Origin: a virus
Taxonomy: Duplodnaviria; Caudoviricetes
Virus record (IMG/VR): IMGVR_UViG_3300035501_000471
Reading direction: 5' to 3' (one strand)
Length of the DNA stretch: 64,000 nt
Part shown: piece by piece, positions 1-64,000 of the stretch
How positions within the stretch are numbered: the stretch's first letter is position 1
Layout: each line of letters starts with the position of its first letter
Made by a program: the position numbers and the translations under genes
Notes under the pieces: generated by a model
What the model was told of the DNA's origin: nothing
Databases searched by the model: none
What the model saw: only the letters and a program-made list of their open reading frames with translations

Positions 1-3000
1 GACTAATTTTTCGACTATTTTTTCTAAATTAGCTTTTTTTGAGACCTTCCCTCCATTCTTAATATTACAATATCTACTTTTGAGTTTATAAATATGTTTC
101 TTCTTTTTTGATATTCTTTTTTGTAGTGCAATATCATTTTTGAAGGTATTAACAGGACTTACATACTTATTTCTCTTATATATTTTTTCATATTCATCAA
201 ATTTTATAATGTTTTTATATAAATCTTTTATTTTGGTGTTATCATGACTTGATAAATAATAGTCTATTGTAATATATGTTGAAATAATAGATTTTAATAC
301 ATCTTCATATTGTGTCTTTAATGTTTGATATTGGGTTTTTGTTATATACGAGTTTTTATAATTACTTTGTTCATTTAATCTATATTCATAAAATGATATA
401 CCTGTTCTTGTTGGTGTTTCAAAATCATCATACCCACTTGTGTAATTTTTTATTAATTTACTATTATCACAAACTTGAAGTGTATACCAGTCATAATCAT
501 TATCATATTGAACAAGACTTATTACATCATTGTAATAATAATTATAAACATCATATATTTTAGTATCAAATAAATTAACAGTATTATTAACTTTATCAAT
601 TTTATAACATTTATTACCATAACTATTATATAATCCATTATCTGTGTCTAATGATGTATCTTTTAAATATAATAATTGTTCATTAATATATACACTATCA
701 AACTCATCTTCAATCTTATTTATTTTATCGATGTCTTCGATATCTATATACATATCTATATCTTTAGTATTAACTTTGACAAAAGTTGATCTTATAATAT
801 AGTATCCTGAAGGTTTCACTGTTTGTCCGTTATTAATACTTTCTAAATCATAATACTTATTATCATAGTAATAACCAGAAACTTCAAATTTATTTGAAGT
901 TGAATTATATGTTATAACCATTTGTATATCATTAACTACTTTATCAAGTATGATATAAAAATTATTATTATATTCAAATCCGGATCGAGTTTCACACATA
1001 TATACTTGTTGTGTGGTTGAATATTTATACAAAGCATTATAACTCTTTAATCTTGTTTGATATAATGGATTACGAGTATTTGTACTACTATATATACAAT
1101 ATCCTTTTACGAGAGTATTGTATGTTGTATAAAAATAACCTAATATATCTGAATTACCCGTAGATGTATTTTTTTTGAATGAATATACAGGTATGTATAC
1201 ATTATTTGTTGAAAGGTTTTCCTTATTAAAATAATAATGATATGTTGATGAATATATATCGTTATATTTAAAATTTATAAGATATTGATCATCATTTTTA
1301 ATAACATCTACATAACTTGTTTTATCTTCATCAACTCGTATTTTACTTGGATAAAAAGGTAATAGATACCCCTCATCACATACATATGTCCTTTTAACAT
1401 CTTCTACTTTTGTCACATCTATATAATTATATTTACCATCATCAATGACTGTATATATACAATTAGTATTAAGTTTATATATTTGAATACCATTATATAC
1501 AATATATCCATCTTCATCTGATGTATATGTTATTTTATTATCTGTATTAAAATTAATATTAAAAGTAGATATTTTATAAGTTGAGTCACGACCGTATACT
1601 AAATTGATAATTTCATTGTTATATAAAAACTCACAAGTTAGGTTAGGGCGTACATGACTATTAGATGGTTGTTTAGGCCTATAAGTATAAGTTTTACCAT
1701 AAATAACATCACCATTTTGTAAAATCATTATTGCATTTTTATAATAGTTATCATAAAGAGAATCTTCATACTCTACGATATATACATTTCTATCACTATT
1801 TGTTAAAATCTTTGAAACATCAGATAAAAATATATAACAGATATTATCATCAATTTTACATATCTTGTGTTTTGTATAAAAATACGCAATACTTGGTTCC
1901 CATTGTGAACCAACAGATTTGTTTGTTTCGTATTCAGATGCCATACAAGGTTCCTCATCTATATAGTATATTTTATTATTATCTATATAAAATTCATCTG
2001 GTGTTACTGTGTTAAATTCATCATATACACTTTTACCTGTAGATATGGTGTTTACTGTGTTATCACTATTATATGTGATGGTATATTCAATTTCATTATA
2101 TATGAATTTATCACTATAATTAGATTGTATAATATCAAGACACAAAGTAGTCTTATAAAAATGATAGTAGCCTTCATCAAAATATGTTCTTAATAGACAT
2201 AATTCATTTTTAATATTTCTTACTTCACTGTTATTAATATTATACACATATTGTATGTTATATATTGTAGGTTTTGTCTCACTATCATCTGTATCACCAT
2301 CAATAAACCACCATACGATATCACTTATTTTTAGATAACTAAAACCACTTTCTTCACCCTTTATTTTTTTGTATTCAATTCCATCAATCTTTACATTAAA
2401 TTGTCTAGTTACATCATCAAAATACTCATATGTTTTTTTAATATCACCATTATATATATTTTCAAAAATATATGTATCAGTATCACCTTTTGTACTTTCA
2501 ATATATTCTGATGAATCTAGTAATACATAAGTATCTTCAGGTGTATTTTTAACATTTGATGTTATTAGTGATAAATTAGTATCATATAAGTAATTATCCC
2601 ATACAAAATATTCAGTATCATTTCCATATCCATCATGAAACACATATTTTCCTAATTTAGATATATAATCATAATATTTAGAATATAATATCATTTCATT
2701 ATTATATATCATATAATCACTATTTAAATAATATATATATTGATTATTATAATCATATACACCATATGTTTTAATTTTTTCTGAATCATCTATGGTAATA
2801 TAGTTTTCACTTGTATTTCTCTTACCAATTAATTCATAAACAAAATATATTGTACCATTGTTATAGTAAAATGATGTTTCTTCCAATGTGTTTTTTAATG
2901 GATATACATCACCATCATCTACTATCAAGTTATAGTTATCATTATCTAATTTATTTATATAATATGTTTTATCATTAAACTCAAAAGAATTTGATGATAG

Positions 3001-4395
3001 TTCACCACATGATGTCACATGATAATAATATTTGGTAGAGTTATCATTAGATGAAGTCATAAGTATATTAATAACACCATCAACATTTTCACCCTGTCCA
3101 TCTGTATTAATGATAGAAAAAATATTATAAATATTATCTTTATCATCTATATAATATACAACATTGTCATCATTATCTTTAATTATATTTCCTTCAATAG
3201 TGTATACAGTTGAACCATCAAAACTTTTTACTAATCGGTTTGAGTTAAAATCATCAATATATTTACTTAATCCTGTGGATAAGTGTGTTATTGTCTGAAC
3301 AGAATCTGTTGTTTCGGTTATTTCCGATATTTTAACCAAATCATAATACACATTAGACTTGATATCCCTGTTATAATATTCTTCATCATCATTTGTATGA
3401 TATGTATTAATTCTATATCCATCACTGTCAAATATATCACTATTAACTATATAGTCATTACTTTCAGAATACTTATAATGTTCATAAGGTCTAATATCCA
3501 AATTATAACCATATTGTTTTACTAATGTTGAATTTTTATCAGTAAGGTCATATGATGTATAATTACTCTGACTTAATTTGGATTCAAGTTCTTTCTGACA
3601 TTCTTCATAAAAATCTTTTGAATAATCAGTGTTAGCAATACCAAAATATTTTTCTATCTCACTTTCCTCATAGACACTATCAGAAAATGTTGTATTATTA
3701 GTAGAGTTATCTCCATTATTGGATTGTTCATCATCAATACCAAGAAGCATAATACCATCTTTCTTAAATAGTCCGGTTGTTTCATCAATTAATTTATATT
3801 TCAAGAATTCTGAATTTAATGTTGATTTCAAATCGGTAAAAGCTGTCAAACTACCTAATTTAATATTAGTGTCATTCAATAAAGTAAAGTTCTTTTTGAA
3901 GAAACTGTTCTCATCATGGATACCGGATAGTAAACTTCCTGCTGTGTTATCACTGTCTACGATTTTAAAAATTACGAAATTTGTAGGTAACTTTTCTTTT
4001 AGATACAATGGTGCAATACAACCATATTCTTGGTCATATAATTCAGAAATAATGGGTTCTACACCACACCAATAAGTATTTTCATATATATTATCTACAT
4101 TATTACAAGTAGTTGTATCTAATGACTTATGATATGTTTTATATATAGAACTTACTGTACCAGACCAGAAATCTTTAATGTCTTGGTTAAACAATCCATT
4201 ACTTGACACTTTCTTGTGTTTATAATCTAATGTACTCAGATTAGTATCAGCATTATAAGATTCTAAATAAATATTATCACCATCATACATTAGTTTCACA
4301 TTTGTTGTTAATACAGGATTAGTTCTGATTAATGAGAAACTAACATTATCATCTAATTTGGTATAAGTGTTGTTACCACCTAAAACTTTTTTCAT
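1..4395 (-). CDS. Very large putative virion structural protein, 3' part beyond the window (>1465 aa)
   Basis: ATG at 4395 (MKKVLGGNNTYTKLDDNVSFSLIRTNP...). Frame is still open at position 1 (...ANLEKIVEKLV) and no minus-strand ORF is listed in 1-4395, consistent with no in-frame stop. CATAAATA at 4426-4433. Confidence 0.8.
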   Translation of the reverse strand, partial: MKKVLGGNNTYTKLDDNVSFSLIRTNPVLTTNVKLMYDGDNIYLESYNADTNLSTLDYKHKKVSSNGLFNQDIKDFWSGTVSSIYKTYHKSLDTTTCNNVDNIYENTYWCGVEPIISELYDQEYGCIAPLYLKEKLPTNFVIFKIVDSDNTAGSLLSGIHDENSFFKKNFTLLNDTNIKLGSLTAFTDLKSTLNSEFLKYKLIDETTGLFKKDGIMLLGIDDEQSNNGDNSTNNTTFSDSVYEESEIEKYFGIANTDYSKDFYEECQKELESKLSQSNYTSYDLTDKNSTLVKQYGYNLDIRPYEHYKYSESNDYIVNSDIFDSDGYRINTYHTNDDEEYYNRDIKSNVYYDLVKISEITETTDSVQTITHLSTGLSKYIDDFNSNRLVKSFDGSTVYTIEGNIIKDNDDNVVYYIDDKDNIYNIFSIINTDGQGENVDGVINILMTSSNDNSTKYYYHVTSCGELSSNSFEFNDKTYYINKLDNDNYNLIVDDGDVYPLKNTLEETSFYYNNGTIYFVYELIGKRNTSENYITIDDSEKIKTYGVYDYNNQYIYYLNSDYMIYNNEMILYSKYYDYISKLGKYVFHDGYGNDTEYFVWDNYLYDTNLSLITSNVKNTPEDTYVLLDSSEYIESTKGDTDTYIFENIYNGDIKKTYEYFDDVTRQFNVKIDGIEYKKIKGEESGFSYLKISDIVWWFIDGDTDDSETKPTIYNIQYVYNINNSEVRNIKNELCLLRTYFDEGYYHFYKTTLCLDIIQSNYSDKFIYNEIEYTITYNSDNTVNTISTGKSVYDEFNTVTPDEFYIDNNKIYYIDEEPCMASEYETNKSVGSQWEPSIAYFYTKHKICKIDDNICYIFLSDVSKILTNSDRNVYIVEYEDSLYDNYYKNAIMILQNGDVIYGKTYTYRPKQPSNSHVRPNLTCEFLYNNEIINLVYGRDSTYKISTFNINFNTDNKITYTSDEDGYIVYNGIQIYKLNTNCIYTVIDDGKYNYIDVTKVEDVKRTYVCDEGYLLPFYPSKIRVDEDKTSYVDVIKNDDQYLINFKYNDIYSSTYHYYFNKENLSTNNVYIPVYSFKKNTSTGNSDILGYFYTTYNTLVKGYCIYSSTNTRNPLYQTRLKSYNALYKYSTTQQVYMCETRSGFEYNNNFYIILDKVVNDIQMVITYNSTSNKFEVSGYYYDNKYYDLESINNGQTVKPSGYYIIRSTFVKVNTKDIDMYIDIEDIDKINKIEDEFDSVYINEQLLYLKDTSLDTDNGLYNSYGNKCYKIDKVNNTVNLFDTKIYDVYNYYYNDVISLVQYDNDYDWYTLQVCDNSKLIKNYTSGYDDFETPTRTGISFYEYRLNEQSNYKNSYITKTQYQTLKTQYEDVLKSIISTYITIDYYLSSHDNTKIKDLYKNIIKFDEYEKIYKRNKYVSPVNTFKNDIALQKRISKKKKHIYKLKSRYCNIKNGGKVSKKANLEKIVEKLV

Positions 4396-4455
4396 GTAAT
4401 TTCTTTCTTTTTACATCGTATATTTTATTTATGGACAAATAAAAAAGGTCGGACC

Positions 4456-4836
4456 TCACGGTTCAACCTTTCCTTTACTTAAATTGTCTTCTAATTCTTT
4501 ATATAAATCTTCTTCCATTTTTGTGTACATTTTCGTGCGAGAGTTTAATATACGTCTGTCGACTACATTGTTTTTATTATTATATGTCTCACGACATTTT
4601 TCACAAACAAAGTTCTCAATATCTGAGCGTCTAAGACTGGTGTATATTTTCTCACCACAAATTGCACAGTGCCAAACTATCAAATCATAGGTTTTTTCAT
4701 ACTCGTGTCTTTCACAGATTCTATCGAGTAGAGGATCGTATATTAAATTAAGATACTGACAATTTTCAATATTATTTATTACACTACTTGCAAATTTATT
4801 TAGGTCTAACTCATTCACTAAATTAAGGTCTATCAT
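4456..4836 (-). CDS. Zn-ribbon hypothetical protein
   Basis: CAIC...CEKC motifs. Likely start ATG 4836 (MIDLNLVNE) overlaps the upstream TGA (ATGA). Confidence 0.65.
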   Translation of the reverse strand: MIDLNLVNELDLNKFASSVINNIENCQYLNLIYDPLLDRICERHEYEKTYDLIVWHCAICGEKIYTSLRRSDIENFVCEKCRETYNNKNNVVDRRILNSRTKMYTKMEEDLYKELEDNLSKGKVEP

Positions 4837-5258
4837 AAACAACAAAGTAAACTTATTATTATGAAAACCAAAAAAATAGTTGTGAGTCCTAAGAAGAAAG
4901 AAGACTTCAAGGTTACGTATTGTTTGGCTATATCCCACGCAGGGGTTAAAGTAACTAAATATCCATTCTCAAAACTATTTTCATCACCATCTTCTTGTGG
5001 GATAAGTTCATAAGCGAGGATATCCATTACATTCGTTTTTATCAAGACATCTTTGATTTCATCTAATTCTTTCATTAAAAGTTCTTCATCCTCATCAGAA
5101 CCAAGTGGAATTGAGGCATCTCTATTGATAACCTTATACAATCTTCCGAACCAGTCACATTTCAAACCAACACGTTCAAATTCTGTTCGGTTTTCCTTAT
5201 AGACTTTCTTGACTACTCTCCAAACTTTTAATTCTCTGAAATAATTGACTAACCACAT
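4833..5258 (-). CDS. Hypothetical protein with C-terminal transmembrane helix
   Basis: 141-aa ORF with hydrophobic C-terminus; TTTTGTTATCTTTA motif upstream. Confidence 0.7.
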   Translation of the reverse strand: MWLVNYFRELKVWRVVKKVYKENRTEFERVGLKCDWFGRLYKVINRDASIPLGSDEDEELLMKELDEIKDVLIKTNVMDILAYELIPQEDGDENSFENGYLVTLTPAWDIAKQYVTLKSSFFLGLTTIFLVFIIISLLCCL

Positions 5259-5298
5259 TTATATTTATTAATTATCTATGGTAAAGATAACAAAAAAA

Positions 5299-6276
5299 TT
5301 AAAATCTCTTTAATGTGTCATCTTTTAATTCATTAGCTATCTTTTGAATATGGGGGTGTGCATGTTTGTCAGTTCGTCTAAATAAGAAGAATTTCCAGTC
5401 TTCCGGATAAGCACACATCATAAATTCAGTTTTAATATCCAATGGTAATACACCTCTGGCATCCTCTGGTTTCCATCCTTCAACACCAGTCAGATACATA
5501 TAATCATCACTCGCTCCTTGCATAGAATCCTCATAACATACCCAACCTCTATCATGTGTTCTTAAAAATATGAGTTGGTCTTCAAGGGATAGGTCTTTTA
5601 TATAAGAATAATCCTCATTAGTCAGAGAATCAACACACTTAGACCATTCTTCAATAAGACTATAAAACTTTTGAGGAAGTGAAACCAAAATATCATGGTC
5701 AAACTTATCTCTGTTATAGTTGATATATCTGGTTGATTCCTGAGCATATGAAATACCGTACACACCACGATGACGAACTACACTCTGACTACCTACTCTA
5801 TCCATAATAAAACGATAACAGTATCTCTTATGGTGATATTGTGTAGGTTCAGACCAATACTTCAAATCATCTTTCCAGTTCTTGTCAAATCCATTTTTGA
5901 TAGCTTCCTCTGGGTCGGTATAATCACCCTGCATAATTGTTCGATATGTGGTAGTGATATAAACACCCCTCAAATCCATATGGTCATCAAAAGAAACTCG
6001 ACTAAATCTGTCCTTTTGGTATTTTCTCCACCATTCTTTTCCATCAGATATACAACTAACATCCATTATTCCATATAGATAAACTGTACCAAATTCAAGG
6101 ACTGATGTATGTCCATGAGGAATTATGACATTATCTATGATTTTATGTGCAGTTCCCTCTTTGATAAGGTTTTCAGTCTTATAACAAGTTCGGGCGGCGA
6201 GTTCCATTATTCCATACATACCTTCAATTCCGGGTTGTTGTGGAATGAACTCAAAACTATCTGTTACAAATTTCAT
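5299..6276 (-). CDS. thyX: FAD-dependent thymidylate synthase
   Basis: AARTCY, GHTSVLEFG, RHR...SYAQESTRY, PEDARGVLP and HAHPHIQ motifs. Confidence 0.93.
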   Translation of the reverse strand: MKFVTDSFEFIPQQPGIEGMYGIMELAARTCYKTENLIKEGTAHKIIDNVIIPHGHTSVLEFGTVYLYGIMDVSCISDGKEWWRKYQKDRFSRVSFDDHMDLRGVYITTTYRTIMQGDYTDPEEAIKNGFDKNWKDDLKYWSEPTQYHHKRYCYRFIMDRVGSQSVVRHRGVYGISYAQESTRYINYNRDKFDHDILVSLPQKFYSLIEEWSKCVDSLTNEDYSYIKDLSLEDQLIFLRTHDRGWVCYEDSMQGASDDYMYLTGVEGWKPEDARGVLPLDIKTEFMMCAYPEDWKFFLFRRTDKHAHPHIQKIANELKDDTLKRF

Positions 6277-6346
6277 ATTATTTCACTTTAATTACAACTT
6301 AAAGATAACAAAATCTCCATAAATACATATAAAGAAAGGTAGAAAA

Positions 6347-7543
6347 ATGTTTATAATTCCATGTTTTGAGGATTATGTGTTTGAAAAGTCATCTTTAGAT
6401 ATTACAGTTAATAATGAAACAGATAATAATGGAAATATCTTTAAAATTAATATAACTGATGAAGATGGAACACCTAAAACTTATAGTGTTACAAATGATA
6501 AAATAATGTTAATTAAAGATGATAAATCCGAAGAAGAAGTCACCGATGAAACATTAAAGAAAACGATTATCAGAGCCGTACGAAATATTAAAAATGTAAA
6601 AAAAGAAATTAAATATAGTTATGTAGATCGAGTAATTAATGATTGCAGTGATGAACTAGAAGATGAAATGTATGATGACATTGAAACAGGCAAATTGAAT
6701 ACCAATATAACAAATTCATTGAAAAAAATATTAGGAGATAATTTAGAAAATGACTTTGATTGTATGCATCTTAACATTTTACCTAGACCTACTCCAAATG
6801 AAGGTATCAAAATACCAGAAGACTTACAGCAAACACTTGAAAAATGGTTTAAAAAGTCTCTACACACTATTGGTAAGGGTGAATTTTTATTACCTATAAT
6901 TTTTAATGATGTTAAAAAAGTAAATAAAAATGATAAGGGTGATGATATAATTGTTGAAAATGGTGGTGATAATATAAATATAGAAGTAAAAACGGCCGGT
7001 TCTGGATTCAAATTCAAACATGAATATATTGGAACTTCTAATGAAACACCAGAAGAAAAATTGAAAAAAAACTGTTTAAAAAGTTTATTAACTTATGCAA
7101 TAAGTAGAAACTTAAATAAACAAAAATTGTATCTTTTGATATTTGATAACAAATTTAAAGATGGTAAAACATCAAATAAAAACGTAAACACCACAAAAAC
7201 AACAACACAAGAAGATGAAAATAAAAACGGTGATGATAAATTTAATAGTTGTCTTATAATAAATTGTGGTAATACGCGTAGTCCACGTGATAATTATTTT
7301 ATTGAAGAAATTGATAGTGGTGTCCAAACACTTTATAAGAATATCAATACTGAGATAAAAGAATGTAAAAAAAAATATAAAAGTGATCAAACCGATTTTT
7401 TTATAGAATATGATGGTAAGAGTAATACTTTAGTTTTTTATATTGGGAAGGACAAAATCAAAAAAACTAAAGAAAATAAAGATGATGAAGTACATGAAGG
7501 AAATCAACAAGTAAAAAAATATAGAGAGTTTATAAATGATTAA
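6347..7543 (+). CDS. Putative PD-(D/E)xK nuclease-like late protein
   Basis: GKGEFLL...KGDDIIV...IEVKT resembles a restriction-fold active site; CATAAATA at 6318-6325. Confidence 0.5.
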   Translation: MFIIPCFEDYVFEKSSLDITVNNETDNNGNIFKINITDEDGTPKTYSVTNDKIMLIKDDKSEEEVTDETLKKTIIRAVRNIKNVKKEIKYSYVDRVINDCSDELEDEMYDDIETGKLNTNITNSLKKILGDNLENDFDCMHLNILPRPTPNEGIKIPEDLQQTLEKWFKKSLHTIGKGEFLLPIIFNDVKKVNKNDKGDDIIVENGGDNINIEVKTAGSGFKFKHEYIGTSNETPEEKLKKNCLKSLLTYAISRNLNKQKLYLLIFDNKFKDGKTSNKNVNTTKTTTQEDENKNGDDKFNSCLIINCGNTRSPRDNYFIEEIDSGVQTLYKNINTEIKECKKKYKSDQTDFFIEYDGKSNTLVFYIGKDKIKKTKENKDDEVHEGNQQVKKYREFIND

Positions 7544-7572
7544 AGGAGATGGAAAAACCCACCTCCTTTTTT
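7542..7572. terminator. Bidirectional intrinsic terminator
   Basis: aaaggagatgg-aaaaac-ccacctcctttttt between convergent genes. Confidence 0.7.
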
Positions 7573-8912
7573 TATTTTAGTTTTTTCTTCAACTCATTCA
7601 AATCATCAAGATACATTTGTTTTGGATCCTCCTTTGAAATGTCATCTATCTGTTCTTTCTTATCACCAATCTTTTTCAACAATTCTTCATAACGTTCTTT
7701 TGTCAAACTATAAATTGGCATGGTCAACAAATAATTATAACTGTCATCTATCCGGTCAAAATCATGTTCATCTAACCATGAAACAATTACATCTTTTTTA
7801 ACACCATTTACATTCAGTTTCTTGTCTATGATATTCTTGATAAACTTAGCTTTGTTGGTTAGTTCATTTAATTCCTTTTTGTGTTTATCTATCATGTAGT
7901 CTTTTCGTTTCTGATAATAACCTAAACGGAAATTAACAAAATACTCTACAATATCTTCAACACAATCAAAGATTTTTAATTTACCATACTCATCAAGTGT
8001 GGTCAAATTTTCAGTTGAACTTTCATTAATTTTCAAGATGTCATCGAGTTTACCTTTTTCTATCAACTCATGTAAATCATCTTTTTTGAATTTTAATGTA
8101 TAATCAACCCCAGCCGACGAATTGTTATCGTAATCTTTAATGATTTTCTTATCTACTAAAGTGTCAAGATAACTTTCATATTTTTCAAAAGTCCAACTTG
8201 GTGGTAGTTCCGTAATATGTACATCATTCTTATTGACTTCATATTTACCTGTTATAACCCACTTATTTTTATTGTCTTTATCTCTTGTGTATGTACCAGA
8301 AAATTCCAAGAACCAAGGTTTTAATTCCTTCATCTTTTTACCATTCAGGACATCTACACAAGCATTTAGAACATCTTTAGGGTTTCTATTCAATATGTTA
8401 GACGCAAATCCAACCGCAATACCTGATGTACCATTTAATATGATAGTTGGTAAAATAGGTAGGAAGTAAATTGGTTCAACCTCTTGTCCTTCATCATATC
8501 GACTTTCAAGTAATTCAAAATCCTTATACAAGTTTCTAAAATTAGGTGAAAGTCTTGTTGATATGTAACGAGGAGCACCGGCACAGGTTGAACGAAGTGA
8601 ACCATACTGACCAATTCCTTCCAATAGAGGTAATGAGTTCTTAAATGTCTGTCCCATTACTGTGATAACCGCATTGGCCGACTGATCACCATGATGATAA
8701 TATGCATCCGCCGCCATTTGTCCGGATAATTGGAACACCTTCATGGGTTTCTCATTACCTGTTTTCCATATTTTATTAGCGACATATATTACCTTTCTAC
8801 TGGTTGGTTTTAGACCATCAATCACAGAAGGAATGGCTCTGTTCTCAATTACATCTATCGCATACTCTTTCAACTCATTGTTCAAAAAGTCTGTTACATT
8901 TCTTGTTCTCAT
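7572..8912 (-). CDS. Type IIA DNA topoisomerase, GyrA/ParC-like subunit (T4 gp52-like)
   Basis: RAIPSVIDGLKP, YHHGD, GAPRYI (catalytic Tyr), NGTSGIAVGFA. Confidence 0.95.
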   Translation of the reverse strand: MRTRNVTDFLNNELKEYAIDVIENRAIPSVIDGLKPTSRKVIYVANKIWKTGNEKPMKVFQLSGQMAADAYYHHGDQSANAVITVMGQTFKNSLPLLEGIGQYGSLRSTCAGAPRYISTRLSPNFRNLYKDFELLESRYDEGQEVEPIYFLPILPTIILNGTSGIAVGFASNILNRNPKDVLNACVDVLNGKKMKELKPWFLEFSGTYTRDKDNKNKWVITGKYEVNKNDVHITELPPSWTFEKYESYLDTLVDKKIIKDYDNNSSAGVDYTLKFKKDDLHELIEKGKLDDILKINESSTENLTTLDEYGKLKIFDCVEDIVEYFVNFRLGYYQKRKDYMIDKHKKELNELTNKAKFIKNIIDKKLNVNGVKKDVIVSWLDEHDFDRIDDSYNYLLTMPIYSLTKERYEELLKKIGDKKEQIDDISKEDPKQMYLDDLNELKKKLK

Positions 8913-10780
8913 TGTCTTAATTTTTCCTTTCTTTTTCCTGAATCACCACCAAACCAAATATCTAACTCATCTTGGGCAATGTCATCCAACTCATAATAAT
9001 AGATGTTCGGATTTTGAATAATGTCCTTATAATCTTTATCTTCAAGAGCAGAAAGACCTTTATAATATTCTACATTCCATTTTGTCACATCATTTTTTTC
9101 ACACCATTCATCATAATCAGACTTGTAGTAGAATTTAATCTCTTTCTTCCCTTGTTTAACTATCAGAATAGGTGTGTCAATCTTAGCAATACGATGTTCC
9201 TTGAATAACTCTGGCCAATAACAAGCGAAGATATTGACCAACAAAGCTGAAATATTAGAACCATCTGTATCAGCATCTGTCAAGATATTGACAGTATGTA
9301 TTCTGAGATTGTCTTCAAACAATTTTCCATTCCTATACACAAATGGAGATTGACCAAATTTAAGACCCATCGCAGACATTATACCCTGAATTTCCTTATT
9401 TTCCCTAATTTTTTCTTTGGAAGCATCTCTTGTATTGAGGATTTTACCTTTAATAGAAATAAGTGCTTGTGTTTCAGGGTTACGAAATCTACGGAAACCT
9501 GCACTGGCTGAATCACCTTCCGTAATTGAAAGTGAGGTGAGGTGTTTTTTAGAAGTTCCCGCGAATTTACAATCAACCAATTTATCTACTTTAATTTTAG
9601 ACAGGGATTTATTTACTTCACGTTCGGCTTTCTTTTCATCGGCCAATTTTTTCTGGTCTAACCAATCAGTAATAGAGTTAGTTATTTCACTCTTATATAT
9701 CTGATTAAGGAATTTGTCAGTCAGTTTTATCTCTGTTCCAAAATTCTTAATATCAGTAATCAGTTTTTCCTTTGTTTGACTACTAAATTGTGGATTAAAA
9801 ACCGTTGAATTGATAAATAAGAAAATGTGGTTTTTAATCTGACCGGGTAGTATATCTGTTTTATATTTCTTACCTATTTTCTCTCTAAGGAAAGGAGTAA
9901 TTCGATTTAGTATATATTCCAAGTGTGTACCTCCATCATAGGTATATACACAATTCACATAACTAACTTGTTGAAATGAACCTGTGGGACTAACTGATAC
10001 TCCAACTTGCCAATCTTTATTTTCCTCATACAGTAATAATCCATCATCTTCGATATACATTTTACAGTAATCTTGAAATGAATTGATTTGGATTTTTTTA
10101 CCATTATAGAAGATATTTAGATTTGGATTACACCCCGCGATTTCATATACTCGTTTTTCAATCAATTTCAAAACATCATCACCAATTTTATCCATTCCAA
10201 ATCTACTCAGTTCAGGTGTGTAGGTGATACGGGTGTAGTGTTGAATTGTGTTTTTAATCTGAGCCATGGAATGTTTCTTCATGTTGTCATTCCAATACAT
10301 ACTGAATTTCTTTTCTCCATCAGCTGTTTCTACCTCGAATAATGTAGAGAAGATATTTGAAACAACTGAACCGATACCATTAGTTCCCACCCAAGTTCGT
10401 TTTTCAGTGTCATCAAAATTAGAACCTGCTCTGAGTCTTGAAAAACAAACCGCTGGGATATATTCTTTGGTACCTTCCATCAGTTTAACAGGGATACCAC
10501 CATTATCAAAAACAGATATAGTCCCTTCATACTTATCTATATCTACTTTGATAGTGTTTAATTTAGTTCCTGTTCGTTTACTTTCATCAACTGAATTTGA
10601 GATAATTTCATCAAACAATTTAAGGAAACCGGGATTATACTCAACTTCTTTCTGAACGAACTTACCATTCTCCAAAACATACTGGGTACTTTTCTCGGTC
10701 ACAACAGAACCAATATACATACCCGGTCTTTGAAGGATGTGGTCAATTTCACTAAGTATTTTATATTTTCTATTTTCCAT
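8909..10780 (-). CDS. Type IIA DNA topoisomerase, GyrB/ParE-like subunit (T4 gp39+gp60 fused)
   Basis: HILQRPGMYIGS, EIISNSVDE, DNGGIP, GTNGIG, TEGDSA, DADTDG, YYKGL. Confidence 0.95.
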   Translation of the reverse strand: MENRKYKILSEIDHILQRPGMYIGSVVTEKSTQYVLENGKFVQKEVEYNPGFLKLFDEIISNSVDESKRTGTKLNTIKVDIDKYEGTISVFDNGGIPVKLMEGTKEYIPAVCFSRLRAGSNFDDTEKRTWVGTNGIGSVVSNIFSTLFEVETADGEKKFSMYWNDNMKKHSMAQIKNTIQHYTRITYTPELSRFGMDKIGDDVLKLIEKRVYEIAGCNPNLNIFYNGKKIQINSFQDYCKMYIEDDGLLLYEENKDWQVGVSVSPTGSFQQVSYVNCVYTYDGGTHLEYILNRITPFLREKIGKKYKTDILPGQIKNHIFLFINSTVFNPQFSSQTKEKLITDIKNFGTEIKLTDKFLNQIYKSEITNSITDWLDQKKLADEKKAEREVNKSLSKIKVDKLVDCKFAGTSKKHLTSLSITEGDSASAGFRRFRNPETQALISIKGKILNTRDASKEKIRENKEIQGIMSAMGLKFGQSPFVYRNGKLFEDNLRIHTVNILTDADTDGSNISALLVNIFACYWPELFKEHRIAKIDTPILIVKQGKKEIKFYYKSDYDEWCEKNDVTKWNVEYYKGLSALEDKDYKDIIQNPNIYYYELDDIAQDELDIWFGGDSGKRKEKLRQ

Positions 10781-10784
10781 AACT

Positions 10785-10798
10785 TAAACATAACAAAA
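10785..10798 (-). promoter_or_regulatory. Early/middle promoter-like motif TTTTGTTATNTTTA (representative of 12 copies)
   Basis: Also at 5282, 6300, 13500, 15003, 15059(+), 21587, 26677, 29469, 39814, 50493 and 52757, upstream of non-structural genes. Confidence 0.8.
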
Positions 10799-10824
10799 GA
10801 TGTGGCTTGAATGACCACATCTTT
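10796..10824 (-). terminator. Intrinsic terminator abutting the promoter-like motif
   Basis: aaagatgtgg...ccacatcttt inverted repeat. Confidence 0.6.
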
Positions 10825-10826
10825 AC

Positions 10827-11177
10827 CTATTTATTATTATTTATGTCATCTGGATCAAAGTAACGAAAACCTTGAAAACCTTTATATGGGATTTTTTCAT
10901 CTAAATAATGAAATTTCCCACTACGTTCAATAAAGTTTCCCTTAAATTTTCTACCTGTTGTTGTACAAGTGAATTCCTTTGTTGAAAAACCACATATAGT
11001 CATCCAACCCTTAATGAAACCTTTGTGAACAATATAACATCTATCACCTTCTTTGACCTTAGTGGGGAAATTACTTACCTTGAAGTTTAATATCTCTCCC
11101 CTCTCCGCCGCCTTTAGTTCTTCCTTATAATCTTCCCAATCATAATTAGATGGATAAGAGATAATGATTGCATTCAT
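10827..11177 (-). CDS. Hypothetical protein (possibly PUA/ASCH-like)
   Basis: 116-aa ORF, KEGDRCYIV...IPYKGFQGFRYF. Confidence 0.6.
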   Translation of the reverse strand: MNAIIISYPSNYDWEDYKEELKAAERGEILNFKVSNFPTKVKEGDRCYIVHKGFIKGWMTICGFSTKEFTCTTTGRKFKGNFIERSGKFHYLDEKIPYKGFQGFRYFDPDDINNNK

Positions 11178-11634
11178 TGATAAAATCTATTGTTTCTTTG
11201 TCACTATTTTCAAATGTTCGACCATAAATTTCGTAAGTCATATCAAGTAATTTCTTTTTAATAGAAGAAACTGATACAAAATCTTTCTCTTTTATGATTT
11301 TCTTAGCATCCTTTACGATTTGTTTAAGAATTTTGATGTCATTTTTAGATATAACTGACAAAAATCCATCATCCTTAAAAGATTTGTTGAATTTAGAAAC
11401 TAATTTCTTGAGGTCTTCATAATTTTGGATTTCAGTTTCATCCGGTTCTTCAATGACATATTCTTCGACAACCACCTTATTAAAATCAACAAAAGTCGTT
11501 AAAGTAGAGACAACCTTATTATCAGACTGTTTAATCAAATGTGAACCAGCACGAGTATCATTTTTACCATATCCTCGGTATTCACATATCATTCTTTTTA
11601 CCAGTTTATTTTTTGAATATTTGTCTTTTACCAT
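11146..11634 (-). CDS. Hypothetical protein
   Basis: 162-aa ORF coupled to the MTase stop via ATGGTAA overlap. Confidence 0.65.
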   Translation of the reverse strand: MVKDKYSKNKLVKRMICEYRGYGKNDTRAGSHLIKQSDNKVVSTLTTFVDFNKVVVEEYVIEEPDETEIQNYEDLKKLVSKFNKSFKDDGFLSVISKNDIKILKQIVKDAKKIIKEKDFVSVSSIKKKLLDMTYEIYGRTFENSDKETIDFINECNHYLLSI

Positions 11635-13277
11635 AATTCTTCGTTTTTTTCTAAGTTCAACCCTTCATCAGCTGGGTAATCTTCTTGTAAATGGTCAACA
11701 TAAATCTGAGCTCGTTCTTGTGGCATGTAATAACTCTCATCAGGTTCATCCTCAAGATAGTCATTGTATTCCGTTTTCAATTTAATCTTCTCCGGAAATT
11801 CATAGTAGGGATTTGGTTCATCATCTGTTTTAAGAATAGAAATCATAAAAATTCGTTCTCTATTTTGAGGAATACCATAATCCTTAGCATTTAACACCTG
11901 ATAGAAATTCACATATCCATAAGACTCCAACTCTTTACACCATTTTTGAAACAAGTGAATGAATTTGTCAGAAACAAGAGCTTTCACATTTTCAAACAAA
12001 AGATATTTAGGTCTTTTCTTAATGATTGTTTTTCGACATTCCCACAAGAGAGATGAACGTGTACCAGAACCTTCAGTACCTCCAAGTTGTAATCCCGCTT
12101 GTGAAAAATCAGTACAATTATGGACAATACAACCATTAGCGGTATATGAATTATCTTTATCAACCTCCATGTTATATACCTCTACTTGACTATCACCACC
12201 AGAGGATATTTGTTTTACAGGACTCCAAAAATAACCATCCTCATAGAAACCATATTTTTCAAGGTCTATCCAACATAATTTCCACTTACCACCATCTTCA
12301 TTAATGATATATGGTTTTTGGTATGACTTCGCAACACACTGAGCTAACTCATATATGAATTTTCTGTTAGTTGAATATATACTACCTTTAATACTATGAT
12401 CCATTAAAGAAAATTCCTCACTTTCAATAATACCATGTAATACTTCTTTCTGAAATTTAATAGGTAGGTTGAGAATGTCACTGGTTAGATGTTTCTCTGA
12501 CTCCGATGAACCAAATGTCTTAAAATAATCTACAACTTTTTCGACATCATATTTCTTAGCCGTGTCAGTCTCTATAAAACTGTAATAATACTCACCAAAT
12601 TCCTTAGCTAATTCAGAGTTATCATTTCCCCAATTTCGACCAAGGAACATACCTAAAACAAACCAGAATGTATCTATCTTAAAATGTGTGTTTAATCCTG
12701 TTACTCTTGGTAATTTGGATTCATTATTGATAGCCACACCTACATAATCAGTAACTTGTAAATCTTGAGCATATTTCCACTTAGGTTTTTTCTTACCCAA
12801 ATTTTCTTTTACATAAAATGGGTGTGTTGGAGTACATTTAATTTCATCAGAGTTGGTTGTTGTGACTTTAATTATAACACCACCATGAGTTTTAGACATA
12901 GGTGCTAAGACCTTACGATATTTGTTCTTATGTGTCAATACCTCATCATCACAAGTAATATCTTCAATACATTTCATACCATTCTTAGTCATAACAAATG
13001 TACCCGCAACAAAACAAGGTGAACTATATGTGAACAAATCAAAATCAGGAACATTATCCCAATCTATCTTACTAATATCACCATAGTTCCTGTCTTTCCA
13101 TTGAGGAAACAGTGCATCATGAGCTTGGATGGCATACTTATCTATCTCACTCCAACCAACAAGGTCATAATCAAAGTCATATTTTTCTTTTAGAGTATTG
13201 AGAGCCATACATTGACTATCATAACCTGAGAAAGCTGTGAATACTCTTAATGGATGTTTCTTGTTAAATTCTACCAT
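11628..13277 (-). CDS. DNA cytosine-C5 methyltransferase, large subunit (motifs I-VIII), intein-containing
   Basis: FSGYDS (I), SEID (II), GDI (III), SP|C (IV, interrupted), ENV (VI), QNRERIF (VIII); motifs IX-X absent. Confidence 0.9.
   Translation of the reverse strand: MVEFNKKHPLRVFTAFSGYDSQCMALNTLKEKYDFDYDLVGWSEIDKYAIQAHDALFPQWKDRNYGDISKIDWDNVPDFDLFTYSSPCFVAGTFVMTKNGMKCIEDITCDDEVLTHKNKYRKVLAPMSKTHGGVIIKVTTTNSDEIKCTPTHPFYVKENLGKKKPKWKYAQDLQVTDYVGVAINNESKLPRVTGLNTHFKIDTFWFVLGMFLGRNWGNDNSELAKEFGEYYYSFIETDTAKKYDVEKVVDYFKTFGSSESEKHLTSDILNLPIKFQKEVLHGIIESEEFSLMDHSIKGSIYSTNRKFIYELAQCVAKSYQKPYIINEDGGKWKLCWIDLEKYGFYEDGYFWSPVKQISSGGDSQVEVYNMEVDKDNSYTANGCIVHNCTDFSQAGLQLGGTEGSGTRSSLLWECRKTIIKKRPKYLLFENVKALVSDKFIHLFQKWCKELESYGYVNFYQVLNAKDYGIPQNRERIFMISILKTDDEPNPYYEFPEKIKLKTEYNDYLEDEPDESYYMPQERAQIYVDHLQEDYPADEGLNLEKNEELW
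12117..13016 (-). mobile_element. 300-aa intein with degenerate LAGLIDADG region, inserted before the catalytic Cys
   Basis: Begins CFVAGT, block B CTPTHPF, ends VYNMEV...ANGCIVHN|C; endonuclease blocks decayed (LGMFLGRN, LHGIIESE). Confidence 0.92.
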
Positions 13278-13495
13278 AAAACGTCATCTTGTTGTTTAGG
13301 TTTATGAATAAATAATTTTTCAAACATATTGGACATACAATTAACAACTATAGAATTACCATACATATTACAAAGTTGAGTATGTGAAATTCCACAGTTG
13401 GTCATTATATCAATATCTTCTTCCTTAACACCCATTAATCTTCCTATTTCTTTGGGTGTTAATTTTCTAATTCGATAATATTTTTTCTTAATCAT
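13271..13495 (-). CDS. C5-MTase small subunit 1 (motifs IX-X only)
   Basis: RIRKLTPKEIGRLMG and YGNSIVVNCM; own promoter-like motif at 13500-13513. Confidence 0.8.
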   Translation of the reverse strand: MIKKKYYRIRKLTPKEIGRLMGVKEEDIDIMTNCGISHTQLCNMYGNSIVVNCMSNMFEKLFIHKPKQQDDVLW

Positions 13496-13513
13496 AATGT
13501 AAAGATAACAAAA

Positions 13514-14047
13514 TTAAAAGAGTGATGTTTCCGGATTGTTAGATTTTTGACAGAATAATTTTTTGAATATCTCTGACATCACATTTACACATATTGAATT
13601 ACCAGCTAACTTTTTACATTGGGTTTTTGGAACTGTATTTAACAAAGTTTCAACGTCATCATCACACACACCCATTAGTTTGAATGTTTCTCGATTGGTC
13701 AATTCCCTAACTTTGTAATTCCTATCCCACACATAATTATCAGTAGAGAATGTGGTTAAGGTATTGGAAAACCCTTGGTCTGTGACATCTAAATATTTAC
13801 CTCTACCAAACTTAATCCCACTGTCACCATATAACCGTCTTAACCTTTTTTCTTCATCAGTTCGTTTTATTTTTAATATCTGAGGTGGTTTTATGTTGTC
13901 ATTAAATATATAAACATTATCACCTTCAACTGTGCAACATATGTTCAATGAATTTTTAAGATATTTCCTTTTCTCAAATTCATCCTTTTTCAAATATAGA
14001 CTGTCATCAACATTATATTCAATTATGTCATCTAAACTTTGTCGCAT
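13514..14047 (-). CDS. C5-MTase small subunit 2 (putative TRD plus motifs IX-X)
   Basis: SNTLTT (TRD TL dipeptide), RELTNRETFKLMG, AGNSICVNVM. Confidence 0.8.
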   Translation of the reverse strand: MRQSLDDIIEYNVDDSLYLKKDEFEKRKYLKNSLNICCTVEGDNVYIFNDNIKPPQILKIKRTDEEKRLRRLYGDSGIKFGRGKYLDVTDQGFSNTLTTFSTDNYVWDRNYKVRELTNRETFKLMGVCDDDVETLLNTVPKTQCKKLAGNSICVNVMSEIFKKLFCQKSNNPETSLF

Positions 14048-14137
14048 GGTCTCACCTCTTTAACTTCCCAACTTCGGTCAAAAATGTTATGGTAAAATAT
14101 CACTTTATATGGTTCTTGACCAACATATATAATCTTA

Positions 14138-14998
14138 CTAAAATAAGGGGACTTCTCCATCTTCTTTTTTCGTTTTTTCTTTCTTGTTTACATTATATGA
14201 TACCTTACCATCATACTTTTCAACTATATTCAACCGTTCCATAATAATCTTATAGTATTCTTCACTGATTTCACTACCAATATATTTTCGATTATTTAGA
14301 ATACACATCTTGGCCGTTGTTCCTGAACCCATAAAAGGATCGTAAACAATATCACCAGCATTACTCCAAGATAATATATGGTCTTGTGCTAACTGTTCGG
14401 GAAAGACCGCTGGATGACCTGTTCTATCTTTTTCACATGATGTAGTATAAGTCCAGATGTTATTCCTCAATGAAAACTCAGGAACGGGTTTTATCTTATT
14501 ATCCCTCTCATCCTTTCCATCTTTACTATAATATGTTAGTTTTCCCCAGTTCGTATGACCAGCCCATTTGTTTGGTTTATCACACAACAAATGTATGTCA
14601 TTCCTAATCTTACCCTTAGTGAAAACAAACATATATTCAAAAATCTGAGTATATCTTTTTGAATCTGGTTTGGCCGGAAATGCTGATGAATTTTTTTGAT
14701 ATATCATAGTATCATGTAACAGAAATCCACAATCCATAAAATAAAGAGCTTGTCTAAATGAAGTTCCTGTTTCTGTTCCACCTATAGTCGCATCACCAAC
14801 TACCCATACTAAAACTCCACCGGGTTTAAGAATACGGTATAATTCATGAGCAAGAGTATCAAATTCAAATGTATATCCATTATAATTCCTCAAAGAATCA
14901 TATGGGGGAGAAGTGACAACCAAATCAACAAAGTTATCACTGATACGTTTACACGTATCGACATTACTCTCATTATATATAGTATTTACTTCAATCAT
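14138..14998 (-). CDS. DNA N4-C/N6-A methyltransferase, beta class
   Basis: TSPPY, HPAVFP, DPFMGSGTT. Confidence 0.92.
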   Translation of the reverse strand: MIEVNTIYNESNVDTCKRISDNFVDLVVTSPPYDSLRNYNGYTFEFDTLAHELYRILKPGGVLVWVVGDATIGGTETGTSFRQALYFMDCGFLLHDTMIYQKNSSAFPAKPDSKRYTQIFEYMFVFTKGKIRNDIHLLCDKPNKWAGHTNWGKLTYYSKDGKDERDNKIKPVPEFSLRNNIWTYTTSCEKDRTGHPAVFPEQLAQDHILSWSNAGDIVYDPFMGSGTTAKMCILNNRKYIGSEISEEYYKIIMERLNIVEKYDGKVSYNVNKKEKTKKEDGEVPLF

Positions 14999-15090
14999 AA
15001 CCTAAACATAACAAAAAAAAGTAGACCATTTGTTATATCATATAATATACTTAGAATTTTTTGTTATCTTTAAAGTAAATTAATTATAAA

Positions 15091-15822
15091 ATGAAGAAGA
15101 TAGTAACTTTTATATCAGACACACATGGTTTTACTACTAAACTAAATGAATTGATCAATAAGTCTTTACAAACAGAAAATGTTGATCATGGAGATATTAT
15201 TATATGTAGTGGTGACTGTATGACATCAGGTTATCACACTATGGAATTGACTACTTTTTTGTCATGGTTCTCTAAGTTACCATATACATATAAAGTGTTT
15301 ACACCCGGTAATCATGATAGATATTTAGAATCTATTGGGGTTGATATGTCTAAGTCTATTTTTGAAACTCCTGAATACTTTGATATGGGTGTGAGATATG
15401 TTCAAAATGAATTACTTGAACTTGATTTTGATGGAGAAATTCTAAAATTATATGGAACTGGCGATCAACCTAAGTTTTGTAACTGGGCATTTAATAGGGA
15501 TTCCGAAGAATTAATTTTTAGTTATTCTAATATTCCAGATGGTATAGATATTTTGATTACTCATTGTCCTCCGTTTGGTATTTTGGACTGTTCTCATGTT
15601 CCTAATCCATATCGAAATACTACTGGTGAAGAACATTTGGGGAGTGAGGAACTATTGGATCGATTAAATACTATAATAAATCCACCTAAATATCACGTGT
15701 TTGGACATATTCATGGTGATGGTGGTAAAATTATTGAACAAAGTGGTATTACTTTTATCAATGCATCTGTTTGTGATGAAAGTTATAGACCTAAAAATGA
15801 AATAAAAACAGTGAGAATTTGA
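15091..15822 (+). CDS. Calcineurin-like metallophosphoesterase
   Basis: SDTHG, SGD, GNHD, THCPP, GHIH. Confidence 0.9.
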   Translation: MKKIVTFISDTHGFTTKLNELINKSLQTENVDHGDIIICSGDCMTSGYHTMELTTFLSWFSKLPYTYKVFTPGNHDRYLESIGVDMSKSIFETPEYFDMGVRYVQNELLELDFDGEILKLYGTGDQPKFCNWAFNRDSEELIFSYSNIPDGIDILITHCPPFGILDCSHVPNPYRNTTGEEHLGSEELLDRLNTIINPPKYHVFGHIHGDGGKIIEQSGITFINASVCDESYRPKNEIKTVRI

Positions 15823-15840
15823 TTTTTCTCACTGTTTTTT
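15804..15840. terminator. Bidirectional terminator
   Basis: aaaaacagtgagaa...ttctcactgttttt. Confidence 0.7.
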
Positions 15841-15846
15841 ATTATA

Positions 15847-18003
15847 TTAAACAAATGCATAATAAAAGTCTGGGGCACTATCTTTTATATATTGTTGAGT
15901 TGGTGTAAATTTTTCTCCTTCTTTCTTACCCCATAAAGAGGTTACGGTTAGTCGCTGATATACAGTTGATGACAATGCAGAATAATTATTTGCATAAAGT
16001 TCGTATACATTTCTATAAGTGAAATTATTACTTGATGGTGGTATTAATTGAATACATCCTGATTTAAATACATGGTTTGTATATGTTGAATATATATACA
16101 CGTACCCTCCAGATAAACCAGTATGTACTGTAACATTACGTATGGCATACATAGGTGTTGATGTATTATTAGAATTAGAATAATTACCCAATCCAGTATA
16201 GCATATATCATCATCAAATTTACAAAAAGAGATATTACTACCTTCTTTAAGGTTATTTTTCACCGTAGTCCATGAAGTATATTTAGTTATTGTACTATCA
16301 GAATTTATGTCATGATTAACAAATCCTAACCAATCATATATACAATTTTTCCCAAACGTGTTAGAGTAGCAATATTGTCCAAACGTGTTATAGTGGCAAG
16401 ATTGTCCAAACGTGTTATAGTAGCAATATTGTCCAAACGTGTTATAGTAGCAATATTGTCCAAACGTGTTAGAGTAGCAATATTGTCCAAACGTGTTATA
16501 GCGGCAATCTTGTCCAAACGTGTTAGAGTAGCAAGATTGTCCAAACGTGTTAGAGTAGCAATATTGTCCAAACGTGTTAGAGTAGCAATATTGTCCAAAC
16601 GTGTTATAGTAGCAAGATTGTCCAAACGTGTTATAGTAGCAATATTGTCCAAACGTGTTATAGTAGCAAGATTGTCCAAACGTGTTATAGTAGCAATATT
16701 GTCCAAACGTGTTAGAGTAGCAATATTGTCCAAACGTGTTATAGTAGCAAGATTGTCCAAACGTGTTATAGCGGCAATCTTGTCCAAACGTGTTAGAGTA
16801 GCAATAATTACCTAATGTCATTCCATAACAATCTTCTTCTATCACATTATCATGTACACTATATAAAAATCCTAAAAACGTTTCGGGTGAAGTATCTTCA
16901 TTAGTGTCATCTTGTGCATATGCGATACCCGTAGCATCACTACATCTATTGTCATATTTAGTAAATACAATATTATTTAATTTTAAAACATTGTATACAA
17001 CATCATCATCATAACATACAAGAACATGATATGGTTTTATAATATTATTATATGGGCAAGACGTTTCATACTCACCATATGCACCATATGAGGTACCATA
17101 TATTTCATCCTCATATATATGGTTCATATTTTGTGATATTTGTCTTTCATATAAAGATGCATCCGAAAACATAAATTGTGAATCAGTAAAACAATTATTA
17201 AATGTGTAACAATAAGTCCACATTGATGTATCATATTTAAATATATAATTGTTTTTATGTGCAAAAAAAGGATATCTACCGGGTGAACAATTTGTAGTAA
17301 ACTTGGACCAATCATTACCAAATTCATCATCTAATGTGTTACTACCATATATGTCATCACAAAACATATCAGTAGGTAATAATATTTTTTCAGTAGGTTT
17401 AGTATAATTACAACCAGTTACTTTATATCGTTTAAATAATATATTTTTAAAATCATATGGTGCCTCATTACCAAATTCATCTTTCATGTAATAAATAACA
17501 CCTTTACCAGCACTATCTGCCCAGTAAAATCTGTTGGTGTCATTATCTAAACAATATTTTAATTCCCAAGCTTCTAATTTTGAATTATTAAAATACTCTA
17601 CACCAACATTATATATTGTATATATTTCAGGTTTATAATTATAATATCTTGTATTAAATTTAACTGTGGGTGTCGAGTTATAAATCACCCCGGACATATA
17701 ATGTGATTGTATTGCTTTTGCGTCTTCTGAAATCGTGTTTCTTGATAATGCCGTTACAATTATATCAAATTTATGACCTGCTGAAGCCGTTTCTTCCTGA
17801 GAAGTTGTTGTTACATAATCAATTATACGATATTGTTTACCGGGTGTTAGTTTACTACTATCTCTTAAATTAACCAGATCATTATATAAAATTTCTCGAA
17901 TACGCTCTTCTTTATATTTACAATTATCTAAATCAAAATATTGTTGGGCAACACTTACTAATGTATTACTTCCATCAATTATTGTTAATGTTGGATTAGC
18001 CAT
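15847..18003 (-). CDS. Putative tail fibre/adhesin with 9-aa NTFGQxCxx repeats
   Basis: 718-aa ORF: N-terminal LTPGKQYRIIDY/DEFGNEAPYDFKNI region plus tandem repeats of likely beta-solenoid type. Confidence 0.65.
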   Translation of the reverse strand: MANPTLTIIDGSNTLVSVAQQYFDLDNCKYKEERIREILYNDLVNLRDSSKLTPGKQYRIIDYVTTTSQEETASAGHKFDIIVTALSRNTISEDAKAIQSHYMSGVIYNSTPTVKFNTRYYNYKPEIYTIYNVGVEYFNNSKLEAWELKYCLDNDTNRFYWADSAGKGVIYYMKDEFGNEAPYDFKNILFKRYKVTGCNYTKPTEKILLPTDMFCDDIYGSNTLDDEFGNDWSKFTTNCSPGRYPFFAHKNNYIFKYDTSMWTYCYTFNNCFTDSQFMFSDASLYERQISQNMNHIYEDEIYGTSYGAYGEYETSCPYNNIIKPYHVLVCYDDDVVYNVLKLNNIVFTKYDNRCSDATGIAYAQDDTNEDTSPETFLGFLYSVHDNVIEEDCYGMTLGNYCYSNTFGQDCRYNTFGQSCYYNTFGQYCYSNTFGQYCYYNTFGQSCYYNTFGQYCYYNTFGQSCYYNTFGQYCYSNTFGQYCYSNTFGQSCYSNTFGQDCRYNTFGQYCYSNTFGQYCYYNTFGQYCYYNTFGQSCHYNTFGQYCYSNTFGKNCIYDWLGFVNHDINSDSTITKYTSWTTVKNNLKEGSNISFCKFDDDICYTGLGNYSNSNNTSTPMYAIRNVTVHTGLSGGYVYIYSTYTNHVFKSGCIQLIPPSSNNFTYRNVYELYANNYSALSSTVYQRLTVTSLWGKKEGEKFTPTQQYIKDSAPDFYYAFV
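16352..16806. repeat. 27-bp coding tandem repeat, about 17 units
   Basis: Unit tgtccaaacgtgttatagtagcaatat, varying at only a few positions. Confidence 0.95.
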
Positions 18004-18028
18004 AGGGAAATAATTTATGTTATTATAT

Positions 18029-19606
18029 TTAATTATCAGTTTTTATAATAATTGGTGATAATTTATTGACTGTACCTAATTGGGTTTTATCAATTCCATA
18101 TTGGTTTCCATTAACACCAATTACACCACTAACATTCAAAACACCTGTATAAAAATTAGATGTATCTTCTGGTGGTACACAAAGTTCAATTAAACCTTTA
18201 TTCACAAGAATTACTTCTAAAATACAAATACTTTTAATATTAATAGTTGAATCTGTGGATAATATAAATGTTTCACTTTCACAATTTTCAAAATCTAAGA
18301 TGTATTGGTAAGTTCCATCTTCGATATCTACTGATTGTATATTATCTTCATTAGTTAGGGTTATTACACCTTCTGATATTTCATTTTCATATAGATTAAC
18401 TATTATTCTTAAATTAGTATCGACTGAACCCAATTTAAGAGAAATATCACCATTTGTTATATTAATCCACCCATCATTTTGAAAATAAACTTGATTAACA
18501 TTTGTGAAATCAGTTATATAATCATTAAGTTCTATTTCAGTTTCTTCTTTTTCTTTTACTAATATATTATCTTCAGGATATTGTATAATGAAGTCATCTA
18601 TTGTTGGTTCCAGTTCATTAGATATATTAACTGAATCCTCAACTAATATTTTATCATTGGTACAATTTGTGAGAAGTAACATTTCTCCATTAGTAAAAAG
18701 ACTATCCTCTACGAAATATTCTCGTTTTGGATAGATATGTCCATCACTCCAACTAATGAAATTGTATGTATATTCAATACTTTCATCCTTTACATCACTT
18801 ACAACATTTGGACAACATTCAACAACAAAATGATAACCTTCTTTAACGGTTGCATAGTCATTGACCTTATCGGATAACATTGTAGTTTTTTCATCAAACG
18901 TAACTAAGAAATAAGAGTGACGGTTTTTGAAATTAATTTTTATATTATATTCATTTCTTACTCTATAAATGGCATATAAAGTAATATCACTGTCAATAGT
19001 TAATGTGATTTCTCTATCCTTTGATGTATATAAATCATCTAAGTCATAATTATCACAATCATCAGAAATACTATCAAGAGACAACCAACCAACAAATATA
19101 TGTGTTGGTGTATCATAAGCTCTCAAAGTTGTCACATCACCACCATAGAAATATCCTACTTTACCTGTTATAGATGGTTCGATTTCATTAAATTCAGTAT
19201 CTCTGTATAGAACATCGAGTTTATAAGTTTCACGATTATTGAATGAAATACAACCTTTATCTTTTATTTTCTCTGTTTGTAAAGAAGTTATATCATCTGG
19301 CCAAGTATAGGTTTTATAAGGACAACCGAAGACACCGGATAGTTCTAAACTCAATCCTTCCAGTTTAGATAAATCCAGAGCATCTTGATTTTCGATATCA
19401 GACACATACATTTGAAAACATACATTCTGACCTCTTGTTATATTTTTCAGACATGGGACATATAATGAATAACCTTCTTGACAATATGAGGATGAAGAAT
19501 CACATCCACTACCACCAAGGTTTAATATATTTTGAGTAATTGATACACCATTTACTAAGGTTGTAGATGATGAATAATTACCATTTGTATATGTATATGT
19601 TGACAT
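18029..19606 (-). CDS. Putative structural protein
   Basis: 525 aa, beta-rich (FVGW/FISWSDG motifs); CATAAATA at 19633-19640. Confidence 0.6.
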   Translation of the reverse strand: MSTYTYTNGNYSSSTTLVNGVSITQNILNLGGSGCDSSSSYCQEGYSLYVPCLKNITRGQNVCFQMYVSDIENQDALDLSKLEGLSLELSGVFGCPYKTYTWPDDITSLQTEKIKDKGCISFNNRETYKLDVLYRDTEFNEIEPSITGKVGYFYGGDVTTLRAYDTPTHIFVGWLSLDSISDDCDNYDLDDLYTSKDREITLTIDSDITLYAIYRVRNEYNIKINFKNRHSYFLVTFDEKTTMLSDKVNDYATVKEGYHFVVECCPNVVSDVKDESIEYTYNFISWSDGHIYPKREYFVEDSLFTNGEMLLLTNCTNDKILVEDSVNISNELEPTIDDFIIQYPEDNILVKEKEETEIELNDYITDFTNVNQVYFQNDGWINITNGDISLKLGSVDTNLRIIVNLYENEISEGVITLTNEDNIQSVDIEDGTYQYILDFENCESETFILSTDSTINIKSICILEVILVNKGLIELCVPPEDTSNFYTGVLNVSGVIGVNGNQYGIDKTQLGTVNKLSPIIIKTDN

Positions 19607-19632
19607 CTAAATAGTTATCTCTAAGTTTACTA

Positions 19633-19658
19633 TATTTATGAAAAAATTACCATAAATA
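19633..19658. promoter_or_regulatory. Divergent pair of late-promoter-like CATAAATA boxes (representative of about 16 copies)
   Basis: Also at 4426, 6318, 21614, 31286, 32402, 34936, 38556, 42977, 43658, 43695, 43711, 46885, 51550, 56702 and 61415, oriented toward the downstream gene; compare the T4 late box TATAAATA. Confidence 0.8.
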
Positions 19659-19681
19659 AAATAGACAATAATAAAATTGAA

Positions 19682-21172
19682 ATGTCACATAACATATTAA
19701 ATCGAGATAGTTTTATTAGTGAGGTATATACTCATAAAACTGATAATGAAATGAATGAAGGTCTTTTAGATTTTTTCAGAGCTATCACCAAAAATGAGTG
19801 GAGTAAAATTAAATCTAAGAACACCAGTCTGAGAGATAGTCTTAAATCTATAGATGATGGTCTAAAAGGATTCTCATTAATGAAAATCAAAAATGCTTCT
19901 CAATGTGCCGAAGTTAGACAAGCGATTACAGACTTCGCGAACACTTTATTAGATTCCAAAATTAAGGAAATGGAAGAAGGTGCAAAACTTCAAAAATTGG
20001 TGATGGGATTAAAGGATAAAGATAAGGTGTCAGATGAAGATAAGAAGGCTATCAAAAATGCGGGAGAGGTATCAAGTTATATGAAACAATATGACCTTAA
20101 AGATAAAGCTCTTGTTGATAAGTTAAAGACATATGAAAAACGTATTAATGAACTGAGTAGAGAAAATCCTAACCTATTAAAGTGGGCTAACATTATGAAA
20201 GATGAAGTTCGTAATCTTATCAATGACTTTATTATATCTGAGTATGAAAAAAATGCTAAGGATAATGAGAAGGAAAAGAAAAGAATAGAAAGATTAAAGA
20301 AAGCGAACGACGAACAAAAGAAACAAGAAGAAAAGGAAGCTCAGGAAAAGAATAAAAAAGAACAAGAAGACCAAAAGAAAAAAATTAAACAAATTGAACA
20401 AGAACGAAGTAATTTATTAAAATCTGTTGGTGTAAGACCTCTAACAAATCAAACTGGAGATAAAGCCATAACAACATTAAAGACATCATTTGATAATTTA
20501 ATTAAAGAATCATTATTGTTAGAGAGAAAAAAACCACATAAGTCTAAAAGTAAATCAACAACACCTGATAAAACTGAAAATGAAGCAGTAATAAAACTTA
20601 CAGATACAATAAAAAAGAATTTGGAAGGTGATGTATATTTTGGATTTAAAAATATGTTGAAATCAATAGATACTAATGAAATCACAAAAGAACAAGTTCA
20701 ATATATTTTATCTGAATTAAATGTTGTATTTGATGTTGTAAAAGAATATGCATCTAAATTTGAAGATACACCTTGTGAAAGTGTTCATGCAATGTTTGTA
20801 GGTCTAACAAAGGCTATCCAATATGGTATTTGTGGAGATAAGTATAAATTAGATAAAAATGATATAAGTCTTTTAGCTAAGTGTGCTATTGATTCAGATA
20901 AGACAATAGGTTATGGTATCCCTTTACTGGATGATAAGAAGCCCGATGGTGGAAATATCTTTACAGTTATAATGCAATCCTTAAAAGATTCACAAGATAA
21001 AAAGGGAGTATTCAAAAATAATAAGGACTTAAAAAATCAGTTTACAGATAATATGAGTAATTTATTTGACCAGATATCTACAACTGCAAAGAAGTTAAAA
21101 GAACAACAAAAGAAACAAGATGAGGCCGACTCAAAGAAAGAGACGGATGAAGAAAATAAAAAGAATAAATAA
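19682..21172 (+). CDS. Coiled-coil late protein, candidate internal head protein
   Basis: CATAAATA at 19651-19658; N-terminal SFISE...MNEG motif. Confidence 0.6.
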   Translation: MSHNILNRDSFISEVYTHKTDNEMNEGLLDFFRAITKNEWSKIKSKNTSLRDSLKSIDDGLKGFSLMKIKNASQCAEVRQAITDFANTLLDSKIKEMEEGAKLQKLVMGLKDKDKVSDEDKKAIKNAGEVSSYMKQYDLKDKALVDKLKTYEKRINELSRENPNLLKWANIMKDEVRNLINDFIISEYEKNAKDNEKEKKRIERLKKANDEQKKQEEKEAQEKNKKEQEDQKKKIKQIEQERSNLLKSVGVRPLTNQTGDKAITTLKTSFDNLIKESLLLERKKPHKSKSKSTTPDKTENEAVIKLTDTIKKNLEGDVYFGFKNMLKSIDTNEITKEQVQYILSELNVVFDVVKEYASKFEDTPCESVHAMFVGLTKAIQYGICGDKYKLDKNDISLLAKCAIDSDKTIGYGIPLLDDKKPDGGNIFTVIMQSLKDSQDKKGVFKNNKDLKNQFTDNMSNLFDQISTTAKKLKEQQKKQDEADSKKETDEENKKNK

Positions 21173-21203
21173 AAAAAAGGTTGGATTAAATGTCCAACCT
21201 TTT
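21171..21203. terminator. Bidirectional terminator
   Basis: aaaaggttgga-ttaaatg-tccaaccttt. Confidence 0.7.
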
Positions 21204-21222
21204 AATTTTTCATGGAATTGTT

Positions 21223-21555
21223 TTATTGTGCAGGAGTCTCTTTAACTTCTTCTGTGGGTGTTTCATTTTCATCCTCAGTGAGTTTGTCAATCATCTTACT
21301 TGCTTTGATTGTTTCAGGAAGGTCATCAATCGCCGCGAAGATGAGATAAGCATCCTTCAAGGTATATGCACCAGCTTTTTGTCCCATTTCAGCGACCTTA
21401 ATCAAAACATCAGCAGATGCTTCAATGTTAACATTTGAGTTAATATTGTCGATAGCGGTTTTTACAACAACAGCATCATCGAGTGAAAGTGCTCCTGCTT
21501 TTTGTGCAATTTGAGCACCTTGGGTAAGAATTTCAAATCTTTGTTTGAGTTCCAT
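21223..21555 (-). CDS. Hypothetical protein with internal two-fold repeat
   Basis: AQKAGALSLDDA / GQKAGAYTLKDA. Confidence 0.7.
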   Translation of the reverse strand: MELKQRFEILTQGAQIAQKAGALSLDDAVVVKTAIDNINSNVNIEASADVLIKVAEMGQKAGAYTLKDAYLIFAAIDDLPETIKASKMIDKLTEDENETPTEEVKETPAQ

Positions 21556-21634
21556 TTATCTAAAAAATTAATTTATTAGTATGCATTAAATATAACAAAA
21601 AATTCCATTCCCCCATAAATAATGTAAAGTATTT

Positions 21635-24199
21635 TTGAAAACAATGGACAGTGAACAAATAGAAAAAAATATTATAAGACTAAAGAATGAGATATTAGAG
21701 TTAAAGGAAACTCTTGCTGATTCTTATATCCTGTCATCCATTGTTGAGGAACAGTATCTAAAAAAAGACGCGATTTTAGACTATTTCACAAAGGTTGAAG
21801 GTGAAACAATAAAATCTTCAATTCAAGACATAAACACCAAATATGACAATCTAAATAGTGTCTTAACCACAAAAATGGATGACCAAGACCTCTCCATTTA
21901 TGTCAAGAAAGATGATTATACAGTATCAAATAACACTATCAATAATGAGATAACTTCATTACAAGAAGAATTGTCACAGATAAAAAACACTTATCTAAAC
22001 AATGACTATTATACGAAGAATGAAGTTAATGATATTGTAAATCAGTATAAAGTTAGTGTCGATAATAAAGGATACTTAACTACAGATGACATAACTAATC
22101 TTCCAACTAAGGAATGGATAGAAAGTCAAGGATATTTAACTGAACAACCCGACTTAACTGATTATGTAAAGACTGATGATGTATATACTCAATCAGAAAT
22201 AGATAAAAAAGGGTTCATTACTTCACATCAAGATTTATCCGGTTATGTAAAACAATCTGACTTATCCGGTTATGTAAAACAATCTGACATTACTGATTAC
22301 ATAACAAAGAAAAATGTTAACACTCTATTATCATCATATGTAAGAATATCAGATCTAGATTTATCAGAATATGTGAAACACAGTGATATTTCAGACCTGT
22401 TATCTATAAACATAAATGAATATACGACTAAGGAAGCTTTTGAAAAATATAAACTTCAAATATCTTCTAAAAATTATGTAACCAGAGAATATATAAATAC
22501 TTATCTATTCCCTTATGTTAAAAAAGTGGATTTGGATAAGATGGAATATGTTGATGAGGATACGGTAAATAGTCTTATCGCTAAAAGTATTTCCAAAATC
22601 AATATACCCACAAAATTATCTGAACTTACTAATGATAAAGGATATTTAACAGAACACCAAAGTCTTAAAGGATATGTAAAGAAAACAGACTTAGCAAATT
22701 TCATAACATTAGATGATACTGATGAAAGATATTTGAAGATAACTGATTTTGTACTTCCTGAAGGTATTGTTTACCATGATGACATTCAAGATTTAGTGTC
22801 AGTTTCAATGTTAAATAATTATATGACAACTGGGAAGATGTATTCTCTATTGTCAAATTATGTTACATCATCTCAATTAAAAGGGTATGTGACAAAAACA
22901 AGTCTATTAAATGAACTTGATAATTATGTAACATCTTCAGAATTAGAGAAATATGTATCAAAAAGTGATAATACTCTATCTTCTGATGTCGTTTTGAAGT
23001 CTGACCTTAGTAATTATGTAACATCATCTCAGCTTGGTTCTTATGTCCAACAAGCCGACTTAAAAACAACATTAAAAAACTATGTATTAAGTTCATCTCT
23101 TAAATCATATGTAACAAAAAATGATTTAAGTCTTGTGAAGGATTCTCTTGATGACTATGCTAAGTTAAGTGACCTCTCTAATTTATTAACACTTGAAAAT
23201 GAAAACAAATATGTAAAATATAGTGACTTAAACCTCACAAATGGTACTGAATTTGTTGATTATCTAAGTAAATTCATCACACAAGCAGATGTCAAAAATA
23301 CATTAGATACTCAACTTAGTAATTACACATTAAAGACTGACCTTAAATCATATGTAACAAAAAATGATTTAAGTCTTGTGAAGGATTCTCTTGATGACTA
23401 TGCTAAGTTAAGTGACCTATCTAATTTATTAACTGAATCTGAGTTTACAAAGAAATATTCAAAGTATTTAACTAATGATACTGATTTCATTACTAAACTT
23501 AATAATTTCTTAACAAAAGATGATGTTTCTACATTAGTATCATCTCAACTTAGTAAATACACATTAAAGACAGACCTTAAATCATATGTAACAAAAAATG
23601 ATTTAAGTCTTGTGAAGGATTCTCTTGATGACTATGCTAAGTTAAGTGACCTATCTAATTTATTAACTCGTGATGAAATAACAGATAATTTCGTAAGATA
23701 TACAGATATAAACCTATCTAATGGAACTGAATTTATAAGTTATCTAAGTAAATTCTTAACAAAAGATGACATATCAAATTTAGTTACATCTGATGACCTT
23801 AATGAATATACAACAAAGAAAGAATTAAAAAAGTATGCTAAGTTAAGTGATTTAGAAGATTATGTGACCAATTCAACACTTTCAGATTATGTGACAAAAA
23901 AATCATATAATAAGAAGATAACTGAAATTGAGAACAAATATCTAACCAAAGATGATGCAATACTTAACTACCTTTCAAAAGATGATTATAGAGGTATAAA
24001 AGGTGCCGCGACACTTAATTATAGTTTCAATGAGGATCCAGATACATTTTGGAATTTTGTAGTTAATAAAGATGGGTATGAATTGAATGATGGTTTTTAT
24101 GTTGTCGAAAATAAGGTATATGTGATTAAGAGTAATAAGGTCATTAGTTTCGCTGACCAAACAACATCAGGTTTATACTGGGAAATTGAAACAGATTAA
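21635..24199 (+). CDS. Fibre-like protein with DLSxYVxK repeats
   Basis: Many (D/N)L(S/T)xY(V/A)(T/K)K repeats; CATAAATA at 21614-21621; the true start may be ATG 21644. Confidence 0.7.
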   Translation: MKTMDSEQIEKNIIRLKNEILELKETLADSYILSSIVEEQYLKKDAILDYFTKVEGETIKSSIQDINTKYDNLNSVLTTKMDDQDLSIYVKKDDYTVSNNTINNEITSLQEELSQIKNTYLNNDYYTKNEVNDIVNQYKVSVDNKGYLTTDDITNLPTKEWIESQGYLTEQPDLTDYVKTDDVYTQSEIDKKGFITSHQDLSGYVKQSDLSGYVKQSDITDYITKKNVNTLLSSYVRISDLDLSEYVKHSDISDLLSININEYTTKEAFEKYKLQISSKNYVTREYINTYLFPYVKKVDLDKMEYVDEDTVNSLIAKSISKINIPTKLSELTNDKGYLTEHQSLKGYVKKTDLANFITLDDTDERYLKITDFVLPEGIVYHDDIQDLVSVSMLNNYMTTGKMYSLLSNYVTSSQLKGYVTKTSLLNELDNYVTSSELEKYVSKSDNTLSSDVVLKSDLSNYVTSSQLGSYVQQADLKTTLKNYVLSSSLKSYVTKNDLSLVKDSLDDYAKLSDLSNLLTLENENKYVKYSDLNLTNGTEFVDYLSKFITQADVKNTLDTQLSNYTLKTDLKSYVTKNDLSLVKDSLDDYAKLSDLSNLLTESEFTKKYSKYLTNDTDFITKLNNFLTKDDVSTLVSSQLSKYTLKTDLKSYVTKNDLSLVKDSLDDYAKLSDLSNLLTRDEITDNFVRYTDINLSNGTEFISYLSKFLTKDDISNLVTSDDLNEYTTKKELKKYAKLSDLEDYVTNSTLSDYVTKKSYNKKITEIENKYLTKDDAILNYLSKDDYRGIKGAATLNYSFNEDPDTFWNFVVNKDGYELNDGFYVVENKVYVIKSNKVISFADQTTSGLYWEIETD
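23099..23667 (+). repeat. Three near-identical 92-bp intragenic repeats
   Basis: cttaaatcatatgtaac...tctaatttattaac at 23099-23190, 23342-23433 and 23576-23667. Confidence 0.9.
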
Positions 24200-24214
24200 A
24201 AATAAGATATAAAT

Positions 24215-25840
24215 ATGGCAGATATAAATGAATTACAAGATACCACCATCAAATTAAAAAAGGAGGTTCTTGATATAAAAGAATATATTTATGATGAAGG
24301 TGTAAATAAATCAGAATTGTCATCAAGTATCAGTCAAATAACAGATACAATTACTGATATAAAGAATGACCTTTCTAATTATGTTACACAGGATAGTTTA
24401 GAGAATAGTCTTAATTCACTAAACATCATTGACACATATGACAAAAAAGAAATAGACACTCGAATAAGTAACCTTAATTTTGTTACACCTGAGTATCTAC
24501 ATAGTCTTAGTTACCTGACCAAATCATCATTGACCGGGTATTTAACAAGTGCTATGGCTGAGTCACTATATGTTAAAAAGGATGACAACAATTATGTAAA
24601 AGACTATGAATTAACATCAACACTTCAAGACTATGCTAAGTTAAGTGATGTTCCCGATGTTACAAATTTACTGTCTAATATTGAACTTAAAAACTATTAC
24701 ACTAAGACTGAAGTTGATAAGTTAATTCCATCATTAAAGGGATATGTGAAAAAATATGAAATGTATGCCTATGGTGAGAATGACATAATGGACATGGTGG
24801 ATGAAAAAATAGCACAGATAGAAATACCAGAAGTAAATCTTGAAGGATATGCCACTATTGCTGATGTTAATATTAGTCTTAAAAATTATGTAAAGAAAAC
24901 TGATATACCTACTGATTTTAGTGTATATGCAACAATTAGTCAAGTTAAAGAAATCAAGGATAGACTTCAAAACTTAGCTACCACTGAAGATGTATTGGGT
25001 GTGTATGAAAACCTAAATCGTTATTACACCTCTAATGATGTTGACAATAACTTCATAAAGAAATCTGATATAAGTGATTATCTTCCTGATTTGTCACCAT
25101 ATCTAAAAGTATCAACATTAAATTCATTATATAGTAAAACAGAAATAGATACTTTACTGAAATCATATCTGACAATTTCTGCTGGTGATAAACGATATCT
25201 TCTAAAAACAGATTATAATGACATAGATACATCAAATTTCTTAACCCAAAGTGATTTAAGTAAATATGTCACAGTTGATACACTTAATACTAAATTGTCA
25301 AGTTTTACACCTTCAAATAGTGTAACTCAAAAAGACTTAGATGTCCTGTCTAATAATTTTACTAATACACTCTCTAAATATGCTAAATTATCTAATGTAT
25401 ATACAAGAGATTATATTCTCAAAAATTATTACAACATTGAACAATTAGAAGATAATGTCTATACTAAAAAGGAAGCAGACAACACCTTCTTAAAACAAAC
25501 AGATGCTTCTAAAACCTATTTAACTAAGGTTGATGCGATTGCGAATTATCTAACAAAGGATGATTATAGAGGTATTAAGTCTGCAATGTTGTTGACTGAC
25601 ACTTATAGAGATGACCCTGAAACTTTCTATGCAGTCTTAGAAAAAGGTGGTCTAAATGATGGTTTCTACATTGTCAACAACAGTACATTCGTAGTAAAGA
25701 ATAATGAGGTGTTCAGTATCAATCAATCCGGTTCTTATTCTATTGAGGATATTGATAGCATGAACTTAGCTTCTAAAGATTGGGTAGATGAAAATTATAA
25801 ACCCCTGAATTGGATAATGGATACAGGTGGTAATTATTAA
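24215..25840 (+). CDS. Fibre-like protein, paralog of the upstream gene
   Basis: Same repeats and shared C-terminal block NYLxKDDYRGIK...DPxTF...LNDGFY. Confidence 0.7.
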   Translation: MADINELQDTTIKLKKEVLDIKEYIYDEGVNKSELSSSISQITDTITDIKNDLSNYVTQDSLENSLNSLNIIDTYDKKEIDTRISNLNFVTPEYLHSLSYLTKSSLTGYLTSAMAESLYVKKDDNNYVKDYELTSTLQDYAKLSDVPDVTNLLSNIELKNYYTKTEVDKLIPSLKGYVKKYEMYAYGENDIMDMVDEKIAQIEIPEVNLEGYATIADVNISLKNYVKKTDIPTDFSVYATISQVKEIKDRLQNLATTEDVLGVYENLNRYYTSNDVDNNFIKKSDISDYLPDLSPYLKVSTLNSLYSKTEIDTLLKSYLTISAGDKRYLLKTDYNDIDTSNFLTQSDLSKYVTVDTLNTKLSSFTPSNSVTQKDLDVLSNNFTNTLSKYAKLSNVYTRDYILKNYYNIEQLEDNVYTKKEADNTFLKQTDASKTYLTKVDAIANYLTKDDYRGIKSAMLLTDTYRDDPETFYAVLEKGGLNDGFYIVNNSTFVVKNNEVFSINQSGSYSIEDIDSMNLASKDWVDENYKPLNWIMDTGGNY

Positions 25841-25845
25841 AATAA

Positions 25846-25875
25846 AAAAGGAGAGGATTTAATTTTCCTCTCCTT
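25846..25875. terminator. Bidirectional terminator (same family at ~45095 and ~62650)
   Basis: aaaggagagga...tcctctccttt. Confidence 0.75.
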
Positions 25876-25881
25876 TCCTTT

Positions 25882-26649
25882 CTATTTCCCTTTTAGTTGT
25901 TCTACGATTTTTCTCGCGTAGTGTCGAGTGTCAAGTGGAAACCCATCCGAATTGTTTGAAATCCACTCTAAATAACTAATATCTACCTTATCTACACTTA
26001 CTCCCTTGTGTTTTCCAAAATTGAGGTAGATTTCTTTTCCTCCATTTTCTTTTTCCCTAATCTTGAAATTACCTGCAATATCAAGGGTGTCTTTGTAGGC
26101 GTATAGTTCATCTTCTTCAAATTCTTCACCCATCTTTCTCTGGGCTCGATATACCGCCAATGTAGCCAAAATGTCTGCTTCCGCTTCATGGGCATGTTCC
26201 AAATCACCACCTGTATATCTCTTATAAACGTCACCTAAACGACCACTATTATATTTCTTATATAGTGTGTAAATGTCATATACTTTTAGATGTCTATAAT
26301 CCCAGATAATTTTATTTCTAAGGAAACTCATGTATAAGATGGCATTGTCATAGAATGTACAATAATATCCACCTAAATCACAACCTTCAAAGAATTTATA
26401 CACTTCATCGGCAACCTCTCTAAATGTGGGATAACCAACCAAGTCTTTCTCATATATACCATGTCGTTCAGACGCATCAGGAGCAATGGGAACATCATCA
26501 TTATTACAACGGTAGTAAAGTCTATCTACCTCTTCCAAAGTGTCTATATCGACCTTAATTGCAGAGATTTCAATAATTCTGATTTTGTTTACATCTTTGT
26601 CAGCTCCCGTACATTCCAAATCATAAAATATAACAGGTCTTTTTTCCAT
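25882..26649 (-). CDS. DEDDh 3'-5' exonuclease (Pol III epsilon/ExoX-like)
   Basis: YDLECTG, YD, HAHEAEADI; C-terminal FGKHKG...YLEWI module. Confidence 0.88.
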   Translation of the reverse strand: MEKRPVIFYDLECTGADKDVNKIRIIEISAIKVDIDTLEEVDRLYYRCNNDDVPIAPDASERHGIYEKDLVGYPTFREVADEVYKFFEGCDLGGYYCTFYDNAILYMSFLRNKIIWDYRHLKVYDIYTLYKKYNSGRLGDVYKRYTGGDLEHAHEAEADILATLAVYRAQRKMGEEFEEDELYAYKDTLDIAGNFKIREKENGGKEIYLNFGKHKGVSVDKVDISYLEWISNNSDGFPLDTRHYARKIVEQLKGK

Positions 26650-26717
26650 CTTGAAATTGTATTAAAAAATCTATTATAAAAATAACAAGAGTCACCAAAA
26701 ATAGTGACTCTTTAATG

Positions 26718-26870
26718 TTAATTTTCTTTAATAACTGATTTTACCAGATTTCCAAAAACTTTATTGATAAAATCATGAGCTTGTTTTTTGTTTTGTTGGT
26801 CAGAACTTTCAATGACAAATTTACCATCAACAATTTTTAATTTATTGATCAAAATCTCCTTTTCAGACAT
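26718..26870 (-). CDS. Small hypothetical protein (50 aa), not in the ORF track
   Basis: MSEKEILINKLKIVDGKFVIESSDQQNKKQAHDFINKVFGNLVKSVIKEN*, filling the gap between the 26875 gene and the terminator at ~26688-26712. Confidence 0.5.
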   Translation of the reverse strand: MSEKEILINKLKIVDGKFVIESSDQQNKKQAHDFINKVFGNLVKSVIKEN

Positions 26871-26874
26871 ATAT

Positions 26875-28518
26875 TTATTTTTTAATCATATCGTCTGTCC
26901 ATCTCATTACTCCACTGGTCTTAGCAAATAACCCTTGACGTTTATTACCACTACCATCTAAACCTTTATTACTACCTGTTCCTGTCTTATCAATTTCAGG
27001 GCCAATTATAATGTATTCAGGAGCTTCCACATATTCTTGAATGAGTTTATACCATTCTTCAAATGTCGTGTCACTCATGGTCTTTGGAGTTCCTTTCCAG
27101 TGTTCATATGTCTTACCAAAAGGAGGACAACATATCACCACCTTATCTGTTTTGACGTGCTCTGACAACATATCTTTTTGTTTCCATCCATACCACTCAC
27201 ATAGTCTTGGATTAATGTCATAACACTCTATATCAACTTCTGTGTACTGTTCTTTTGCCCATTGACGACAACCTTCAATAATACCTCCAAATCCTGACAT
27301 TGGAACATATACACCTCTTGAAATGTCTATACCTGAATCATACACAATTTGTTTTACTGTGTTGGCTGAGATTGCAGTTACTTTTGGAGCCAACTTTGAA
27401 ATTGTAAATCGGTTCTGAATCAGGATGAGTAACTTATGTGTTCCATCCACTATTTCATTATCTACCATTTGACATTTCAGTAACTCTGTCATATGTTTTG
27501 TTCGGAAGTCATCACAATCATTCTTATGTATCATGTAGAACATATTATCAAGAGCTTTCCTTAGATATTCAGGGTTTTTCCAAGCTTCATTAGGTGTTGG
27601 TCTATCTCCTACAAAACAGTCCCAAATAGGATGCTTAGAACACCATTTAGTATTACCCGGTAGTTCATTTCTAAGACACCAACGAACTAACATATCCTTT
27701 AAGTAATCTTCAAACATCTCAATACATTTATCCAAGTCATCTGAATTTAGTTCAACATAATTGAGATGATTTTCATGAGCGACATTTCGTTTCGTTTCAT
27801 CACCATTCATTTCAACATACATATCCCAATAAGTCAAATAAAAACTACAATCGAAAGGATACATATTTGATTTATATTGACGTTTGAAATGAATACCCAA
27901 TACAGTCAAATATACTTCAAACTTGTCTTTAATGTCAGCTAATTCAAAAAAGGTGTCATGTGTCTCATTGTATTTTTTTTGTAACAGTACATCAAAATCA
28001 ATTAACTGAGACGCTGGTATTCTATTCTTTTTAGTAGGTTCTTTCTTTACTTTTTCAACAATAACTTTTTCAGGTTTAACTTTTACCACTTTCTCCTTAA
28101 CTGGTTTTTCTTTTACCACTTTAGGTTTTTGTTCCAGTGTTTTCTTTCGTTTCTCCGGATTGTTATATGTTGAACTACCATGATTTCTGAGTTTTGATTC
28201 ACACATTTTCTTCTTGATTTCTTCATCTTGCATAGCACACGAACCTGAACAAAATGTGTTATATCCCCACTGTAATCTTCTTGTGAGGAAACTAACGGGT
28301 TTTCCACACACAACACAAACAGGGATAGTATAATCATCTACTAAAAAATGATACAGTTTCTGTCTAAATGGTAGGTCTTTTATCTCATCGGGAAATTCAG
28401 TTTCACAATATTCCTCATAAAAGTCAGGATAATGGTTCTTAAACACATTCTCCTTCTTCAAACTACCAGACTTATCTATAACTGTATTCAGGTAATTATA
28501 TAACTCTAATTTAGTCAT
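26875..28518 (-). CDS. Zn-ribbon / degenerate endonuclease fused to an amino-methyltransferase-like domain
   Basis: N-terminus shared with neighbouring endonucleases; YPFDCSFY...VEMNG; C-terminal VPMSGFGG...YDIN...CCPPF. Confidence 0.6.
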   Translation of the reverse strand: MTKLELYNYLNTVIDKSGSLKKENVFKNHYPDFYEEYCETEFPDEIKDLPFRQKLYHFLVDDYTIPVCVVCGKPVSFLTRRLQWGYNTFCSGSCAMQDEEIKKKMCESKLRNHGSSTYNNPEKRKKTLEQKPKVVKEKPVKEKVVKVKPEKVIVEKVKKEPTKKNRIPASQLIDFDVLLQKKYNETHDTFFELADIKDKFEVYLTVLGIHFKRQYKSNMYPFDCSFYLTYWDMYVEMNGDETKRNVAHENHLNYVELNSDDLDKCIEMFEDYLKDMLVRWCLRNELPGNTKWCSKHPIWDCFVGDRPTPNEAWKNPEYLRKALDNMFYMIHKNDCDDFRTKHMTELLKCQMVDNEIVDGTHKLLILIQNRFTISKLAPKVTAISANTVKQIVYDSGIDISRGVYVPMSGFGGIIEGCRQWAKEQYTEVDIECYDINPRLCEWYGWKQKDMLSEHVKTDKVVICCPPFGKTYEHWKGTPKTMSDTTFEEWYKLIQEYVEAPEYIIIGPEIDKTGTGSNKGLDGSGNKRQGLFAKTSGVMRWTDDMIKK

Positions 28519-29464
28519 TTAACTTTATAAAATCTTCAAATTTTGTTATACATTCATCTAAATGATGTGAAAATATCTCTAAGTAATTTAGATTGTTTTT
28601 CTGAGCTATCTTTCTCTTTCTAACATCTAAATCTGTCCAAGTATATATCGCATTGTTATAATATCTGTTATTTTTACTTTTCCAATAACTTAGTTTATTT
28701 ACATCATCAGAATTATTTTCATTATAAGGGTGTCCTCCATGTGTCCAATGTCCCTGAATTTCAATATATAAATCATAATCAGGTAAATAGAAATCACATG
28801 AAAACGGATAAATGTCTTTGTTATAATATTGTGGTTCAACCTTGTCAAAACCCAATAAATCTATCAAATATTCATAAAACTGTATTTCAACTGTCGATAC
28901 ACAACCTTTAACTGTTTTGTGACTTAACTCATTGAATTGTCTTATGTTTTCCTTTATCTTCTCTTTTAATCTTTTGTTTCGTTCTTCTTGATATGACTTA
29001 ATCCAATTCCTCATTTTTTCACAGATATATTCTCGATTTTGATTATATCTGTCTTTCAGTTTTTGGATATTCTCATCAGACCAAAATTTTCCACCATTCT
29101 TATCTAAAATGGTTTGAACAGCTTTCTTTCTCGATTTCTCATTTCTGGAAACTAACTGAGCCATAGGTAATGTTGTTTTATTATACTCAATTACATATGG
29201 ACAATCTCTTGAACAATAAGTCCTGTATCCTTTTTTGAAATCAATAAAGTGTAGTTCATTTCCACATTTACATTTGTGTATCTCATAATCATCTTGTAAA
29301 AAATGCCAGAGTTTTTGAACAAAGGTAAAATGTGTTGGAAAGTCTATTTTCTTCAATTCTTCATACAACTCTGGATATTTCTTTTTGATGGTTTCTTCTT
29401 TCTTTAACCATCCTGATTTGTCTGGTGTTGTGAGAATATAATTGAATATTTCTAACTTTTCCAT
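28511..29464 (-). CDS. Free-standing putative homing endonuclease (Zn ribbon plus PD-(D/E)xK/Vsr-like)
   Basis: QKLWHFLQDD..CKCG..GYRTYCSRDC; YPFSCDFYLPDYDLYIEIQGHWTHG. Confidence 0.75.
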   Translation of the reverse strand: MEKLEIFNYILTTPDKSGWLKKEETIKKKYPELYEELKKIDFPTHFTFVQKLWHFLQDDYEIHKCKCGNELHFIDFKKGYRTYCSRDCPYVIEYNKTTLPMAQLVSRNEKSRKKAVQTILDKNGGKFWSDENIQKLKDRYNQNREYICEKMRNWIKSYQEERNKRLKEKIKENIRQFNELSHKTVKGCVSTVEIQFYEYLIDLLGFDKVEPQYYNKDIYPFSCDFYLPDYDLYIEIQGHWTHGGHPYNENNSDDVNKLSYWKSKNNRYYNNAIYTWTDLDVRKRKIAQKNNLNYLEIFSHHLDECITKFEDFIKLND

Positions 29465-29542
29465 AATCTAAAAATAACAAAAAAGAGAACCGAAATTAAT
29501 CAGTTCTCTTTCAATTATATATTAATCTATGTTAATTTTCGA

Positions 29543-31204
29543 TTAATAAAGTGATACACCAGCACCAAGTTTGATGTCAAATGTGTAGTAGTAAAGTTGA
29601 GGATGATGTCCAGCCTTTACAACTGCATAACGAGATTTCAAAGAGGTAACAGGCGCACCTTCCATACCTTCTGATGGATAAGAAAGTTTATCAGCCATCA
29701 AATAAGGCATGAATACGATACCGGGTTCATTGTCTTTACCTTTACGACCTACAACTACACGAGTGTCATCCCATGTCATGTAAGGATCTACATAGATAGA
29801 TACACCTGAAATTGCACCTACAGGATAAAGTGAACCAGCTGTTTGGTTGATTGTGTTAGAGAGAGGATAAGCCACGAAACCAGCACAATCTTGGAGAGCG
29901 GTAGCGATGGCAGCGGAACATACAGCGAATGTACCAGCACCTCTACGACCACGTTGAGCGATGAGGTTAGACGCAGCCAACACTTTACTCATGATTCTAC
30001 GTTGGATTGTACCAAGAGTTTCAGCACCACCACCAACAAATGAAGAAGCATAACCAGCGGGAACAGCTTCAGCAGTGTCAACAGTGAAGAATGTATTCAA
30101 CTCAATACCTTCAAATTGTTTAGCTTCATCATGGTTTTGAACACCAAGAGCGAAGATTTCATCTAACAATTCGCGGTTGATGTGTTGTGTCAATTCATTT
30201 ACCAACTCAGCTTCTACTTGAGCCAAAGCATCAATACCATAAGCCTTCAAGTCTTGGATTTGTTCACGAGTAATACTACCTTTAACTTGGATAGTTTTAG
30301 CTTTCACTTCTTGAGTGAATACGTTCAAACTCATCATGTTTGAAGGAGTAGATTCACCTGTTTCACGACTATATGCACCTGCACTCATGGGTTTACCATT
30401 CTTGAAACCAGCACCTGTGAAACCGGGAACGAAATCTTCAAGAGCTTTTACAGTATCAATGTCAGTTACAACACCACCAAAAGTCTTATCGACATCAGAA
30501 GTAAGAGCTGTGTAAAGGTTGGTTGAACTCTTTTCACCACCATTAACAAAAGCTTCATTGATGAAATTCTTTTCCTTTACTTGGAAAATAGGACGACCAT
30601 CAATACGACCGAATGATACGAAGATAAGTTGCCAATCTTGGAATTCAGTTACAGCACCTTCTACATAAACATCCTTTTTGTCACCAGCAGTCAAAGCTGA
30701 AGGAGCAATACGTTTGTCATCTTCAGTAACTGTCAATTTAACCATCAAAGGAGCGGTAGCAGAAGCGTCAGCATCACCAATTCCCGGATGACGATTTGTA
30801 CGACCACCTTCATATACATAATCCATATACTGTAAGATTCCAAGTGGGCCTTGCATGGGAACTACTGGGACAAGATCCAAAGCGATTGTTTGGGCAGCGA
30901 CTTGAACAGCGAGAGGAAGAAGTGAGAAAGGATTATCACCAGAACCTCTTTCACCAGTATAACCATTAGTAGGATTAGCACCGGGGAATGAAATATTACC
31001 CATACCACCTACATTCATATTAGGATTAAGGTGAGCGTAACCAAGAGCACTTTCATTCAAGTTCTCTTTTTCGTTCATATCATGGTAAGCACAATACTTA
31101 CTCATCCAAGTCAATTTACTACGATCTGTAACACCAGTTGACTCTGTAATGAAACCTGACCAAGTTTTCAAGATTTCACTTTCATTAAGAATTACGTTTT
31201 TCAT
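29543..31204 (-). CDS. Major capsid protein (T4 gp23-like)
   Basis: DLVPVVPMQGP, INRELL, IAQRGRRGAG, FMPY, KSRYAV; CATAAATA upstream. Confidence 0.93.
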   Translation of the reverse strand: MKNVILNESEILKTWSGFITESTGVTDRSKLTWMSKYCAYHDMNEKENLNESALGYAHLNPNMNVGGMGNISFPGANPTNGYTGERGSGDNPFSLLPLAVQVAAQTIALDLVPVVPMQGPLGILQYMDYVYEGGRTNRHPGIGDADASATAPLMVKLTVTEDDKRIAPSALTAGDKKDVYVEGAVTEFQDWQLIFVSFGRIDGRPIFQVKEKNFINEAFVNGGEKSSTNLYTALTSDVDKTFGGVVTDIDTVKALEDFVPGFTGAGFKNGKPMSAGAYSRETGESTPSNMMSLNVFTQEVKAKTIQVKGSITREQIQDLKAYGIDALAQVEAELVNELTQHINRELLDEIFALGVQNHDEAKQFEGIELNTFFTVDTAEAVPAGYASSFVGGGAETLGTIQRRIMSKVLAASNLIAQRGRRGAGTFAVCSAAIATALQDCAGFVAYPLSNTINQTAGSLYPVGAISGVSIYVDPYMTWDDTRVVVGRKGKDNEPGIVFMPYLMADKLSYPSEGMEGAPVTSLKSRYAVVKAGHHPQLYYYTFDIKLGAGVSLY

Positions 31205-31284
31205 TAAAAATTTAATTTTTATTATTATTATCGAATCAACTAAAGTTCTTTGCTTCTATTAACTTTAATTTAATTTTTTCTATA

Positions 31285-32397
31285 TTATTTATGTAAATTT
31301 TTTTTCAAAATTTTTAAGACCATTTCAAGGTCTGTTGAGAAGATTTCAAGGTAGTTTAGATTATTTTCGTGAGCCGTTTTTCGTTTCAAAACATCACTTA
31401 CTGTCCAAACATTTATTGCCCAGTCATAATAACCTGTACCTTTACTTTTCCATAAGTTTAATGTATTTATGTCATTTTGATTTTCAGAATTAAACGAGTG
31501 TCCTCCATGTGTCCAATGTCCCTGAATTTCAACATACAAATCATATTCAGGAAAATAGAAATCACAACAAAATGGATATACATCAGATTTATATTGTGAA
31601 ATGAAATTTATATTATTTGAGGTTAACCAAGTTGATAAATCTCTTTCTATTTTTGAACTATTAAATGTATGATTTAATTTTTTTGTTTGATACGATATTT
31701 CTTTATATTTATCTGTCTGAGTAAAGTAATCATGACCATATCTTTCTTGACAGGTTTGTTTCATCTTTTCTTGACATTCTGAGGTTAAACTATAACTTTC
31801 TTCACCATATCTATCTAAACAAGTCTGACGATATTTCTCTTTGTAAGCTAATGTCTTTGAAAAATTCTCAGCTCCATATCTTTCAAGAGATGTTTTTATA
31901 TATTTATTTTTATATTCATTTGTCTGTGAATAGTAATCATGACCATATCTTTCTTGACAGGTTTGTTTCATTCGATTTTTACATTCATCAGTTTGTGAAT
32001 AAAAGTTTGTTCCAAATTTGTTTATGTTAGTTTGTTTGGCTTTCTCTAAGTTGTAATAATTTCCATCACCATATTTTTCTAATTTAGTCTGGAAAACTTT
32101 TTGTTTTTTCTCATCGGAAGAAGAAGCACATGACCACGAACAAAAATCGTCATAACCGATTACCATGTTTCTAAATCTACATCTATTTTTACCACAATGT
32201 TTACAGATACCAAGTTTAAGTTCTTTATCATCATGGAAGAAGTGAAATAGTTTTTGGTTGAATTTGAAATTATCCGGAAATGCCCAAAGAGAAACTTCAT
32301 CATATACATCAGGAAAATGTTTTTTGAAGTAGTTTTCCTTTGTATAGTTTCCATGACCATTATGTTTCAGATATTCAAATAATTCAGATTTAGTCAT
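31285..32397 (-). CDS. Free-standing putative homing endonuclease with KQTCxERYG repeats
   Basis: Shared N-terminal Zn ribbon, about 5 TCxERYG-type repeats, YPFCCDFYFPEYDLYVEIQGHWTHG. Confidence 0.75.
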   Translation of the reverse strand: MTKSELFEYLKHNGHGNYTKENYFKKHFPDVYDEVSLWAFPDNFKFNQKLFHFFHDDKELKLGICKHCGKNRCRFRNMVIGYDDFCSWSCASSSDEKKQKVFQTKLEKYGDGNYYNLEKAKQTNINKFGTNFYSQTDECKNRMKQTCQERYGHDYYSQTNEYKNKYIKTSLERYGAENFSKTLAYKEKYRQTCLDRYGEESYSLTSECQEKMKQTCQERYGHDYFTQTDKYKEISYQTKKLNHTFNSSKIERDLSTWLTSNNINFISQYKSDVYPFCCDFYFPEYDLYVEIQGHWTHGGHSFNSENQNDINTLNLWKSKGTGYYDWAINVWTVSDVLKRKTAHENNLNYLEIFSTDLEMVLKILKKNLHK

Positions 32398-32448
32398 AGT
32401 ATATTTATGAAAAAACTGGAAATCTGTTACAATTCCCAGTTTTATATT

Positions 32449-32919
32449 TTATTCATTATTAGTTTCATCCTCAGTTTGAATCACCGCATCTTTAGGAAAA
32501 TCGAATGTTCCATATTTACGAGGTGGTTTTCTATATGGACAACCATTTACTTCACATCTATACCAGTTAAGTTCAGAGATTATTCTATCTTTTTTGGCAC
32601 TTTGAATTTTACAGTTAGAGGTTTCTTCCCAAGCGGACTCTTTAGAATTATAGACTTCGATTAGTTTGTCCTCTTTTTCTTTTAGTTTTTCGTTTAGTTC
32701 TGTAATTTGTTGTTTTAAGTTGTCAATTTCCTGAGATTTCACATCGCAGAGTTTTTTCCATTCTTCATTGGTCGAAGATTCGTTTGTAATTTCAGCGGAC
32801 TTTACTTCAGCATCCTTTATTTTCCTTTCCTGTTTGAAGTAAAAAATACTTCCAATTCCACCAGCAGATAATAAAGTAATAAGTCCGGTTATTATCATTT
32901 GAAGTATTTCCGAAGACAT
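32449..32919 (-). CDS. Membrane-anchored coiled-coil protein (possible lysis/holin-type)
   Basis: N-terminal TM helix, coiled coil, RCEVNGCPYRKPP. Confidence 0.55.
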   Translation of the reverse strand: MSSEILQMIITGLITLLSAGGIGSIFYFKQERKIKDAEVKSAEITNESSTNEEWKKLCDVKSQEIDNLKQQITELNEKLKEKEDKLIEVYNSKESAWEETSNCKIQSAKKDRIISELNWYRCEVNGCPYRKPPRKYGTFDFPKDAVIQTEDETNNE

Positions 32920-32949
32920 TATGTTGTAATTATTGTGTATTTAATCAAA

Positions 32950-32979
32950 ATTGTAGGGGAGTTTAATGTCCCCTACAAA
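32950..32979 (-). terminator. Intrinsic terminator
   Basis: ttgtagggga...tcccctacaa. Confidence 0.65.
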
Positions 32980-32986
32980 TGGTATA

Positions 32987-34906
32987 TTAATATTTTCTCA
33001 TTCTCATTTTGATTTGCTCAGCTAACATTTTGTAATGGTCGTTATTCATTACACTTTCAGACACATTATTTTTATTAGGTTGAGCGGTTACTTTTTCCTC
33101 TACCTTTTGAATTTCTATTTGTTTTTCTCTTAGGTCGCGAGTATTCCAGAAATATTCAGCAGATTGAGGTGTGTTAATTACGAACATCTTTGATTCGGCT
33201 AAGATTTCTTGTTTTCTTTCATCTGACAATTTAGACCATTTTTCTTGTAGTCTATTTGGGATAAAGTTGATAAGTGTGAAATTCTTAGTATCACCGAGTT
33301 TCTTTTTAGATTCTTCAAGTGCTTCAGCTTCGAGTTTCTTAGTTTCCTCATATTGTGTTTTAACGGTTGAAATGAGAGAGTTAAGTTTTTCACTGAGTTC
33401 ACTTTGATATTTCTTAGAATCAAATTTTTCAACGGGTTTCTCAACTGGTTTTTCAGTAGGAGTAACACTTTCCTCGATAGGTTTAGGTGTATCTACTGGT
33501 TTATTGACATTTTCAGTGATATAATTCTTATTTTCGATTACATCATTAAGATTTTCAGCGAGGTAATCTGAATGTTTAATTACATTGTCAATACTTTCAG
33601 CGAGGTAATCTTGATGGTCAACCATTTGATTCATCTTTTCAACAAGATAATCAGTGTGAGCGATTGACTTGTTTTGTTCCTCAGCCAACATATTAGAATA
33701 ATCAATAGACTTATCTAACATTTCAGCAACATAGTTTTGATAACCAATAGTATCATTAAGATTTTCTACAATGTAATCTTGATGGTCAATTATCTTATTC
33801 ATATTCTCAGCAAGATAATTGTTATGACTAATTATCTTATTAGTTTCTTCTGTGATATAGTCTTGATGACTGATAGACTTGTCGAGAGTTTCGGCTAAGT
33901 AATTGACATATTTGGTCAAGTTGTTATACTTTTCTTCCATTGCGGTAGCTTTCTGAACAAGTTCCTCATCTTCAACTGCTGGTTTTACAGATTTAGTCAA
34001 AGTTTTAACTTCTTTAGCAACCATGTCCGCAATCATAGAGTTATCTACATTAGACGCATCAAATGTCATAGTAGGTCTATCATTCTTAATGCTTGTGAGT
34101 TCAGTTTTATAATTAGCTATGGCACTTTGGAGATCAGTAATTATTTCTGACAAATGTTCACTATACTTTTGGAAATCAGAGTAACTAATGAATTGTCCGT
34201 TCTCCATATTATTTGATTTATTTTGTGTATCCATTGTTGTTCCATTATTGGCCACTTCTTCTGTGTTTTTACCAGTTTGAACGGCTCCACTGTTTGAAGT
34301 TAGTTGTCCTCCTTCTTTACCAATTTCAGGTGTCAAATCTGTGTGAGCATCTTCTGACAAATCATAAATAGCCAAGTTATCATCATTAGCAAATCCATAA
34401 CTTTCATTCACTCTTGTTAAAGTCGCATTGGCAAAACCGGGTTCAGCGACCAAATCATAAGTAAATAATTGTTGAAGTCTTACTTTACCTGATTCATCAA
34501 CTGTTCCGGCGGCTCTTGAACTGATATGTAAGGGAATACCATCTTTAACGAGTGCTTGAGCTTCTTTACCTTTTGATGTATTTAACAATCTAACTTTACC
34601 AATGATTGCGTTTTGTTGGGGATCAAATTCCAACTTTTCAATTACGTGTGATACGTTAGCTAATGTTGTTTCAAAAGAATGTGGGTGGTCTAATTCACCG
34701 AGTAAAGAACCTGAATTAATTTGTTCCTTCAAAGACTCTACATGAGGTAGAAAGTCTGCACTCTCATAAATTCGACCATTTCTATTTTTGGTGTTGAAAG
34801 TGGTGAACAAACCTGTTAATATGATAGAATCATTGTCTTTATCTTGTTCAAAATTTAGATTTGAACTACAATGTTCAACTATTAATAGTTTCTTATTTTC
34901 TTTCAT
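32987..34906 (-). CDS. Prohead protease (gp21-like) fused to scaffold/core region
   Basis: NRNGRIY, LGELDHP, ISSRAAG, TYDLVAEPGF; C-terminal 14-aa HQDYLAE repeats. Confidence 0.9.
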   Translation of the reverse strand: MKENKKLLIVEHCSSNLNFEQDKDNDSIILTGLFTTFNTKNRNGRIYESADFLPHVESLKEQINSGSLLGELDHPHSFETTLANVSHVIEKLEFDPQQNAIIGKVRLLNTSKGKEAQALVKDGIPLHISSRAAGTVDESGKVRLQQLFTYDLVAEPGFANATLTRVNESYGFANDDNLAIYDLSEDAHTDLTPEIGKEGGQLTSNSGAVQTGKNTEEVANNGTTMDTQNKSNNMENGQFISYSDFQKYSEHLSEIITDLQSAIANYKTELTSIKNDRPTMTFDASNVDNSMIADMVAKEVKTLTKSVKPAVEDEELVQKATAMEEKYNNLTKYVNYLAETLDKSISHQDYITEETNKIISHNNYLAENMNKIIDHQDYIVENLNDTIGYQNYVAEMLDKSIDYSNMLAEEQNKSIAHTDYLVEKMNQMVDHQDYLAESIDNVIKHSDYLAENLNDVIENKNYITENVNKPVDTPKPIEESVTPTEKPVEKPVEKFDSKKYQSELSEKLNSLISTVKTQYEETKKLEAEALEESKKKLGDTKNFTLINFIPNRLQEKWSKLSDERKQEILAESKMFVINTPQSAEYFWNTRDLREKQIEIQKVEEKVTAQPNKNNVSESVMNNDHYKMLAEQIKMRMRKY

Positions 34907-34927
34907 CGTAATGTCTATAATATTTAA

Positions 34928-36241
34928 TTATATTGTATTTATGAAATTTATTTTTTCAATTTCTGTGGATGTGAGTATAATCACTTCATTTCTAAGCATA
35001 CATTGATGTTTAGCTTCATAAAGTCCATCTTGATTTCTGTCATATGGATTTATCATCTTACCACCATCAAAAAAATGATTACCTTTCACCTCATATAACT
35101 TTCCTTCAATCAAAAAATCAGGTTTATATATGTGAACTTTGTTGTTAAATTCATACTCAAAATGTATATCGGGTTGGTAGATGTAATTTATGTGATTTAC
35201 AAAACAAAATTCAGCCACCTTTCTTTCCCAAGTCGAATCAAAAGTTTCATGAGTTATATCACTGACAAATCTATGTTTTTTAGATTTATGGTATTCATCA
35301 CTTTTTGTATAGTGATCAACTCCATATTTATTTATACAGGTTTGTTTTGATTTCTCTTGAAAGTCCTTTGTTTGAAAATAACATTCAGTCCCATATTTAT
35401 CAAGATTTGTCTTTTCAATTTTATTTCTATGTTGTTGTTTTTCTTCTTTTGATTTATTAGAAAATGTGTTTGACCTTTTCTGAGCACAGTTTAAGTAGTA
35501 ATTTTCCAGTGAACCATATTTAGAAATGATGTTTTCCATATATGATGACCTTATATCCTCATTGTTTAGTTGACATTCAGTCCCATATTTATCAAGATTT
35601 GTTTGTTTCCTTTTCTCTTTTATTAATTGTTTTTCATCATCAGTTTTAGAATAATATGACTGTGAGATTTTTTGTCCATATTGTGTATAGTAATTTTTCA
35701 ATGAACCATACTTTGAAATTAATGTTTGTTTAGTTTTCTCTATATTTGGTTCTCCTTTACTATTTCTCACTTTATCAGTTTGTCCTATGAAAGATACTCC
35801 ATATAAATCTAAGCATGTCTGTTGTCTTTTTAACTGAGCGATTTCTTTTTCATTATCAGTCATATTTAGTTTTATATCTGACATCTTTTTTGAAAATTCT
35901 TCTTTTTTCTCATCTGACCAATCATTTCTGGTTTTTGATATTTTGTCTTTGACTGACTGACTATTATTTTTACAAGTAGTGGAACAAAATCTATAATAAC
36001 CCTTTGAGAATGATTTATATTGACATCTACTACCACATTGTTCACATTTTCCAAGTTCAAAGTTCAAATCATCATGGAGATAGTGATATAGTTTTTGAGA
36101 GAATGTAAAATTATCCGGATAGTCAAATACCACAAGGTCACTATACAACTCAGGGAAATTAGTTTTTACATATTTCTCATTTGTATAGTGACCTGACCTA
36201 TTATTAGTTTCGCACAATTTTATGTAATCGAGTTTTTTCAT
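34928..36241 (-). CDS. Free-standing putative homing endonuclease with KYG repeats
   Basis: Shared Zn-ribbon N-terminus; FDSTWE...YKPDFLIEGKLYEVKG; ATG overlaps the portal stop (TAATG). Confidence 0.75.
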   Translation of the reverse strand: MKKLDYIKLCETNNRSGHYTNEKYVKTNFPELYSDLVVFDYPDNFTFSQKLYHYLHDDLNFELGKCEQCGSRCQYKSFSKGYYRFCSTTCKNNSQSVKDKISKTRNDWSDEKKEEFSKKMSDIKLNMTDNEKEIAQLKRQQTCLDLYGVSFIGQTDKVRNSKGEPNIEKTKQTLISKYGSLKNYYTQYGQKISQSYYSKTDDEKQLIKEKRKQTNLDKYGTECQLNNEDIRSSYMENIISKYGSLENYYLNCAQKRSNTFSNKSKEEKQQHRNKIEKTNLDKYGTECYFQTKDFQEKSKQTCINKYGVDHYTKSDEYHKSKKHRFVSDITHETFDSTWERKVAEFCFVNHINYIYQPDIHFEYEFNNKVHIYKPDFLIEGKLYEVKGNHFFDGGKMINPYDRNQDGLYEAKHQCMLRNEVIILTSTEIEKINFINTI

Positions 36242-37944
36242 TATAATCCTGCTAATGGACTACCTCCTCCATCATCATCACCTCCATCATCATCTTCCTT
36301 TTTCTTTTCGGGTTTGAATTTGTCTTTGGGTACACCATTCAATATCTGAGCGATGTCTTCTTGTTTATACCCTTCTTTCTTCAAGGCCTTTTCATCTTTA
36401 TATCTTTGATTTTGTTTCAATTCCTCATCAGTCATATCAAAGTATTTTCTAATGACGAAATCAATATCAAAATAAGGTGTTTCATTACCCTCATCATCTT
36501 GAACAGTAAGAGTTGACATAATAGATGAAATAAAGTCTGATTGTTTTTGAAGATATTCCATCTGTTTGTTCTTCTCAAATAAAGAGTCAGAGTTATATTC
36601 AAGTCCAAGATTGACACGATAATTAATATCTGTCATAATGAACTTATATTTCAAACACATCTGGATATAAAGAGGTTTGATAAGTATCTCTGCGAAGATT
36701 GATCTTAATCTCTTGATGAATTTAGAGAAACGAATTTCTTCACGAGCGATACCTTCCGCAGACATCGAGTATTGACCTTCACCTTGGTCTTTGTCAAATC
36801 GAGTTAAAGGAATTTTGGAAGCTTGCCTTAGTTTATCTCTAAAATATTTCAATGCTTCTGTATCTGAAATCTCCGGACCGTCACCTCCTAATGGTTGGAT
36901 TTGAGGAGTTTCACCACCTTCAGAAGCCATGAAAATATCTTTATAGAATTGAAGCATTGGTCTACCATTGGTTTTAATTTCACCACTGTCCCAATCGAAA
37001 TCAACCAATTCCTTATAGTTATTCATGGCCTTCGCTAATGTTTGACGACCTCTTGGAGATTGAACTGAACCAACAGGAATGATGTACTGTGTCTTATATG
37101 ATGAATTAGTAACAGCCCAAATTATTCTTGTGGCTTCCATTGTTCTAAGGATGTTAAATGAACGAACAAGTCTTTCAACATAAGAAATCCTTGAAACTGC
37201 GTCAGCCTTTGCATATGACAGGTAAATAATTTGAGAATCATATAATATTCTATCTTGTGTTGTTTGACCATTCACATTTGTCTGTTGATTGACAAACCAC
37301 ACCTTTTCATTAGTGTTAGGATCAATACCCGGTGTCAAACTTGCAGGGTCTAATTCAACAAAACCAATTATCTCAGTTTGTTCCGCATTATACACAATTT
37401 CAAAAGCCAAGAAACCATCTATCAACCATTTACGGAAATAATCAGTAGCTTGAACAGTGTCATAAAAACCAAAGTAATTATACAACTTATTATATTCTTC
37501 CGTAAATTCATTCAAAAGGTCTTGGTCAACTTTGTAATTTAACTTAACTGTGGCGAATTTGTTAGCATCATCAAACACAATAGTTTCATCACATATAATG
37601 TCCAAGATTTCTTCAATTTCATCTTGAAGAGCAAACTTTCTTAGTTGTTCTTTTTTCTTTTGATAATTTTCTTCAGTTAAATTAAAATAACCCTTACCTA
37701 AAGATGGATCAGTAGATGACATACGGGCAAACAAAACCTGAACATTCTCATCATAAATCGAACCCACTTGTCCATTTTGAGGATTGGATTGTAGGTTCTG
37801 TTGATTCAATGTCAAGTCCTGTGACCTTACATTTCTAATCACATCATCCTTGTAGTTCATTCCAAATCGTGAAATCTGTCTTAACCTACGGATTACTGGA
37901 TTAGGATTATTTACATTATTTCTTAAATTTGTAAAACCTGCCAT
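36241..37944 (-). CDS. Portal protein (T4 gp20-like)
   Basis: FRKWLIDG, YFRDKLRQASKIPLTRF, IAREEIRFSKFIKRLR. Confidence 0.92.
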   Translation of the reverse strand: MAGFTNLRNNVNNPNPVIRRLRQISRFGMNYKDDVIRNVRSQDLTLNQQNLQSNPQNGQVGSIYDENVQVLFARMSSTDPSLGKGYFNLTEENYQKKKEQLRKFALQDEIEEILDIICDETIVFDDANKFATVKLNYKVDQDLLNEFTEEYNKLYNYFGFYDTVQATDYFRKWLIDGFLAFEIVYNAEQTEIIGFVELDPASLTPGIDPNTNEKVWFVNQQTNVNGQTTQDRILYDSQIIYLSYAKADAVSRISYVERLVRSFNILRTMEATRIIWAVTNSSYKTQYIIPVGSVQSPRGRQTLAKAMNNYKELVDFDWDSGEIKTNGRPMLQFYKDIFMASEGGETPQIQPLGGDGPEISDTEALKYFRDKLRQASKIPLTRFDKDQGEGQYSMSAEGIAREEIRFSKFIKRLRSIFAEILIKPLYIQMCLKYKFIMTDINYRVNLGLEYNSDSLFEKNKQMEYLQKQSDFISSIMSTLTVQDDEGNETPYFDIDFVIRKYFDMTDEELKQNQRYKDEKALKKEGYKQEDIAQILNGVPKDKFKPEKKKEDDDGGDDDGGGSPLAGL

Positions 37945-37946
37945 GT

Positions 37947-38237
37947 TTAAGTAGTTTTCTTAAGTCCATAACGAGACAACAACAAATTATCAATAGTTGT
38001 TAGATTGTCTGTTGATAGTATAGATGTATATTTAGTATCCAACACTCTTAAAACTTCTTTATTAATAAGTGGTGTCAAAGTCAATCTGTCAGCCTTCTTA
38101 TTATAGTTAGTTTCCAGTGTTGATAATCGTTTTTTAATTGCGGTGATTTCATCCTCAACCTTGTCATTGTTGTTATTGTATATCTCAACAAATGCAGATA
38201 TATTGGTTGTACCTGATATCTTTTCACAAATTGCCAT
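37947..38237 (-). CDS. Hypothetical protein
   Basis: Likely start ATG 38237 (MAICEKISG), just after the upstream stop. Confidence 0.55.
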   Translation of the reverse strand: MAICEKISGTTNISAFVEIYNNNNDKVEDEITAIKKRLSTLETNYNKKADRLTLTPLINKEVLRVLDTKYTSILSTDNLTTIDNLLLSRYGLKKTT

Positions 38238-38247
38238 GTAAAAAAAA

Positions 38248-38529
38248 TTATTGTTTGTATCCAATGTATGAAGCAACCATTGTAGTAAACATTCTACTGG
38301 TTAACAGATTATATAAAATTCCACTGTTTACCCCAAGTGCTTTACAAATTGCCTTTCCAATAGTCGGTCCAACGGTTACACCAGTCAAACCTCCTAATAC
38401 TGTGCCAAGAATACCTTCATCAATTTCTTCCCCTTTCTTTTCGAGTAATAATTGACAAAGTTTATCTGACATCTCATTTACTTTTTCTTCATCAATGTTT
38501 CCAAAATATTCTTCTGAAACTTTCTTCAT
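38248..38529 (-). CDS. Small late protein, candidate processed head protein
   Basis: CATAAATA at 38556-38563; IDEG followed by a Gly-rich hydrophobic segment. Confidence 0.65.
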   Translation of the reverse strand: MKKVSEEYFGNIDEEKVNEMSDKLCQLLLEKKGEEIDEGILGTVLGGLTGVTVGPTIGKAICKALGVNSGILYNLLTSRMFTTMVASYIGYKQ

Positions 38530-38558
38530 AACATCTAATGATTATACATATAAGATAT

Positions 38559-39809
38559 TTATGATTTTTTTCTAAGTCTCATTTGTCCAGAAGTCCAACA
38601 ATCAAAACCAAATTTATTGTCATGTCTGGTAGGTTCGATTAATGAAATAACCTCATAACCATTGTTTATGTAGTTGTTAACCATAGTTGTATCTAAATCA
38701 ATTACAACTTCAGGATTATCTTCAATTACCGTATTTTCATTATAAATTTTTTGTAATATGATTTGTTTCATTTCATCCTGTCTATCCTGCCAGTCATCCT
38801 CCCATATTTGTATTAATTGAATCCCTTTTAACCAACAACTTAAAAACTTAGATTGATGATATGTCCTGTCTTTGAAAATTGAACTGTGCCAATAAATTCC
38901 ATTAAACTCAAAACCTAAATGTAAATCAGGTAAGTAAATATCTATCTCTTTTCCATCTAAAATTGTTCTATCATTTTCAACTATTTCACCATTATAATTA
39001 TCTCTTATAAATTGATACATTGACCTTTCTTTTGATGATATAAGTGACCTATATTTAGTTCTTATTGTACAAATATCAATATTACGACTGTTTCTACCTG
39101 AAAATGTTATCTTATCTATTTCAAATTGTTTTTCTTTACATAGATTACATGATTCATCCGGACATTTACAAACAAAACTATTATCTCTTATCTCAATTAT
39201 ATTTGGATGACGTTTTAAAAGACTATCATAGAATTTTTTTCGTATCATTTCTTTCACCTCTCTATCTTGAAATGAATTAATGATATCTCCACCATATTTA
39301 GACATACAATATTCCTTATAATACTCTTGATATTGCTGACTTTGAGTGAACCAATCATGTCCAAACTTTTCTTGATTTGTTTGAATTACTTGTTGTTTCC
39401 ATTTGTCAGTTTGTGAATATCGTTTGACTCCATATCTGTCTAAAAATGTCTGTTTAACTTTCTGTTGTATTTTGTCTTTTTCACTTTTAGATTTTGGATT
39501 TGACTTTATCTTATTATTATGGTTTTTTATCATCGCAGGACAATTACTTCTACAAAATTGGTTATATCCAAACTTAAAATTTCTGAATTTCAATTTTCCA
39601 CCACATCCACAAATTCTTTCATCATAATCATCCCTTAAAAAATGCCACAGTTTTTGTTTGAAGTCAATTATAGAATCTGGAAATTTAACCATCATCATTT
39701 CTTCATATGTATCAGGGAACATTTTTTTGAAGTATTTTTCAATAACTAATCTTCCACAATACTCTTTATTATGTACATTGATAAAAGTCAAAATATCTTT
39801 CTTATCCAT
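38559..39809 (-). CDS. Free-standing putative homing endonuclease
   Basis: Shared Zn-ribbon N-terminus, RYG repeats, EIDIYLPD...FEFNGIYWHS...IWEDDW. Confidence 0.75.
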   Translation of the reverse strand: MDKKDILTFINVHNKEYCGRLVIEKYFKKMFPDTYEEMMMVKFPDSIIDFKQKLWHFLRDDYDERICGCGGKLKFRNFKFGYNQFCRSNCPAMIKNHNNKIKSNPKSKSEKDKIQQKVKQTFLDRYGVKRYSQTDKWKQQVIQTNQEKFGHDWFTQSQQYQEYYKEYCMSKYGGDIINSFQDREVKEMIRKKFYDSLLKRHPNIIEIRDNSFVCKCPDESCNLCKEKQFEIDKITFSGRNSRNIDICTIRTKYRSLISSKERSMYQFIRDNYNGEIVENDRTILDGKEIDIYLPDLHLGFEFNGIYWHSSIFKDRTYHQSKFLSCWLKGIQLIQIWEDDWQDRQDEMKQIILQKIYNENTVIEDNPEVVIDLDTTMVNNYINNGYEVISLIEPTRHDNKFGFDCWTSGQMRLRKKS

Positions 39810-39876
39810 ATAATAAAAATAACAAATGGCTGAGAACCATTAAATTCCCAGCCATTATATATAATATGTGTTAAAA

Positions 39877-42800
39877 TTATTCAAAACTTCCGGCTGCGAT
39901 TGAACCAGTCTTTAATACTGTCAATCTTTGTGCCAAAATTTCCATGCCTCGTACAGGTTCAATGTAAATATCTATAATACCCATGTTATTATCGATCACT
40001 TCCGAAGTATTATTGGTAGTATCCATAACAGTCTTATAGTCATATACACCATTGTTATTTTTAACTGTTTCAAGGAAGTCATCAACTAATGTCTTAATTT
40101 CAAGTCGAGATTGTGCAGTATTATATTCAAATACATATTTTCTCAAGATTGTTTCAACATTGTCTTGAATATAAATACAAGCTTCTCTAACATGAATAGA
40201 ACTTAAAGCTGACTTAGGACTTTGTTTAGCGGTCTTGTTAGCATATACTTCAACACCAACACCATTTTCCCAGATGATTGAATTGATACCAACGGGTTCC
40301 AAGTAATCTCTGTTTTCATGGATAAGAGTTGCTTCTACACCTACAACTTGGTTTCCTGAAATGACACCACGTTTTTGACCAGCTACTATTGCCCATGCTT
40401 GTGAATTACTATATTTTTGGATATATAGATTTGATACATAAGCGGCGGGTGGAACAGTCTTAACAGCAGACAAATCAGAAATCTTCAAATAAGGATAGTA
40501 ATAAGCACCCCAAGAAGCTCCATTTTCAAGTTTAGGTAATGAATATAAGAATGTAGGATTCTTAGATGCATCACCTCCGTCGGCGATATATTCAACATCT
40601 ACACTACCAACCTTATTGATGAATGAAGGATCTGTTGATTTCTTAAAGTCAGCTTGTGAAGGACAGTTAATGATGGCCAATGCTGATTTTCTACCCTGAC
40701 AAAGTAAAGTATATACACTCTTACATTCTTCTTCAAGACCATAACCAAAGGTATCTACTAAGTATCTCCATTGAATATAATCTCTGTCACAAAGTGATTT
40801 ATAAAGATTTGAGGTAGTTGAATCATAGAGAGGTTCTTCTCTCAACATATCAAGGATTTCATTTTGACGTTCATTTGTTCCATTAGGACAAGCATCTTTT
40901 CTAATTGATAGACCTTTCAAACAAGTCCATTGGAATCTGTCAGCGATTTTATCAACAGGTGTAATCTTAACAATGAAATTATTGTCATAACCATGTGCTT
41001 TGTAAATCTTATCGGCACAGATAACTCTTAAACCTGCGAACTTACCATCCTTATCATATACCTTACGTGTTTCAACAACTCTGGTAACTCTTGAATATTT
41101 ACCATTAACAGTAGGTGTAAAGTCATCACCATTATCAGAATTCGTATCAGAACTTACAACATCACCATCTTCAGTGGTTGTTGTATATCCATTTCCATAA
41201 TAAGATACAAGATAATCACCAGCGATAATATTTGCGTCAGTAGAAAGAATTACTTCATTATCTTTTGTGACATATATATTATCCGCATTTCCATCTTTAG
41301 AAGTATAGAAAATGTCATCAGATACTACAATTTCAGACCAAATTTTATTTGCTTCTGTAAATGAAATTATAGACCAACTATAAGCTCCAGAGGCATCTGT
41401 TGTAACTGATACAGTTGTCTCTCCACTGTCAGTTTTAATAGTTTTTGATCCAGTACCACTACAATCAGCATATACCTTTACATTATTACTTGTAACATAA
41501 GTTGTATTTGTATATAATATATCAGTATTGTCTATATGATTATCATTATCTGGATATGTACGATACCAAGCAAAAGGATAAGGACAACCTTCTGTATCAT
41601 GGTCATCTAATGTTGATGAAGCTCTTGTGTAATATCTCGTGTCATATATATACCCAACTTTTGTATCACTAGATTTCTCGGCAAACTGAATTGCGATTAC
41701 TTGACTAACATCATTATATGTGTACTTATATGACAAGAAATCAAAACTTAAATTTCCTAAATCATTAGCATTGTTGGATATATTATCAATATGATTAATA
41801 ATATTTGCATATGTGTTATGACCAATTAAGTCAACTCTTTCATTGATTACATCAGCATCAAGGTCAACACTTTCAATTTTATTAACATTTTCAGCACATA
41901 CAAGTCCGATAGTGTCAGTGTCATCATTTACTTGTTTTACAATCCAGATATTCTTACCCAATTTGTCAACAAAGTTAGGGATTAATGAACCTACATACTT
42001 AGCCAACAAATTCACAGATGACAAATTCAAAAATTTAGTCAACTTAGAATCCATTGTTTGAGAATCACTATCTCTACGTTTGAAACCGTTTTCATCAAAA
42101 TAATCTTGATAATTAATATCTGATTGGAATCTTTGATAAGGATTTGATGATGATGTGTAGTATGTTAGAATTTCATTACCTGAACCTCCATTATCAGAAT
42201 TATCATCATCTAAATTGACAGATGAAGTTACGTTTGTACCTGTTAATGAGGGACCGAAATCACCTTGAACAACATATACTTCAACCATATAATCACTTAC
42301 ATATGAAGTTGAATTTAGGTATTCAGGAACATCACCTTCACCATACCATTCGGCAAGTGTTAAGTTATAACCTTTTACACTATTATCACTTGCTTTCTTT
42401 ACTAATATTGAAATAGGTTTCTTACCAACATTAGTGAAACTTAAAATACCATCACTATAATTATATGATGTTTCAGTATCTATATTTAGTCCATTACCTA
42501 AATACATATCAATTCCATTAAGAAGTGATTCATCATCAATATACCAGAATTTATCAGTATTATAAACACCAGTTACAGGTAAAGTAATCTTCTTTTTATT
42601 ATCAGAAACTGTATTAACTGAAAATACTTGTGTCTGAATTTGGTCTTTATCTGGATCAAGATTTAATAGGTTCAAACAGAGAATAGGTGATGTGTTCAAT
42701 GCCACTAAAGCACTTCTGTGAAAGTATGAACCTTTCTTCTCTAACGAACGATCGATGTTACCATAAAGTTTGATGAACTGTGATGCACTCGTTACTAACT

Positions 42801-42951
42801 TTGGTGTATTGAATGGACCGATTTTACTGAAACCTACTACCAATCGAAGATTAGAATACGATGTGGTGTCATTTGAAATCGTAGACAGGTCTCTCTCAAA
42901 ACGATATGTTCCTGCTGATCTCAAATTCAAAAGTTCGGAATCTAAAGCCAT
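39877..42951 (-). CDS. Tail sheath protein (T4 gp18-like)
   Basis: SAGTYRFERDLS, GPFNTP, VPPAAYV, AGQKRG, YVFEYN, IDIYIEP; CATAAATA at 42977-42984. Confidence 0.9.
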   Translation of the reverse strand: MALDSELLNLRSAGTYRFERDLSTISNDTTSYSNLRLVVGFSKIGPFNTPKLVTSASQFIKLYGNIDRSLEKKGSYFHRSALVALNTSPILCLNLLNLDPDKDQIQTQVFSVNTVSDNKKKITLPVTGVYNTDKFWYIDDESLLNGIDMYLGNGLNIDTETSYNYSDGILSFTNVGKKPISILVKKASDNSVKGYNLTLAEWYGEGDVPEYLNSTSYVSDYMVEVYVVQGDFGPSLTGTNVTSSVNLDDDNSDNGGSGNEILTYYTSSSNPYQRFQSDINYQDYFDENGFKRRDSDSQTMDSKLTKFLNLSSVNLLAKYVGSLIPNFVDKLGKNIWIVKQVNDDTDTIGLVCAENVNKIESVDLDADVINERVDLIGHNTYANIINHIDNISNNANDLGNLSFDFLSYKYTYNDVSQVIAIQFAEKSSDTKVGYIYDTRYYTRASSTLDDHDTEGCPYPFAWYRTYPDNDNHIDNTDILYTNTTYVTSNNVKVYADCSGTGSKTIKTDSGETTVSVTTDASGAYSWSIISFTEANKIWSEIVVSDDIFYTSKDGNADNIYVTKDNEVILSTDANIIAGDYLVSYYGNGYTTTTEDGDVVSSDTNSDNGDDFTPTVNGKYSRVTRVVETRKVYDKDGKFAGLRVICADKIYKAHGYDNNFIVKITPVDKIADRFQWTCLKGLSIRKDACPNGTNERQNEILDMLREEPLYDSTTSNLYKSLCDRDYIQWRYLVDTFGYGLEEECKSVYTLLCQGRKSALAIINCPSQADFKKSTDPSFINKVGSVDVEYIADGGDASKNPTFLYSLPKLENGASWGAYYYPYLKISDLSAVKTVPPAAYVSNLYIQKYSNSQAWAIVAGQKRGVISGNQVVGVEATLIHENRDYLEPVGINSIIWENGVGVEVYANKTAKQSPKSALSSIHVREACIYIQDNVETILRKYVFEYNTAQSRLEIKTLVDDFLETVKNNNGVYDYKTVMDTTNNTSEVIDNNMGIIDIYIEPVRGMEILAQRLTVLKTGSIAAGSFE

Positions 42952-43037
42952 ATTATTTAATCTTATTTATATACGTTATTTATGAAAAAAAAGGTGTTGA
43001 AAAATTTATCAGCACCTTCTCAATTTCTTTACATTAA

Positions 43038-43631
43038 TTAGTTGTAAATGGGAAGTCCTACTGTTTCTTCATCCCAGACATCACACATAAATGTAATACT
43101 CAACTCGCTCGCTGCATTTGGGTCATCATAACTCTTATCACCCAAACCTGTCATTTGTCCAGTTGGGAATACCTGTGAACAAGTAATCTTTCGCCAAATA
43201 GAACCATCTCTATTATATTCTACAATTATCATCTGTCCGGTGTAACCTGCCTTTAATCCCATACCACCTGTCGCGGGGTTGTAAATTAAGTTATTCCACT
43301 TTCTAAGAGTAGTATAAATGTAGTTCTCATTATAATTATTCAAGTTCAAGGAGAATGTAATACCAAGTTCCAAGTGTGTACTGTCCGGACCACCAGCATA
43401 GTGACGTTCAGCTTGTTTAAATTTTTGAGTAGCTACACCGATTGAGGGATTTAAACCATCCAAACCACTGATAGATCTAACGTGTTCAAGTAGTAGAGTT
43501 GTTTCACCATCAATTTTAGTAACACCATCTTCATAATTAGGAGGTAAAATTGTAACCTCAAACAATGAAGGATTTACAACTTCATATTGATTTACTGAAG
43601 GTATGGAATTTTTGAAATGACTTAAACTCAT
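43038..43631 (-). CDS. Tail tube protein (T4 gp19-like)
   Basis: Adjacent to sheath; LRKWNNLIYNPATG, FPT, ITFMCDVW. Start moved to ATG 43631 because a CATAAATA lies at 43658-43665. Confidence 0.82.
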   Translation of the reverse strand: MSLSHFKNSIPSVNQYEVVNPSLFEVTILPPNYEDGVTKIDGETTLLLEHVRSISGLDGLNPSIGVATQKFKQAERHYAGGPDSTHLELGITFSLNLNNYNENYIYTTLRKWNNLIYNPATGGMGLKAGYTGQMIIVEYNRDGSIWRKITCSQVFPTGQMTGLGDKSYDDPNAASELSITFMCDVWDEETVGLPIYN

Positions 43632-43778
43632 TTTTTCAAATTTTATTATATTTAATGTATTTATGGATTTTTTTATTTCCAAATTGTCTTAATCTATTTA
43701 TGAAAAATCTCATAAATAAATTATGAGATTGAAGTGTGTGTCATTTTGACCACCCAATAATCAATATAAAAATTCTTT

Positions 43779-44507
43779 ATGGCTAAGAAAAAAGTTAAAG
43801 AAGTCAAGCAAGAAGCAGAGATTGTGATTGATAAGGATCCAATAACTCTCCTACCATTGCAATATCGCAATGAAAAACAAAGAATCCTCAGAGATGTAAT
43901 TAAGAACCATGACATTACAATAGTAGATGGATGTGCTGGAACAGGTAAAACATTCATTTCCATATATGAGGGATTATATAAATTACTATGTCGAAAATAT
44001 GATAAATTAATTTTGTGTAAGTCTGTCACAACAACACCGGGAGAGGACATTGGTTATATACCCGGAACAGTTGAAGAAAAAATGACACCTTATATTTTAT
44101 CATTTAAGGGTAACATGGAAAAGGTGTTTGAGAAAGAAGAACACGTAAAACGACTTTTTGACAATAAAATGATTGAAGTTTTACCTTTGGCTTACATTAG
44201 AGGTGTTACATTGGATAATTCATTTATTGTGATTGATGAAGTTCAAAATATTAGTATGGATTTATTCAAGTCAATCATCACGAGAATTGGAGATAATTCA
44301 AAAATGGTGTTTTTAGGTGATATTGAACAATGTGACTTTAATAGTGATAAGAGAAAAAAACAAAGTGCATTACAACATATCATAGAGATTTTTAAGGATG
44401 ATGAAGATGTGGGTTGTGTCCATTTTGAAGATGATGAATGTGTGAGAAACCCCATTATTCCTAAAGTATTGAATAAACTGAGAGAATTTGAGAAAACAAA
44501 AAATTAA
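43779..44507 (+). CDS. phoH: PhoH-like ATPase
   Basis: GCAGTGKT, GYIPG, YIRGVT, IDEVQN, TRIG, GDIEQCD, VRNP. Confidence 0.92.
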   Translation: MAKKKVKEVKQEAEIVIDKDPITLLPLQYRNEKQRILRDVIKNHDITIVDGCAGTGKTFISIYEGLYKLLCRKYDKLILCKSVTTTPGEDIGYIPGTVEEKMTPYILSFKGNMEKVFEKEEHVKRLFDNKMIEVLPLAYIRGVTLDNSFIVIDEVQNISMDLFKSIITRIGDNSKMVFLGDIEQCDFNSDKRKKQSALQHIIEIFKDDEDVGCVHFEDDECVRNPIIPKVLNKLREFEKTKN

Positions 44508-44510
44508 TAT

Positions 44511-45089
44511 ATGGGGAAATTTAAGATTGCGTCACATGATACAATGAGTTATCTAAAACCATTAAATTGGTATTATAAACCTTTTCATTTTGTCGCCAAG
44601 TGTCAGTCAAAGACAATTCAACAACAATACAATGATTATGGGATTAGATTATTTGACTTACGAATTAAATGGTATGATAAAGGTAACTGTTGGAAATTTG
44701 CTCATGGAAGTATGTTCTTTGACGGTGATGTAGATGAGGTTATCAGTTGGTTAAATGAACAAGGTGATTGTATGGTTAGATTGATTTTAGAATACAACAA
44801 GGCACCTAAAAACGAAACTGAAATCAAAAATAAATTTACAGAAACTGTTGAAGAATATATCAAGAAATATGATAAGATTGTATTTTTTGAATTTACCGCT
44901 AAGTGGAGTTGGGAGAGATTATATCAACCAACTGTATTTCCAGATATGTGGCAAGGAACATCTTCAATGACGTGGAAGATATGGGATGACTGGTATCCTT
45001 ACTTATATGCAAAAACATTTAACAAGGAAAATATTAATCAGGGTACATCTCATGAATATATGTTATTAGATTTTGTTGAGATACAATAA
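44511..45089 (+). CDS. PI-PLC-like phosphodiesterase (X domain)
   Basis: ASHDTMSY...CQSKTIQQQY..GIRLFDLRI...AHG. Confidence 0.7.
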   Translation: MGKFKIASHDTMSYLKPLNWYYKPFHFVAKCQSKTIQQQYNDYGIRLFDLRIKWYDKGNCWKFAHGSMFFDGDVDEVISWLNEQGDCMVRLILEYNKAPKNETEIKNKFTETVEEYIKKYDKIVFFEFTAKWSWERLYQPTVFPDMWQGTSSMTWKIWDDWYPYLYAKTFNKENINQGTSHEYMLLDFVEIQ

Positions 45090-45129
45090 AAATAAAGGAG
45101 AGGATTTTTAAGTTCCTCTCCTTTTTAAT

Positions 45130-46854
45130 TTATTTCTTTATATATTCTGAAAATGTCATCACTCGAAATGATTCACTCACATTATTATCTAAAATTTCTG
45201 GAATATTCTTCTGTCCATTTTTATTTGCTGAGTGAACAAAATACTTAGGGATAGGTAAATCATTTTCTTTACAATATTTAACCAACCACTTAGCACAGTC
45301 TTCACCATCTGGGTAGTCATTACCTTTTTCAATTCCATTACCTTTCTTCAAATCTCTATCAAATGAAATAAATTCAGGTAGTCCATTAGTTTCAATATAA
45401 TCTCTGAACTCATCTAAATTTTTAACCCATTTGAATTTTATATTTTTATATTTAGTATGGAGGTCATCATAGAATTTTTTGTTTCGTTGATATGCTCCAC
45501 TTTTACTTTCTTTACTCAAATATACTTCTGGGTTTCTTTCATCATCGAGCCATAGAATTTTCAAAGAATCATCATCGGTTAAGTCAGTTGTTTCCTTGTC
45601 TATTTTATCTATAGTTTTTTCAACAGTTGTAACTTCTACCTTTTCCGGTTCTGGATTTTTTAGTTCTTCTTTCTTATTTACTTTTTTTGGTTTCAGTTCA
45701 TCTTTAAGTGATTCGTGATGACCATAAACAGTTTTGGGAATAACCGCTAATGTAATAGGAAGAATTGATTTTACTCCATATTTTTGAAGTTCCAAGCAAA
45801 TGTCATCAAGGGTAGCTCCTGAAGAAATATTATCATCAAAAATTACAACATTCTTACCTTTGAGTTTTTGTTGGATACCATTTAAGTTAGGATTTATTTC
45901 AAACAAACCCTCAATAGAACGTCTTTTACTATCTTCCAATGACTTTATTTCAAAATTCTTAGCACGACCATCAGAACCTATTGTTTTATCTTTACCTCTA
46001 CGACCTTTTCTCAAAATCTTAGCTTGGTCTTGAAGATTTGCTAATAGTTCCTCTTTTTGTTTGAACTCTCTTGTAGGTCTTCCTTGTTTTCGATTAGCCT
46101 TTGTGTATAGAATTTCATCTTTCAAGTCATCAATCTTCAATCGTAGTTCGTACAAATCAGCATCTTTTTTCCAATGTTCAATATCTTGTTGTAGTTGGTA
46201 AATGTCCTTATCAGTCAATCCAACTTCATGAGCTTGTTCATAATTGATATATACCTTACGAATGTTTTTCGTCATTAGGTCAGGGATACATTTAATACCC
46301 GGTGAATCTTTATAACCTCTTAATATATATCCAACCATTTCTTTATTAAATGCTGATGAACTTTGAGGATATGTAATAATGTCAATAGGATTTTTCTTCA
46401 ATAGTTGACGAATATATAATGATGTACGTTTCATAAATTTGTCAATACTATCAAAATCAATATTACGATTTTCAAGTTCAGAATATTTGGTGGGGTGTTT
46501 TAGGGCCTTGGAAGCTCTCATGTCAGACAGTCTATAAAGATTGTATGATGTGACTCCACTTTTCTTTAATGGTACTTCAACAAAATCTAACTTTTTGGTT
46601 TCTGGATTAAAAATTCTGGTTGATGTTGAATCTGTATCATTTTTACCGGGCACGAACTTAAATGTTCTATCACCAGATTTTGAACCATGTGAAAAACCTT
46701 CTTCAAGTTCATCATCAACACACAACTCATCATAACCCATTTCATGTTCAGCATCCATTAACATTTGGATAAAATCAATGGTAGATATTCGATTATCTTC
46801 AAATTTCATATCTTTATCTTGACCTAATTGGAAATCTTCAAAAGATTTAATCAT
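45130..46854 (-). CDS. Phosphoribosyltransferase-fold protein fused to a receiver-like (cyclic-phosphate-processing REC-type) domain
   Basis: PQSSS and VVIFDDNISSGATL; C-terminal LWLDDER...ISFDRDL...G.DCAKWL...VHSAN; CATAAATA at 46885-46892. Confidence 0.72.
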   Translation of the reverse strand: MIKSFEDFQLGQDKDMKFEDNRISTIDFIQMLMDAEHEMGYDELCVDDELEEGFSHGSKSGDRTFKFVPGKNDTDSTSTRIFNPETKKLDFVEVPLKKSGVTSYNLYRLSDMRASKALKHPTKYSELENRNIDFDSIDKFMKRTSLYIRQLLKKNPIDIITYPQSSSAFNKEMVGYILRGYKDSPGIKCIPDLMTKNIRKVYINYEQAHEVGLTDKDIYQLQQDIEHWKKDADLYELRLKIDDLKDEILYTKANRKQGRPTREFKQKEELLANLQDQAKILRKGRRGKDKTIGSDGRAKNFEIKSLEDSKRRSIEGLFEINPNLNGIQQKLKGKNVVIFDDNISSGATLDDICLELQKYGVKSILPITLAVIPKTVYGHHESLKDELKPKKVNKKEELKNPEPEKVEVTTVEKTIDKIDKETTDLTDDDSLKILWLDDERNPEVYLSKESKSGAYQRNKKFYDDLHTKYKNIKFKWVKNLDEFRDYIETNGLPEFISFDRDLKKGNGIEKGNDYPDGEDCAKWLVKYCKENDLPIPKYFVHSANKNGQKNIPEILDNNVSESFRVMTFSEYIKK

Positions 46855-46897
46855 TTTATAAAGTTGATTATTTAGTTTATAGTTTATTTATGTTGTT

Positions 46898-47668
46898 TTA
46901 CCACAGGTTGTTAGTTTCTTTGAGGTAAAACTCTTTCTTAACTCGTTCGACTGAAATGTCATAGTAGTTTTTACTTATTTCAGTTCCTATGTATTTTCTG
47001 TCTAATCGTTCACAAACAGTACAAGTTGTTCCTACTCCTGAAAATGGATCATAAACGACATCATTTTTGAATGTGAATAGTTTTAATATTCTTTCAACTA
47101 ATTCTTCAGGAAACATAGCAGGATGACCAAACTCTTTCATCCTTCTTTCAGGTGATATATTCCACTTAGCGGTTGTCCATTTCTTAAACTCATCAGGAAC
47201 TATACTTATGTTTTCTTTATCACCAATATGTTTAGGATTATTTTTGAAGAAATACTCGATATATTCCCATGTACTTTTTAGATATGGTTTTGACGGACTA
47301 CACCAACTACCCCAAGCAGTAACAGGACAATTATAATTATTTTTTTCCCATATTATTTCACTCCCCCAAGTAAGACCACACTTAGTTAAAATGTTAGATA
47401 CTATATGATGTGTTGGATAATTCACTGTAAATATTGGTTGAACATTCACAAAAATTCGACCATCATCTTTCAAAATCCGGGCACATTCTTCAAATACTTT
47501 AGTCAACCATTCTTCATATTGGACTGGATTAAATGTGTCATCAAAACTATCATACTCCTTTTCAAACATATATGGTGGACTGGTAATAATACAATCTACA
47601 AAATTATCAGGTAGAGTTTTCATAAATTCCAAACAGTCCTCATTATATATTTTATTCAACTCTACCAT
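46898..47668 (-). CDS. DNA N4-C/N6-A methyltransferase, beta class
   Basis: TSPPY, HPAMFP, DPFSGVGTT. Confidence 0.92.
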   Translation of the reverse strand: MVELNKIYNEDCLEFMKTLPDNFVDCIITSPPYMFEKEYDSFDDTFNPVQYEEWLTKVFEECARILKDDGRIFVNVQPIFTVNYPTHHIVSNILTKCGLTWGSEIIWEKNNYNCPVTAWGSWCSPSKPYLKSTWEYIEYFFKNNPKHIGDKENISIVPDEFKKWTTAKWNISPERRMKEFGHPAMFPEELVERILKLFTFKNDVVYDPFSGVGTTCTVCERLDRKYIGTEISKNYYDISVERVKKEFYLKETNNLW

Positions 47669-48444
47669 AATTGATTTCCTTTATCATGTAGAAGAACCTC
47701 TATTCTTTTGTTAGCCAAGTTAAAGTATTCTTCTGTTATTTCAAATCCTATAAATTGTCTATTTGTGTTAATACAAGCTACCGCAGTTGTTCCACTTCCC
47801 ATACAGTTATCTAAGACTACTTCATTTTCATTTGTATAGGTCTTAACCAACCATTCAATTAATTCAACAGGTTTTTGTGTAGGGTGTTCTTCTCCATTAC
47901 ATAGGTGTTCTTTTTTGATTTTGACAACTGAACGAGGGAACTTATATTCACTTATTATAGGATTAATTACTCTGTCAAAATTACCATAACATTGATTTTT
48001 ATCTGTGTGTTCACCATTACCTATTGGATGATTCTTTCTATCAGGGGCATATTCCATTTGAGGATTATATGTACCAAGTTTTTTATAGAATACCATAATG
48101 TCCTCATGACTTCTCATAGGCATCCGTTTAGCATTTAAGAACCCCGTAGGTCTATCCTTTTCCCAGATTAAATTATATCTCCACAATGATGGGTTAGATG
48201 TCATTAAATTGGCTGAGAACATCCCCTGACCAAATAACACAATGACACCCTTATCTTTAATTATCCTTTCATATTGTTCCCATAATTGGTCAAAAGGTAT
48301 AACTGAATCCCACTTGGCGGATTTATTTCCTTTATTTAAGACACCATAAGGTAAATCACAACAAATCATATCAATGGACTTATCAGGTATTTTTGACATT
48401 CCAATGATACAATCTTCATTATATATTTTATTTAACTCTACCAT
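47662..48444 (-). CDS. DNA N6-A methyltransferase, beta class
   Basis: CDLPY, HPTQKP, DNCMGSGTT. Confidence 0.92.
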   Translation of the reverse strand: MVELNKIYNEDCIIGMSKIPDKSIDMICCDLPYGVLNKGNKSAKWDSVIPFDQLWEQYERIIKDKGVIVLFGQGMFSANLMTSNPSLWRYNLIWEKDRPTGFLNAKRMPMRSHEDIMVFYKKLGTYNPQMEYAPDRKNHPIGNGEHTDKNQCYGNFDRVINPIISEYKFPRSVVKIKKEHLCNGEEHPTQKPVELIEWLVKTYTNENEVVLDNCMGSGTTAVACINTNRQFIGFEITEEYFNLANKRIEVLLHDKGNQLW

Positions 48445-49319
48445 AAATTTGTTTCTTCATCATAACTTAAATAGAGGGATTCATAAACCATTGCATTTGA
48501 ATCCTTACCTATTGTCCTTTTGAAAGATGAATTACCAGATTTGATATATAAGTGATGATTATAACATTCAGTTGGAACATTACAAGTATTATCCACGTTA
48601 CCTGATTTTCCATCAAAAGACATAATGAACTTTATGTTATTTTGTTTTAATTTACTTAGTTCAGAAAAAAATTTGTCAAAGTCCAATCCACCAAAATACA
48701 TTCCCTTTGTGTTAAAATAAGGAGGATCCAGATATAGGAAATCATTTATCTTAGCCTGTGAAAATATATCTTCATATGAACAATGTCTGAACTCAATATC
48801 AACTTTATTTAACTTCTCAGACCATTCTTGTAAAATTGGTTGGAGATTATCAGGTGTTATGCCGTTTCTTGTTAAATGAAAAGAGTTATTAAATTCACCA
48901 TTTTTATTATATCTGGGCATACCATTAGTAGTTGTCCTCATAATAAAAAAGAAAATAAATGGATTGTGAGTTTTATTATATTCATCACGTTTCTGTTCAA
49001 AATATTTTCTTTTTATATCAACATCAGAAGTGGAATTTAGTTCAGTCCACATCTTTTTATATTGAGACATTATTTCATCCGGACAATTTTTTATTTTGTT
49101 CCATAGTGAAATCAAGTCACCATTTAAGTCAGAACAGACAATCTTTTTTACTGATATATCACTGTCTAACAACATTCTCATCATTGAACAACCACCACAA
49201 AATGGTTCATAATAAGTATCAATTTGTTGAGGAAAATATTGTATAATTTCCTTGGCTTGACTTCGTTTACTACCAGACCACTTTATGATTGGTTGAAATT
49301 TACCACAGACTTTGTTCAT
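48438..49319 (-). CDS. Dam-family (alpha class) N6-A methyltransferase
   Basis: KWSGSK, YEPFCGG, SDLN, YLDPPY. Confidence 0.92.
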   Translation of the reverse strand: MNKVCGKFQPIIKWSGSKRSQAKEIIQYFPQQIDTYYEPFCGGCSMMRMLLDSDISVKKIVCSDLNGDLISLWNKIKNCPDEIMSQYKKMWTELNSTSDVDIKRKYFEQKRDEYNKTHNPFIFFFIMRTTTNGMPRYNKNGEFNNSFHLTRNGITPDNLQPILQEWSEKLNKVDIEFRHCSYEDIFSQAKINDFLYLDPPYFNTKGMYFGGLDFDKFFSELSKLKQNNIKFIMSFDGKSGNVDNTCNVPTECYNHHLYIKSGNSSFKRTIGKDSNAMVYESLYLSYDEETNLW

Positions 49320-50148
49320 CTTTATGGTTTTTTAATGTTAGACCTTTGATATTTTCATAAAGATATTTGTATAACTTCATGACTGATATTTTCTTACTTG
49401 AAATTGAATTAGCATAGTTTCTTATTACATCAAAATCAAGTAATTTCAACATCTCTGATTTAATTCTTTCATCAGTACAATAGAAATAAACTTCCTGTGC
49501 AAACTCACCTATATGGGATGGTCTTTTTCCTAAACAACCATTTCCCCAATTACACATAGAATAACAAAAATCAGGTGAAATATCTTTGTTTTTACCTGTC
49601 ATATAATCACCATTCTTTCTACGATGTTCAATGATAGTTATTTCATTTAATTCATAGTTGGGTTTACTATTTAACTTACCTGATTTTGGTCGACGATAAA
49701 TGTTAAAACAACAATGTAAATCTCTATCTGTATAATGAGCTAATCCTAAATCCTCACTATAAATCAAATCAAATTTATATAACTTAATATCATTGTTGTA
49801 ACATGAAATTGGTAAAATGAAAGCAACATAATCACCTTCTTCCACACATTTGTTATAGAAATCTTGTATCAATTTATTGTGGACACCAAAAGGAGGATTA
49901 CCAATGAATAATCGACCTTTCTTATATGTTAAATTTAGTTTGAGAAAATCAGCTTGTATTATGTTTTCAGATTCAGGAACAATGTCATAAGCGATGCATC
50001 CTTCTATTTGATTAGAGAAAGAACCATCACCAGCACTTGGTTCGATTACTTCTGTTATGTTGTCTTTACCTATAATGTCAAAGGTTTTTTTAATTAACCT
50101 TTTAGATAGGTCAACAGAAGTATAGTATTTGTCATTATTAATCTTCAT
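49300..50148 (-). CDS. DNA N6-A methyltransferase, gamma-like
   Basis: DKYYT, IEPSAGDGSF, QADFL, GNPPF, AFILP. Confidence 0.85.
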   Translation of the reverse strand: MKINNDKYYTSVDLSKRLIKKTFDIIGKDNITEVIEPSAGDGSFSNQIEGCIAYDIVPESENIIQADFLKLNLTYKKGRLFIGNPPFGVHNKLIQDFYNKCVEEGDYVAFILPISCYNNDIKLYKFDLIYSEDLGLAHYTDRDLHCCFNIYRRPKSGKLNSKPNYELNEITIIEHRRKNGDYMTGKNKDISPDFCYSMCNWGNGCLGKRPSHIGEFAQEVYFYCTDERIKSEMLKLLDFDVIRNYANSISSKKISVMKLYKYLYENIKGLTLKNHKDEQSLW

Positions 50149-50488
50149 CCTTTATTAGTAAATTTTTCAACTTCTCATTAAACAAAGCGTCAGCACCTTT
50201 TTCTTTATATATATCAATAAGTTTCTTTCGGGTTTCTTTATATGACTTTTTCCATTCCTCTGATGCTTTGATTTTCTTTTGAAGTCTCAATTTTTTTTCC
50301 AATCGCCTCAAGTAATCAACAGCACTTCCTTCTTTTTTTCCTTCGATATTTCTAACTCGATTAAGTACATCTAAAACAGCGTGTGTTATACCCTGTTCTG
50401 ATGTTTTATATTCATCATCAATCTCCACACCATCTTCTAATGGTTCAGAGATTACATTAGTGCTGTTAATTAATTTATCTAATTTCAT
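50138..50488 (-). CDS. Chimeric mini-protein: VWA-gene N-terminus fused to peptidase-gene C-terminus
   Basis: Near-identical to 54574-54749 and 54824-54966; intact frame; promoter-like motif 4 nt upstream. Confidence 0.7.
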   Translation of the reverse strand: MKLDKLINSTNVISEPLEDGVEIDDEYKTSEQGITHAVLDVLNRVRNIEGKKEGSAVDYLRRLEKKLRLQKKIKASEEWKKSYKETRKKLIDIYKEKGADALFNEKLKNLLIKDED

Positions 50489-50640
50489 AACTTAAAAATA
50501 ACAAAAGGCTGATGAAAACCTCACCAACCTTTAATACATTATATAAATTTAACTATATCAAATTCCAAAAATTATCATCAACAAATTTTTGAAACTCACT
50601 ATCTAATGGTTTCATATCTTTTAATATTGTTGAGATGAAA

Positions 50641-51528
50641 TCAGACAAAATCCTCTGGTCTGACTCCATACATTTCATAGTAATCTGCAACTCCACATTC
50701 GAGGTCATCTTCACTATATGTAGTTTTTATATCTTTGAAATCAAGTCCAATTTCTTCATCGGTAACTTCACCATACATTTCAAGGTCATCATTATCACAA
50801 TATATAGTTAATTTACTAAATCGAATTTCACCATCACACCAATATTCACCATAACTTCTACGTGAACCAGAAGTCCACACATCATATTCTGAATTTATAA
50901 GACAATTACCTACTGATAATTCTATTTCATCTTCAAATTCAGTCGTTTCATCCATATCCTCACGATATTCAAAATCAAAATTTAGATGATTTTCAATAAT
51001 ATTATAAAGTTCTTGAATATCATCTTCTGTCAATGTCTTTTTCATCCACTCTACAAAACGACGATGTTCAATAACATCTCTTTTTTCTTGATGTTTTTTA
51101 TGGATATCATCATAGTTATGGATTTCCTTATTAGATTTTCCTCTATATCTATCCATATGGTGGTCTTTATCTTGACCGATATGACGTTTATTCCTTTTTT
51201 GTATCAGTTTTTTTACTTCTTCACCATTATCTTTCCACCAAACAGAGAAGATTTCCATATTACCTATAACAACACGATAACCATCTTGTAAGTCTATACA
51301 AAATGTTGCAGGATTTTTGTCATCACCATTATCATACTTTTCACAATACTCATGGAAATCTTTAACAACATCTATAATATCATCATCATGAATATCATAC
51401 AAAAGAGGTTTATCCCACTCATATTTTGGTAAACCATGTTGTTTTATAATGGCTCTCAATTTTCCACTTTGAAAACCTTCATTTAGTGAATTTAGTTTTA
51501 AAAAATCAGAAAAACTTAAAACGTTCAT
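50641..51528 (-). CDS. Hypothetical late protein, candidate internal head protein
   Basis: MNVLSFSDFLKLNSLNEG; CATAAATA at 51550-51557. Confidence 0.65.
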   Translation of the reverse strand: MNVLSFSDFLKLNSLNEGFQSGKLRAIIKQHGLPKYEWDKPLLYDIHDDDIIDVVKDFHEYCEKYDNGDDKNPATFCIDLQDGYRVVIGNMEIFSVWWKDNGEEVKKLIQKRNKRHIGQDKDHHMDRYRGKSNKEIHNYDDIHKKHQEKRDVIEHRRFVEWMKKTLTEDDIQELYNIIENHLNFDFEYREDMDETTEFEDEIELSVGNCLINSEYDVWTSGSRRSYGEYWCDGEIRFSKLTIYCDNDDLEMYGEVTDEEIGLDFKDIKTTYSEDDLECGVADYYEMYGVRPEDFV

Positions 51529-51562
51529 TTCAATAAGTTTATTTTACCATATTTATGAAAAT

Positions 51563-52735
51563 TTACCAAAGTTTTTCTTCATCTGACTTTTTAACTTCTT
51601 TTTTATCAGGTATTTCAGTTAAACTATTATCTATGGCATACTCTATTCTGGTCTTGGCTATTGGTAAGTAATCTTCAGTTATTTCAATACCTATGTAGTT
51701 ATAATTAGCATCTCTATCATAATTCTCACTCATCACTGCTTTTCCTGTTGAACCAGAACCATTAAAACAATCCAGCACAGTTCCACCTTTAGGTGTGACT
51801 AATCTAACCAAGTATTTCATCAAAGAACAAGGTTTACAGGTTGGGTGAAAATTCTTACGGGCAACTCCGCTTCTATTAAACTGATTATTGGCTGATTCTA
51901 ATTCAGGATTTCTATCACTTTTGACAACCAATTCAAAATCATCTAAACCCTCATCTCTATCCCTACGAGAAGCCTTGGCACAGTAAAAATACCTATATTC
52001 TTCGTTAGGAAATCCTTTACATACTTCATTGTCATCTTCATCATAAGTGAGTATTACATTAGCTGGAAATCTACCTTCATCTATTGTTCGTTCACCTGTC
52101 ATTGGTTTCCATCCACCATCATAAGCTTGCCATTTTTCTATTGATTCATCTGTCATCCTATTATAAGCATTCATATTAAACTCATAATTGGATTTATCTT
52201 TTTCACCTGTAATTGGTACTCGACATTCTTCAATATTAAGGGCACCAACATTGTTATTATACATATTATCAATCAGAGAACCTTCAAATGGTTTTCTGGC
52301 GATAATAATAGGTTCATATGCTGGTTTTAGAGCGTTTCCATACTTATATAATTCACTATCGACTGGATGACCTAATTTCTTTTCTAACATTTTACCAACA
52401 TTAGAACTTTTAGGCATACCACTACCATATAACCACATAATAGTATCTCTTATTTCAAAGCCTGCATCTTCAATCGCACACACCATTCTATGAAATGTTC
52501 GAGTGGCACAGAAAGCTACCAAATATCCACCGGGTTTCAATACTTTAAGACAAGTTTTCCAAGTTTCGGGGTTGAGAGTAATTCCTGTATTATCCCATTT
52601 ATTAGACAGGAAATTTAGTTCATATGGTGGATCACAACAAATGGATGTTATACTATTTTCTTCTATAACATCCAACATATCCATCATGTCACCATTATAT
52701 AATTTATAGTTTTTTCCTTCTGAGTATAACTTCAT
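51563..52735 (-). CDS. DNA methyltransferase, beta class
   Basis: CDPPY, HPTCKP, DCFNGSGSTG. Confidence 0.92.
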   Translation of the reverse strand: MKLYSEGKNYKLYNGDMMDMLDVIEENSITSICCDPPYELNFLSNKWDNTGITLNPETWKTCLKVLKPGGYLVAFCATRTFHRMVCAIEDAGFEIRDTIMWLYGSGMPKSSNVGKMLEKKLGHPVDSELYKYGNALKPAYEPIIIARKPFEGSLIDNMYNNNVGALNIEECRVPITGEKDKSNYEFNMNAYNRMTDESIEKWQAYDGGWKPMTGERTIDEGRFPANVILTYDEDDNEVCKGFPNEEYRYFYCAKASRRDRDEGLDDFELVVKSDRNPELESANNQFNRSGVARKNFHPTCKPCSLMKYLVRLVTPKGGTVLDCFNGSGSTGKAVMSENYDRDANYNYIGIEITEDYLPIAKTRIEYAIDNSLTEIPDKKEVKKSDEEKLW

Positions 52736-52780
52736 TATATTACTATTTTGTTAACTTAAAAATAACAAAAGGGGAGATTT

Positions 52781-54766
52781 TTAAACCTCCCCTGATATAT
52801 CATCTTTTTCTAATTCTGAAATTTCTGTTGTTACGACTTGTTTTATACCAGCAATATCTTTTAGGTATCCAATCTCAGGTCCCAATATTCTTTCAGCGAA
52901 GTCACCCCAACTCTTATCATAATATACTAAACAAAGTATATCTTTCAAATATCTTGAACAATTCTGTTTTAGATATTTTGGGTCTTTGGGGTTACTATAA
53001 CTTGTTGCCCACAGACCATCACCAAATATAAAGATAGGACAGTCATGGTTTCTTCTTTTCAATTTAAGTATCTCTAATGACACCGCTTCAAAGTTTTCAA
53101 TTCCACCACCGAGTCCTTGATCAGATATAAATTTCCAGATGTCTTTTAATAGGTCTTCAAACTTAGCCTTGTTTCTAATATCTCTTTCTTTTACCTTATA
53201 TGGTTTAGATAATCTTTCACCAAATCCATATATATTTACTTCATTAAATGCTAACTTTCTACAAAAATCCAAAACTCTCTGTAAAAATGTAAATACTAAT
53301 GGTTGAGATACAGAACCAGAAAAGTCAATGAAACAATTTATCTGTTCAATCTCACCACCAGCAGGAGATGATTTAGGTAACACAGCATCTCTCCAAAGGT
53401 GTTTTTTATCACCCCATGTAGTTTTCTTATACTTAGATGAACTTGTTCCTGACCTCTTTGATTTAGAACGTAAGAAGATTTTAACCATTTCTTTCCATTC
53501 CATATTAGTTATCTTACCTTTCAGAACACCACGAAGAATACCTTTTGCCAATGATGAACCAGACTTTCCAGACTCAGCGGCTTTCTTTTCAAGTTCTTCC
53601 GCAGCCTCCTTAGCAATAGTTTCATCATCCTCCATTTCATCTGATGTGTCTGTGTTTTTGTCCTTTTTCATTTTTTCAATGTCTTTTGGATCAAACCCAC
53701 CTTTTTTCATATCATCGGTAAATAGGTCATCATCAGGAGCATCTTCCAATGTTTCACCAGCTAACTCACCAGAACCAGATTTAGTTTCATCTGTTGCTTT
53801 GTCAATATCTTCTTTCAAATCACTGGCTTTTTCTTCTGAGGATTTACCATCTTCACTGTCACCAAAAGAATCCTTCATTTTATCAAGTAATTCTTTTTCT
53901 GATGATGAACTTGTCCCCTCTTTAGTTCTATCAAGTGCATCCTTTATCTCACTTTCCAATGAATCATAATCTTCTGAATCATAATCTATTGTGTCATCAT
54001 AGTCAACATCATCATCAGAACCATCACCAGAATCCCCACTTGATGAACTTCCACTTGTTCCTCCATGTGAACTTGATGAACCACCTGAAGATTTACTACT
54101 ACTTCCACCTGAACCTTCACCTTCGGAATCACCATCATCAAAGTCACCATCTTCATCTGAACCACCTGAAGAACTATCATCACCAGAATCATCTCCAAAG
54201 TCCCAGTCATCATCATCTCCAAGGTCATCATCATCTCCAAAATCACCATCTTCATACTCATCTTCATCATCACCACTGGGAGAAGAACCACCAAAATCAT
54301 CACCTTCTTCATCACCAGTTTCACCATGACGAGAATCAGAATCATAATCGAAATCATCAAATTCAAAATCCGGTTCATGTTTGTCAGATTCATCATCTTC
54401 ATCATCCTCAGATTTTGGATCCTCTAATTTTTCAATGTCATCCATATCATCCATAGTTGATGACTTAAATAATGAACCATCACCATCACCTCCAGCACCA
54501 CCATCGTCATAAGGTTTATCTGTCACACTGTCAGTATCATCACCACCGGGTTTTTCACCACCTGTATCATCACCACTTCCTTCTTTCTTTCCTTCGATAT
54601 TTCTAACTCGATTAAGTACATCTAAAACGGCTTGTGTTATACCCTGTTCTGATGTTTTATATTCATCATCAATTTCCACACCAACTTCATCACCATCTTC
54701 TAATGATTCAGTGATTACATTAGTGTTTTTAATTAATTTATCTAATTTCTCAAAAATACTTTCCAT
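52781..54766 (-). CDS. VWA-like protein with long acidic D/G/S linker (DUF2201 C-terminal-like)
   Basis: FIDFSGS MIDAS motif, GLGGG, IFGDG; low-complexity region ~53990-54580. Confidence 0.75.
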   Translation of the reverse strand: MESIFEKLDKLIKNTNVITESLEDGDEVGVEIDDEYKTSEQGITQAVLDVLNRVRNIEGKKEGSGDDTGGEKPGGDDTDSVTDKPYDDGGAGGDGDGSLFKSSTMDDMDDIEKLEDPKSEDDEDDESDKHEPDFEFDDFDYDSDSRHGETGDEEGDDFGGSSPSGDDEDEYEDGDFGDDDDLGDDDDWDFGDDSGDDSSSGGSDEDGDFDDGDSEGEGSGGSSSKSSGGSSSSHGGTSGSSSSGDSGDGSDDDVDYDDTIDYDSEDYDSLESEIKDALDRTKEGTSSSSEKELLDKMKDSFGDSEDGKSSEEKASDLKEDIDKATDETKSGSGELAGETLEDAPDDDLFTDDMKKGGFDPKDIEKMKKDKNTDTSDEMEDDETIAKEAAEELEKKAAESGKSGSSLAKGILRGVLKGKITNMEWKEMVKIFLRSKSKRSGTSSSKYKKTTWGDKKHLWRDAVLPKSSPAGGEIEQINCFIDFSGSVSQPLVFTFLQRVLDFCRKLAFNEVNIYGFGERLSKPYKVKERDIRNKAKFEDLLKDIWKFISDQGLGGGIENFEAVSLEILKLKRRNHDCPIFIFGDGLWATSYSNPKDPKYLKQNCSRYLKDILCLVYYDKSWGDFAERILGPEIGYLKDIAGIKQVVTTEISELEKDDISGEV

Positions 54767-54768
54767 GA

Positions 54769-56679
54769 TTAATCTTCCTCTGATGTTTTTGTTACTTTAG
54801 GAGCGAGTTTTTCAGCTTCATCAAACAAAGCGTCAGCACCTTTTTCTTTATATATATCAATAAGTTTCTTTCTGGTTTCTTTATAAGCCTTCTTCCATTC
54901 CTCTGATGCTTTAATTTTCTTTTGGGTTTTCAATTTTTTACCCAATCTTCTCAAACCATCAACCGCTAATGACATGGCACCAAATTTAGCACCCGGTGTT
55001 TCATCTTCATCACCAATAATGTCAAAGAAATGACTTACATCTTTGAAAACATCATCTAAGAATGTAGGAATTTCTCTTTTCTCCCATTTTAATATTTTGT
55101 CATCTATTAACTTGTCAAAATCTTCAGTAAGGTCTTTTTTCAATGTTGGTATATATGAAACAACTTCTTCTACATCTTCATGTACCAAATCTGTAACTTT
55201 CTTTTCAGTCAATTCAGTCATAGCTTGTCTCATTGAATATAAAGTATCACAAGTATCTGAACTAATTCTACCAATATCATATAGTCTTTCAAGATTAATA
55301 AAGGTATCCACAAATTTTTGAATTGGGTTTTTCTTTTTTAATTTATCCTTTATGGTTTCTGCCTTTTCTCTATCTCTTTCTTCTTTAGTTTTACCTGTTT
55401 TCCTAGTTTTTTCGGCTTCTCTTTCTGCCTTTTCTTTTTCCCTTCTAACCTTATCTTTATGTTCTTCAATCGCTCTTTTACGACGTTCACTTTTTCTCTT
55501 TTTATCAAGGTCATTTAATATTATAGCTTCCAAATCATCCTTAGCTTGTCTAATGATTTTTCTTTCTTCTCGTATCTCTTTATCACCTTCATATAAAGTA
55601 TTGAGAGCTTCTGTTAATGATTTCATCGCAGTTTTTACATCATTAACCACATCTTCTTCATCCTTTCTAAAGGCTTCACCTATTTTAGATGCATTCTTTA
55701 ACAGATTTTTTCTCAACATTTTAATATCAGAAATAGTCACTGAAATTTCATGGTCATCCATTTCTTTAGGGTTGGTTCGTAAGTCATCTACTACATTTTG
55801 TATATCAGATTCTAAATCACCAATTTCACCCAACATTGAATCCATTAATTTTTCCAACTCTCGTCTTAAACCAGCAAGGTCAGCCTTATCAACTATTTTA
55901 CGGTCTTTTTTACCATATAGTTCATCCATAGCTTTCTTTAACTTTTCACCAGCGATTTCTTTTTCCGCAGATGTTGAATCTTTATCATTCAAAACAGTCA
56001 AGGCTTCTTCTATTGCTTTAAGGGCGGCCTTGGTCTTATCATCGAGTTTTATACCATTCAGTTTCATCCATTTTTCATACTCCATGTCACCATATTTGTC
56101 ATAGATGTCTTCCCATGTCATTCCTGTGTATGCTGGATTATAACAACCATTCATCTTTTTCCAGAAATCTTTAGAAACAATACCATCATCAACCATAGAG
56201 GCGTTTACTTCAAAGTCAGTGGCCAGATTACATTTCATATGAATTTCTTTAGTTGCTCCTGTTCCAAATCTCTTTATACCCTTTTCAACATGCTTAAAGA
56301 AATTGTGCATTAACTCATGAAATAAAATACCAAACACCCGTTCTTTTTTCATTTTACAAGTATTATACACAAAATGAGCGTTTATCCATAAGTTTTTCTT
56401 TTGGTCAACCGCCATTGTATTAATACCCATCGAACTGGGATAATTTGGTATAAAAAAGATTTTACTGTATTTAATATATGAGTAAAAGAAACGATATTCA
56501 GAAGAAATCTTAAACATCGCATCAGTTACCACTTTTACTATATCTTTAGTTTCAACTGGAATTATAGCCTTTAATGTCATATCATAAATGTCAATCGTTC
56601 CAAGTTCCAAAAAAAGGTCTTCATTACCCTCAACAGCAGAACTGGATTCATTAAGACGATTGTAGTATATAAGATTCAT
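54769..56679 (-). CDS. Putative zinc metallopeptidase (DUF2201 N-terminal-like) with helical extension
   Basis: TMAVD...LWIN..F...FHELMH...H...NLATDFEVN...WEDIYD; CATAAATA at 56702-56709. Confidence 0.78.
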   Translation of the reverse strand: MNLIYYNRLNESSSAVEGNEDLFLELGTIDIYDMTLKAIIPVETKDIVKVVTDAMFKISSEYRFFYSYIKYSKIFFIPNYPSSMGINTMAVDQKKNLWINAHFVYNTCKMKKERVFGILFHELMHNFFKHVEKGIKRFGTGATKEIHMKCNLATDFEVNASMVDDGIVSKDFWKKMNGCYNPAYTGMTWEDIYDKYGDMEYEKWMKLNGIKLDDKTKAALKAIEEALTVLNDKDSTSAEKEIAGEKLKKAMDELYGKKDRKIVDKADLAGLRRELEKLMDSMLGEIGDLESDIQNVVDDLRTNPKEMDDHEISVTISDIKMLRKNLLKNASKIGEAFRKDEEDVVNDVKTAMKSLTEALNTLYEGDKEIREERKIIRQAKDDLEAIILNDLDKKRKSERRKRAIEEHKDKVRREKEKAEREAEKTRKTGKTKEERDREKAETIKDKLKKKNPIQKFVDTFINLERLYDIGRISSDTCDTLYSMRQAMTELTEKKVTDLVHEDVEEVVSYIPTLKKDLTEDFDKLIDDKILKWEKREIPTFLDDVFKDVSHFFDIIGDEDETPGAKFGAMSLAVDGLRRLGKKLKTQKKIKASEEWKKAYKETRKKLIDIYKEKGADALFDEAEKLAPKVTKTSEED

Positions 56680-56715
56680 TACTAAAAGTATTATTATAAG
56701 TTATTTATGGTGATA

Positions 56716-56747
56716 AAAAAACCTGTCCAAAAAATGAACAGGTTTTT
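56716..56747 (-). terminator. Intrinsic terminator
   Basis: aaaaacctgt...acaggttttt. Confidence 0.6.
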
Positions 56748-56767
56748 AATTATATTGAGTAATCAAA

Positions 56768-59473
56768 TTAACTATTTACTTGATATCTATCATCACATAA
56801 TTTGAAATAATTTTTAAGTTGTTTAGCATTTGATTTATCCATCAGTTTGTCAAGAATATCAACATGCATCTGTTTAATATAATTATCCTTTGAACGAGAA
56901 TATGTATTATTAATCAAATTTGTCATATTGATAAGATATTCTTCTGGAGGTAAATCAGTTTTTGAATAATGTGATTCAATATAGGTTAAACATTTTTCAG
57001 CAATCTCAGCGGCGGAAGGAATAGGTTCAGGTATCACATAAGAAGGATCTTCAAATACACTCTTCATATTAACCACTGTATCAGCACGAGATGTAATATA
57101 ATCAATATATTTATTACCTGTCACCTCACCAATCGCACCATACACGATATCTTTCAATGTTTCTATAGGTAATTCTGTGAAGTTAGTACAACCTTCCATC
57201 TTACAATGTGCCTTAAATTCTTTCATCATAGCTGACCAAGAACGAGGTGTTGGGTGGGCAACTTCACCTTCAGCATGAGCGTCAGTATCAATATTGTGCC
57301 AGTTAATATATTCACCATTACTATCTTTTTCACTAACTAAGAAAGACAATGTTAATTCATCAAATCCACCCTTAGTAGTCGCCCATTTTCTCCATTCGCT
57401 AAATTCTGGGATAAAGTTAAGTTGCATACCAAAACGGGTTGTGACTACTGAACCAGTTCTTTCAAATGTTGATGATACTTCTTCATCATCATTAGGTCTA
57501 TTTGAACAAGCAATAATAGCCCATTTATCACCAAGGATATATCGACCATCACTATATGAACGGTTTAGTAAAAGTTGCATCAAAATTTTAAAGATTGAAG
57601 GATCGGCTCTAAAGAACTCATCAAACATTAAAATACCTCCATCAAATGATTCTTCAACAATTAAGTTTTTATCATCATCATAATATTCTTTTACATCACC
57701 ATTTGCAATAAAGTTACGAAGTTGTCTTTCTTTTGGATCATTTGTTTTTCTATAACAAGGCAACCAAGTCTTAGGAGCATCATCACTTCTTACAAATGAT
57801 TTGTTTTCCATATCATCATCATCGAAGCCCAATTTATTAGCAAAGTTTTTAACAACTGAACTATTATCTGCAAATTCTTTCATTGTTTGTCTTACAGGCA
57901 TAGGAAGTGACAAACCATCAGGTGTCAAATCACCACACTCAACAACCATAAGTGATTTTTTAGTTTCAGCAGATGATTTAGACTTATTGTATTCTTTAAT
58001 GATTGCATCTGGAATTGAAGATTTACCAATACCGGGAGCACCCCAAATTAATAGAGGTTTCAAAGCATCATTACCCACTTCACCGGGTGTATAAAACATT
58101 CTGGTCTTTATATATTTCTTCAATCCTTCGGTATTTACATCACGAATAGATTTAAGACCTCCACTTTTACCAGAGAAACCAACTCTATCTTCTTCAATAA
58201 TCTCATCAAACTTACCAACATTAGCACTTTCATTAATCATACCAATAAAGGTTTTGTAGTTTTCATATTCAACATCACCTTTTTCAATATTATCATAGTA
58301 TCCAGTAAGTCCGGTTAATTGAGCTTCTGTTTTAACATTATCATTCAAAAGTCGATTTACAACAGGAGAATATGCAGTTACACCTTTAACATCACCATTA
58401 GCAATACAATTTAATGATGTGAAAGGACTGGTAGCAGGAATAAAACCATTTTCACCAAAGACTGCAACTAAAAATTCATCAACTTTAGTAATACCTATCT
58501 TAAACAATGATTTTACTTTTTCAATACCTTTCTTGACGAATGATTTTGTTTTGTCCCAAAGTCCTTCATTCAACATAAATGTTTCAAAGTCCATCACATG
58601 AGAAAATTTAGACTCATATTTGAAATCTTTGAATTTACTGTTCCAGAAATCAGCTGACATTTCCTTTTCTTCATCTTCATTAGCACCAATAAAAGGAAGT
58701 GGGGCTCGTTTTTCAGACTCAACGGTTCTTCTTTCACCAGTATCAGGATCATCAACTATTTCCTTCACTTTAATCATCTTAGGTTTCCATTTATTAACAG
58801 ATTGATTAAATTTTGAACCTAAGAACATATTTTTAAAGTCAGCACATGAACCAACATTCCAATCACAAATACTATCATTATTAAATGTTGATTTGTAGAA
58901 CATACCTTCCATATGTTTAACTGCACTAACATCCCATTCACTTAAATCAGCATTGGGGAGATTTGTAAAGGCCAACAAAGCGGTCATATCCTTTACATTA
59001 CGAGTATCAAGTAGTGATAAAGGAGTTTTTCTATTCATATTCTTTTCCTCTTTACAAATTACATCATAAATTGCATTGACTACTTTGAATACATTTCTTT
59101 TTGAACTACTTGTGTTATCAACAACTATTCGTGAACGTGGATCTGTACTGAGTTCAACTTCTTCAGGTTCTTCTGATGTCTCATCTTCATCACCATCTTC
59201 ATCTTCATCAGTATCAGGTTCTACAATTTCTGTCTTTCTTGTATCATCACCACCTTCAGAGGGTTCATCTTCATCATCATCAAACATTGAATCAAATCGA
59301 CCTTCATTCAATTTATTTGATTTAATAGATTTATTAATCTTATCTTCATTCTGAACAAACCACTCATCAAATTCTACTAAAAAATTTTTATTAGAGTGTC
59401 CTTCTTCGAGACGTTGGTTATATCCATCTAACCATTCCATCACCGCAGGACTTAAAAGTTGGTCTAATGTCAT
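56768..59473 (-). CDS. MoxR-like AAA+ ATPase with N-terminal BspA/DUF285-like repeats
   Basis: WGAPGIGKS, MFDEFFRA, ACSNRP, RF, PTPRSW; WDVSAVKHMEGMF / WNVGSCADFKNMF repeats. Confidence 0.8.
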   Translation of the reverse strand: MTLDQLLSPAVMEWLDGYNQRLEEGHSNKNFLVEFDEWFVQNEDKINKSIKSNKLNEGRFDSMFDDDEDEPSEGGDDTRKTEIVEPDTDEDEDGDEDETSEEPEEVELSTDPRSRIVVDNTSSSKRNVFKVVNAIYDVICKEEKNMNRKTPLSLLDTRNVKDMTALLAFTNLPNADLSEWDVSAVKHMEGMFYKSTFNNDSICDWNVGSCADFKNMFLGSKFNQSVNKWKPKMIKVKEIVDDPDTGERRTVESEKRAPLPFIGANEDEEKEMSADFWNSKFKDFKYESKFSHVMDFETFMLNEGLWDKTKSFVKKGIEKVKSLFKIGITKVDEFLVAVFGENGFIPATSPFTSLNCIANGDVKGVTAYSPVVNRLLNDNVKTEAQLTGLTGYYDNIEKGDVEYENYKTFIGMINESANVGKFDEIIEEDRVGFSGKSGGLKSIRDVNTEGLKKYIKTRMFYTPGEVGNDALKPLLIWGAPGIGKSSIPDAIIKEYNKSKSSAETKKSLMVVECGDLTPDGLSLPMPVRQTMKEFADNSSVVKNFANKLGFDDDDMENKSFVRSDDAPKTWLPCYRKTNDPKERQLRNFIANGDVKEYYDDDKNLIVEESFDGGILMFDEFFRADPSIFKILMQLLLNRSYSDGRYILGDKWAIIACSNRPNDDEEVSSTFERTGSVVTTRFGMQLNFIPEFSEWRKWATTKGGFDELTLSFLVSEKDSNGEYINWHNIDTDAHAEGEVAHPTPRSWSAMMKEFKAHCKMEGCTNFTELPIETLKDIVYGAIGEVTGNKYIDYITSRADTVVNMKSVFEDPSYVIPEPIPSAAEIAEKCLTYIESHYSKTDLPPEEYLINMTNLINNTYSRSKDNYIKQMHVDILDKLMDKSNAKQLKNYFKLCDDRYQVNS

Positions 59474-59510
59474 TTTTATAAATTTATTACATATATTATA
59501 TTTACGGAAA

Positions 59511-61391
59511 TTAAGCTTCTGAAGTTCTTAAAATCTCTCTCAATCTGCGTTTCCACATTCTACGACCTTTTTCACCTCTAAAAGCAATACCCATTTGAGT
59601 GGTCATACGCCAAGAAACACCAGTATAATTTGAACCTTCATTACCTTCAAGTAGATAATTTACTTCATTAATAAAATCTTCAATATCTTTTCTTGGAATG
59701 ATACATTGGTCACTTGGTAATTCTTCTTCTGTCATAGATTGTTGTTCACGAAGTTGTTTTTGAATTACGTTCCACATAACTTCATAAGGAGGATTGATTC
59801 TCACAGGTTGGAATCTTTGACGAATAGCTTCCCAGTCACCTTTACCACCAGTCTTTACAACTTCAGTTTCAAGTTCATCCAAACTCATGTTACCAATAAC
59901 GACAACACAACCATTGAATACGAACTCATCTGGAATAAGTGGTTTTGTATTTTTCTTCAATTCATCCCACTCAGCTGATATTAGGTTGTCCATGTCAGCA
60001 CCAGTCATTTCTTCACCTTTTTTACCAGAACCACCATATTCACGTCTTTTCTTTTTGAAGAACTCATTTTTTTCTTCATTTGATTTTTGACCAATCTCAG
60101 CAAAATATCTTTCTTGACGTGTTTTCTTACCAACTTCATAACATTCTGTACTTGAGTCACGAACTTCACGAGGCATCTTAATAGGTTGAGGTCTTGTTTG
60201 TAATAGACGTTTCCAGAAGGCTACACGTTTTGTTCCTGATACAACATTGGCGGCGTCATCGAGAAGAATAAGTTTACCATTAAATTTATACATCATACGA
60301 TACAAAGCATCCACATCAGTTGCACCATTACCAACATCAACATAGTCTTTCTTTTCAACCATTCCATTTTTCTTCAATGTCTGTTCAAGTGCATATGATT
60401 TACCAGCACCGGCTCTACCTGTAATATAAAGTCCTTTGGTTGTGAATACAGATTTATCATCATCATTAAGTTGACCATTTTGTTTTACATAGTGACAGAA
60501 TGTATCAACAATGTCTTTAATCATTTGTGTTGATTCTTCAAAATCTTGGGTTTCTTTTTCCAACCATTTTTTACGTTCTTCAGCACGTTCAGCTTCATAA
60601 CTTTCTATATCATAAGCATCATCAACCGACACTCTAAGAGCCGAACCAGAACCAACTAAACTTGGATCCAATACACCTCTTACTTCTTCATATAAACCAT
60701 TAAGAGCATCTGAAATAATATATGTAACATATTTCATTACAGAGTCTTTACCATCTATTGAATCATAAATGTCTTTACAGATAGGGTTTGACCCAACATT
60801 TTTTAAGATTTCACCAGCGGCCTTAGCGGGAGATAGACTTTCCAATAATTTTACAACAAAATCTTTCATTGTGGGAGACCATCTTTCAACAATGGCAATG
60901 TGTTTGGGACCATAACCAGCCTTAGCCTTAAATGCCTCATTAAGAACACTTTCATTTACATTGACTGATTTCATATCTTCTACAACCTGTTCAATCATAT
61001 CTTTCAAACCAAGTTTTTCAGAAGAATATGTTATCTCAGCTGTATTCTTACCATCAAGTTCAAAATGATTAAATACGGCGATTACTTTCGTATAACTATC
61101 TTTACAAAATACAAAACTCTTTCCTGCTTCGTTATCAGTTTCAAAGAACCAAACACCGGGTTTTCCATTTACATATACAACAGTTCCACATACTGCAAAG
61201 TTATTTACACCACCTTTTTTAAGTGCTCTCATTATGACTCTTGAAGCCTTTAATAAGTATTCATCATCTGAAATAGGTGTATCTAAAAAAGAGGCATCTA
61301 TACCATCTGATGTAACCTCATTGTCCAAACTTTCAAGAATATGATTTAACTTATATTCTTCGACATTAAAATCGGAAAATTTTTTTAGCAT
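59511..61391 (-). CDS. AAA+/P-loop ATPase
   Basis: ITGRAGAGKS, ILLDD, VVIGN, AIRQR; CATAAATA at 61415-61422. Confidence 0.78.
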   Translation of the reverse strand: MLKKFSDFNVEEYKLNHILESLDNEVTSDGIDASFLDTPISDDEYLLKASRVIMRALKKGGVNNFAVCGTVVYVNGKPGVWFFETDNEAGKSFVFCKDSYTKVIAVFNHFELDGKNTAEITYSSEKLGLKDMIEQVVEDMKSVNVNESVLNEAFKAKAGYGPKHIAIVERWSPTMKDFVVKLLESLSPAKAAGEILKNVGSNPICKDIYDSIDGKDSVMKYVTYIISDALNGLYEEVRGVLDPSLVGSGSALRVSVDDAYDIESYEAERAEERKKWLEKETQDFEESTQMIKDIVDTFCHYVKQNGQLNDDDKSVFTTKGLYITGRAGAGKSYALEQTLKKNGMVEKKDYVDVGNGATDVDALYRMMYKFNGKLILLDDAANVVSGTKRVAFWKRLLQTRPQPIKMPREVRDSSTECYEVGKKTRQERYFAEIGQKSNEEKNEFFKKKRREYGGSGKKGEEMTGADMDNLISAEWDELKKNTKPLIPDEFVFNGCVVVIGNMSLDELETEVVKTGGKGDWEAIRQRFQPVRINPPYEVMWNVIQKQLREQQSMTEEELPSDQCIIPRKDIEDFINEVNYLLEGNEGSNYTGVSWRMTTQMGIAFRGEKGRRMWKRRLREILRTSEA

Positions 61392-61425
61392 ATCTATTTA
61401 TTACATATATATTATATTTATGTTT

Positions 61426-62280
61426 TTAGAAGTTCAAGTATAAACTTTCAAACACATTTGTCTTTTCTACATTTTGTGTTGTCACCCTAAAACCTCCATA
61501 AGTTGATTTAATATTCACTTTATTTTCATAACAATCACCGGGTACAATAATCTCATTCTTTTCATTATCATAAGACACAGCATACCTTATTCCTTCTTCA
61601 TTCATTATTCTTAATCTGTCGAAGAAATCAATGTAATCTATCTTACCAAAATATCTACCTGTATTTCTCGTGAGTTCATATGGTGGATCCAAATATAAAA
61701 AATCACCATCTTCAACTTGGTCAAATATCACATTATAATCACATCTTCTAAATTCGATGTTATTACCTTTTACAATACTGTGCCAATTCCATATATCTCT
61801 CTCTAACCTTTTTGGTTTTATTCCATCACGAGTCAAATGAAAAGTGTTGTTAAATTCCCCATAACCATTATATCGAGGAATACCATTAGTCGTTGTCCTC
61901 ATCAAAAAGAAAAACAAATAAGGACTTCTTGTTTGATTAAATTCATCCCTGACTTCCTCAAAATATTTACGTTTGTCTTGTCGGTCAGTAATCTCTTTCA
62001 TCTTACACCACATCTTAGTGTATTCCTTCAACAACCCCTTTGGATCATTCTTTACTGTGTTCCATAAATCTATCAAATCTCCATTTATATCAGAACACAC
62101 TATTTTATTTATGTAGGTGTGATATTCTTTCTGTGAACATAACAACTGATATATCACTGAACATCCACCACAAAAAGGTTCATAATAAGTGTCAATATAG
62201 TCCGGAAAATATTTTATTATCTCCGCACTCTGTATTCTTTTTGAACCTATCCATTTTATCACTGGGTTGAAACCACTCAT
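61426..62280 (-). CDS. Dam-family N6-A methyltransferase (paralog of 48438-49319)
   Basis: KWIGSK, YEPFCGG, YLDPPY; shared MRTTTNGxPRYN...FHLTR block. Confidence 0.92.
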   Translation of the reverse strand: MSGFNPVIKWIGSKRIQSAEIIKYFPDYIDTYYEPFCGGCSVIYQLLCSQKEYHTYINKIVCSDINGDLIDLWNTVKNDPKGLLKEYTKMWCKMKEITDRQDKRKYFEEVRDEFNQTRSPYLFFFLMRTTTNGIPRYNGYGEFNNTFHLTRDGIKPKRLERDIWNWHSIVKGNNIEFRRCDYNVIFDQVEDGDFLYLDPPYELTRNTGRYFGKIDYIDFFDRLRIMNEEGIRYAVSYDNEKNEIIVPGDCYENKVNIKSTYGGFRVTTQNVEKTNVFESLYLNF

Positions 62281-62319
62281 AAATACTGTATTATTAACTA
62301 TTTATTTTTTTTTCAAATT

Positions 62320-62646
62320 ATGCGACAATCATCTTATATATATTTATTGTCAGTTGGTGATGGAGTTTACAAAATAGGAGTTTCTAAAAATGTAGAGAAA
62401 CGAGTGAAACAACTACAAACCGGAAACCCAGAAACCATTGAAATTGTTGATACGTTTTTATCAGACTATCCTTACAAAATTGAAAATGTCCTCCATAGAA
62501 GATATAAACATAGAAATATCAGAGGCGAATGTTTTTCGTTATCATTAGATGAAGTCAAAAATTTCAAGGAAGATTGTATTGTCTGTGAAACCAACTTCAA
62601 ATTGTTAGATGACTATAACAATGACATATTTTACAACATATATTAA
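62320..62646 (+). CDS. GIY-YIG (T5orf172-like) domain protein
   Basis: YIYLL...YKIGVSKNVEKRVKQLQTGNP...E..LH...GECF. Confidence 0.82.
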   Translation: MRQSSYIYLLSVGDGVYKIGVSKNVEKRVKQLQTGNPETIEIVDTFLSDYPYKIENVLHRRYKHRNIRGECFSLSLDEVKNFKEDCIVCETNFKLLDDYNNDIFYNIY

Positions 62647-62745
62647 AAAAAGAGAGAGGACTTAAATCCTCTCTTTTCCATTTTATTCCCAAATTCTACG
62701 GATTTTCTACAAAAAACCCCCTTTAATTTCCATTTTTAGGATTTT

Positions 62746-63951
62746 TTACTTGAAATGACTTAGGGTGTCAATTTCATCAGTCTTTTCAATCAACTTCATC
62801 TTATTGTAGTTAATATTCACCCTAAATTTCTTATTCTTGTTCTGACCTTCACGAATTTTCAATATCTTAAACCAGTAATATGGAACAGCCACATTTGTTT
62901 CTTCATCTATCTCCCCAATCTGCATATCCTCAGTCTGAATAATACCAATGATTGAGTCACAAGTGTGTGCTAAACCCATACTTTCAGAAATATCCTCAAT
63001 GTTAATATCACTACCATTAAGTGCATTACGACCAATCTGAGAAGCAGTGTCAACTATAAAACCATATTTAACCGCAAGACCACGCAAATCCTCAGCCAAT
63101 GCTTTGATTTTTAGATATGTGTTTTCACTGTTAGGATTTCGATAGTTACACATAATATTAATGTAGTCAACCACCAAAATGTCAATCTTAAAATTATATA
63201 CCTCCTGAACCTCTTTAATGTAAGATTCAAGGTCAAGAACAGTACATTGACCAGTCGGATACTCCTTTATAAACAATCTTCCCAAAGGAAACATAGAACG
63301 ACTAACTAAATCATTCAACTTCTTTTTAATCTTAGTTTGTGACTTAACCAATTCATCATATTGTTCCAAAGTTATGTCAAATAAATTAGCAGATATACGT
63401 CGTGTTACTTTTTCCTCTGACATCTCACAAGTAATAAACACAACATTTTTCCCCTTTCGGATGAAGTCCGCGGCATCATTACACAAAATGATAGAATTAT
63501 GACTTAGAATTCCGTTTGTATAATATCTATGATTTTCATCATTGACTTGAATATCATACATATTTTCTTCATATCCAAGATTCTTTACACTTTTTACAGT
63601 TTCACATACAAGTTGTCCACTGTCACCTTGAACCCAGATTTTATCCGGTCGTGTATCTTTATTTAAGTCTTTAACAAACACTTCACTAAACACATCATCA
63701 AATACAATATGATTATCTGCACACTGAAGTTTTTTACCAGAGACTGTTTCAATTTCCCACACTTCATATGGAACAGTTTTACCAACACATGAAATATCTG
63801 ACCAACCTTTATCAGTTTCTATCTCCCAGTCATCATAATCAAAATGTGTCTCTACAAATTTACGATTTACATCATTGTGTAAATTATGCAAACAATCTCT
63901 ATCATCAAGTAATGCAGATGTAGTTTCTATATTATTAAATTCTATCAACAT
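62746..63951 (-). CDS. Replicative helicase (T4 gp41/DnaB-like) C-terminal part preceded by a C-intein fragment
   Basis: After HN|S: FITCEMS, IKEYPTG, VVDYINIM, AEDLRGLA, TASQIGR, ISES. In-frame TAA directly before the ATG. Confidence 0.88.
   Translation of the reverse strand: MLIEFNNIETTSALLDDRDCLHNLHNDVNRKFVETHFDYDDWEIETDKGWSDISCVGKTVPYEVWEIETVSGKKLQCADNHIVFDDVFSEVFVKDLNKDTRPDKIWVQGDSGQLVCETVKSVKNLGYEENMYDIQVNDENHRYYTNGILSHNSIILCNDAADFIRKGKNVVFITCEMSEEKVTRRISANLFDITLEQYDELVKSQTKIKKKLNDLVSRSMFPLGRLFIKEYPTGQCTVLDLESYIKEVQEVYNFKIDILVVDYINIMCNYRNPNSENTYLKIKALAEDLRGLAVKYGFIVDTASQIGRNALNGSDINIEDISESMGLAHTCDSIIGIIQTEDMQIGEIDEETNVAVPYYWFKILKIREGQNKNKKFRVNINYNKMKLIEKTDEIDTLSHFK
63496..63951 (-). 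mobile_element. C-terminal fragment (152 aa) of a putative atypically split intein
   Basis: WEIETDKGW, block B CADNHIVF, block F MYDIQV, block G YYTNGILSHN|S; no N-extein or block A in this ORF. Confidence 0.8.
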
Positions 63952-64000
63952 TTAATAAAAATTTTATACACGTATTAATAATTTGTTCTTTATTATTTTT
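63935..64000 (-). CDS. 3' end of an upstream ORF overlapping the intein-helicase start (possibly an endonuclease)
   Basis: ...KNNKEQIINTCIKFLLNVDRI*, similar in style to the C-terminal helices of the endonucleases in this window. Confidence 0.45.
   Translation of the reverse strand, partial: KNNKEQIINTCIKFLLNVDRI

Follow-up and report, generated by a model that had tools for sequence, protein, structure and literature searches.

In a 64,000-nucleotide stretch of DNA from an uncultured giant T4-like phage (hereafter the window), nine DNA methyltransferase (MTase) polypeptides of four classes end in the same short tail, Leu-Trp or Leu-Phe at the extreme C-terminus, and because they share this ending with the phage's own DNA polymerase, they probably ride the sliding clamp. 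Clamp tethering, put forward in the original prediction, is the best reading, and one we consider reasonably likely, of the comparisons taken together, among them the distribution of the tail on MTases, the GLW end of the polymerase, and the presence in the same genome of the phage's own clamp and clamp loader.

Methyltransferases of four classes share a C-terminal tail

The tailed polypeptides of the window, together with a Dam orthologue that serves as a natural untagged control, are as follows.

11628..13277, (-): C5 cytosine MTase N-terminal half, motifs I-VIII (PF00145 profile 1-203), tail ...EKNEELW
13271..13495, (-): 74-aa C5 MTase C-terminal piece, motifs IX-X only (PF00145 profile 271-322), tail ...QQDDVLW
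13514..14047, (-): 177-aa C5 MTase C-terminal half, target-recognition domain (TRD) and motifs IX-X (PF00145 profile 189-323), tail ...NPETSLF
14138..14998, (-): beta-class N4/N6 MTase (PF01555, E 1.7e-46), linker of about 31 aa, then tail ...DGEVPLF
46898..47668, (-): beta-class MTase (PF01555, E 2e-47), tail ...KETNNLW, encoded CTG TGG TAA, no start-codon overlap
47662..48444, (-): beta-class MTase (PF01555, E 1e-31), tail ...DKGNQLW, in a TTATGGTAG overlap
48438..49319, (-): alpha-class (D12/Dam) MTase (PF02086, E 1.6e-33), fold end ...ESLYLSY followed by the 7-aa tail DEETNLW
49300..50148, (-): gamma-class N6-adenine MTase (phrog_799/5172; motifs DKYYT, EPSxGxGxF, NPPF), tail ...KDEQSLW
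51563..52735, (-): beta-class MTase with insertion, 390 aa (PF01555, E 2.3e-31), long polar tail ...KKSDEEKLW, encoded CTT TGG TAA, no overlap
61426..62280, (-): core Dam orthologue without tail (PF02086), ends ...ESLYLNF

On re-reading, all nine C-termini were exactly those first reported, and their assignment to unrelated classes held: eight polypeptides have Pfam matches above the cut-off (PF00145 three times, PF01555 four times, PF02086 once), while the ninth is placed in the gamma class by the motifs DKYYT, EPSxGxGxF and NPP(F), which are invariant in its family alignment (A5). The four tail-bearing families (C5, alpha/Dam, beta and gamma) have no match to each other, and the tail appears to have been added to them independently. 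Speaking of nine MTases was correct as a count of tailed polypeptides but overstated their independence, because three of them appear to be pieces of one split C5 enzyme.

C-termini were tabulated in the window, in four related contigs of 248-412 kb (G001, G003, G004 and G005) and in eight more loci, and the tail proved to be concentrated on MTases. Among window ORFs of at least 50 aa, L[WF] ends 9 of the 10 MTase polypeptides and, as originally noted for the assigned genes other than MTases, none of the 43 others (Fisher p = 2.3e-9); composition alone would lead one to expect 0.18 such ends in the window. Each related contig holds 11-16 (about 2 expected), and the tail is retained in about a dozen related phage contigs of 230-410 kb. 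Clade-wide, it is otherwise consistently kept in a few conserved families, namely the replicative polymerase and three others (A1, A2 and A3). Not every MTase of the clade has the tail: it is missing from the core Dam, from a second split C5 set and from 5 of the 18 beta-class enzymes. Homologues outside the clade are mostly without it: LW ends none of 150 representative beta-class homologues and LF 13, compared with 13 of 18 L[WF] ends within the clade.

The tail, an addition of 7-15 residues, also lies beyond the catalytic fold, as originally noted; with the linker, the extension runs 7-31 aa past the ends of untagged paralogues and outside homologues, and in the one tailed protein that was modelled this region has low pLDDT. 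The Dam enzymes illustrate the point well. The paralogue at 61426 does lack the tag, ending LYLNF, and its orthologues are untagged in every relative; together with homologues from phiCD211 and Geobacillus E3, it ends ESLYLN(Y/F/V). The closest cultured-phage homologues end ...ESLYLNY, exactly where the tagged window Dam adds its DEETNLW. Of the 26 homologues closest to the gamma-class enzyme, 21 have the extension, and distant ones end at the fold.

Across 80 non-redundant tails the consensus is [D/E]-x-x-L-[W/F]-COOH, which can also be written [DE]-hydrophobic-small-L-[FW]. Position -2 is Leu in every tail, position -1 is Phe in 41 and Trp in 39, position -5 is Asp or Glu in 56%, and the other positions vary. 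Close orthologues interchange LW and LF, and their Leu codons are not the same (TTA, TTG, CTG, CTT, CTC and CTA all occur). To judge from this pattern, selection on the tail appears to be confined to the last two residues.

An ending of this kind might have no function at all, being a by-product either of coupling overlaps, in which TTATGGTAA gives both L-W-stop and M-V, or of paralogue descent. Four of the seven LW ends in the window (11628, 13271, 47662 and 48438) do lie in an TTATGGTA[AG] overlap with the ATG-GTA start of the next gene, and several of the beta-class MTases are paralogues. Yet the remaining three LW ends fall outside any start-codon overlap (46898 and 51563, as originally noted, and likewise 49300), such overlaps account for only 11 of 60 clade tails, and LF ends cannot arise from them. 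An absence of function is further contradicted by the six different Leu codons, by the excess of ends per genome over chance, and by the addition of the tail beyond the fold, both on the polymerase and in four MTase families that are separate from one another. We regard this explanation as extremely improbable.

The polymerase, the clamp and their neighbours

In the part of the window's own genome that lies beyond the window (L124), the gp43-type DNA polymerase (L124:914-2389) ends GLW, and so do the polymerases of all the relatives, that is, of the four contigs and of four further loci; the suspicion that the polymerase might share the MTase ending was thus borne out. Its tail aligns with T4 SLDFLFG and with an outgroup DLFDELF, at the site of the clamp-binding tail of T4 gp43. 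The phage sliding clamp (L124:10001-10861, 286 aa), whose gene lies some 17 kb past the window's right end, is so diverged that the PF02916 and phrog_223 profiles miss it; Foldseek matches its AlphaFold2 model (pLDDT 88.4) to PCNA (probability 1.00, E about 1e-13). The phage also has a gene for a gp44-type clamp loader (phrog_168, E 8.5e-62).

Gene order places tailed proteins close to this machinery. In G001, G003 and G005 the polymerase is followed by a tailed 254-aa protein and then by the clamp, and in G004 the clamp gene sits within the tagged-MTase cluster. A family of 154-169 aa directly downstream of rnh, near the site of T4's dsbA and gp33, has an acidic-linker-LF end in four of four genomes. 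The gp55-like late sigma of the relatives, on the other hand, ends PFDLYNL and not L[WF], so some expected clamp clients use another ending.

Under clamp tethering, the tail would be a short linear docking peptide common to the replicative polymerase and most phage MTases, and its likeliest partner would be the phage's own trimeric PCNA/gp45-fold clamp. Clamps on replicating phage DNA would bring MTases of many specificities with them as they travel over the new duplex, which would be methylated during or right after synthesis, with the probable benefit that progeny DNA is shielded from restriction. If true, counter-restriction methylation would be tied to replication via a simple and transferable address tag copied from the clamp anchor of the polymerase, and this would account for the ability of many orphan MTases to protect the progeny DNA of a phage whose replisome is fast. 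Leu-Trp-COOH behind an acidic linker would then be a very short candidate for a portable clamp-recruitment tag, and the clamp clients of uncultured phages could be predicted from their sequence by such a rule.

Likeness to known clamp-binding systems

The C-terminal tail of gp43 is a known clamp anchor in T4 and RB69, and in T4 the tails of gp43, gp55 and gp33 read SLDFLFG, SLDFLY... and TLDFLL. As in these three proteins, a hydrophobic peptide stands here at the extreme C-terminus, behind a flexible linker, on several otherwise unrelated proteins; as in T4, it is found at the homologous end of a gp43-type polymerase, and a trimeric-type clamp with a gp44-type loader is encoded. Unlike T4, however, the phage tails read x-x-L-[W/F]-COOH and do not show the canonical (S/T)LDFL(F/Y/L) motif, and the tailed clients are mainly DNA methyltransferases, which to our knowledge are not among the clients of gp45. 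Both gp33 and gp55 bind gp45 via C-terminal LDFL motifs (PMC9690074).

A methyltransferase that binds a clamp has a precedent in eukaryotes, where Dnmt1 binds PCNA (PMC9690074), and this pair can be seen as the eukaryotic analogue of the proposed phage system, which, if true, would be its prokaryotic-virus parallel. DNMT1 carries a clamp-binding linear motif and methylates newly replicated DNA at the fork (PMC9690074), as is predicted for the phage MTases. DNMT1, however, is one enzyme whose PIP box is internal and N-terminal, whereas the phage would deploy up to nine polypeptides of four classes through a C-terminal, dipeptide-anchored tail, and its purpose would likely be protection from restriction rather than epigenetic inheritance. 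The 80 tails do not fit the PIP box Qxx[LIM]xx[FY][FY], having a single terminal aromatic and no conserved Gln. We found no published description of clamp-docked prokaryotic or phage MTases.

In bacteria, the beta-clamp motif QL[S/D]LF is carried by Pol II, IV, V, delta, MutS and others, often at the C-terminus. The clade pattern has the same spacing as this pentapeptide, which likewise ends in L-F, and the tail resembles it at least as much as it resembles that of T4, which makes the host clamp a possible partner. More generally, something else than the phage clamp might be the docking hub, be it host DnaN or another phage replisome protein such as the SSB or one of the tailed families beside the polymerase, which we judge unlikely. 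Eight of the 13 LF-ending beta-class representatives outside the clade read QxxLF, which suggests that beta-clamp-type tails exist on MTases elsewhere. The tails DDIPLW and PEIPLF, moreover, recall the SSB tip DDDIPF. Among the 80 tails, however, Gln is outside the six commonest residues at -5, and the frequent Trp at -1 departs from QL[S/D]LF. The phage clamp is itself PCNA-fold, unlike the DnaN-type dimer of beta-clamp systems, and a T4-type polymerase works with its own clamp, which this phage encodes along with the loader. Many clients bearing one tail fit a clamp tool-belt, whereas in SSB systems it is the hub that bears the tail, and the phage gp32 homologues end differently.

Another explanation, which we hold to be improbable, is that the tail is a degradation or timing signal, read by a phage Lon-like ATP-dependent protease or by host ClpXP and limiting the lifetime of the MTases and the polymerase. 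An exposed, hydrophobic C-terminus on a flexible linker is a typical degron feature, and an ATP-dependent protease gene (phrog_4871) adjoins the clamp loader in G004. Against this, the same ending sits on the polymerase exactly at the clamp-anchor site of the T4 family, there is no apparent reason why a degron should be shared among DNA-acting enzymes only, and position -1 is conserved as an aromatic while known ssrA-type degrons end in small residues.

A predicted split C5 methyltransferase

The PF00145 coverage of the C5 pieces is complementary (1-203 on one polypeptide versus 189-323 and 271-322 on the others), and they are predicted to form a split enzyme. The N-terminal half at 11628..13277 contains an intein of about 300 aa (residues about 87-387; PF14890 and Hint matches); its orthologues in relatives are without intein, measure 245-248 aa and end ELW, TLW or GLW. 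Orthologues of the 74-aa piece at 13271..13495 in G001 and G005 measure 72-73 aa and end ITLW, and the family of the 177-aa half at 13514..14047 ends (P/S)LF in four of four members. Across the clade, the C-terminal pieces come in sizes of 177, 112 and 73-74 aa.

Split C5 MTases are known from M.AquI, and multispecific ones from Bacillus phages. As in M.AquI, motifs I-VIII and the TRD with motifs IX-X lie on separate polypeptides, and the several alternative TRD-bearing pieces of the clade resemble both M.AquI and the multispecific Bacillus-phage enzymes. Unlike in these known enzymes, the genes of the C-terminal pieces lie upstream of the gene of the N-half, an intein sits in the N-half, and every piece has a putative docking tail. 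Beyond a tether, then, the clamp trimer might be a scaffold on which a combinatorial split enzyme is put together, in which case the tailed N-half and two or three alternative tailed C-terminal pieces (TRD and IX-X) would occupy neighbouring pockets of one ring and form C5 MTases of different specificities on new DNA. More broadly, phages might connect any DNA-modifying enzyme that they acquire to the replisome by giving it a copy of the clamp anchor of their own polymerase. We offer this extension as a speculation and consider it rather doubtful.

A promoter-like motif ahead of the methyltransferase genes

A promoter-like motif recurs in front of the MTase genes of the window.

50493..50505, (-): promoter-like motif TTTGTTATTTTTA, ahead of the operon 50488->46898
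52757-52769: further copy, before 51563-52735
15003-15015: further copy, before 14138-14998
13500-13512: further copy, before 13271-13495

The window holds 11 copies of the motif against 0.14 expected. In the form TTTGTTATNTTTA it is common to MTase operons and to clamp, topoisomerase and thymidylate-synthase genes, and in L124 it precedes the genes for the clamp, metK and gp47.

C-terminal endings of the DNA methyltransferases

The original prediction was that nine DNA methyltransferase (MTase) polypeptides in the window share a C-terminal Leu-Trp or Leu-Phe extension (L[WF], here called the tail or tag); all nine C-termini read exactly as described, and the Dam paralogue at 61426 is, as described, without such an ending. 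MTase profiles are matched above Pfam cut-offs by eight of the nine, and the polypeptide at 49300-50148 has no Pfam match and matches MTase PHROGs, with DKYYT, EPSxGxGxF and NPP(F) invariant in its family alignment and arranged in gamma-class order. The ending is also specific to MTases in the window, as had been claimed: it is found in 9/10 MTase polypeptides versus 0/43 other ORFs (p = 2.3e-9), with 0.18 L[WF] ends expected from composition. Three of the nine polypeptides, though, appear to make up a single C5 enzyme that is split:

11628-14047, minus strand: apparent split C5 cytosine MTase; its two C-terminal pieces (177 aa and 74 aa) are encoded upstream, ahead of the catalytic N-terminal half

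In the window the N-terminal half contains an intein of ~300 aa; in the relatives it measures 245-248 aa and has no intein, and the C-terminal piece comes there in as many as three alternative forms (177, 112 and 73 aa).

The window covers 64 kb of the genome of a giant, uncultured T4-like myovirus and has a GC content of ~30%. Among its genes are those for a gp23-type capsid protein, the tail sheath and topoisomerase II; portal and PhoH genes are called on copies of the stretch, and a 326,518-bp metagenome contig contains the same sequence. Searches of the phage and IMG/VR collections for identical DNA, with the window and with an exact 28-mer, gave no hit. Its relatives in IMG/VR lie on contigs of 233-412 kb with capsid identities of 72-76%, and four of them (G001, G003, G004 and G005; 248-412 kb) were taken in full for comparison.

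That the ending is a coding artefact or a product of shared descent is an extremely improbable explanation, and one contradicted by the data. Four of the seven LW ends in the window do overlap the start codon of the following gene, as TTATGGTA[AG]; the remaining three are free of such an overlap. Across the window and the four relatives, no more than 11 of the 60 L[WF] ends fall in start overlaps, LF ends are not producible by start-codon overlaps at all, and the Leu of the tail is written with six different codons.

The tail as an extension beyond the fold

Comparison with homologues shows that the tail has been appended and is under selection. The two Dam paralogues of the window illustrate this:

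61426-62280, minus strand: core Dam MTase, untagged
48438-49319, minus strand: second Dam paralogue, tagged

The core Dam orthologue ends ...ESLY(L/V)N and is untagged in every genome compared, and the second paralogue runs for 7-10 further residues to LW or LF. In the closest cultured-phage homologues, from Clostridium phage phiCD211 and Geobacillus virus E3 (~50% identity), Dam stops at ESLYLNY and ESLYINV, and the core Dam of the RB49-like cultured phage GEC-3S has no polymerase-like tail. Among gamma-class MTases, an extension of 10-15 residues leads to LW or LF in 21/26 of the closest homologues (at least 68% identity), and remoter homologues end at ...NIEGI(E/K). The beta-class enzymes carry the tag in 13/18 members of the clade (the window's phage and its relatives); outside it, 150 sequences that each represent a 50%-identity cluster include none ending in LW and 13 ending in LF. 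In a set of 80 non-redundant tails, Leu is invariant at position -2, and position -1 holds Phe in 41 and Trp in 39; position -5 is mostly acidic and the other positions vary. LW and LF are exchanged between close orthologues. A role of the tail as a degron seems improbable to us.

Eight of the 13 LF-ending beta-class representatives (150, all sources) end in QxxLF, like the bacterial beta-clamp-binding pentapeptide, and clamp-type tails on MTases may thus be widespread beyond the clade. The occurrence of these ends in unrelated enzymes, together with a tail spacing equal to that of the bacterial pentapeptide, speaks for docking on another hub, host DnaN in particular, which we consider a rather unlikely reading.

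Polymerase, clamp and gene order

The check proposed earlier, whether the phage polymerase ends like the MTases, was positive: the gp43-type polymerase ends ...GLW in all four relatives and at four more loci, and in the window's own genome its C-terminal subunit ends ...FESGLW. In the alignment this tail lies past the last conserved helix, at the same place as ...SLDFLFG of T4 gp43; the corresponding residues in an outgroup T4-like phage are ...DLFDELF. Outgroup T4-like phages have canonical polymerase tails and lack PF01555 MTases. The genes of the window's phage concerned here lie on L124, a piece of its genome past the window's right end:

L124:914-2389: C-terminal subunit of the polymerase
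L124:10001-10861: putative sliding clamp

The polymerase is split in this genome (L124:1-2389, ~25.8-28.2 kb past the right end), its C-terminal subunit having 491 aa and a DUF7487 gene immediately before it; the relatives have a one-piece polymerase of ~977 aa.

The clamp was recognised solely from gene position and folding. Pfam and PHROG searches gave no match to its 286-aa product, whose homologues number more than 200 and are labelled 'hypothetical'; the model (pLDDT 88.4) matches PCNA structures with a Foldseek probability of 1.00 and E ~1e-13, and the protein is accordingly predicted to be the phage sliding clamp with a PCNA fold. Profile searches for a clamp with PF02916 and phrog_223 returned nothing in five relatives, nor did phmmer with T4 gp45. 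A tblastn search of deposited phages with the clamp as query gave no match, so no cultured member of the clade is among them. A gp44-type clamp loader was found in three relatives (G001, G004 and G005). Three relatives (G001, G003 and G005) have, in this order, the polymerase gene, the gene for a tailed 254-aa protein and the clamp gene; in G004 the cluster of tagged MTases encloses the clamp gene. Six paralogous proteins of 480-507 aa are arrayed around the clamp gene in the window's phage (L124:2423-9873 and 10941-12434).

The proposal that the MTase tails dock on the clamp is supported by this comparative evidence, and we regard clamp docking as the best-supported reading of the tail and a reasonably likely one. 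On this reading the tail is what holds proteins of this clade to the clamp; MTases that the phages acquired would have received copies of it and would travel with clamps along replicating DNA. In T4, gp33 and gp55 bind gp45 through C-terminal LDFL motifs, and Dnmt1 binds PCNA (PMC9690074). The tail would be of the same kind as known clamp-binding terminal peptides, but with a new class of client and a new sequence; our literature search found no paper on clamp-binding tails of phage or bacterial MTases. In a single co-folding job, three copies of the clamp (alignment A4) combined with the MTase of 51563-52735 (residues 341-390) gave scores of 0.41, 0.19 and 0.28. Their median of 0.28 falls below the 0.32 mark, and we count the result neither for nor against binding.

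Other proteins with or without the tail

Three further families keep the L-F/L-W ending in 4/4 genomes.

Tailed non-MTase families
A1: 194 aa; G001 57846-58430 and orthologues; adjoins the polymerase
A2 (also A6): 254 aa; G001 61930-62694 and orthologues; between polymerase and clamp
A3: 154-169 aa; G001 37230-37739 and orthologues; directly downstream of rnh, near the place of T4 dsbA/gp33

Pfam searches with all three returned nothing, and PDB profile searches, PHROG searches (with the G004 members of A1 and A3 and the G001 member of A2) and an atlas search with A1 returned nothing informative. Comparing A1 and A3 with T4 gp55 and gp33 by hhalign gave negative results. The A2 model is poor (pLDDT 64) and weakly matches the CamA MTase; A2 also gives a weak MTase-like match to a type I M protein. 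The gp55-like sigma factor has a hydrophobic tail, PFDLYNL, that is not L[WF]. MetK was rejected as a tail client: this SAM synthetase-like protein (L124:13154-13966, 270 aa) ends EWGLW in this genome only and EWGLI or SWGLI in relatives, so its LW is probably the end of the fold and not a tag.

A promoter-like motif

The 13-bp motif TTTGTTATNTTTA has 11 copies in the window versus 0.14 expected:

5282, 6300, 10785, 13500, 15003, 15060, 21587, 29469, 39814, 50493 and 52757: TTTGTTATNTTTA, each shortly before a gene start

Among the genes behind it are those of MTase operons, the topoisomerase II gene and one resembling thymidylate synthase, and on L124 it precedes the genes for the clamp, metK and gp47. 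This distribution points to one promoter class common to these genes, probably an early or middle one.

Inteins and mobile genes nearby

The DnaB/gp41-type helicase ORF (62746-63951, minus strand; L120:17567-18730, L120 being a piece of the phage genome) opens with a partial intein splicing domain, its C-terminal portion (PF14890, residues 111-152). DnaB_C follows, and the helicase ORF overlaps an upstream ORF of 387 aa; the intein arrangement may be split or degenerate. The MTase operon is flanked by two large HNH-like paralogues (52781-54766, 661 aa; 54769-56679, 636 aa) and by a fragment of 116 aa (50138-50488) that is locally up to 82% identical to them, suggesting that a duplication occurred recently, or that a mobile endonuclease has been active, around the MTase cluster. 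An IS605 OrfB/TnpB-type gene (L120:15254-16495, 413 aa) lies between the uvsX-like recombinase and helicase genes.

Follow-up and report, generated by a model that had tools for sequence, protein, structure and literature searches.

C5-methyltransferases are textbook single-chain enzymes, and none of them can do without motifs IX and X, by which the AdoMet pocket is closed and the small domain formed. In a 64-kb stretch of DNA (64,000 nt, hereafter the window) of a giant rumen-type phage, a reading frame for such an enzyme ends after motif VIII. We wondered from where the missing motifs could be supplied and if the pieces encoded next to it are working parts or remnants. Judged by sequence, one DNA cytosine-5 methyltransferase is here spread over at least four small conserved genes. 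This division probably allows one catalytic core to be directed to two or more DNA sequences, with escape from host restriction as the outcome.

Methyltransferase parts encoded in the window

An ORF check agreed with the earlier description of three genes of 549, 74 and 177 aa; these, like all features given below, lie on the minus strand. The largest (11628..13277) encodes the precursor of the catalytic large subunit, B, which reaches from motif I through motif VIII into the first part of the variable region. Its match to PF00145 (2e-41) reaches approximately profile position 203 of 324, i.e. through motif VIII, where the original prediction had placed its end. Motifs I, IV (Pro-Cys), VI (ENV) and VIII (QxRxR) are all present; throughout the B family, motif I deviates from the usual FxGxG by an Asp at its second Gly. 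M.MpeI and M.HhaI are the nearest solved relatives. Part of the N-extein DNA is ~71% identical to phi3T/SPbeta methyltransferase genes; a DNA-level search of the phage database returned no close relatives.

Motif IV of B is interrupted by a 301-aa intein (12117..13019), located between Pro and the catalytic Cys. The precursor matches Intein_splicing (7e-15) and Hint_2/Hint domains, and it has every feature of class 1 inteins: Cys1, Thr and His of block B in the form Thr-x-x-His, and a terminal His-Asn with Cys as the next residue. No LAGLIDADG match was obtained for this intein, in contrast to the longer L001 intein. Intein-free orthologues of B, very common and 245-251 aa long, read straight through the insertion site. 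The +1 Cys of the predicted splicing is the methyltransferase nucleophile, and removal of the intein would bring Pro and Cys together again. B would be competent only once the intein splices and restores this active site, and an intein sitting on the catalytic cysteine might represent a post-translational switch.

Motifs IX and X are absent from B. In the window they reside on two other chains, S177 and S74, which we call closing subunits, while target-recognition domain (TRD) modules reside in S177 and in a further protein, T162. S177 (177 aa; 13514..14047) matches PF00145 positions 189-323, that is a TRD of its own plus motifs IX and X. S74 (74 aa; 13271..13495) matches positions 271-322, corresponding to motifs IX and X only. 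Both assignments agree with what had been read from the two ORFs, a TRD-like region in the former and essentially no TRD in the latter. Across more than 45 metagenome clusters, S177 is conserved as a separate protein with a length of 175-179 aa; a phage database search gave distant protein matches only, and a PDB search only a weak DNMT2 match over motifs IX-X. For S74, a word-based search recovered only six clusters, its sensitivity being limited for a 74-aa query.

The gene of T162 (162 aa; 11146..11634) lies directly 3' of B. Its putative TRD module occupies approximately residues 13-68 (11598-11431), and this N-terminal part matches the protein encoded directly 3' of B in all related lineages. 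The assignment is based on a profile search together with fused relatives: the T-family profile finds protein P0186, in which tandem copies, about five T-like modules, are fused in front of motifs IX-X in a chain devoid of motifs I-VIII. Tandem TRDs likewise occur in T proteins of relatives, which also lack motifs I-VIII. The remaining ~100 residues of T162 have no detectable relatives, BLASTP gives no significant match between T162 and S177, and neither T162 nor the other T proteins belong to any Pfam or PHROG family. AlphaFold2 folds T alone with low confidence (mean pLDDT 54). In a contiguous relative, L016, the core is folded confidently and the TRD region (229-299) has pLDDT of 25-34; the cut points of the split parts are predicted to flank the confidently folded core. 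The three genes of the proposed three-gene unit are thus real, but the count has to be revised: since T162 starts with a TRD-like module, the unit consists of at least four genes.

Transcription signals group these genes in two. A promoter-like motif, TTTTGTTATCTTTA (13500..13513), is situated 4 nt ahead of the S74 start codon (ATG), and the S74 and B genes share a 7-nt stop/start overlap, so that both features originally ascribed to the 74-aa gene are found. This motif (TTTTGTTATNTTTA, 13513-13500) occurs in 10 exact copies in the window versus 0.05 expected, and it precedes S74 with the same 4-nt spacing also in L001, L005, L009, L011 and L022. A scan with sigma-70 consensus was not above chance (30 sites versus 26 expected). 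The T162 start overlaps the B stop by 7 nt, and T162 is in turn overlapped by a 116-aa gene (10827..11177), the last of the S74-B-T162-116 transcription unit. This gene matches nothing in Pfam and PHROG; its homologue lies directly 3' of a contiguous B-like methyltransferase in L023. The unit is closed by a terminator-like hairpin (10796..10824), the sole such site within 10700-15200. S177 neighbours a gene for N6/N4 DNA methyltransferase (286 aa, ending in PLF; 14138..14998; PF01555 at 1.7e-46) and is probably co-transcribed with it from the motif copy upstream of the latter, at 15016-15003.

Conservation of the split arrangement

Six related jumbo-phage lineages contain the same parts as separate genes, usually together with a third closing subunit of ~112 aa (S112), and the order S177 - (S112) - S74 - B - T recurs in all six. 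S74 orthologues are 71-73 aa long and precede B. The dN/dS ratio is 0.10-0.13 for S177, 0.06-0.19 for S112, 0.17-0.23 for S74, 0.05-0.13 for B and, among close relatives, 0.04-0.16 for T. All parts of the split methyltransferase are under purifying selection.

It had been anticipated that contiguous genes in relatives, with the pieces present here as their decaying fragments, would speak against a split enzyme. Contiguous genes do exist in distant relatives: B, TRD(s) and motifs IX-X form one chain in L016, L019 and L023, and L021 encodes a single chain in permuted order (TRD, IX-X, I-VIII). Signs of decay, however, are not seen, as frames are intact and lengths constant across six lineages, with dN/dS of ~0.04-0.23 at saturated synonymous sites. 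That the pieces are remnants of formerly contiguous methyltransferase genes is therefore extremely improbable. The expectation that they are maintained as parts of a genuinely split enzyme is borne out by their persistence as separate genes under selection.

Could the separate frames be joined during translation? The 9-nt junction TTATGGTAA is found at both borders (S74/B and B/T) in several lineages, and recoding there would yield a single circularly permuted chain made up of S74, B and T162. A single chain with IX-X before motif I is not encoded in the window but is present in L021 and L027, where S74 is fused to the N-terminus of a B-like core, so fused permuted relatives of the required kind exist. 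Yet TTATGGTAA does not have the form of a slippery heptamer, and TAA or TAG serve as the stops. Moreover, the junction also occurs at other places in the window, between complete, unrelated N6/N4 methyltransferases, and S74 and B of L007 and L011 are ~0.9-1.4 kb apart and still keep their LW tails. We regard such recoding as very unlikely. An alternative genetic code was also considered as an explanation of the stops and rejected, the stops being TAA in most lineages.

Proposed assembly and choice of target

Starting from the observed gene anatomy, conservation, purifying selection and fused relatives, with a complex model in support, we infer the assembly of the enzyme, its activity, the number of its specificities and its role in restriction escape. 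The locus probably encodes a distributed, multispecific C5-methyltransferase, split into parts that share a single catalytic subunit. B would supply the catalytic domain with motifs I-VIII, and motifs IX-X would reach it in trans from either of two alternative closing subunits. S177 would bring its own TRD, whereas S74, lacking one, would be complemented by the free TRD module with which T162 begins. Both assemblies are proposed to use the same surface of B and to be mutually exclusive for that reason. They would methylate two different sequences; relatives possessing S112 and a two-module T protein would methylate up to four.

Docking of S177 on the catalytic subunit is supported by the model of L005 orthologues, in which the small subunit was placed on the core; modelling of this heterodimer had been suggested originally. 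B with S177 scored 0.89 (best control 0.00), a value that may merely reflect likeness to many solved monomeric C5-methyltransferases. Of 80 solved complexes, 58 attained this mark, as did two of 110 mismatched pairs; with our own alignments as input, these counts are only approximate. At least 73% of contacts are the same between runs, with partner pLDDT of at least 81; the motif X helix lies next to motif I, and motif VIII faces the TRD core. At the predicted contact positions S177 is identical with S112 at 22 of 31 residues and with S72 at 18 of 31. Two of the relatives are 94% complete; among their I-VIII subunits, only B and its distant paralogue C lack IX-X. The idea of alternative small subunits thus stands: several IX-X subunits, with predicted contact residues in common, are found per single I-VIII subunit.

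Nevertheless, S177 might belong elsewhere. In most relatives it adjoins, and often overlaps, full-length methyltransferase A rather than B, and its upstream promoter-like motif is separate from that of S74 and common to the N6/N4 methyltransferase. Relatives have a further split enzyme, C, and yet another large subunit may lie outside the 64 kb of genome covered by our search. Only S74, B and T162 would then form an enzyme, with S177 serving a large subunit outside the window (of C type, or together with A) or having a non-catalytic role. We consider this rather unlikely. A is a complete, unrelated enzyme with its own TRD and motifs IX-X, and only 4 of 26 of its contact residues are common to S177; C has its own adjacent, overlapping small subunit; in L026 an S177-like subunit follows a B-like core; and the model puts S177 on B.

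The role of S74 is the point where our reading departs from the original prediction. A version built on that prediction has S177 and B as the sequence-specific enzyme and T162 as unrelated; S74 would give rise to an enzyme that has no TRD and is relaxed in specificity, or would act as a placeholder or a regulator competing for B. The lack of TRD in S74, its own promoter-like motif, its translational coupling to B and the fused L027 form, called without N-terminal TRD, are all compatible with this. On the other side, a separate TRD protein directly follows the core both here and in each of the six related lineages. The same fused protein has an N-terminal TRD in L021, and the L027 frame is open upstream. 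TRD-like mini-ORFs occur between B-like core and IX-X subunit in two independent lineages, L018 and L026, accompanying IX-X-only subunits in the former, and T-type modules are fused directly ahead of motif IX in P0186 and L016. A TRD-less enzyme or regulator is accordingly unlikely; as T162 appears to start with a free-standing TRD module, S74 probably obtains its TRD in trans.

The shared core as such is the part of our proposal in which we place more trust. Its full form is tentative, and we hold it to be somewhat less probable than its negation: T162 as a free TRD mini-protein would act in trans with S74 and the shared B as a three-piece C5-methyltransferase, S177 would compete for B, specificity would be combinatorial, and each part would be docked on the replication clamp by an LF/LW tail.

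The tails themselves are readily seen in the translations. S177 ends in SLF and both S74 and B in LW, the three tails being SLF, VLW and ELW, in accordance with the LW/LF ending first noted on all three proteins. All nine L-[F/W]-ending reading frames in the window encode DNA methyltransferases or parts thereof. Distant small-subunit homologues end in QLSLF (L025) and QLTLDL (L026), and the consensus for binding to bacterial beta-clamp is QL[S/D]LF or QLxLxL. By sequence, the LF/LW tail looks like a clamp-docking motif. Like beta-clamp clients, the proteins have a short C-terminal tail ending in Leu and an aromatic residue; in contrast to them, tails in the window fit the consensus only in the last 2-3 residues and several end in Trp. 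On B, S74 and S177 the tails would probably serve to dock the three on one shared partner, a sliding clamp being the likeliest candidate; no gene for a clamp was found within the 64-kb window.

Relation to known methyltransferases

To our knowledge, natural two-chain or permuted C5-methyltransferases are few, and multispecificity is known only in the form of tandem TRDs within one chain. Literature searches yielded no description of intein-bearing or multi-part phage C5-methyltransferases. The Bacillus phage enzymes M.SPRI, M.Phi3TI and M.H2I combine one core with several short tandem TRDs, each for one target, and serve anti-restriction. The arrangement proposed here would similarly let one core serve several TRD modules to the same end, but these modules are placed on separate proteins, S177 and T162 (and S112 in relatives). 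Such combinatorial specificity would be a cytosine-5 analogue of exchangeable HsdS subunits. If our proposal is true, target recognition in C5-methyltransferases is fully detachable and exchangeable, which would explain how giant phages broaden restriction protection at low coding cost. Targeted-methylation tools, which at present rely on artificially bisected M.HhaI, M.SssI or M.EcoHK31I (PMC3404938, PMC2836561), would also gain split parts shaped by natural evolution.

Two natural split enzymes are the closest precedents. M.AquI has motifs I-VIII and the proximal variable region on the large chain and the distal variable region with motifs IX-X on the small one (PMC3404938). B and S177 have exactly the same division of motifs. 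In contrast to M.AquI, small-subunit genes are located upstream of the large one; instead of exactly two chains there are at least four parts, with two alternative closing subunits (three in relatives), one of them without TRD; the large subunit contains an intein, and chains B, S74 and S177 bear LF or LW tails. M.EcoHK31I also needs two polypeptides, but its small chain, encoded within the large gene in another frame, carries only motif IX (PMC3404938, PMC2836561), whereas the small chains described here carry both IX and X and have their own genes.

Circularly permuted C5-methyltransferases of type H, including M.BssHII, M.Alw26I and M.Esp3I, have been described, and a duplication-and-truncation route to permutation has been discussed (PMC5944983). 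The gene order of the window, with TRD/IX-X ahead of I-VIII, mirrors this permutation, L021 being a single-chain example with B-like core. Parts in the window are, in contrast, separate polypeptides, with a stop codon and the 7-nt overlap between S74 and B. The locus resembles a frozen intermediate on the duplication-and-truncation route.

Gene parts and operon organization

The AT-rich window (G+C about 30%) carries four same-direction genes of one enzyme family on its minus strand, and beside this locus it encodes a T4-type topoisomerase II. S177 (14047-13514) matches PF00145 at positions 189-323 (variable region, motif IX and motif X), and S74 (13495-13271) only at positions 271-322, i.e. 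motifs IX-X. The catalytic large subunit B (549 aa, 13277-11628) combines a PF00145 match through motif VIII with intein domains. These are the three genes of the split C5-methyltransferase in the original prediction, every observed element of which was borne out: ORFs, PF00145 coverage, the 7-nt S74/B overlap and a promoter-like motif. It did not include T162 (162 aa, minus strand, 11634-11146), which overlaps the B stop by 7 nt. Elsewhere in the window (15847-18003), a 718-aa protein has an eight-residue Cys/Tyr-rich repeat (NTFGQxCY type) in over 20 tandem copies and is a possible fibre or surface component.

The 14-nt promoter-like motif TTTTGTTATNTTTA occurs in 10 exact copies between 5282 and 52770, against 0.05 expected in the window. 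Several copies lie exactly 4 nt ahead of a start codon. One of them precedes S74, and five relatives keep its spacing there, pointing to leaderless transcripts or to a translation signal. Together with two identical stop/start junctions (TTATGGTAA or TTATGGTAG) and the single terminator-like hairpin at the locus (10824-10796, minus strand), TTTTGTTATNTTTA defines a predicted operon of S74, B, T162 and a final 116-aa gene with no assigned function (10827-11177, minus strand). Homologues of this last gene are found directly behind a contiguous B-like methyltransferase in relative L023 and about 4 kb downstream of B in L008. The same 7-nt overlap as in S74/B and B/T162 also joins three complete, stacked adenine/N4 methyltransferase genes at 46898-49319; the gene upstream of this stack (49300-50148) overlaps by 20 nt.

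The intein (13019-12117, minus strand) is inserted between Pro and Cys of motif IV. It has Cys at its start, block B Thr/His and terminal His-Asn followed by Cys; since this Cys belongs to motif IV, the +1 splicing residue would be the catalytic nucleophile of the methyltransferase itself. B orthologues lacking the intein (245-251 aa) read through the site uninterrupted. Compared with its longer L001 counterpart, the window's intein has lost any match to LAGLIDADG, its endonuclease signature. Inteins at the identical site occur in each of the paralogous C5-methyltransferases A, B and C, with presence differing from lineage to lineage (L001:2623-5004, L007:7388-9757, L029:528-2372, window 12117-13019).

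We also scanned C-termini in the non-overlapping ORF set of the window. A terminal [LIVM]-[FW] is present in ten frames; one of these, an 83-aa frame with terminal IF outside the gene-dense part, was discounted. All nine L-[F/W] frames (9/9; 11628-14998 and 46898-52735) are DNA methyltransferases or parts thereof, namely B, S74, S177, four PF01555 enzymes, one Dam-type enzyme and one PHROG 799 methyltransferase, and the tail is present in none of about 45 other window ORFs. In S74 and B, LW forms part of junction TTATGGTAA. It is nevertheless kept in L007 and L011, where 0.9-1.4 kb separates the two genes, and in L001, where they do not overlap. The C-termini of distant homologues read QLSLF and QLTLDL, the two classic beta-clamp-binding consensus forms. 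The L-[F/W] ending may reasonably be read as a clamp-docking tail.

Free target-recognition modules

In every related lineage, residues 13-68 of T162 find a match in the protein encoded immediately downstream of B. These counterparts (69-136 aa) usually hold a tandem pair of modules, about 45-55 residues long and each combining a Thr-Leu/Ile-Thr core with an acidic end, and evolve under purifying selection (dN/dS 0.04-0.16 among close relatives). Among 1.84 billion representative proteins, the family profile retrieved 23 matches, nearly all stand-alone (52-113 aa). Protein P0186 (415 aa) carries about five such modules in tandem right before motifs IX and X, lacks motifs I-VIII and has a tail resembling the clamp motif. 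Further, the first T module aligns with the second target-recognition domain (TRD) of the contiguous B-like enzyme L016 (pairwise E 1e-4), and the alignment stops exactly at the start of motif IX. From these two proteins we infer that T162-type modules are TRDs, here encoded as free proteins. The C-terminal 100 or so residues of T162 (11146-11430) have no relatives in any locus compared. Since the related TRD mini-protein P0187 ends after about 61 residues, T162 looks like a fusion of a TRD module with an uncharacterised domain.

Closing subunits and their probable core

Relatives of the window are metagenomic phage contigs of 233-412 kb. Six related phage lineages (represented by L001/L022, L005, L007, L008, L009 and L011) keep the order A-S177-S112-S74-B-T. 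Here A, about 415 aa long, is a C5-methyltransferase that is complete and unrelated, and S112 adds a third closing subunit, whose TRD is short; both are absent from the window. Frames of all parts are intact and lengths constant, with dN/dS of 0.10-0.13 (S177), 0.06-0.19 (S112), 0.17-0.23 (S74) and 0.05-0.13 (B), synonymous sites being near saturation. Over 45 clusters contain S177 as a stand-alone protein of 175-179 aa. A variant of the L001 phage has an IS605 OrfB/TnpB-type gene (L002:5602-6792) inserted between S177 and the S112-type gene.

The main rival reading is that S177 serves a core encoded outside the 64-kb window. Its strongest point is that S177 mostly adjoins A in relatives, yet we consider it unlikely. 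Five whole contigs were scanned with PF00145, and in the two genomes that are 94% complete, B and a paralogue C, at a distant locus, are the sole large subunits without motifs IX-X. C has a 155-aa small subunit of its own, overlapping it in normal order, so that S177 and S112 are, on this gene content, predicted closing subunits without a private core.

We then compared the IX-X regions of the L005 set at positions predicted to touch B and at other positions. S177 and S112 are identical at 22/31 contact vs 8/28 other positions, S177 and the S74 orthologue S72 at 18/31 vs 10/28, and S177 and methyltransferase A at 4/26 vs 6/21. A complex model of L005 B and S177, both input as alignments, scored 0.89 (median run) vs 0.00 for the best control, a mark reached by 58/80 solved complexes and 2/110 mismatched pairs, a benchmark that is only rough here as own alignments were used. 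At least 73% of contacts recur between runs (partner pLDDT at least 81). As in monomeric enzymes, the motif X helix of S177 is packed on motif I of B, with its TRD core on motif VIII. In a split-gene case from a family with many solved monomers, such a modelled pass shows resemblance to those structures, not binding of the chains.

We consider it probable that one core serves two predicted specificities. The intein would first be spliced out of B; spliced B would then be completed by S177, with its own TRD, or alternatively by S74 plus the TRD of T162, both assemblies occupying the same face of B. Exchangeable small subunits, as originally proposed, are supported in outline, there being several closing subunits with shared predicted B-contact residues. 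The idea of S74 as part of a TRD-less, relaxed enzyme or as a regulator gives way to a TRD supplied in trans by T162.

Fused and permuted forms

In the more distant relatives L016 (375 aa), L019 (347 aa) and L023 (355 aa), a B-like core, TRD(s) and motifs IX-X follow one another in a single chain. L021 (332 aa) has the order TRD, IX-X, I-VIII in one chain and is, by the definition of PMC5944983, a circular permutant of type H. In L018 and L026, TRD-like mini-ORFs in differing frames lie between the B-like core and the IX-X subunit. All these forms link every kind of part to a B-type core, and they show that the distributed layout either arose more than once or is long-lived. In L025 (9884-11255), a contiguous B-like methyltransferase is broken into two frames where consecutive Pro codons lie just within motif IX, either by assembly error or as a homopolymer switch; its downstream frame ends in QLSLF.

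Our literature search found no published description of such a multi-part cytosine methylase. The window locus looks like a halfway stage on the path to permutation by duplication and truncation that PMC5944983 discusses. Among known systems, those nearest to it are M.AquI, the M.BssHII-type permuted enzymes and the multispecific enzymes of Bacillus phages.

Follow-up and report, generated by a model that had tools for sequence, protein, structure and literature searches.

Candidate capsid-targeting leaders and head-protease sites in a four-gene AAA+/MoxR, zincin and VWA module of a giant phage

The four co-oriented minus-strand genes P1-P2-P3-P4, delimited by an ORF check of the window (the whole 64,000-nt stretch of viral DNA analysed here), are an expanded, four-gene form of the giant-phage remodelling system made of a MoxR-type AAA+ ATPase, a VWA protein and a DUF2201 zincin. 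On balance, we favour the proposal, drawn from conserved sequence motifs, that all four proteins are loaded into the prohead and trimmed there by the head protease. The genes are as follows:

59511..61391, minus strand: P1, clade-specific AAA+ ATPase (predicted), 626 aa
56768..59473, minus strand: P2, DUF285 repeats and an AAA_5/MoxR-like ATPase, 901 aa
54769..56679, minus strand: P3, putative DUF2201_N-type zincin peptidase with a long helical C-terminal extension, 636 aa
52781..54766, minus strand: P4, acidic, disordered N-terminal half and a predicted C-terminal VWA domain, 661 aa

The ORF coordinates bear out a first-pass annotation of this DNA, which had described four co-oriented genes with the VWA gene starting 2 nt past the peptidase stop (ATG at 54766, stop at 54769-54771). 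The synteny check that it suggested reveals the same P1-P4 order in 9 related viral contigs, the largest of 411 kb; P3 and P4 are two genes in each of these loci, as they are in the window. Expression of P3 and P4 as a fusion through frameshifting or read-through is ruled out, since the length of the P3-P4 spacer varies among relatives, a slippery site is absent and P4 has a conserved leader of its own. No megablast match to the module was obtained among catalogued phages.

The short motifs quoted by the first-pass annotation in the module and in the capsid protein are all present. In the capsid protein the putative cut sites are LNE8|S, ITE22|S and LNE51|S, and the N-terminal ones are conserved. 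Those of the module include:

61329..61391, minus strand: P1 leader, MLKKFSDF...ILE20|S; M1, F5, F8 and E20 are invariant in 23 sequences
60933..60965, minus strand: P1 double site, NVNE147|S and VLNE152|A, in a disordered linker preceding the helical and AAA+ parts
58562..58597, minus strand: internal CTS-like motif of P2, VMDFETFMLNE303|G, between the DUF285 region and the MoxR part
56644..56679, minus strand: P3 leader, MNLIYYNRLNE11|S; L9 and E11 are invariant and the site is found in 9/10 orthologues
54704..54766, minus strand: P4 leader, MESIFEKLDKLIKNTNVITE20|S

Further P2 sites are LNE57|G and INE415|S. The double site of P1 is retained in most of the 23 sequences (NVNE147|S in 20, VLNE152|A in 17), and the AF2 model has a pLDDT below 50 at residues 144-154 and a low pLDDT at residues 17-36. 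In P2, 10/10 orthologues share F299, N302, E303 and G304; such constancy of NE|G might instead reflect the structure of the fold at this junction. As for P4, 71 of the 74 clusters of its family carry [LIVMF]xE[SGA] within the first 40 residues, with its first residue at 1-22; in the narrower form [LIV]-x-E-[S/A], with a varying middle residue, it is kept by 71 of 74 at residues 4-24. All four proteins have a conserved [LIV]-x-E|[S/A/G] in N-terminal leaders or inter-domain linkers. The sites are conserved among orthologues of 25-45% identity, within leaders and linkers that are otherwise variable, and are restricted to regions outside the catalytic domains. An N-glycosylation-like (N-x-S) reading of NES is ruled out, since NEG, NEA and T/V/L-E-S variants share the same columns.

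The excess of these motifs is confined to module and head proteins. In the window, [LIVM]NE[SGA] occurs 13 times against 3.6 expected, a count reached in 0/300 shuffles. The wider [LIVMF]NE[SGA] is found 6 times in the module (0.58 expected; 0/1000 shuffles) and 4 times in head proteins (0.58 expected; 1/1000 shuffles), while the remaining 44 ORFs of the window have no excess of it (3 vs 3.08 expected). Proteome-wide motif tests made use of a relative, G008, which is 94% complete and has 443 ORFs. There, 15 ORFs have the motif within their first 30 aa (2.7 expected). Two or more motifs are found in only six ORFs, those of the capsid protein, of the P1, P2 and P3 orthologues and of two further proteins. 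At the N-terminus, 16 ORFs show the spacing of the T4 CTS, aromatic-x-x-aromatic-[LIVM]-x-E, vs 2.0 expected. In a distant clade the motif co-varies with the capsid site, the capsid protein having [IVM][FY]E|[GA], the MoxR protein IQE|S and H[VI]DE|G, and the peptidase IFE|E. The junction found in P2 reads H[VI]DE|GL in that clade and ILINE|GF in phage Lak-C1. The xNE pattern of the first-pass annotation is conserved but needs refining: the wider family keeps [LIV]-x-E|[S/A/G] with a variable middle residue, and Asn is not strictly required.

At the level of sequence, this pattern is the consensus of T4 gp21. In T4, the capsid-targeting sequence (CTS) on IPI-III and Alt is cut by the prohead protease gp21 (PMC9026906). 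The phage resembles T4 in having T4-type head genes, short N-terminal leaders ending in [LIV]-x-E and a capsid propeptide with the same sites, and its leaders space the aromatic residues as does MKTYQEFIAE of T4 (Y4, F7, I8, E10). It differs from T4 in preferring Asn at the middle position in this subclade and in the internal leader copy of P2. Its head genes match Peptidase_S77, Gp23 and Portal_T4 (PF03420, PF07068, PF07230), and the S77 protease gene adjoins the capsid gene. We consider it very improbable that the P3 zincin, instead of the S77 protease, cuts the sites and also processes the capsid protein. P3 does retain its catalytic residues, and Iyer et al. suggested that the peptidase of the known pair processes structural proteins (PMC7824862). 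However, the motif corresponds to the established gp21 specificity, an S77 protease is encoded beside the capsid gene, and T4-type phages that lack this peptidase use the same sites.

The domain assignments proposed in the first-pass annotation were upheld by HMM and structure searches, which point to AAA+ in P1, DUF285 and AAA_5 in P2, DUF2201_N in P3 and VWA in P4; no significant match to the profile of any of the four families was found among solved structures. The catalytic motifs are conserved, namely Walker A and B in both ATPases, HExxH...H and the MIDAS DxSxS. The domains located in P2 and P4 are:

58775..59032, minus strand: DUF285 (BspA-like) repeat region, P2 residues 148-233 (60.6 bits vs a cut-off of 25, E 1.6e-16)
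57464..58054, minus strand: AAA_5 ATPase core of P2, Walker A GAPGIGKS, Walker B FDEFFRA
52817..53359, minus strand: predicted VWA fold of P4 (AF2 pLDDT 72.5, pTM 0.76)
53312..53326, minus strand: MIDAS motif DFSGS, P4 residues 481-485; D481, S483 and S485 are invariant

In P1, whose family (32 clusters) has no Pfam domain, Walker A is GRAGAGKS and Walker B is LLDD (Asp-Asp). Its AF2 model (pLDDT 76) suggests an AAA+ fold for the C-terminal half, residues ~300-620 matching AAA+ modules that include NorQ. P2 can be assigned to the MoxR-type/AAA_5 AAA+ ATPases from its AAA_5 profile match (PF07728, 29.5 bits vs a cut-off of 22, E 8e-7), its Walker motifs (GAPGIGK and DE are invariant across orthologues), its homology to phAPEC6 gp265c, annotated as a MoxR ATPase (hhalign 97.8%, E 8e-13), and the presence of a VWA partner gene (P4) two genes downstream. 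The DUF285-like repeats on this ATPase, reported as unusual by the first-pass annotation, are genuine, DUF285 (PF03382) and AAA_5 both being found in 10/10 orthologues.

P3 fits an N-terminal zincin domain of the DUF2201 family with an HExxH motif. The DUF2201_N profile (PF13203) scores 16.2 bits with the protein of the window, under the cut-off of 23.2, and matches 9/10 orthologues (best E 1.5e-6). H121, E122, H125 and H130 of HExxH...H are invariant. Residues 55-196 of the fused DUF2201 protein of phage UE-S1 align with P3 (hhalign 94.5%), and P3 matches positions 9-187 of phrog_1314. A tblastn search with P3 against catalogued phages gave one weak match only, in Roseobacter phage CRP-7. P4 matches positions 161-325 of phrog_1314 and residues 312-439 of the UE-S1 protein (hhalign E 3.9e-4). 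Its C-terminus is predicted to be a VWA-like domain with a MIDAS motif; the best Foldseek matches to the model of this part are VWA and integrin I domains, and a Pfam scan of P4 gave no match, PF09967 (DUF2201) included.

The pairing of a MoxR ATPase with a peptidase-vWA protein has been described in group 2.2 giant phages, with a proposed role in virion assembly (Iyer et al. 2021, PMC7824862), so the core of the system is already known. Novel features of the present module are a further AAA+ gene, the fusion of DUF285 to the ATPase, separate genes for peptidase and VWA, and the putative cut motifs. Known pairs include gp265c-gp264c of 121Q/phAPEC6/UE-S1 and gp172/gp169 of Salicola phage SCTP-2, in which the ATPase is homologous to P2 (hhalign, tblastn). 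The HExxH half of the fused partner resembles P3 and its VWA half P4, and the genes are adjacent in both arrangements. Whereas peptidase and VWA form one chain of 430-474 aa in the known pair, here each has a gene to itself, encoding 636 and 661 aa respectively; P1 supplies a second AAA+ ATPase, and P2 has an extra N-terminal arm of ~300 residues with the DUF285 repeats. The first-pass annotation was also right that the split is unusual, since the two are separate in the 9 related loci and fused in UE-S1, SCTP-2 and Lak-C1 (Asteriusvirus, SCTP-2 and Lak giant phages). Judged from these genomes, the split and the DUF285 fusion are real and clade-specific.

Among catalogued phages, the closest match to P2 is the MoxR-like ATPase of Lak-C1 (MK250029), with 26% identity. 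TAG is a sense codon in the Lak-C1 genes. LSINE|S and ILINE|GF sites occur in the N-terminal region of this ATPase, and DUF285 was not seen in Lak-C1. The partner is a single chain of 851 aa with DUF2201_N and a C-terminal VWA-like region, the latter weakly supported (hhalign 5.5%, E 0.007, DNSGS motif). A 710-aa ORF downstream of the Lak peptidase was rejected as a split VWA gene, the VWA-like part being at the C-terminus of the 851-aa protein.

We propose that the leaders act like T4 capsid-targeting sequences. P1-P4 would be assembled as part of the prohead core, after which the S77 prohead protease would take off their leaders and, in P2, the DUF285 arm, leaving the ATPase, peptidase and VWA domains intact. 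The four proteins would then most likely work as an ATP-driven set of unfoldase, adaptor and peptidase, remodelling or clearing proteins inside the head during maturation of a very large capsid, and some copies may remain in the finished virion. The wide retention of the MoxR and peptidase-vWA pair in giant phages fits such a morphogenetic role at least as well as injection into the host. In the Asteriusvirus and SCTP-2 homologues examined, no gp21-type leaders were found, so head targeting may be a feature of some versions of the system and not of others.

The same observations bear on a cytoplasmic assembly chaperone, as in the plain form of the Iyer et al. model, that folds or processes virion parts outside the prohead, the leaders serving in docking, turnover or helix capping. 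Besides the spread of the pair in giant phages whose homologues are without leaders, this proposal draws on the fact that MoxR-VWA systems are generally cytoplasmic maturation factors and that the neighbours of the module are genes for a DNA methyltransferase and a helicase and not for the head. It leaves unexplained, however, why the motif excess is limited to head and module proteins, why the split-off VWA gene has a conserved leader of its own and why many unrelated late ORFs have leaders of one and the same style; we regard it as rather unlikely.

Virion mass spectrometry of two other giant phages has detected the MoxR-like ATPase gp265c in phAPEC6 (6 peptides) and a MoxR-like ATPase in Staphylococcus phage DC4, where the authors urge caution. 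The phAPEC6 list also has thymidylate synthase, a RecA-like protein and SSB; together with the DC4 caution, this makes carry-over of abundant cytoplasmic proteins possible. Neither the ATPase nor a VWA protein is mentioned in the papers on CBB and PA5oct, and in RsoM2USA a VWA-domain ORF of the genome table is absent from the MS-identified virion bands. [quoted passage not shown] ATV, however, is an archaeal spindle virus without a tailed-phage head, a prohead protease or a peptidase partner.

Since T4 CTS cargo is delivered into cells (PMC9026906), the packed ATPases, VWA adaptor and zincin might also be ejected with the DNA, and unfold or cleave host or defence proteins or refold other ejected proteins. 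The motif evidence is the same as for prohead loading, the sites spare the catalytic domains as in T4 IPs and Alt, and homologous ATPases occur in the virion MS data. Yet the pair is deeply conserved across lineages of giant phages, in contrast to the patchy and fast-changing character of known injected anti-defence proteins, and the module proteins are large and probably oligomeric. T4 cargo consists of small basic proteins, whereas the candidate cargo here is large ATP-dependent enzymes. We consider injection unlikely, and host takeover by this route a speculative guess. To a cytoplasmic conflict or counter-defence system of the bacterial vWA-MoxR type (Kaur et al. 2020) we give next to no weight. 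Modules of vWA and MoxR are part of NTP-dependent conflict systems (PMC7159879), and the DUF285 repeats could bind a target; against this, Pfam and PHROG scans of P1-P4 revealed no VMAP, effector or sensor domains of such systems, and gene order and sequence are stable across the clade, unlike those of diversifying conflict loci.

Under the favoured reading of prohead loading and trimming, the leaders and cut sites give the conserved MoxR and peptidase-vWA pair a concrete location, within the prohead and as a head-protease substrate, and predict exact mature N-termini. If true, uncultured giant phages use T4-style capsid targeting at a large scale to load big enzymes, which would tie ATP-dependent remodelling to the way very large capsids mature or to the delivery of proteins to the host; were the proteins injected, they would represent a novel class of cargo injected by phages. 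The leaders might also prove useful as tags with which foreign proteins are loaded into capsids of this kind. It must be noted, as a point against a prohead role, that an ATPase in a closed capsid has no obvious ATP supply.

Promoter-like boxes and a hairpin border the genes:

61415..61422, minus strand: CATAAATA promoter-like box, 24 nt upstream of the P1 start
59499..59506, minus strand: CGTAAATA box upstream of P2, weak and not conserved in relatives
56702..56709, minus strand: CATAAATA box, 23 nt upstream of the P3 start
52770..52793, minus strand: terminator-like hairpin and T-run at the end of P4

Boxes of one or the other kind do precede three module genes, as the first-pass annotation had it. 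CATAAATA is enriched in the window (24 vs 9.1 expected; 0/100 shuffles reach 24), and an exact copy lies upstream of P1 in 8/8 orthologues and upstream of P3 in 7/9, often directly after a hairpin. CGTAAATA alone is not enriched in the window (3 vs 1.9 expected), and an exact CATAAATA box precedes P2 in 1/9 relatives. None of the relatives has an exact CATAAATA box upstream of P4. A sigma-70 promoter scan gave no excess (45 seen vs 52 expected). CATAAATA is also located ~20-30 nt upstream of the sheath and protease genes and 82 nt upstream of the capsid gene, as well as upstream of non-structural genes (topoisomerase, PRTase, homing endonuclease), so the box by itself does not make a gene structural. 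It appears that the module comprises two transcription units, P1-P2 and P3-P4.

The window, AT-rich at ~31% GC, is giant tailed phage DNA. The identical P4 protein sequence is encoded on a 326,518-bp contig, and relatives reach 344-411 kb (estimated completeness 94-96%). T4-type head genes are present, encoding a Gp23-family capsid protein, a Portal_T4 portal and a Peptidase_S77 prohead protease of the gp21 type (gp21 being the T4 enzyme) with a long C-terminal extension; a tail sheath is also encoded. The four minus-strand ORFs of the module proposed in the first-pass annotation were recovered at precisely the positions claimed:

59511-61391, minus strand: P1, 626 aa, C-terminal half matching AAA+ modules
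56768-59473, minus strand: P2, 901 aa, DUF285 repeats and AAA_5 core
54769-56679, minus strand: P3, 636 aa, DUF2201_N zincin
52781-54766, minus strand: P4, 661 aa, C-terminal domain modelled as a VWA fold

DNA methyltransferase genes and a DnaB-type helicase gene are the neighbours, and a hairpin with a T-run directly downstream of P4 closes the unit. Six methyltransferase genes surround the module (46898-52735 and 61426-62280).

HMM and structure comparison bore out the domains assigned at first reading (AAA+, MoxR-type AAA with DUF285-like repeats, DUF2201-type metallopeptidase, VWA). In P2, the DUF285 repeats (E 1.6e-16) and the AAA_5 core (E 8e-7) are both found in 10/10 orthologues, and the protein shows homology (hhalign 97.8%) to phAPEC6 gp265c, which carries a MoxR ATPase annotation. 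The Pfam match of P3 is weak in the window protein and is found in 9/10 orthologues; its HExxH and one further His are invariant. P4 has a strongly acidic, low-complexity N-terminal half, while its C-terminal domain (pLDDT 72.5) finds VWA and integrin I domains in Foldseek and carries an invariant MIDAS motif, DFSGS. The P4 family comprises 74 clusters of 517-715 aa, none of which matched a Pfam domain.

A Pfam scan of P1 returned no domain, and its family counts just 32 related clusters, every one from uncultured sources. In an AlphaFold model built with 23 aligned sequences (pLDDT 76), the N-domain is beta-rich and the C-terminal half matches dynein AAA units, AFG3L2, Rubisco activase and NorQ. 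Walker A is intact. The Walker B motif (residues 374-379) is LLDD, with an Asp-Asp invariant in the 23 sequences instead of Asp-Glu. P1 may be a regulatory or adaptor partner of P2 that binds ATP with poor hydrolysis.

A single profile, phrog_1314, aligns over positions 9-187 with P3 and 161-325 with P4. Since it spans both in succession, P3 and P4 are halves of a normally single-chain protein. The order of the four genes, a point on which synteny had been called for, is kept in nine IMG/VR loci at 25-45% identity, and P3 and P4 are separate in all nine, with short spacers of differing length. Peptidase and VWA are fused in Asteriusvirus UE-S1 (474 aa; P3 aligns with the N-terminal half, hhalign 94.5%), in Salicola phage SCTP-2 (431 aa) and in megaphage Lak-C1 (851 aa; VWA-like part weakly supported). 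The split is thus unusual, as had been claimed, and together with the DUF285 arm and P1 it is specific to this clade. The UE-S1 and SCTP-2 genes adjoin or sit near a MoxR-like ATPase gene. The Lak-C1 MoxR-like gene (L040, MK250029, 8839-11625) has nine in-frame TAG codons and is open only if these are read as sense; no such codon interrupts the adjacent DUF2201 gene of 851 aa. In the two relatives that diverge most, small DUF285-repeat proteins (200-310 aa) similar to the P2 arm form arrays located downstream of the module at a distance of a few kb (L036 17334-21649; L038 16816-20465).

The core MoxR and peptidase-vWA system is already known: Iyer et al. (2021) described the pair for giant phages of group 2.2 and proposed that it acts in assembly and processing of the virion (PMC7824862). 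Unlike P1-P4, the Asteriusvirus and SCTP-2 homologues are without leaders resembling the T4 capsid-targeting sequence (CTS). INE|S and INE|G sites occur in the Lak ATPase (the bar marks the predicted cut after Glu).

Such motifs are concentrated in module and head proteins. [LIVM]NE[SGA] occurs 13 times in the window against 3.6 expected, a number reached in 0/300 shuffles. With [LIVMF] at the first position, there are 6 in the module proteins and 4 in the head proteins (0.58 expected for each; 0/1000 and 1/1000 shuffles), and no excess in the remaining 44 window ORFs (3 vs 3.08). The sites are conserved among orthologues although the enclosing leaders and linkers are conserved poorly. Few columns hold [LIVMF]xE[SGA] in >=60% of sequences: E20, E147 and E152 in P1; E24, E57, E303 (10/10) and one at ~388 in P2; E11 and two in the helical tail of P3; and ~E20 in P4. 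None lies inside the ATPase, peptidase or VWA domains in the P1-P4 alignments, and pLDDT falls below 50 in the P1 model only in the site-bearing segments (residues 17-36 and 144-154).

In the P4 family, 71 of the 74 clusters have [LIVMF]xE[SGA] within the first 40 residues; positions 1, 3 and 4 are kept while position 2 is N, T, V, L, K, A, I, Y, F or M. This leader pattern is, at the sequence level, that of T4 gp21, (L/I)-x-E (PMC9026906). The cut sites proposed at first reading therefore stand as conserved [LIV]xE-type sites, but not as a strict xNE rule. Conserved capsid sites are LNE8, ITE22 and LNE51|S. In a clade whose capsid protein is only 35% identical, the equivalent capsid site reads [IVM][FY]E|[GA], a short leader with IQE|S, and also H[VI]DE|GL, is seen in the MoxR homologue, and MRNIFE|E opens the peptidase; the middle residue therefore co-changes in capsid and module proteins. 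The S77 protease (32987-34906, minus strand) has its Peptidase_S77 domain at residues ~1-200. Its extension carries Y-x-N-Y-[LV]-A-E|[TM]-LDKS twice, near residues ~333 and ~389, as does the orthologue in G008, a near-complete relative (344.7 kb, 443 ORFs). The repeats resemble sites of self-processing within a scaffold-like tail.

Across the G008 proteome, 15 ORFs have the motif in the first 30 residues (2.7 expected; shuffle maximum <=9), and there is no overall excess after residue 30 (19 vs 19.8). Just six ORFs have >=2 motifs: the P1, P2 and P3 orthologues, the capsid, a 918-aa ORF and a 97-aa ORF (107171-107464) whose N-terminus resembles a 93-aa window ORF immediately upstream of the portal gene. 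N-terminal T4-CTS spacing (aromatic-x-x-aromatic-[LIVM]-x-E) is found in 16 ORFs against 2.0 expected, for example in MIKKFEEFINE|S and in the MIPDFKTYIxE|S start of a family of paralogues; the style recurs in the P1 leader (M-[IL]-K-K-F-x-D-F) and inside P2 (DFxTF-[VI]NE|G).

The N-terminal motif in G008 is associated with an upstream promoter-like box, CATAAATA (odds ratio 4.8, p = 0.008), the enrichment that the first-pass annotation had proposed to look for. The box, which resembles the T4 late promoter TATAAATA, has 24 copies in the window against 9.1 expected, ~20-30 nt upstream of many starts, including sheath, protease, P1 and P3, and 82 nt upstream of the capsid gene. Three further ORFs preceded by it have CTS-like leaders:

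50641-51528, minus strand: leader MNVLSFSDFLKLNSLNE|G
19682-21172, plus strand: leader MSHNILNRDSFISE...MNE|G
45130-46854, minus strand: leader MIKSFEDF, PRTase and cREC_REC protein

Orthologues of the first two in G008 share the same leaders. Among orthologues, the box is kept before P1 in 8/8 and before P3 in 7/9, often right after a hairpin; the exact sequence is mostly absent before P2 and never found before P4. This pattern suggests two transcription units, P1-P2 and P3-P4. Because topoisomerase, PRTase and endonuclease genes share the box, it is no proof of a structural role or late timing.

For P1-P4, the analysis directly establishes domain identities, synteny, motif statistics and conservation, and from these we infer how the proteins are targeted, cleaved and timed and what they do. 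The best-supported reading is that they would be loaded into the prohead, trimmed and active in head maturation. CTS-like leaders would direct them to the prohead core, and the S77 protease would cut at leader and linker sites. The intact catalytic domains would then work on head-internal proteins during maturation, some copies being retained in the virion. The split supports independent targeting, since the separated VWA gene brings a conserved leader of its own. A possible but less likely outcome, given the wide conservation of the MoxR and peptidase-vWA pair, is ejection into the host. A purely cytoplasmic chaperone is a serious rival reading.

Virion data exist for other systems. The P2 homologue gp265c is in the published phAPEC6 virion proteome (6 unique peptides, 19% coverage), and its DUF2201 neighbour gp264c is absent from that list; thymidylate synthase, a RecA-like protein and SSB are on it too, so gp265c is possibly contamination. 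Purified virions of Staphylococcus giant phage DC4 contained a MoxR-like AAA ATPase whose gene adjoins that of a metallopeptidase; the authors of that study call for confirmation. ATV p618, a MoxR ATPase with a VWA partner, is a major virion component.

A 116-aa window ORF (50138-50488, minus strand) is a chimeric duplicate of P4 and P3 pieces: 50315-50486 copies the P4 5' end (54566-54749; 86-94% identity) and 50175-50323 the P3 3' end (54818-54966; 88%), with block order swapped. It retains a P4-type leader, ISE|P replacing ITE|S.

The MIPDFKTYIxE|S paralogues of G008 are candidates for head-internal proteins. The family has at least six ORFs, at about 186561-189087, 198527-201225 and 72013-74769 (L050-L067); four start MIPDFKTYIxE|S and two others have ITE|S or NE|S, and [IV]W[ND]DIR[KR]RGNG follows the cut site in every member.
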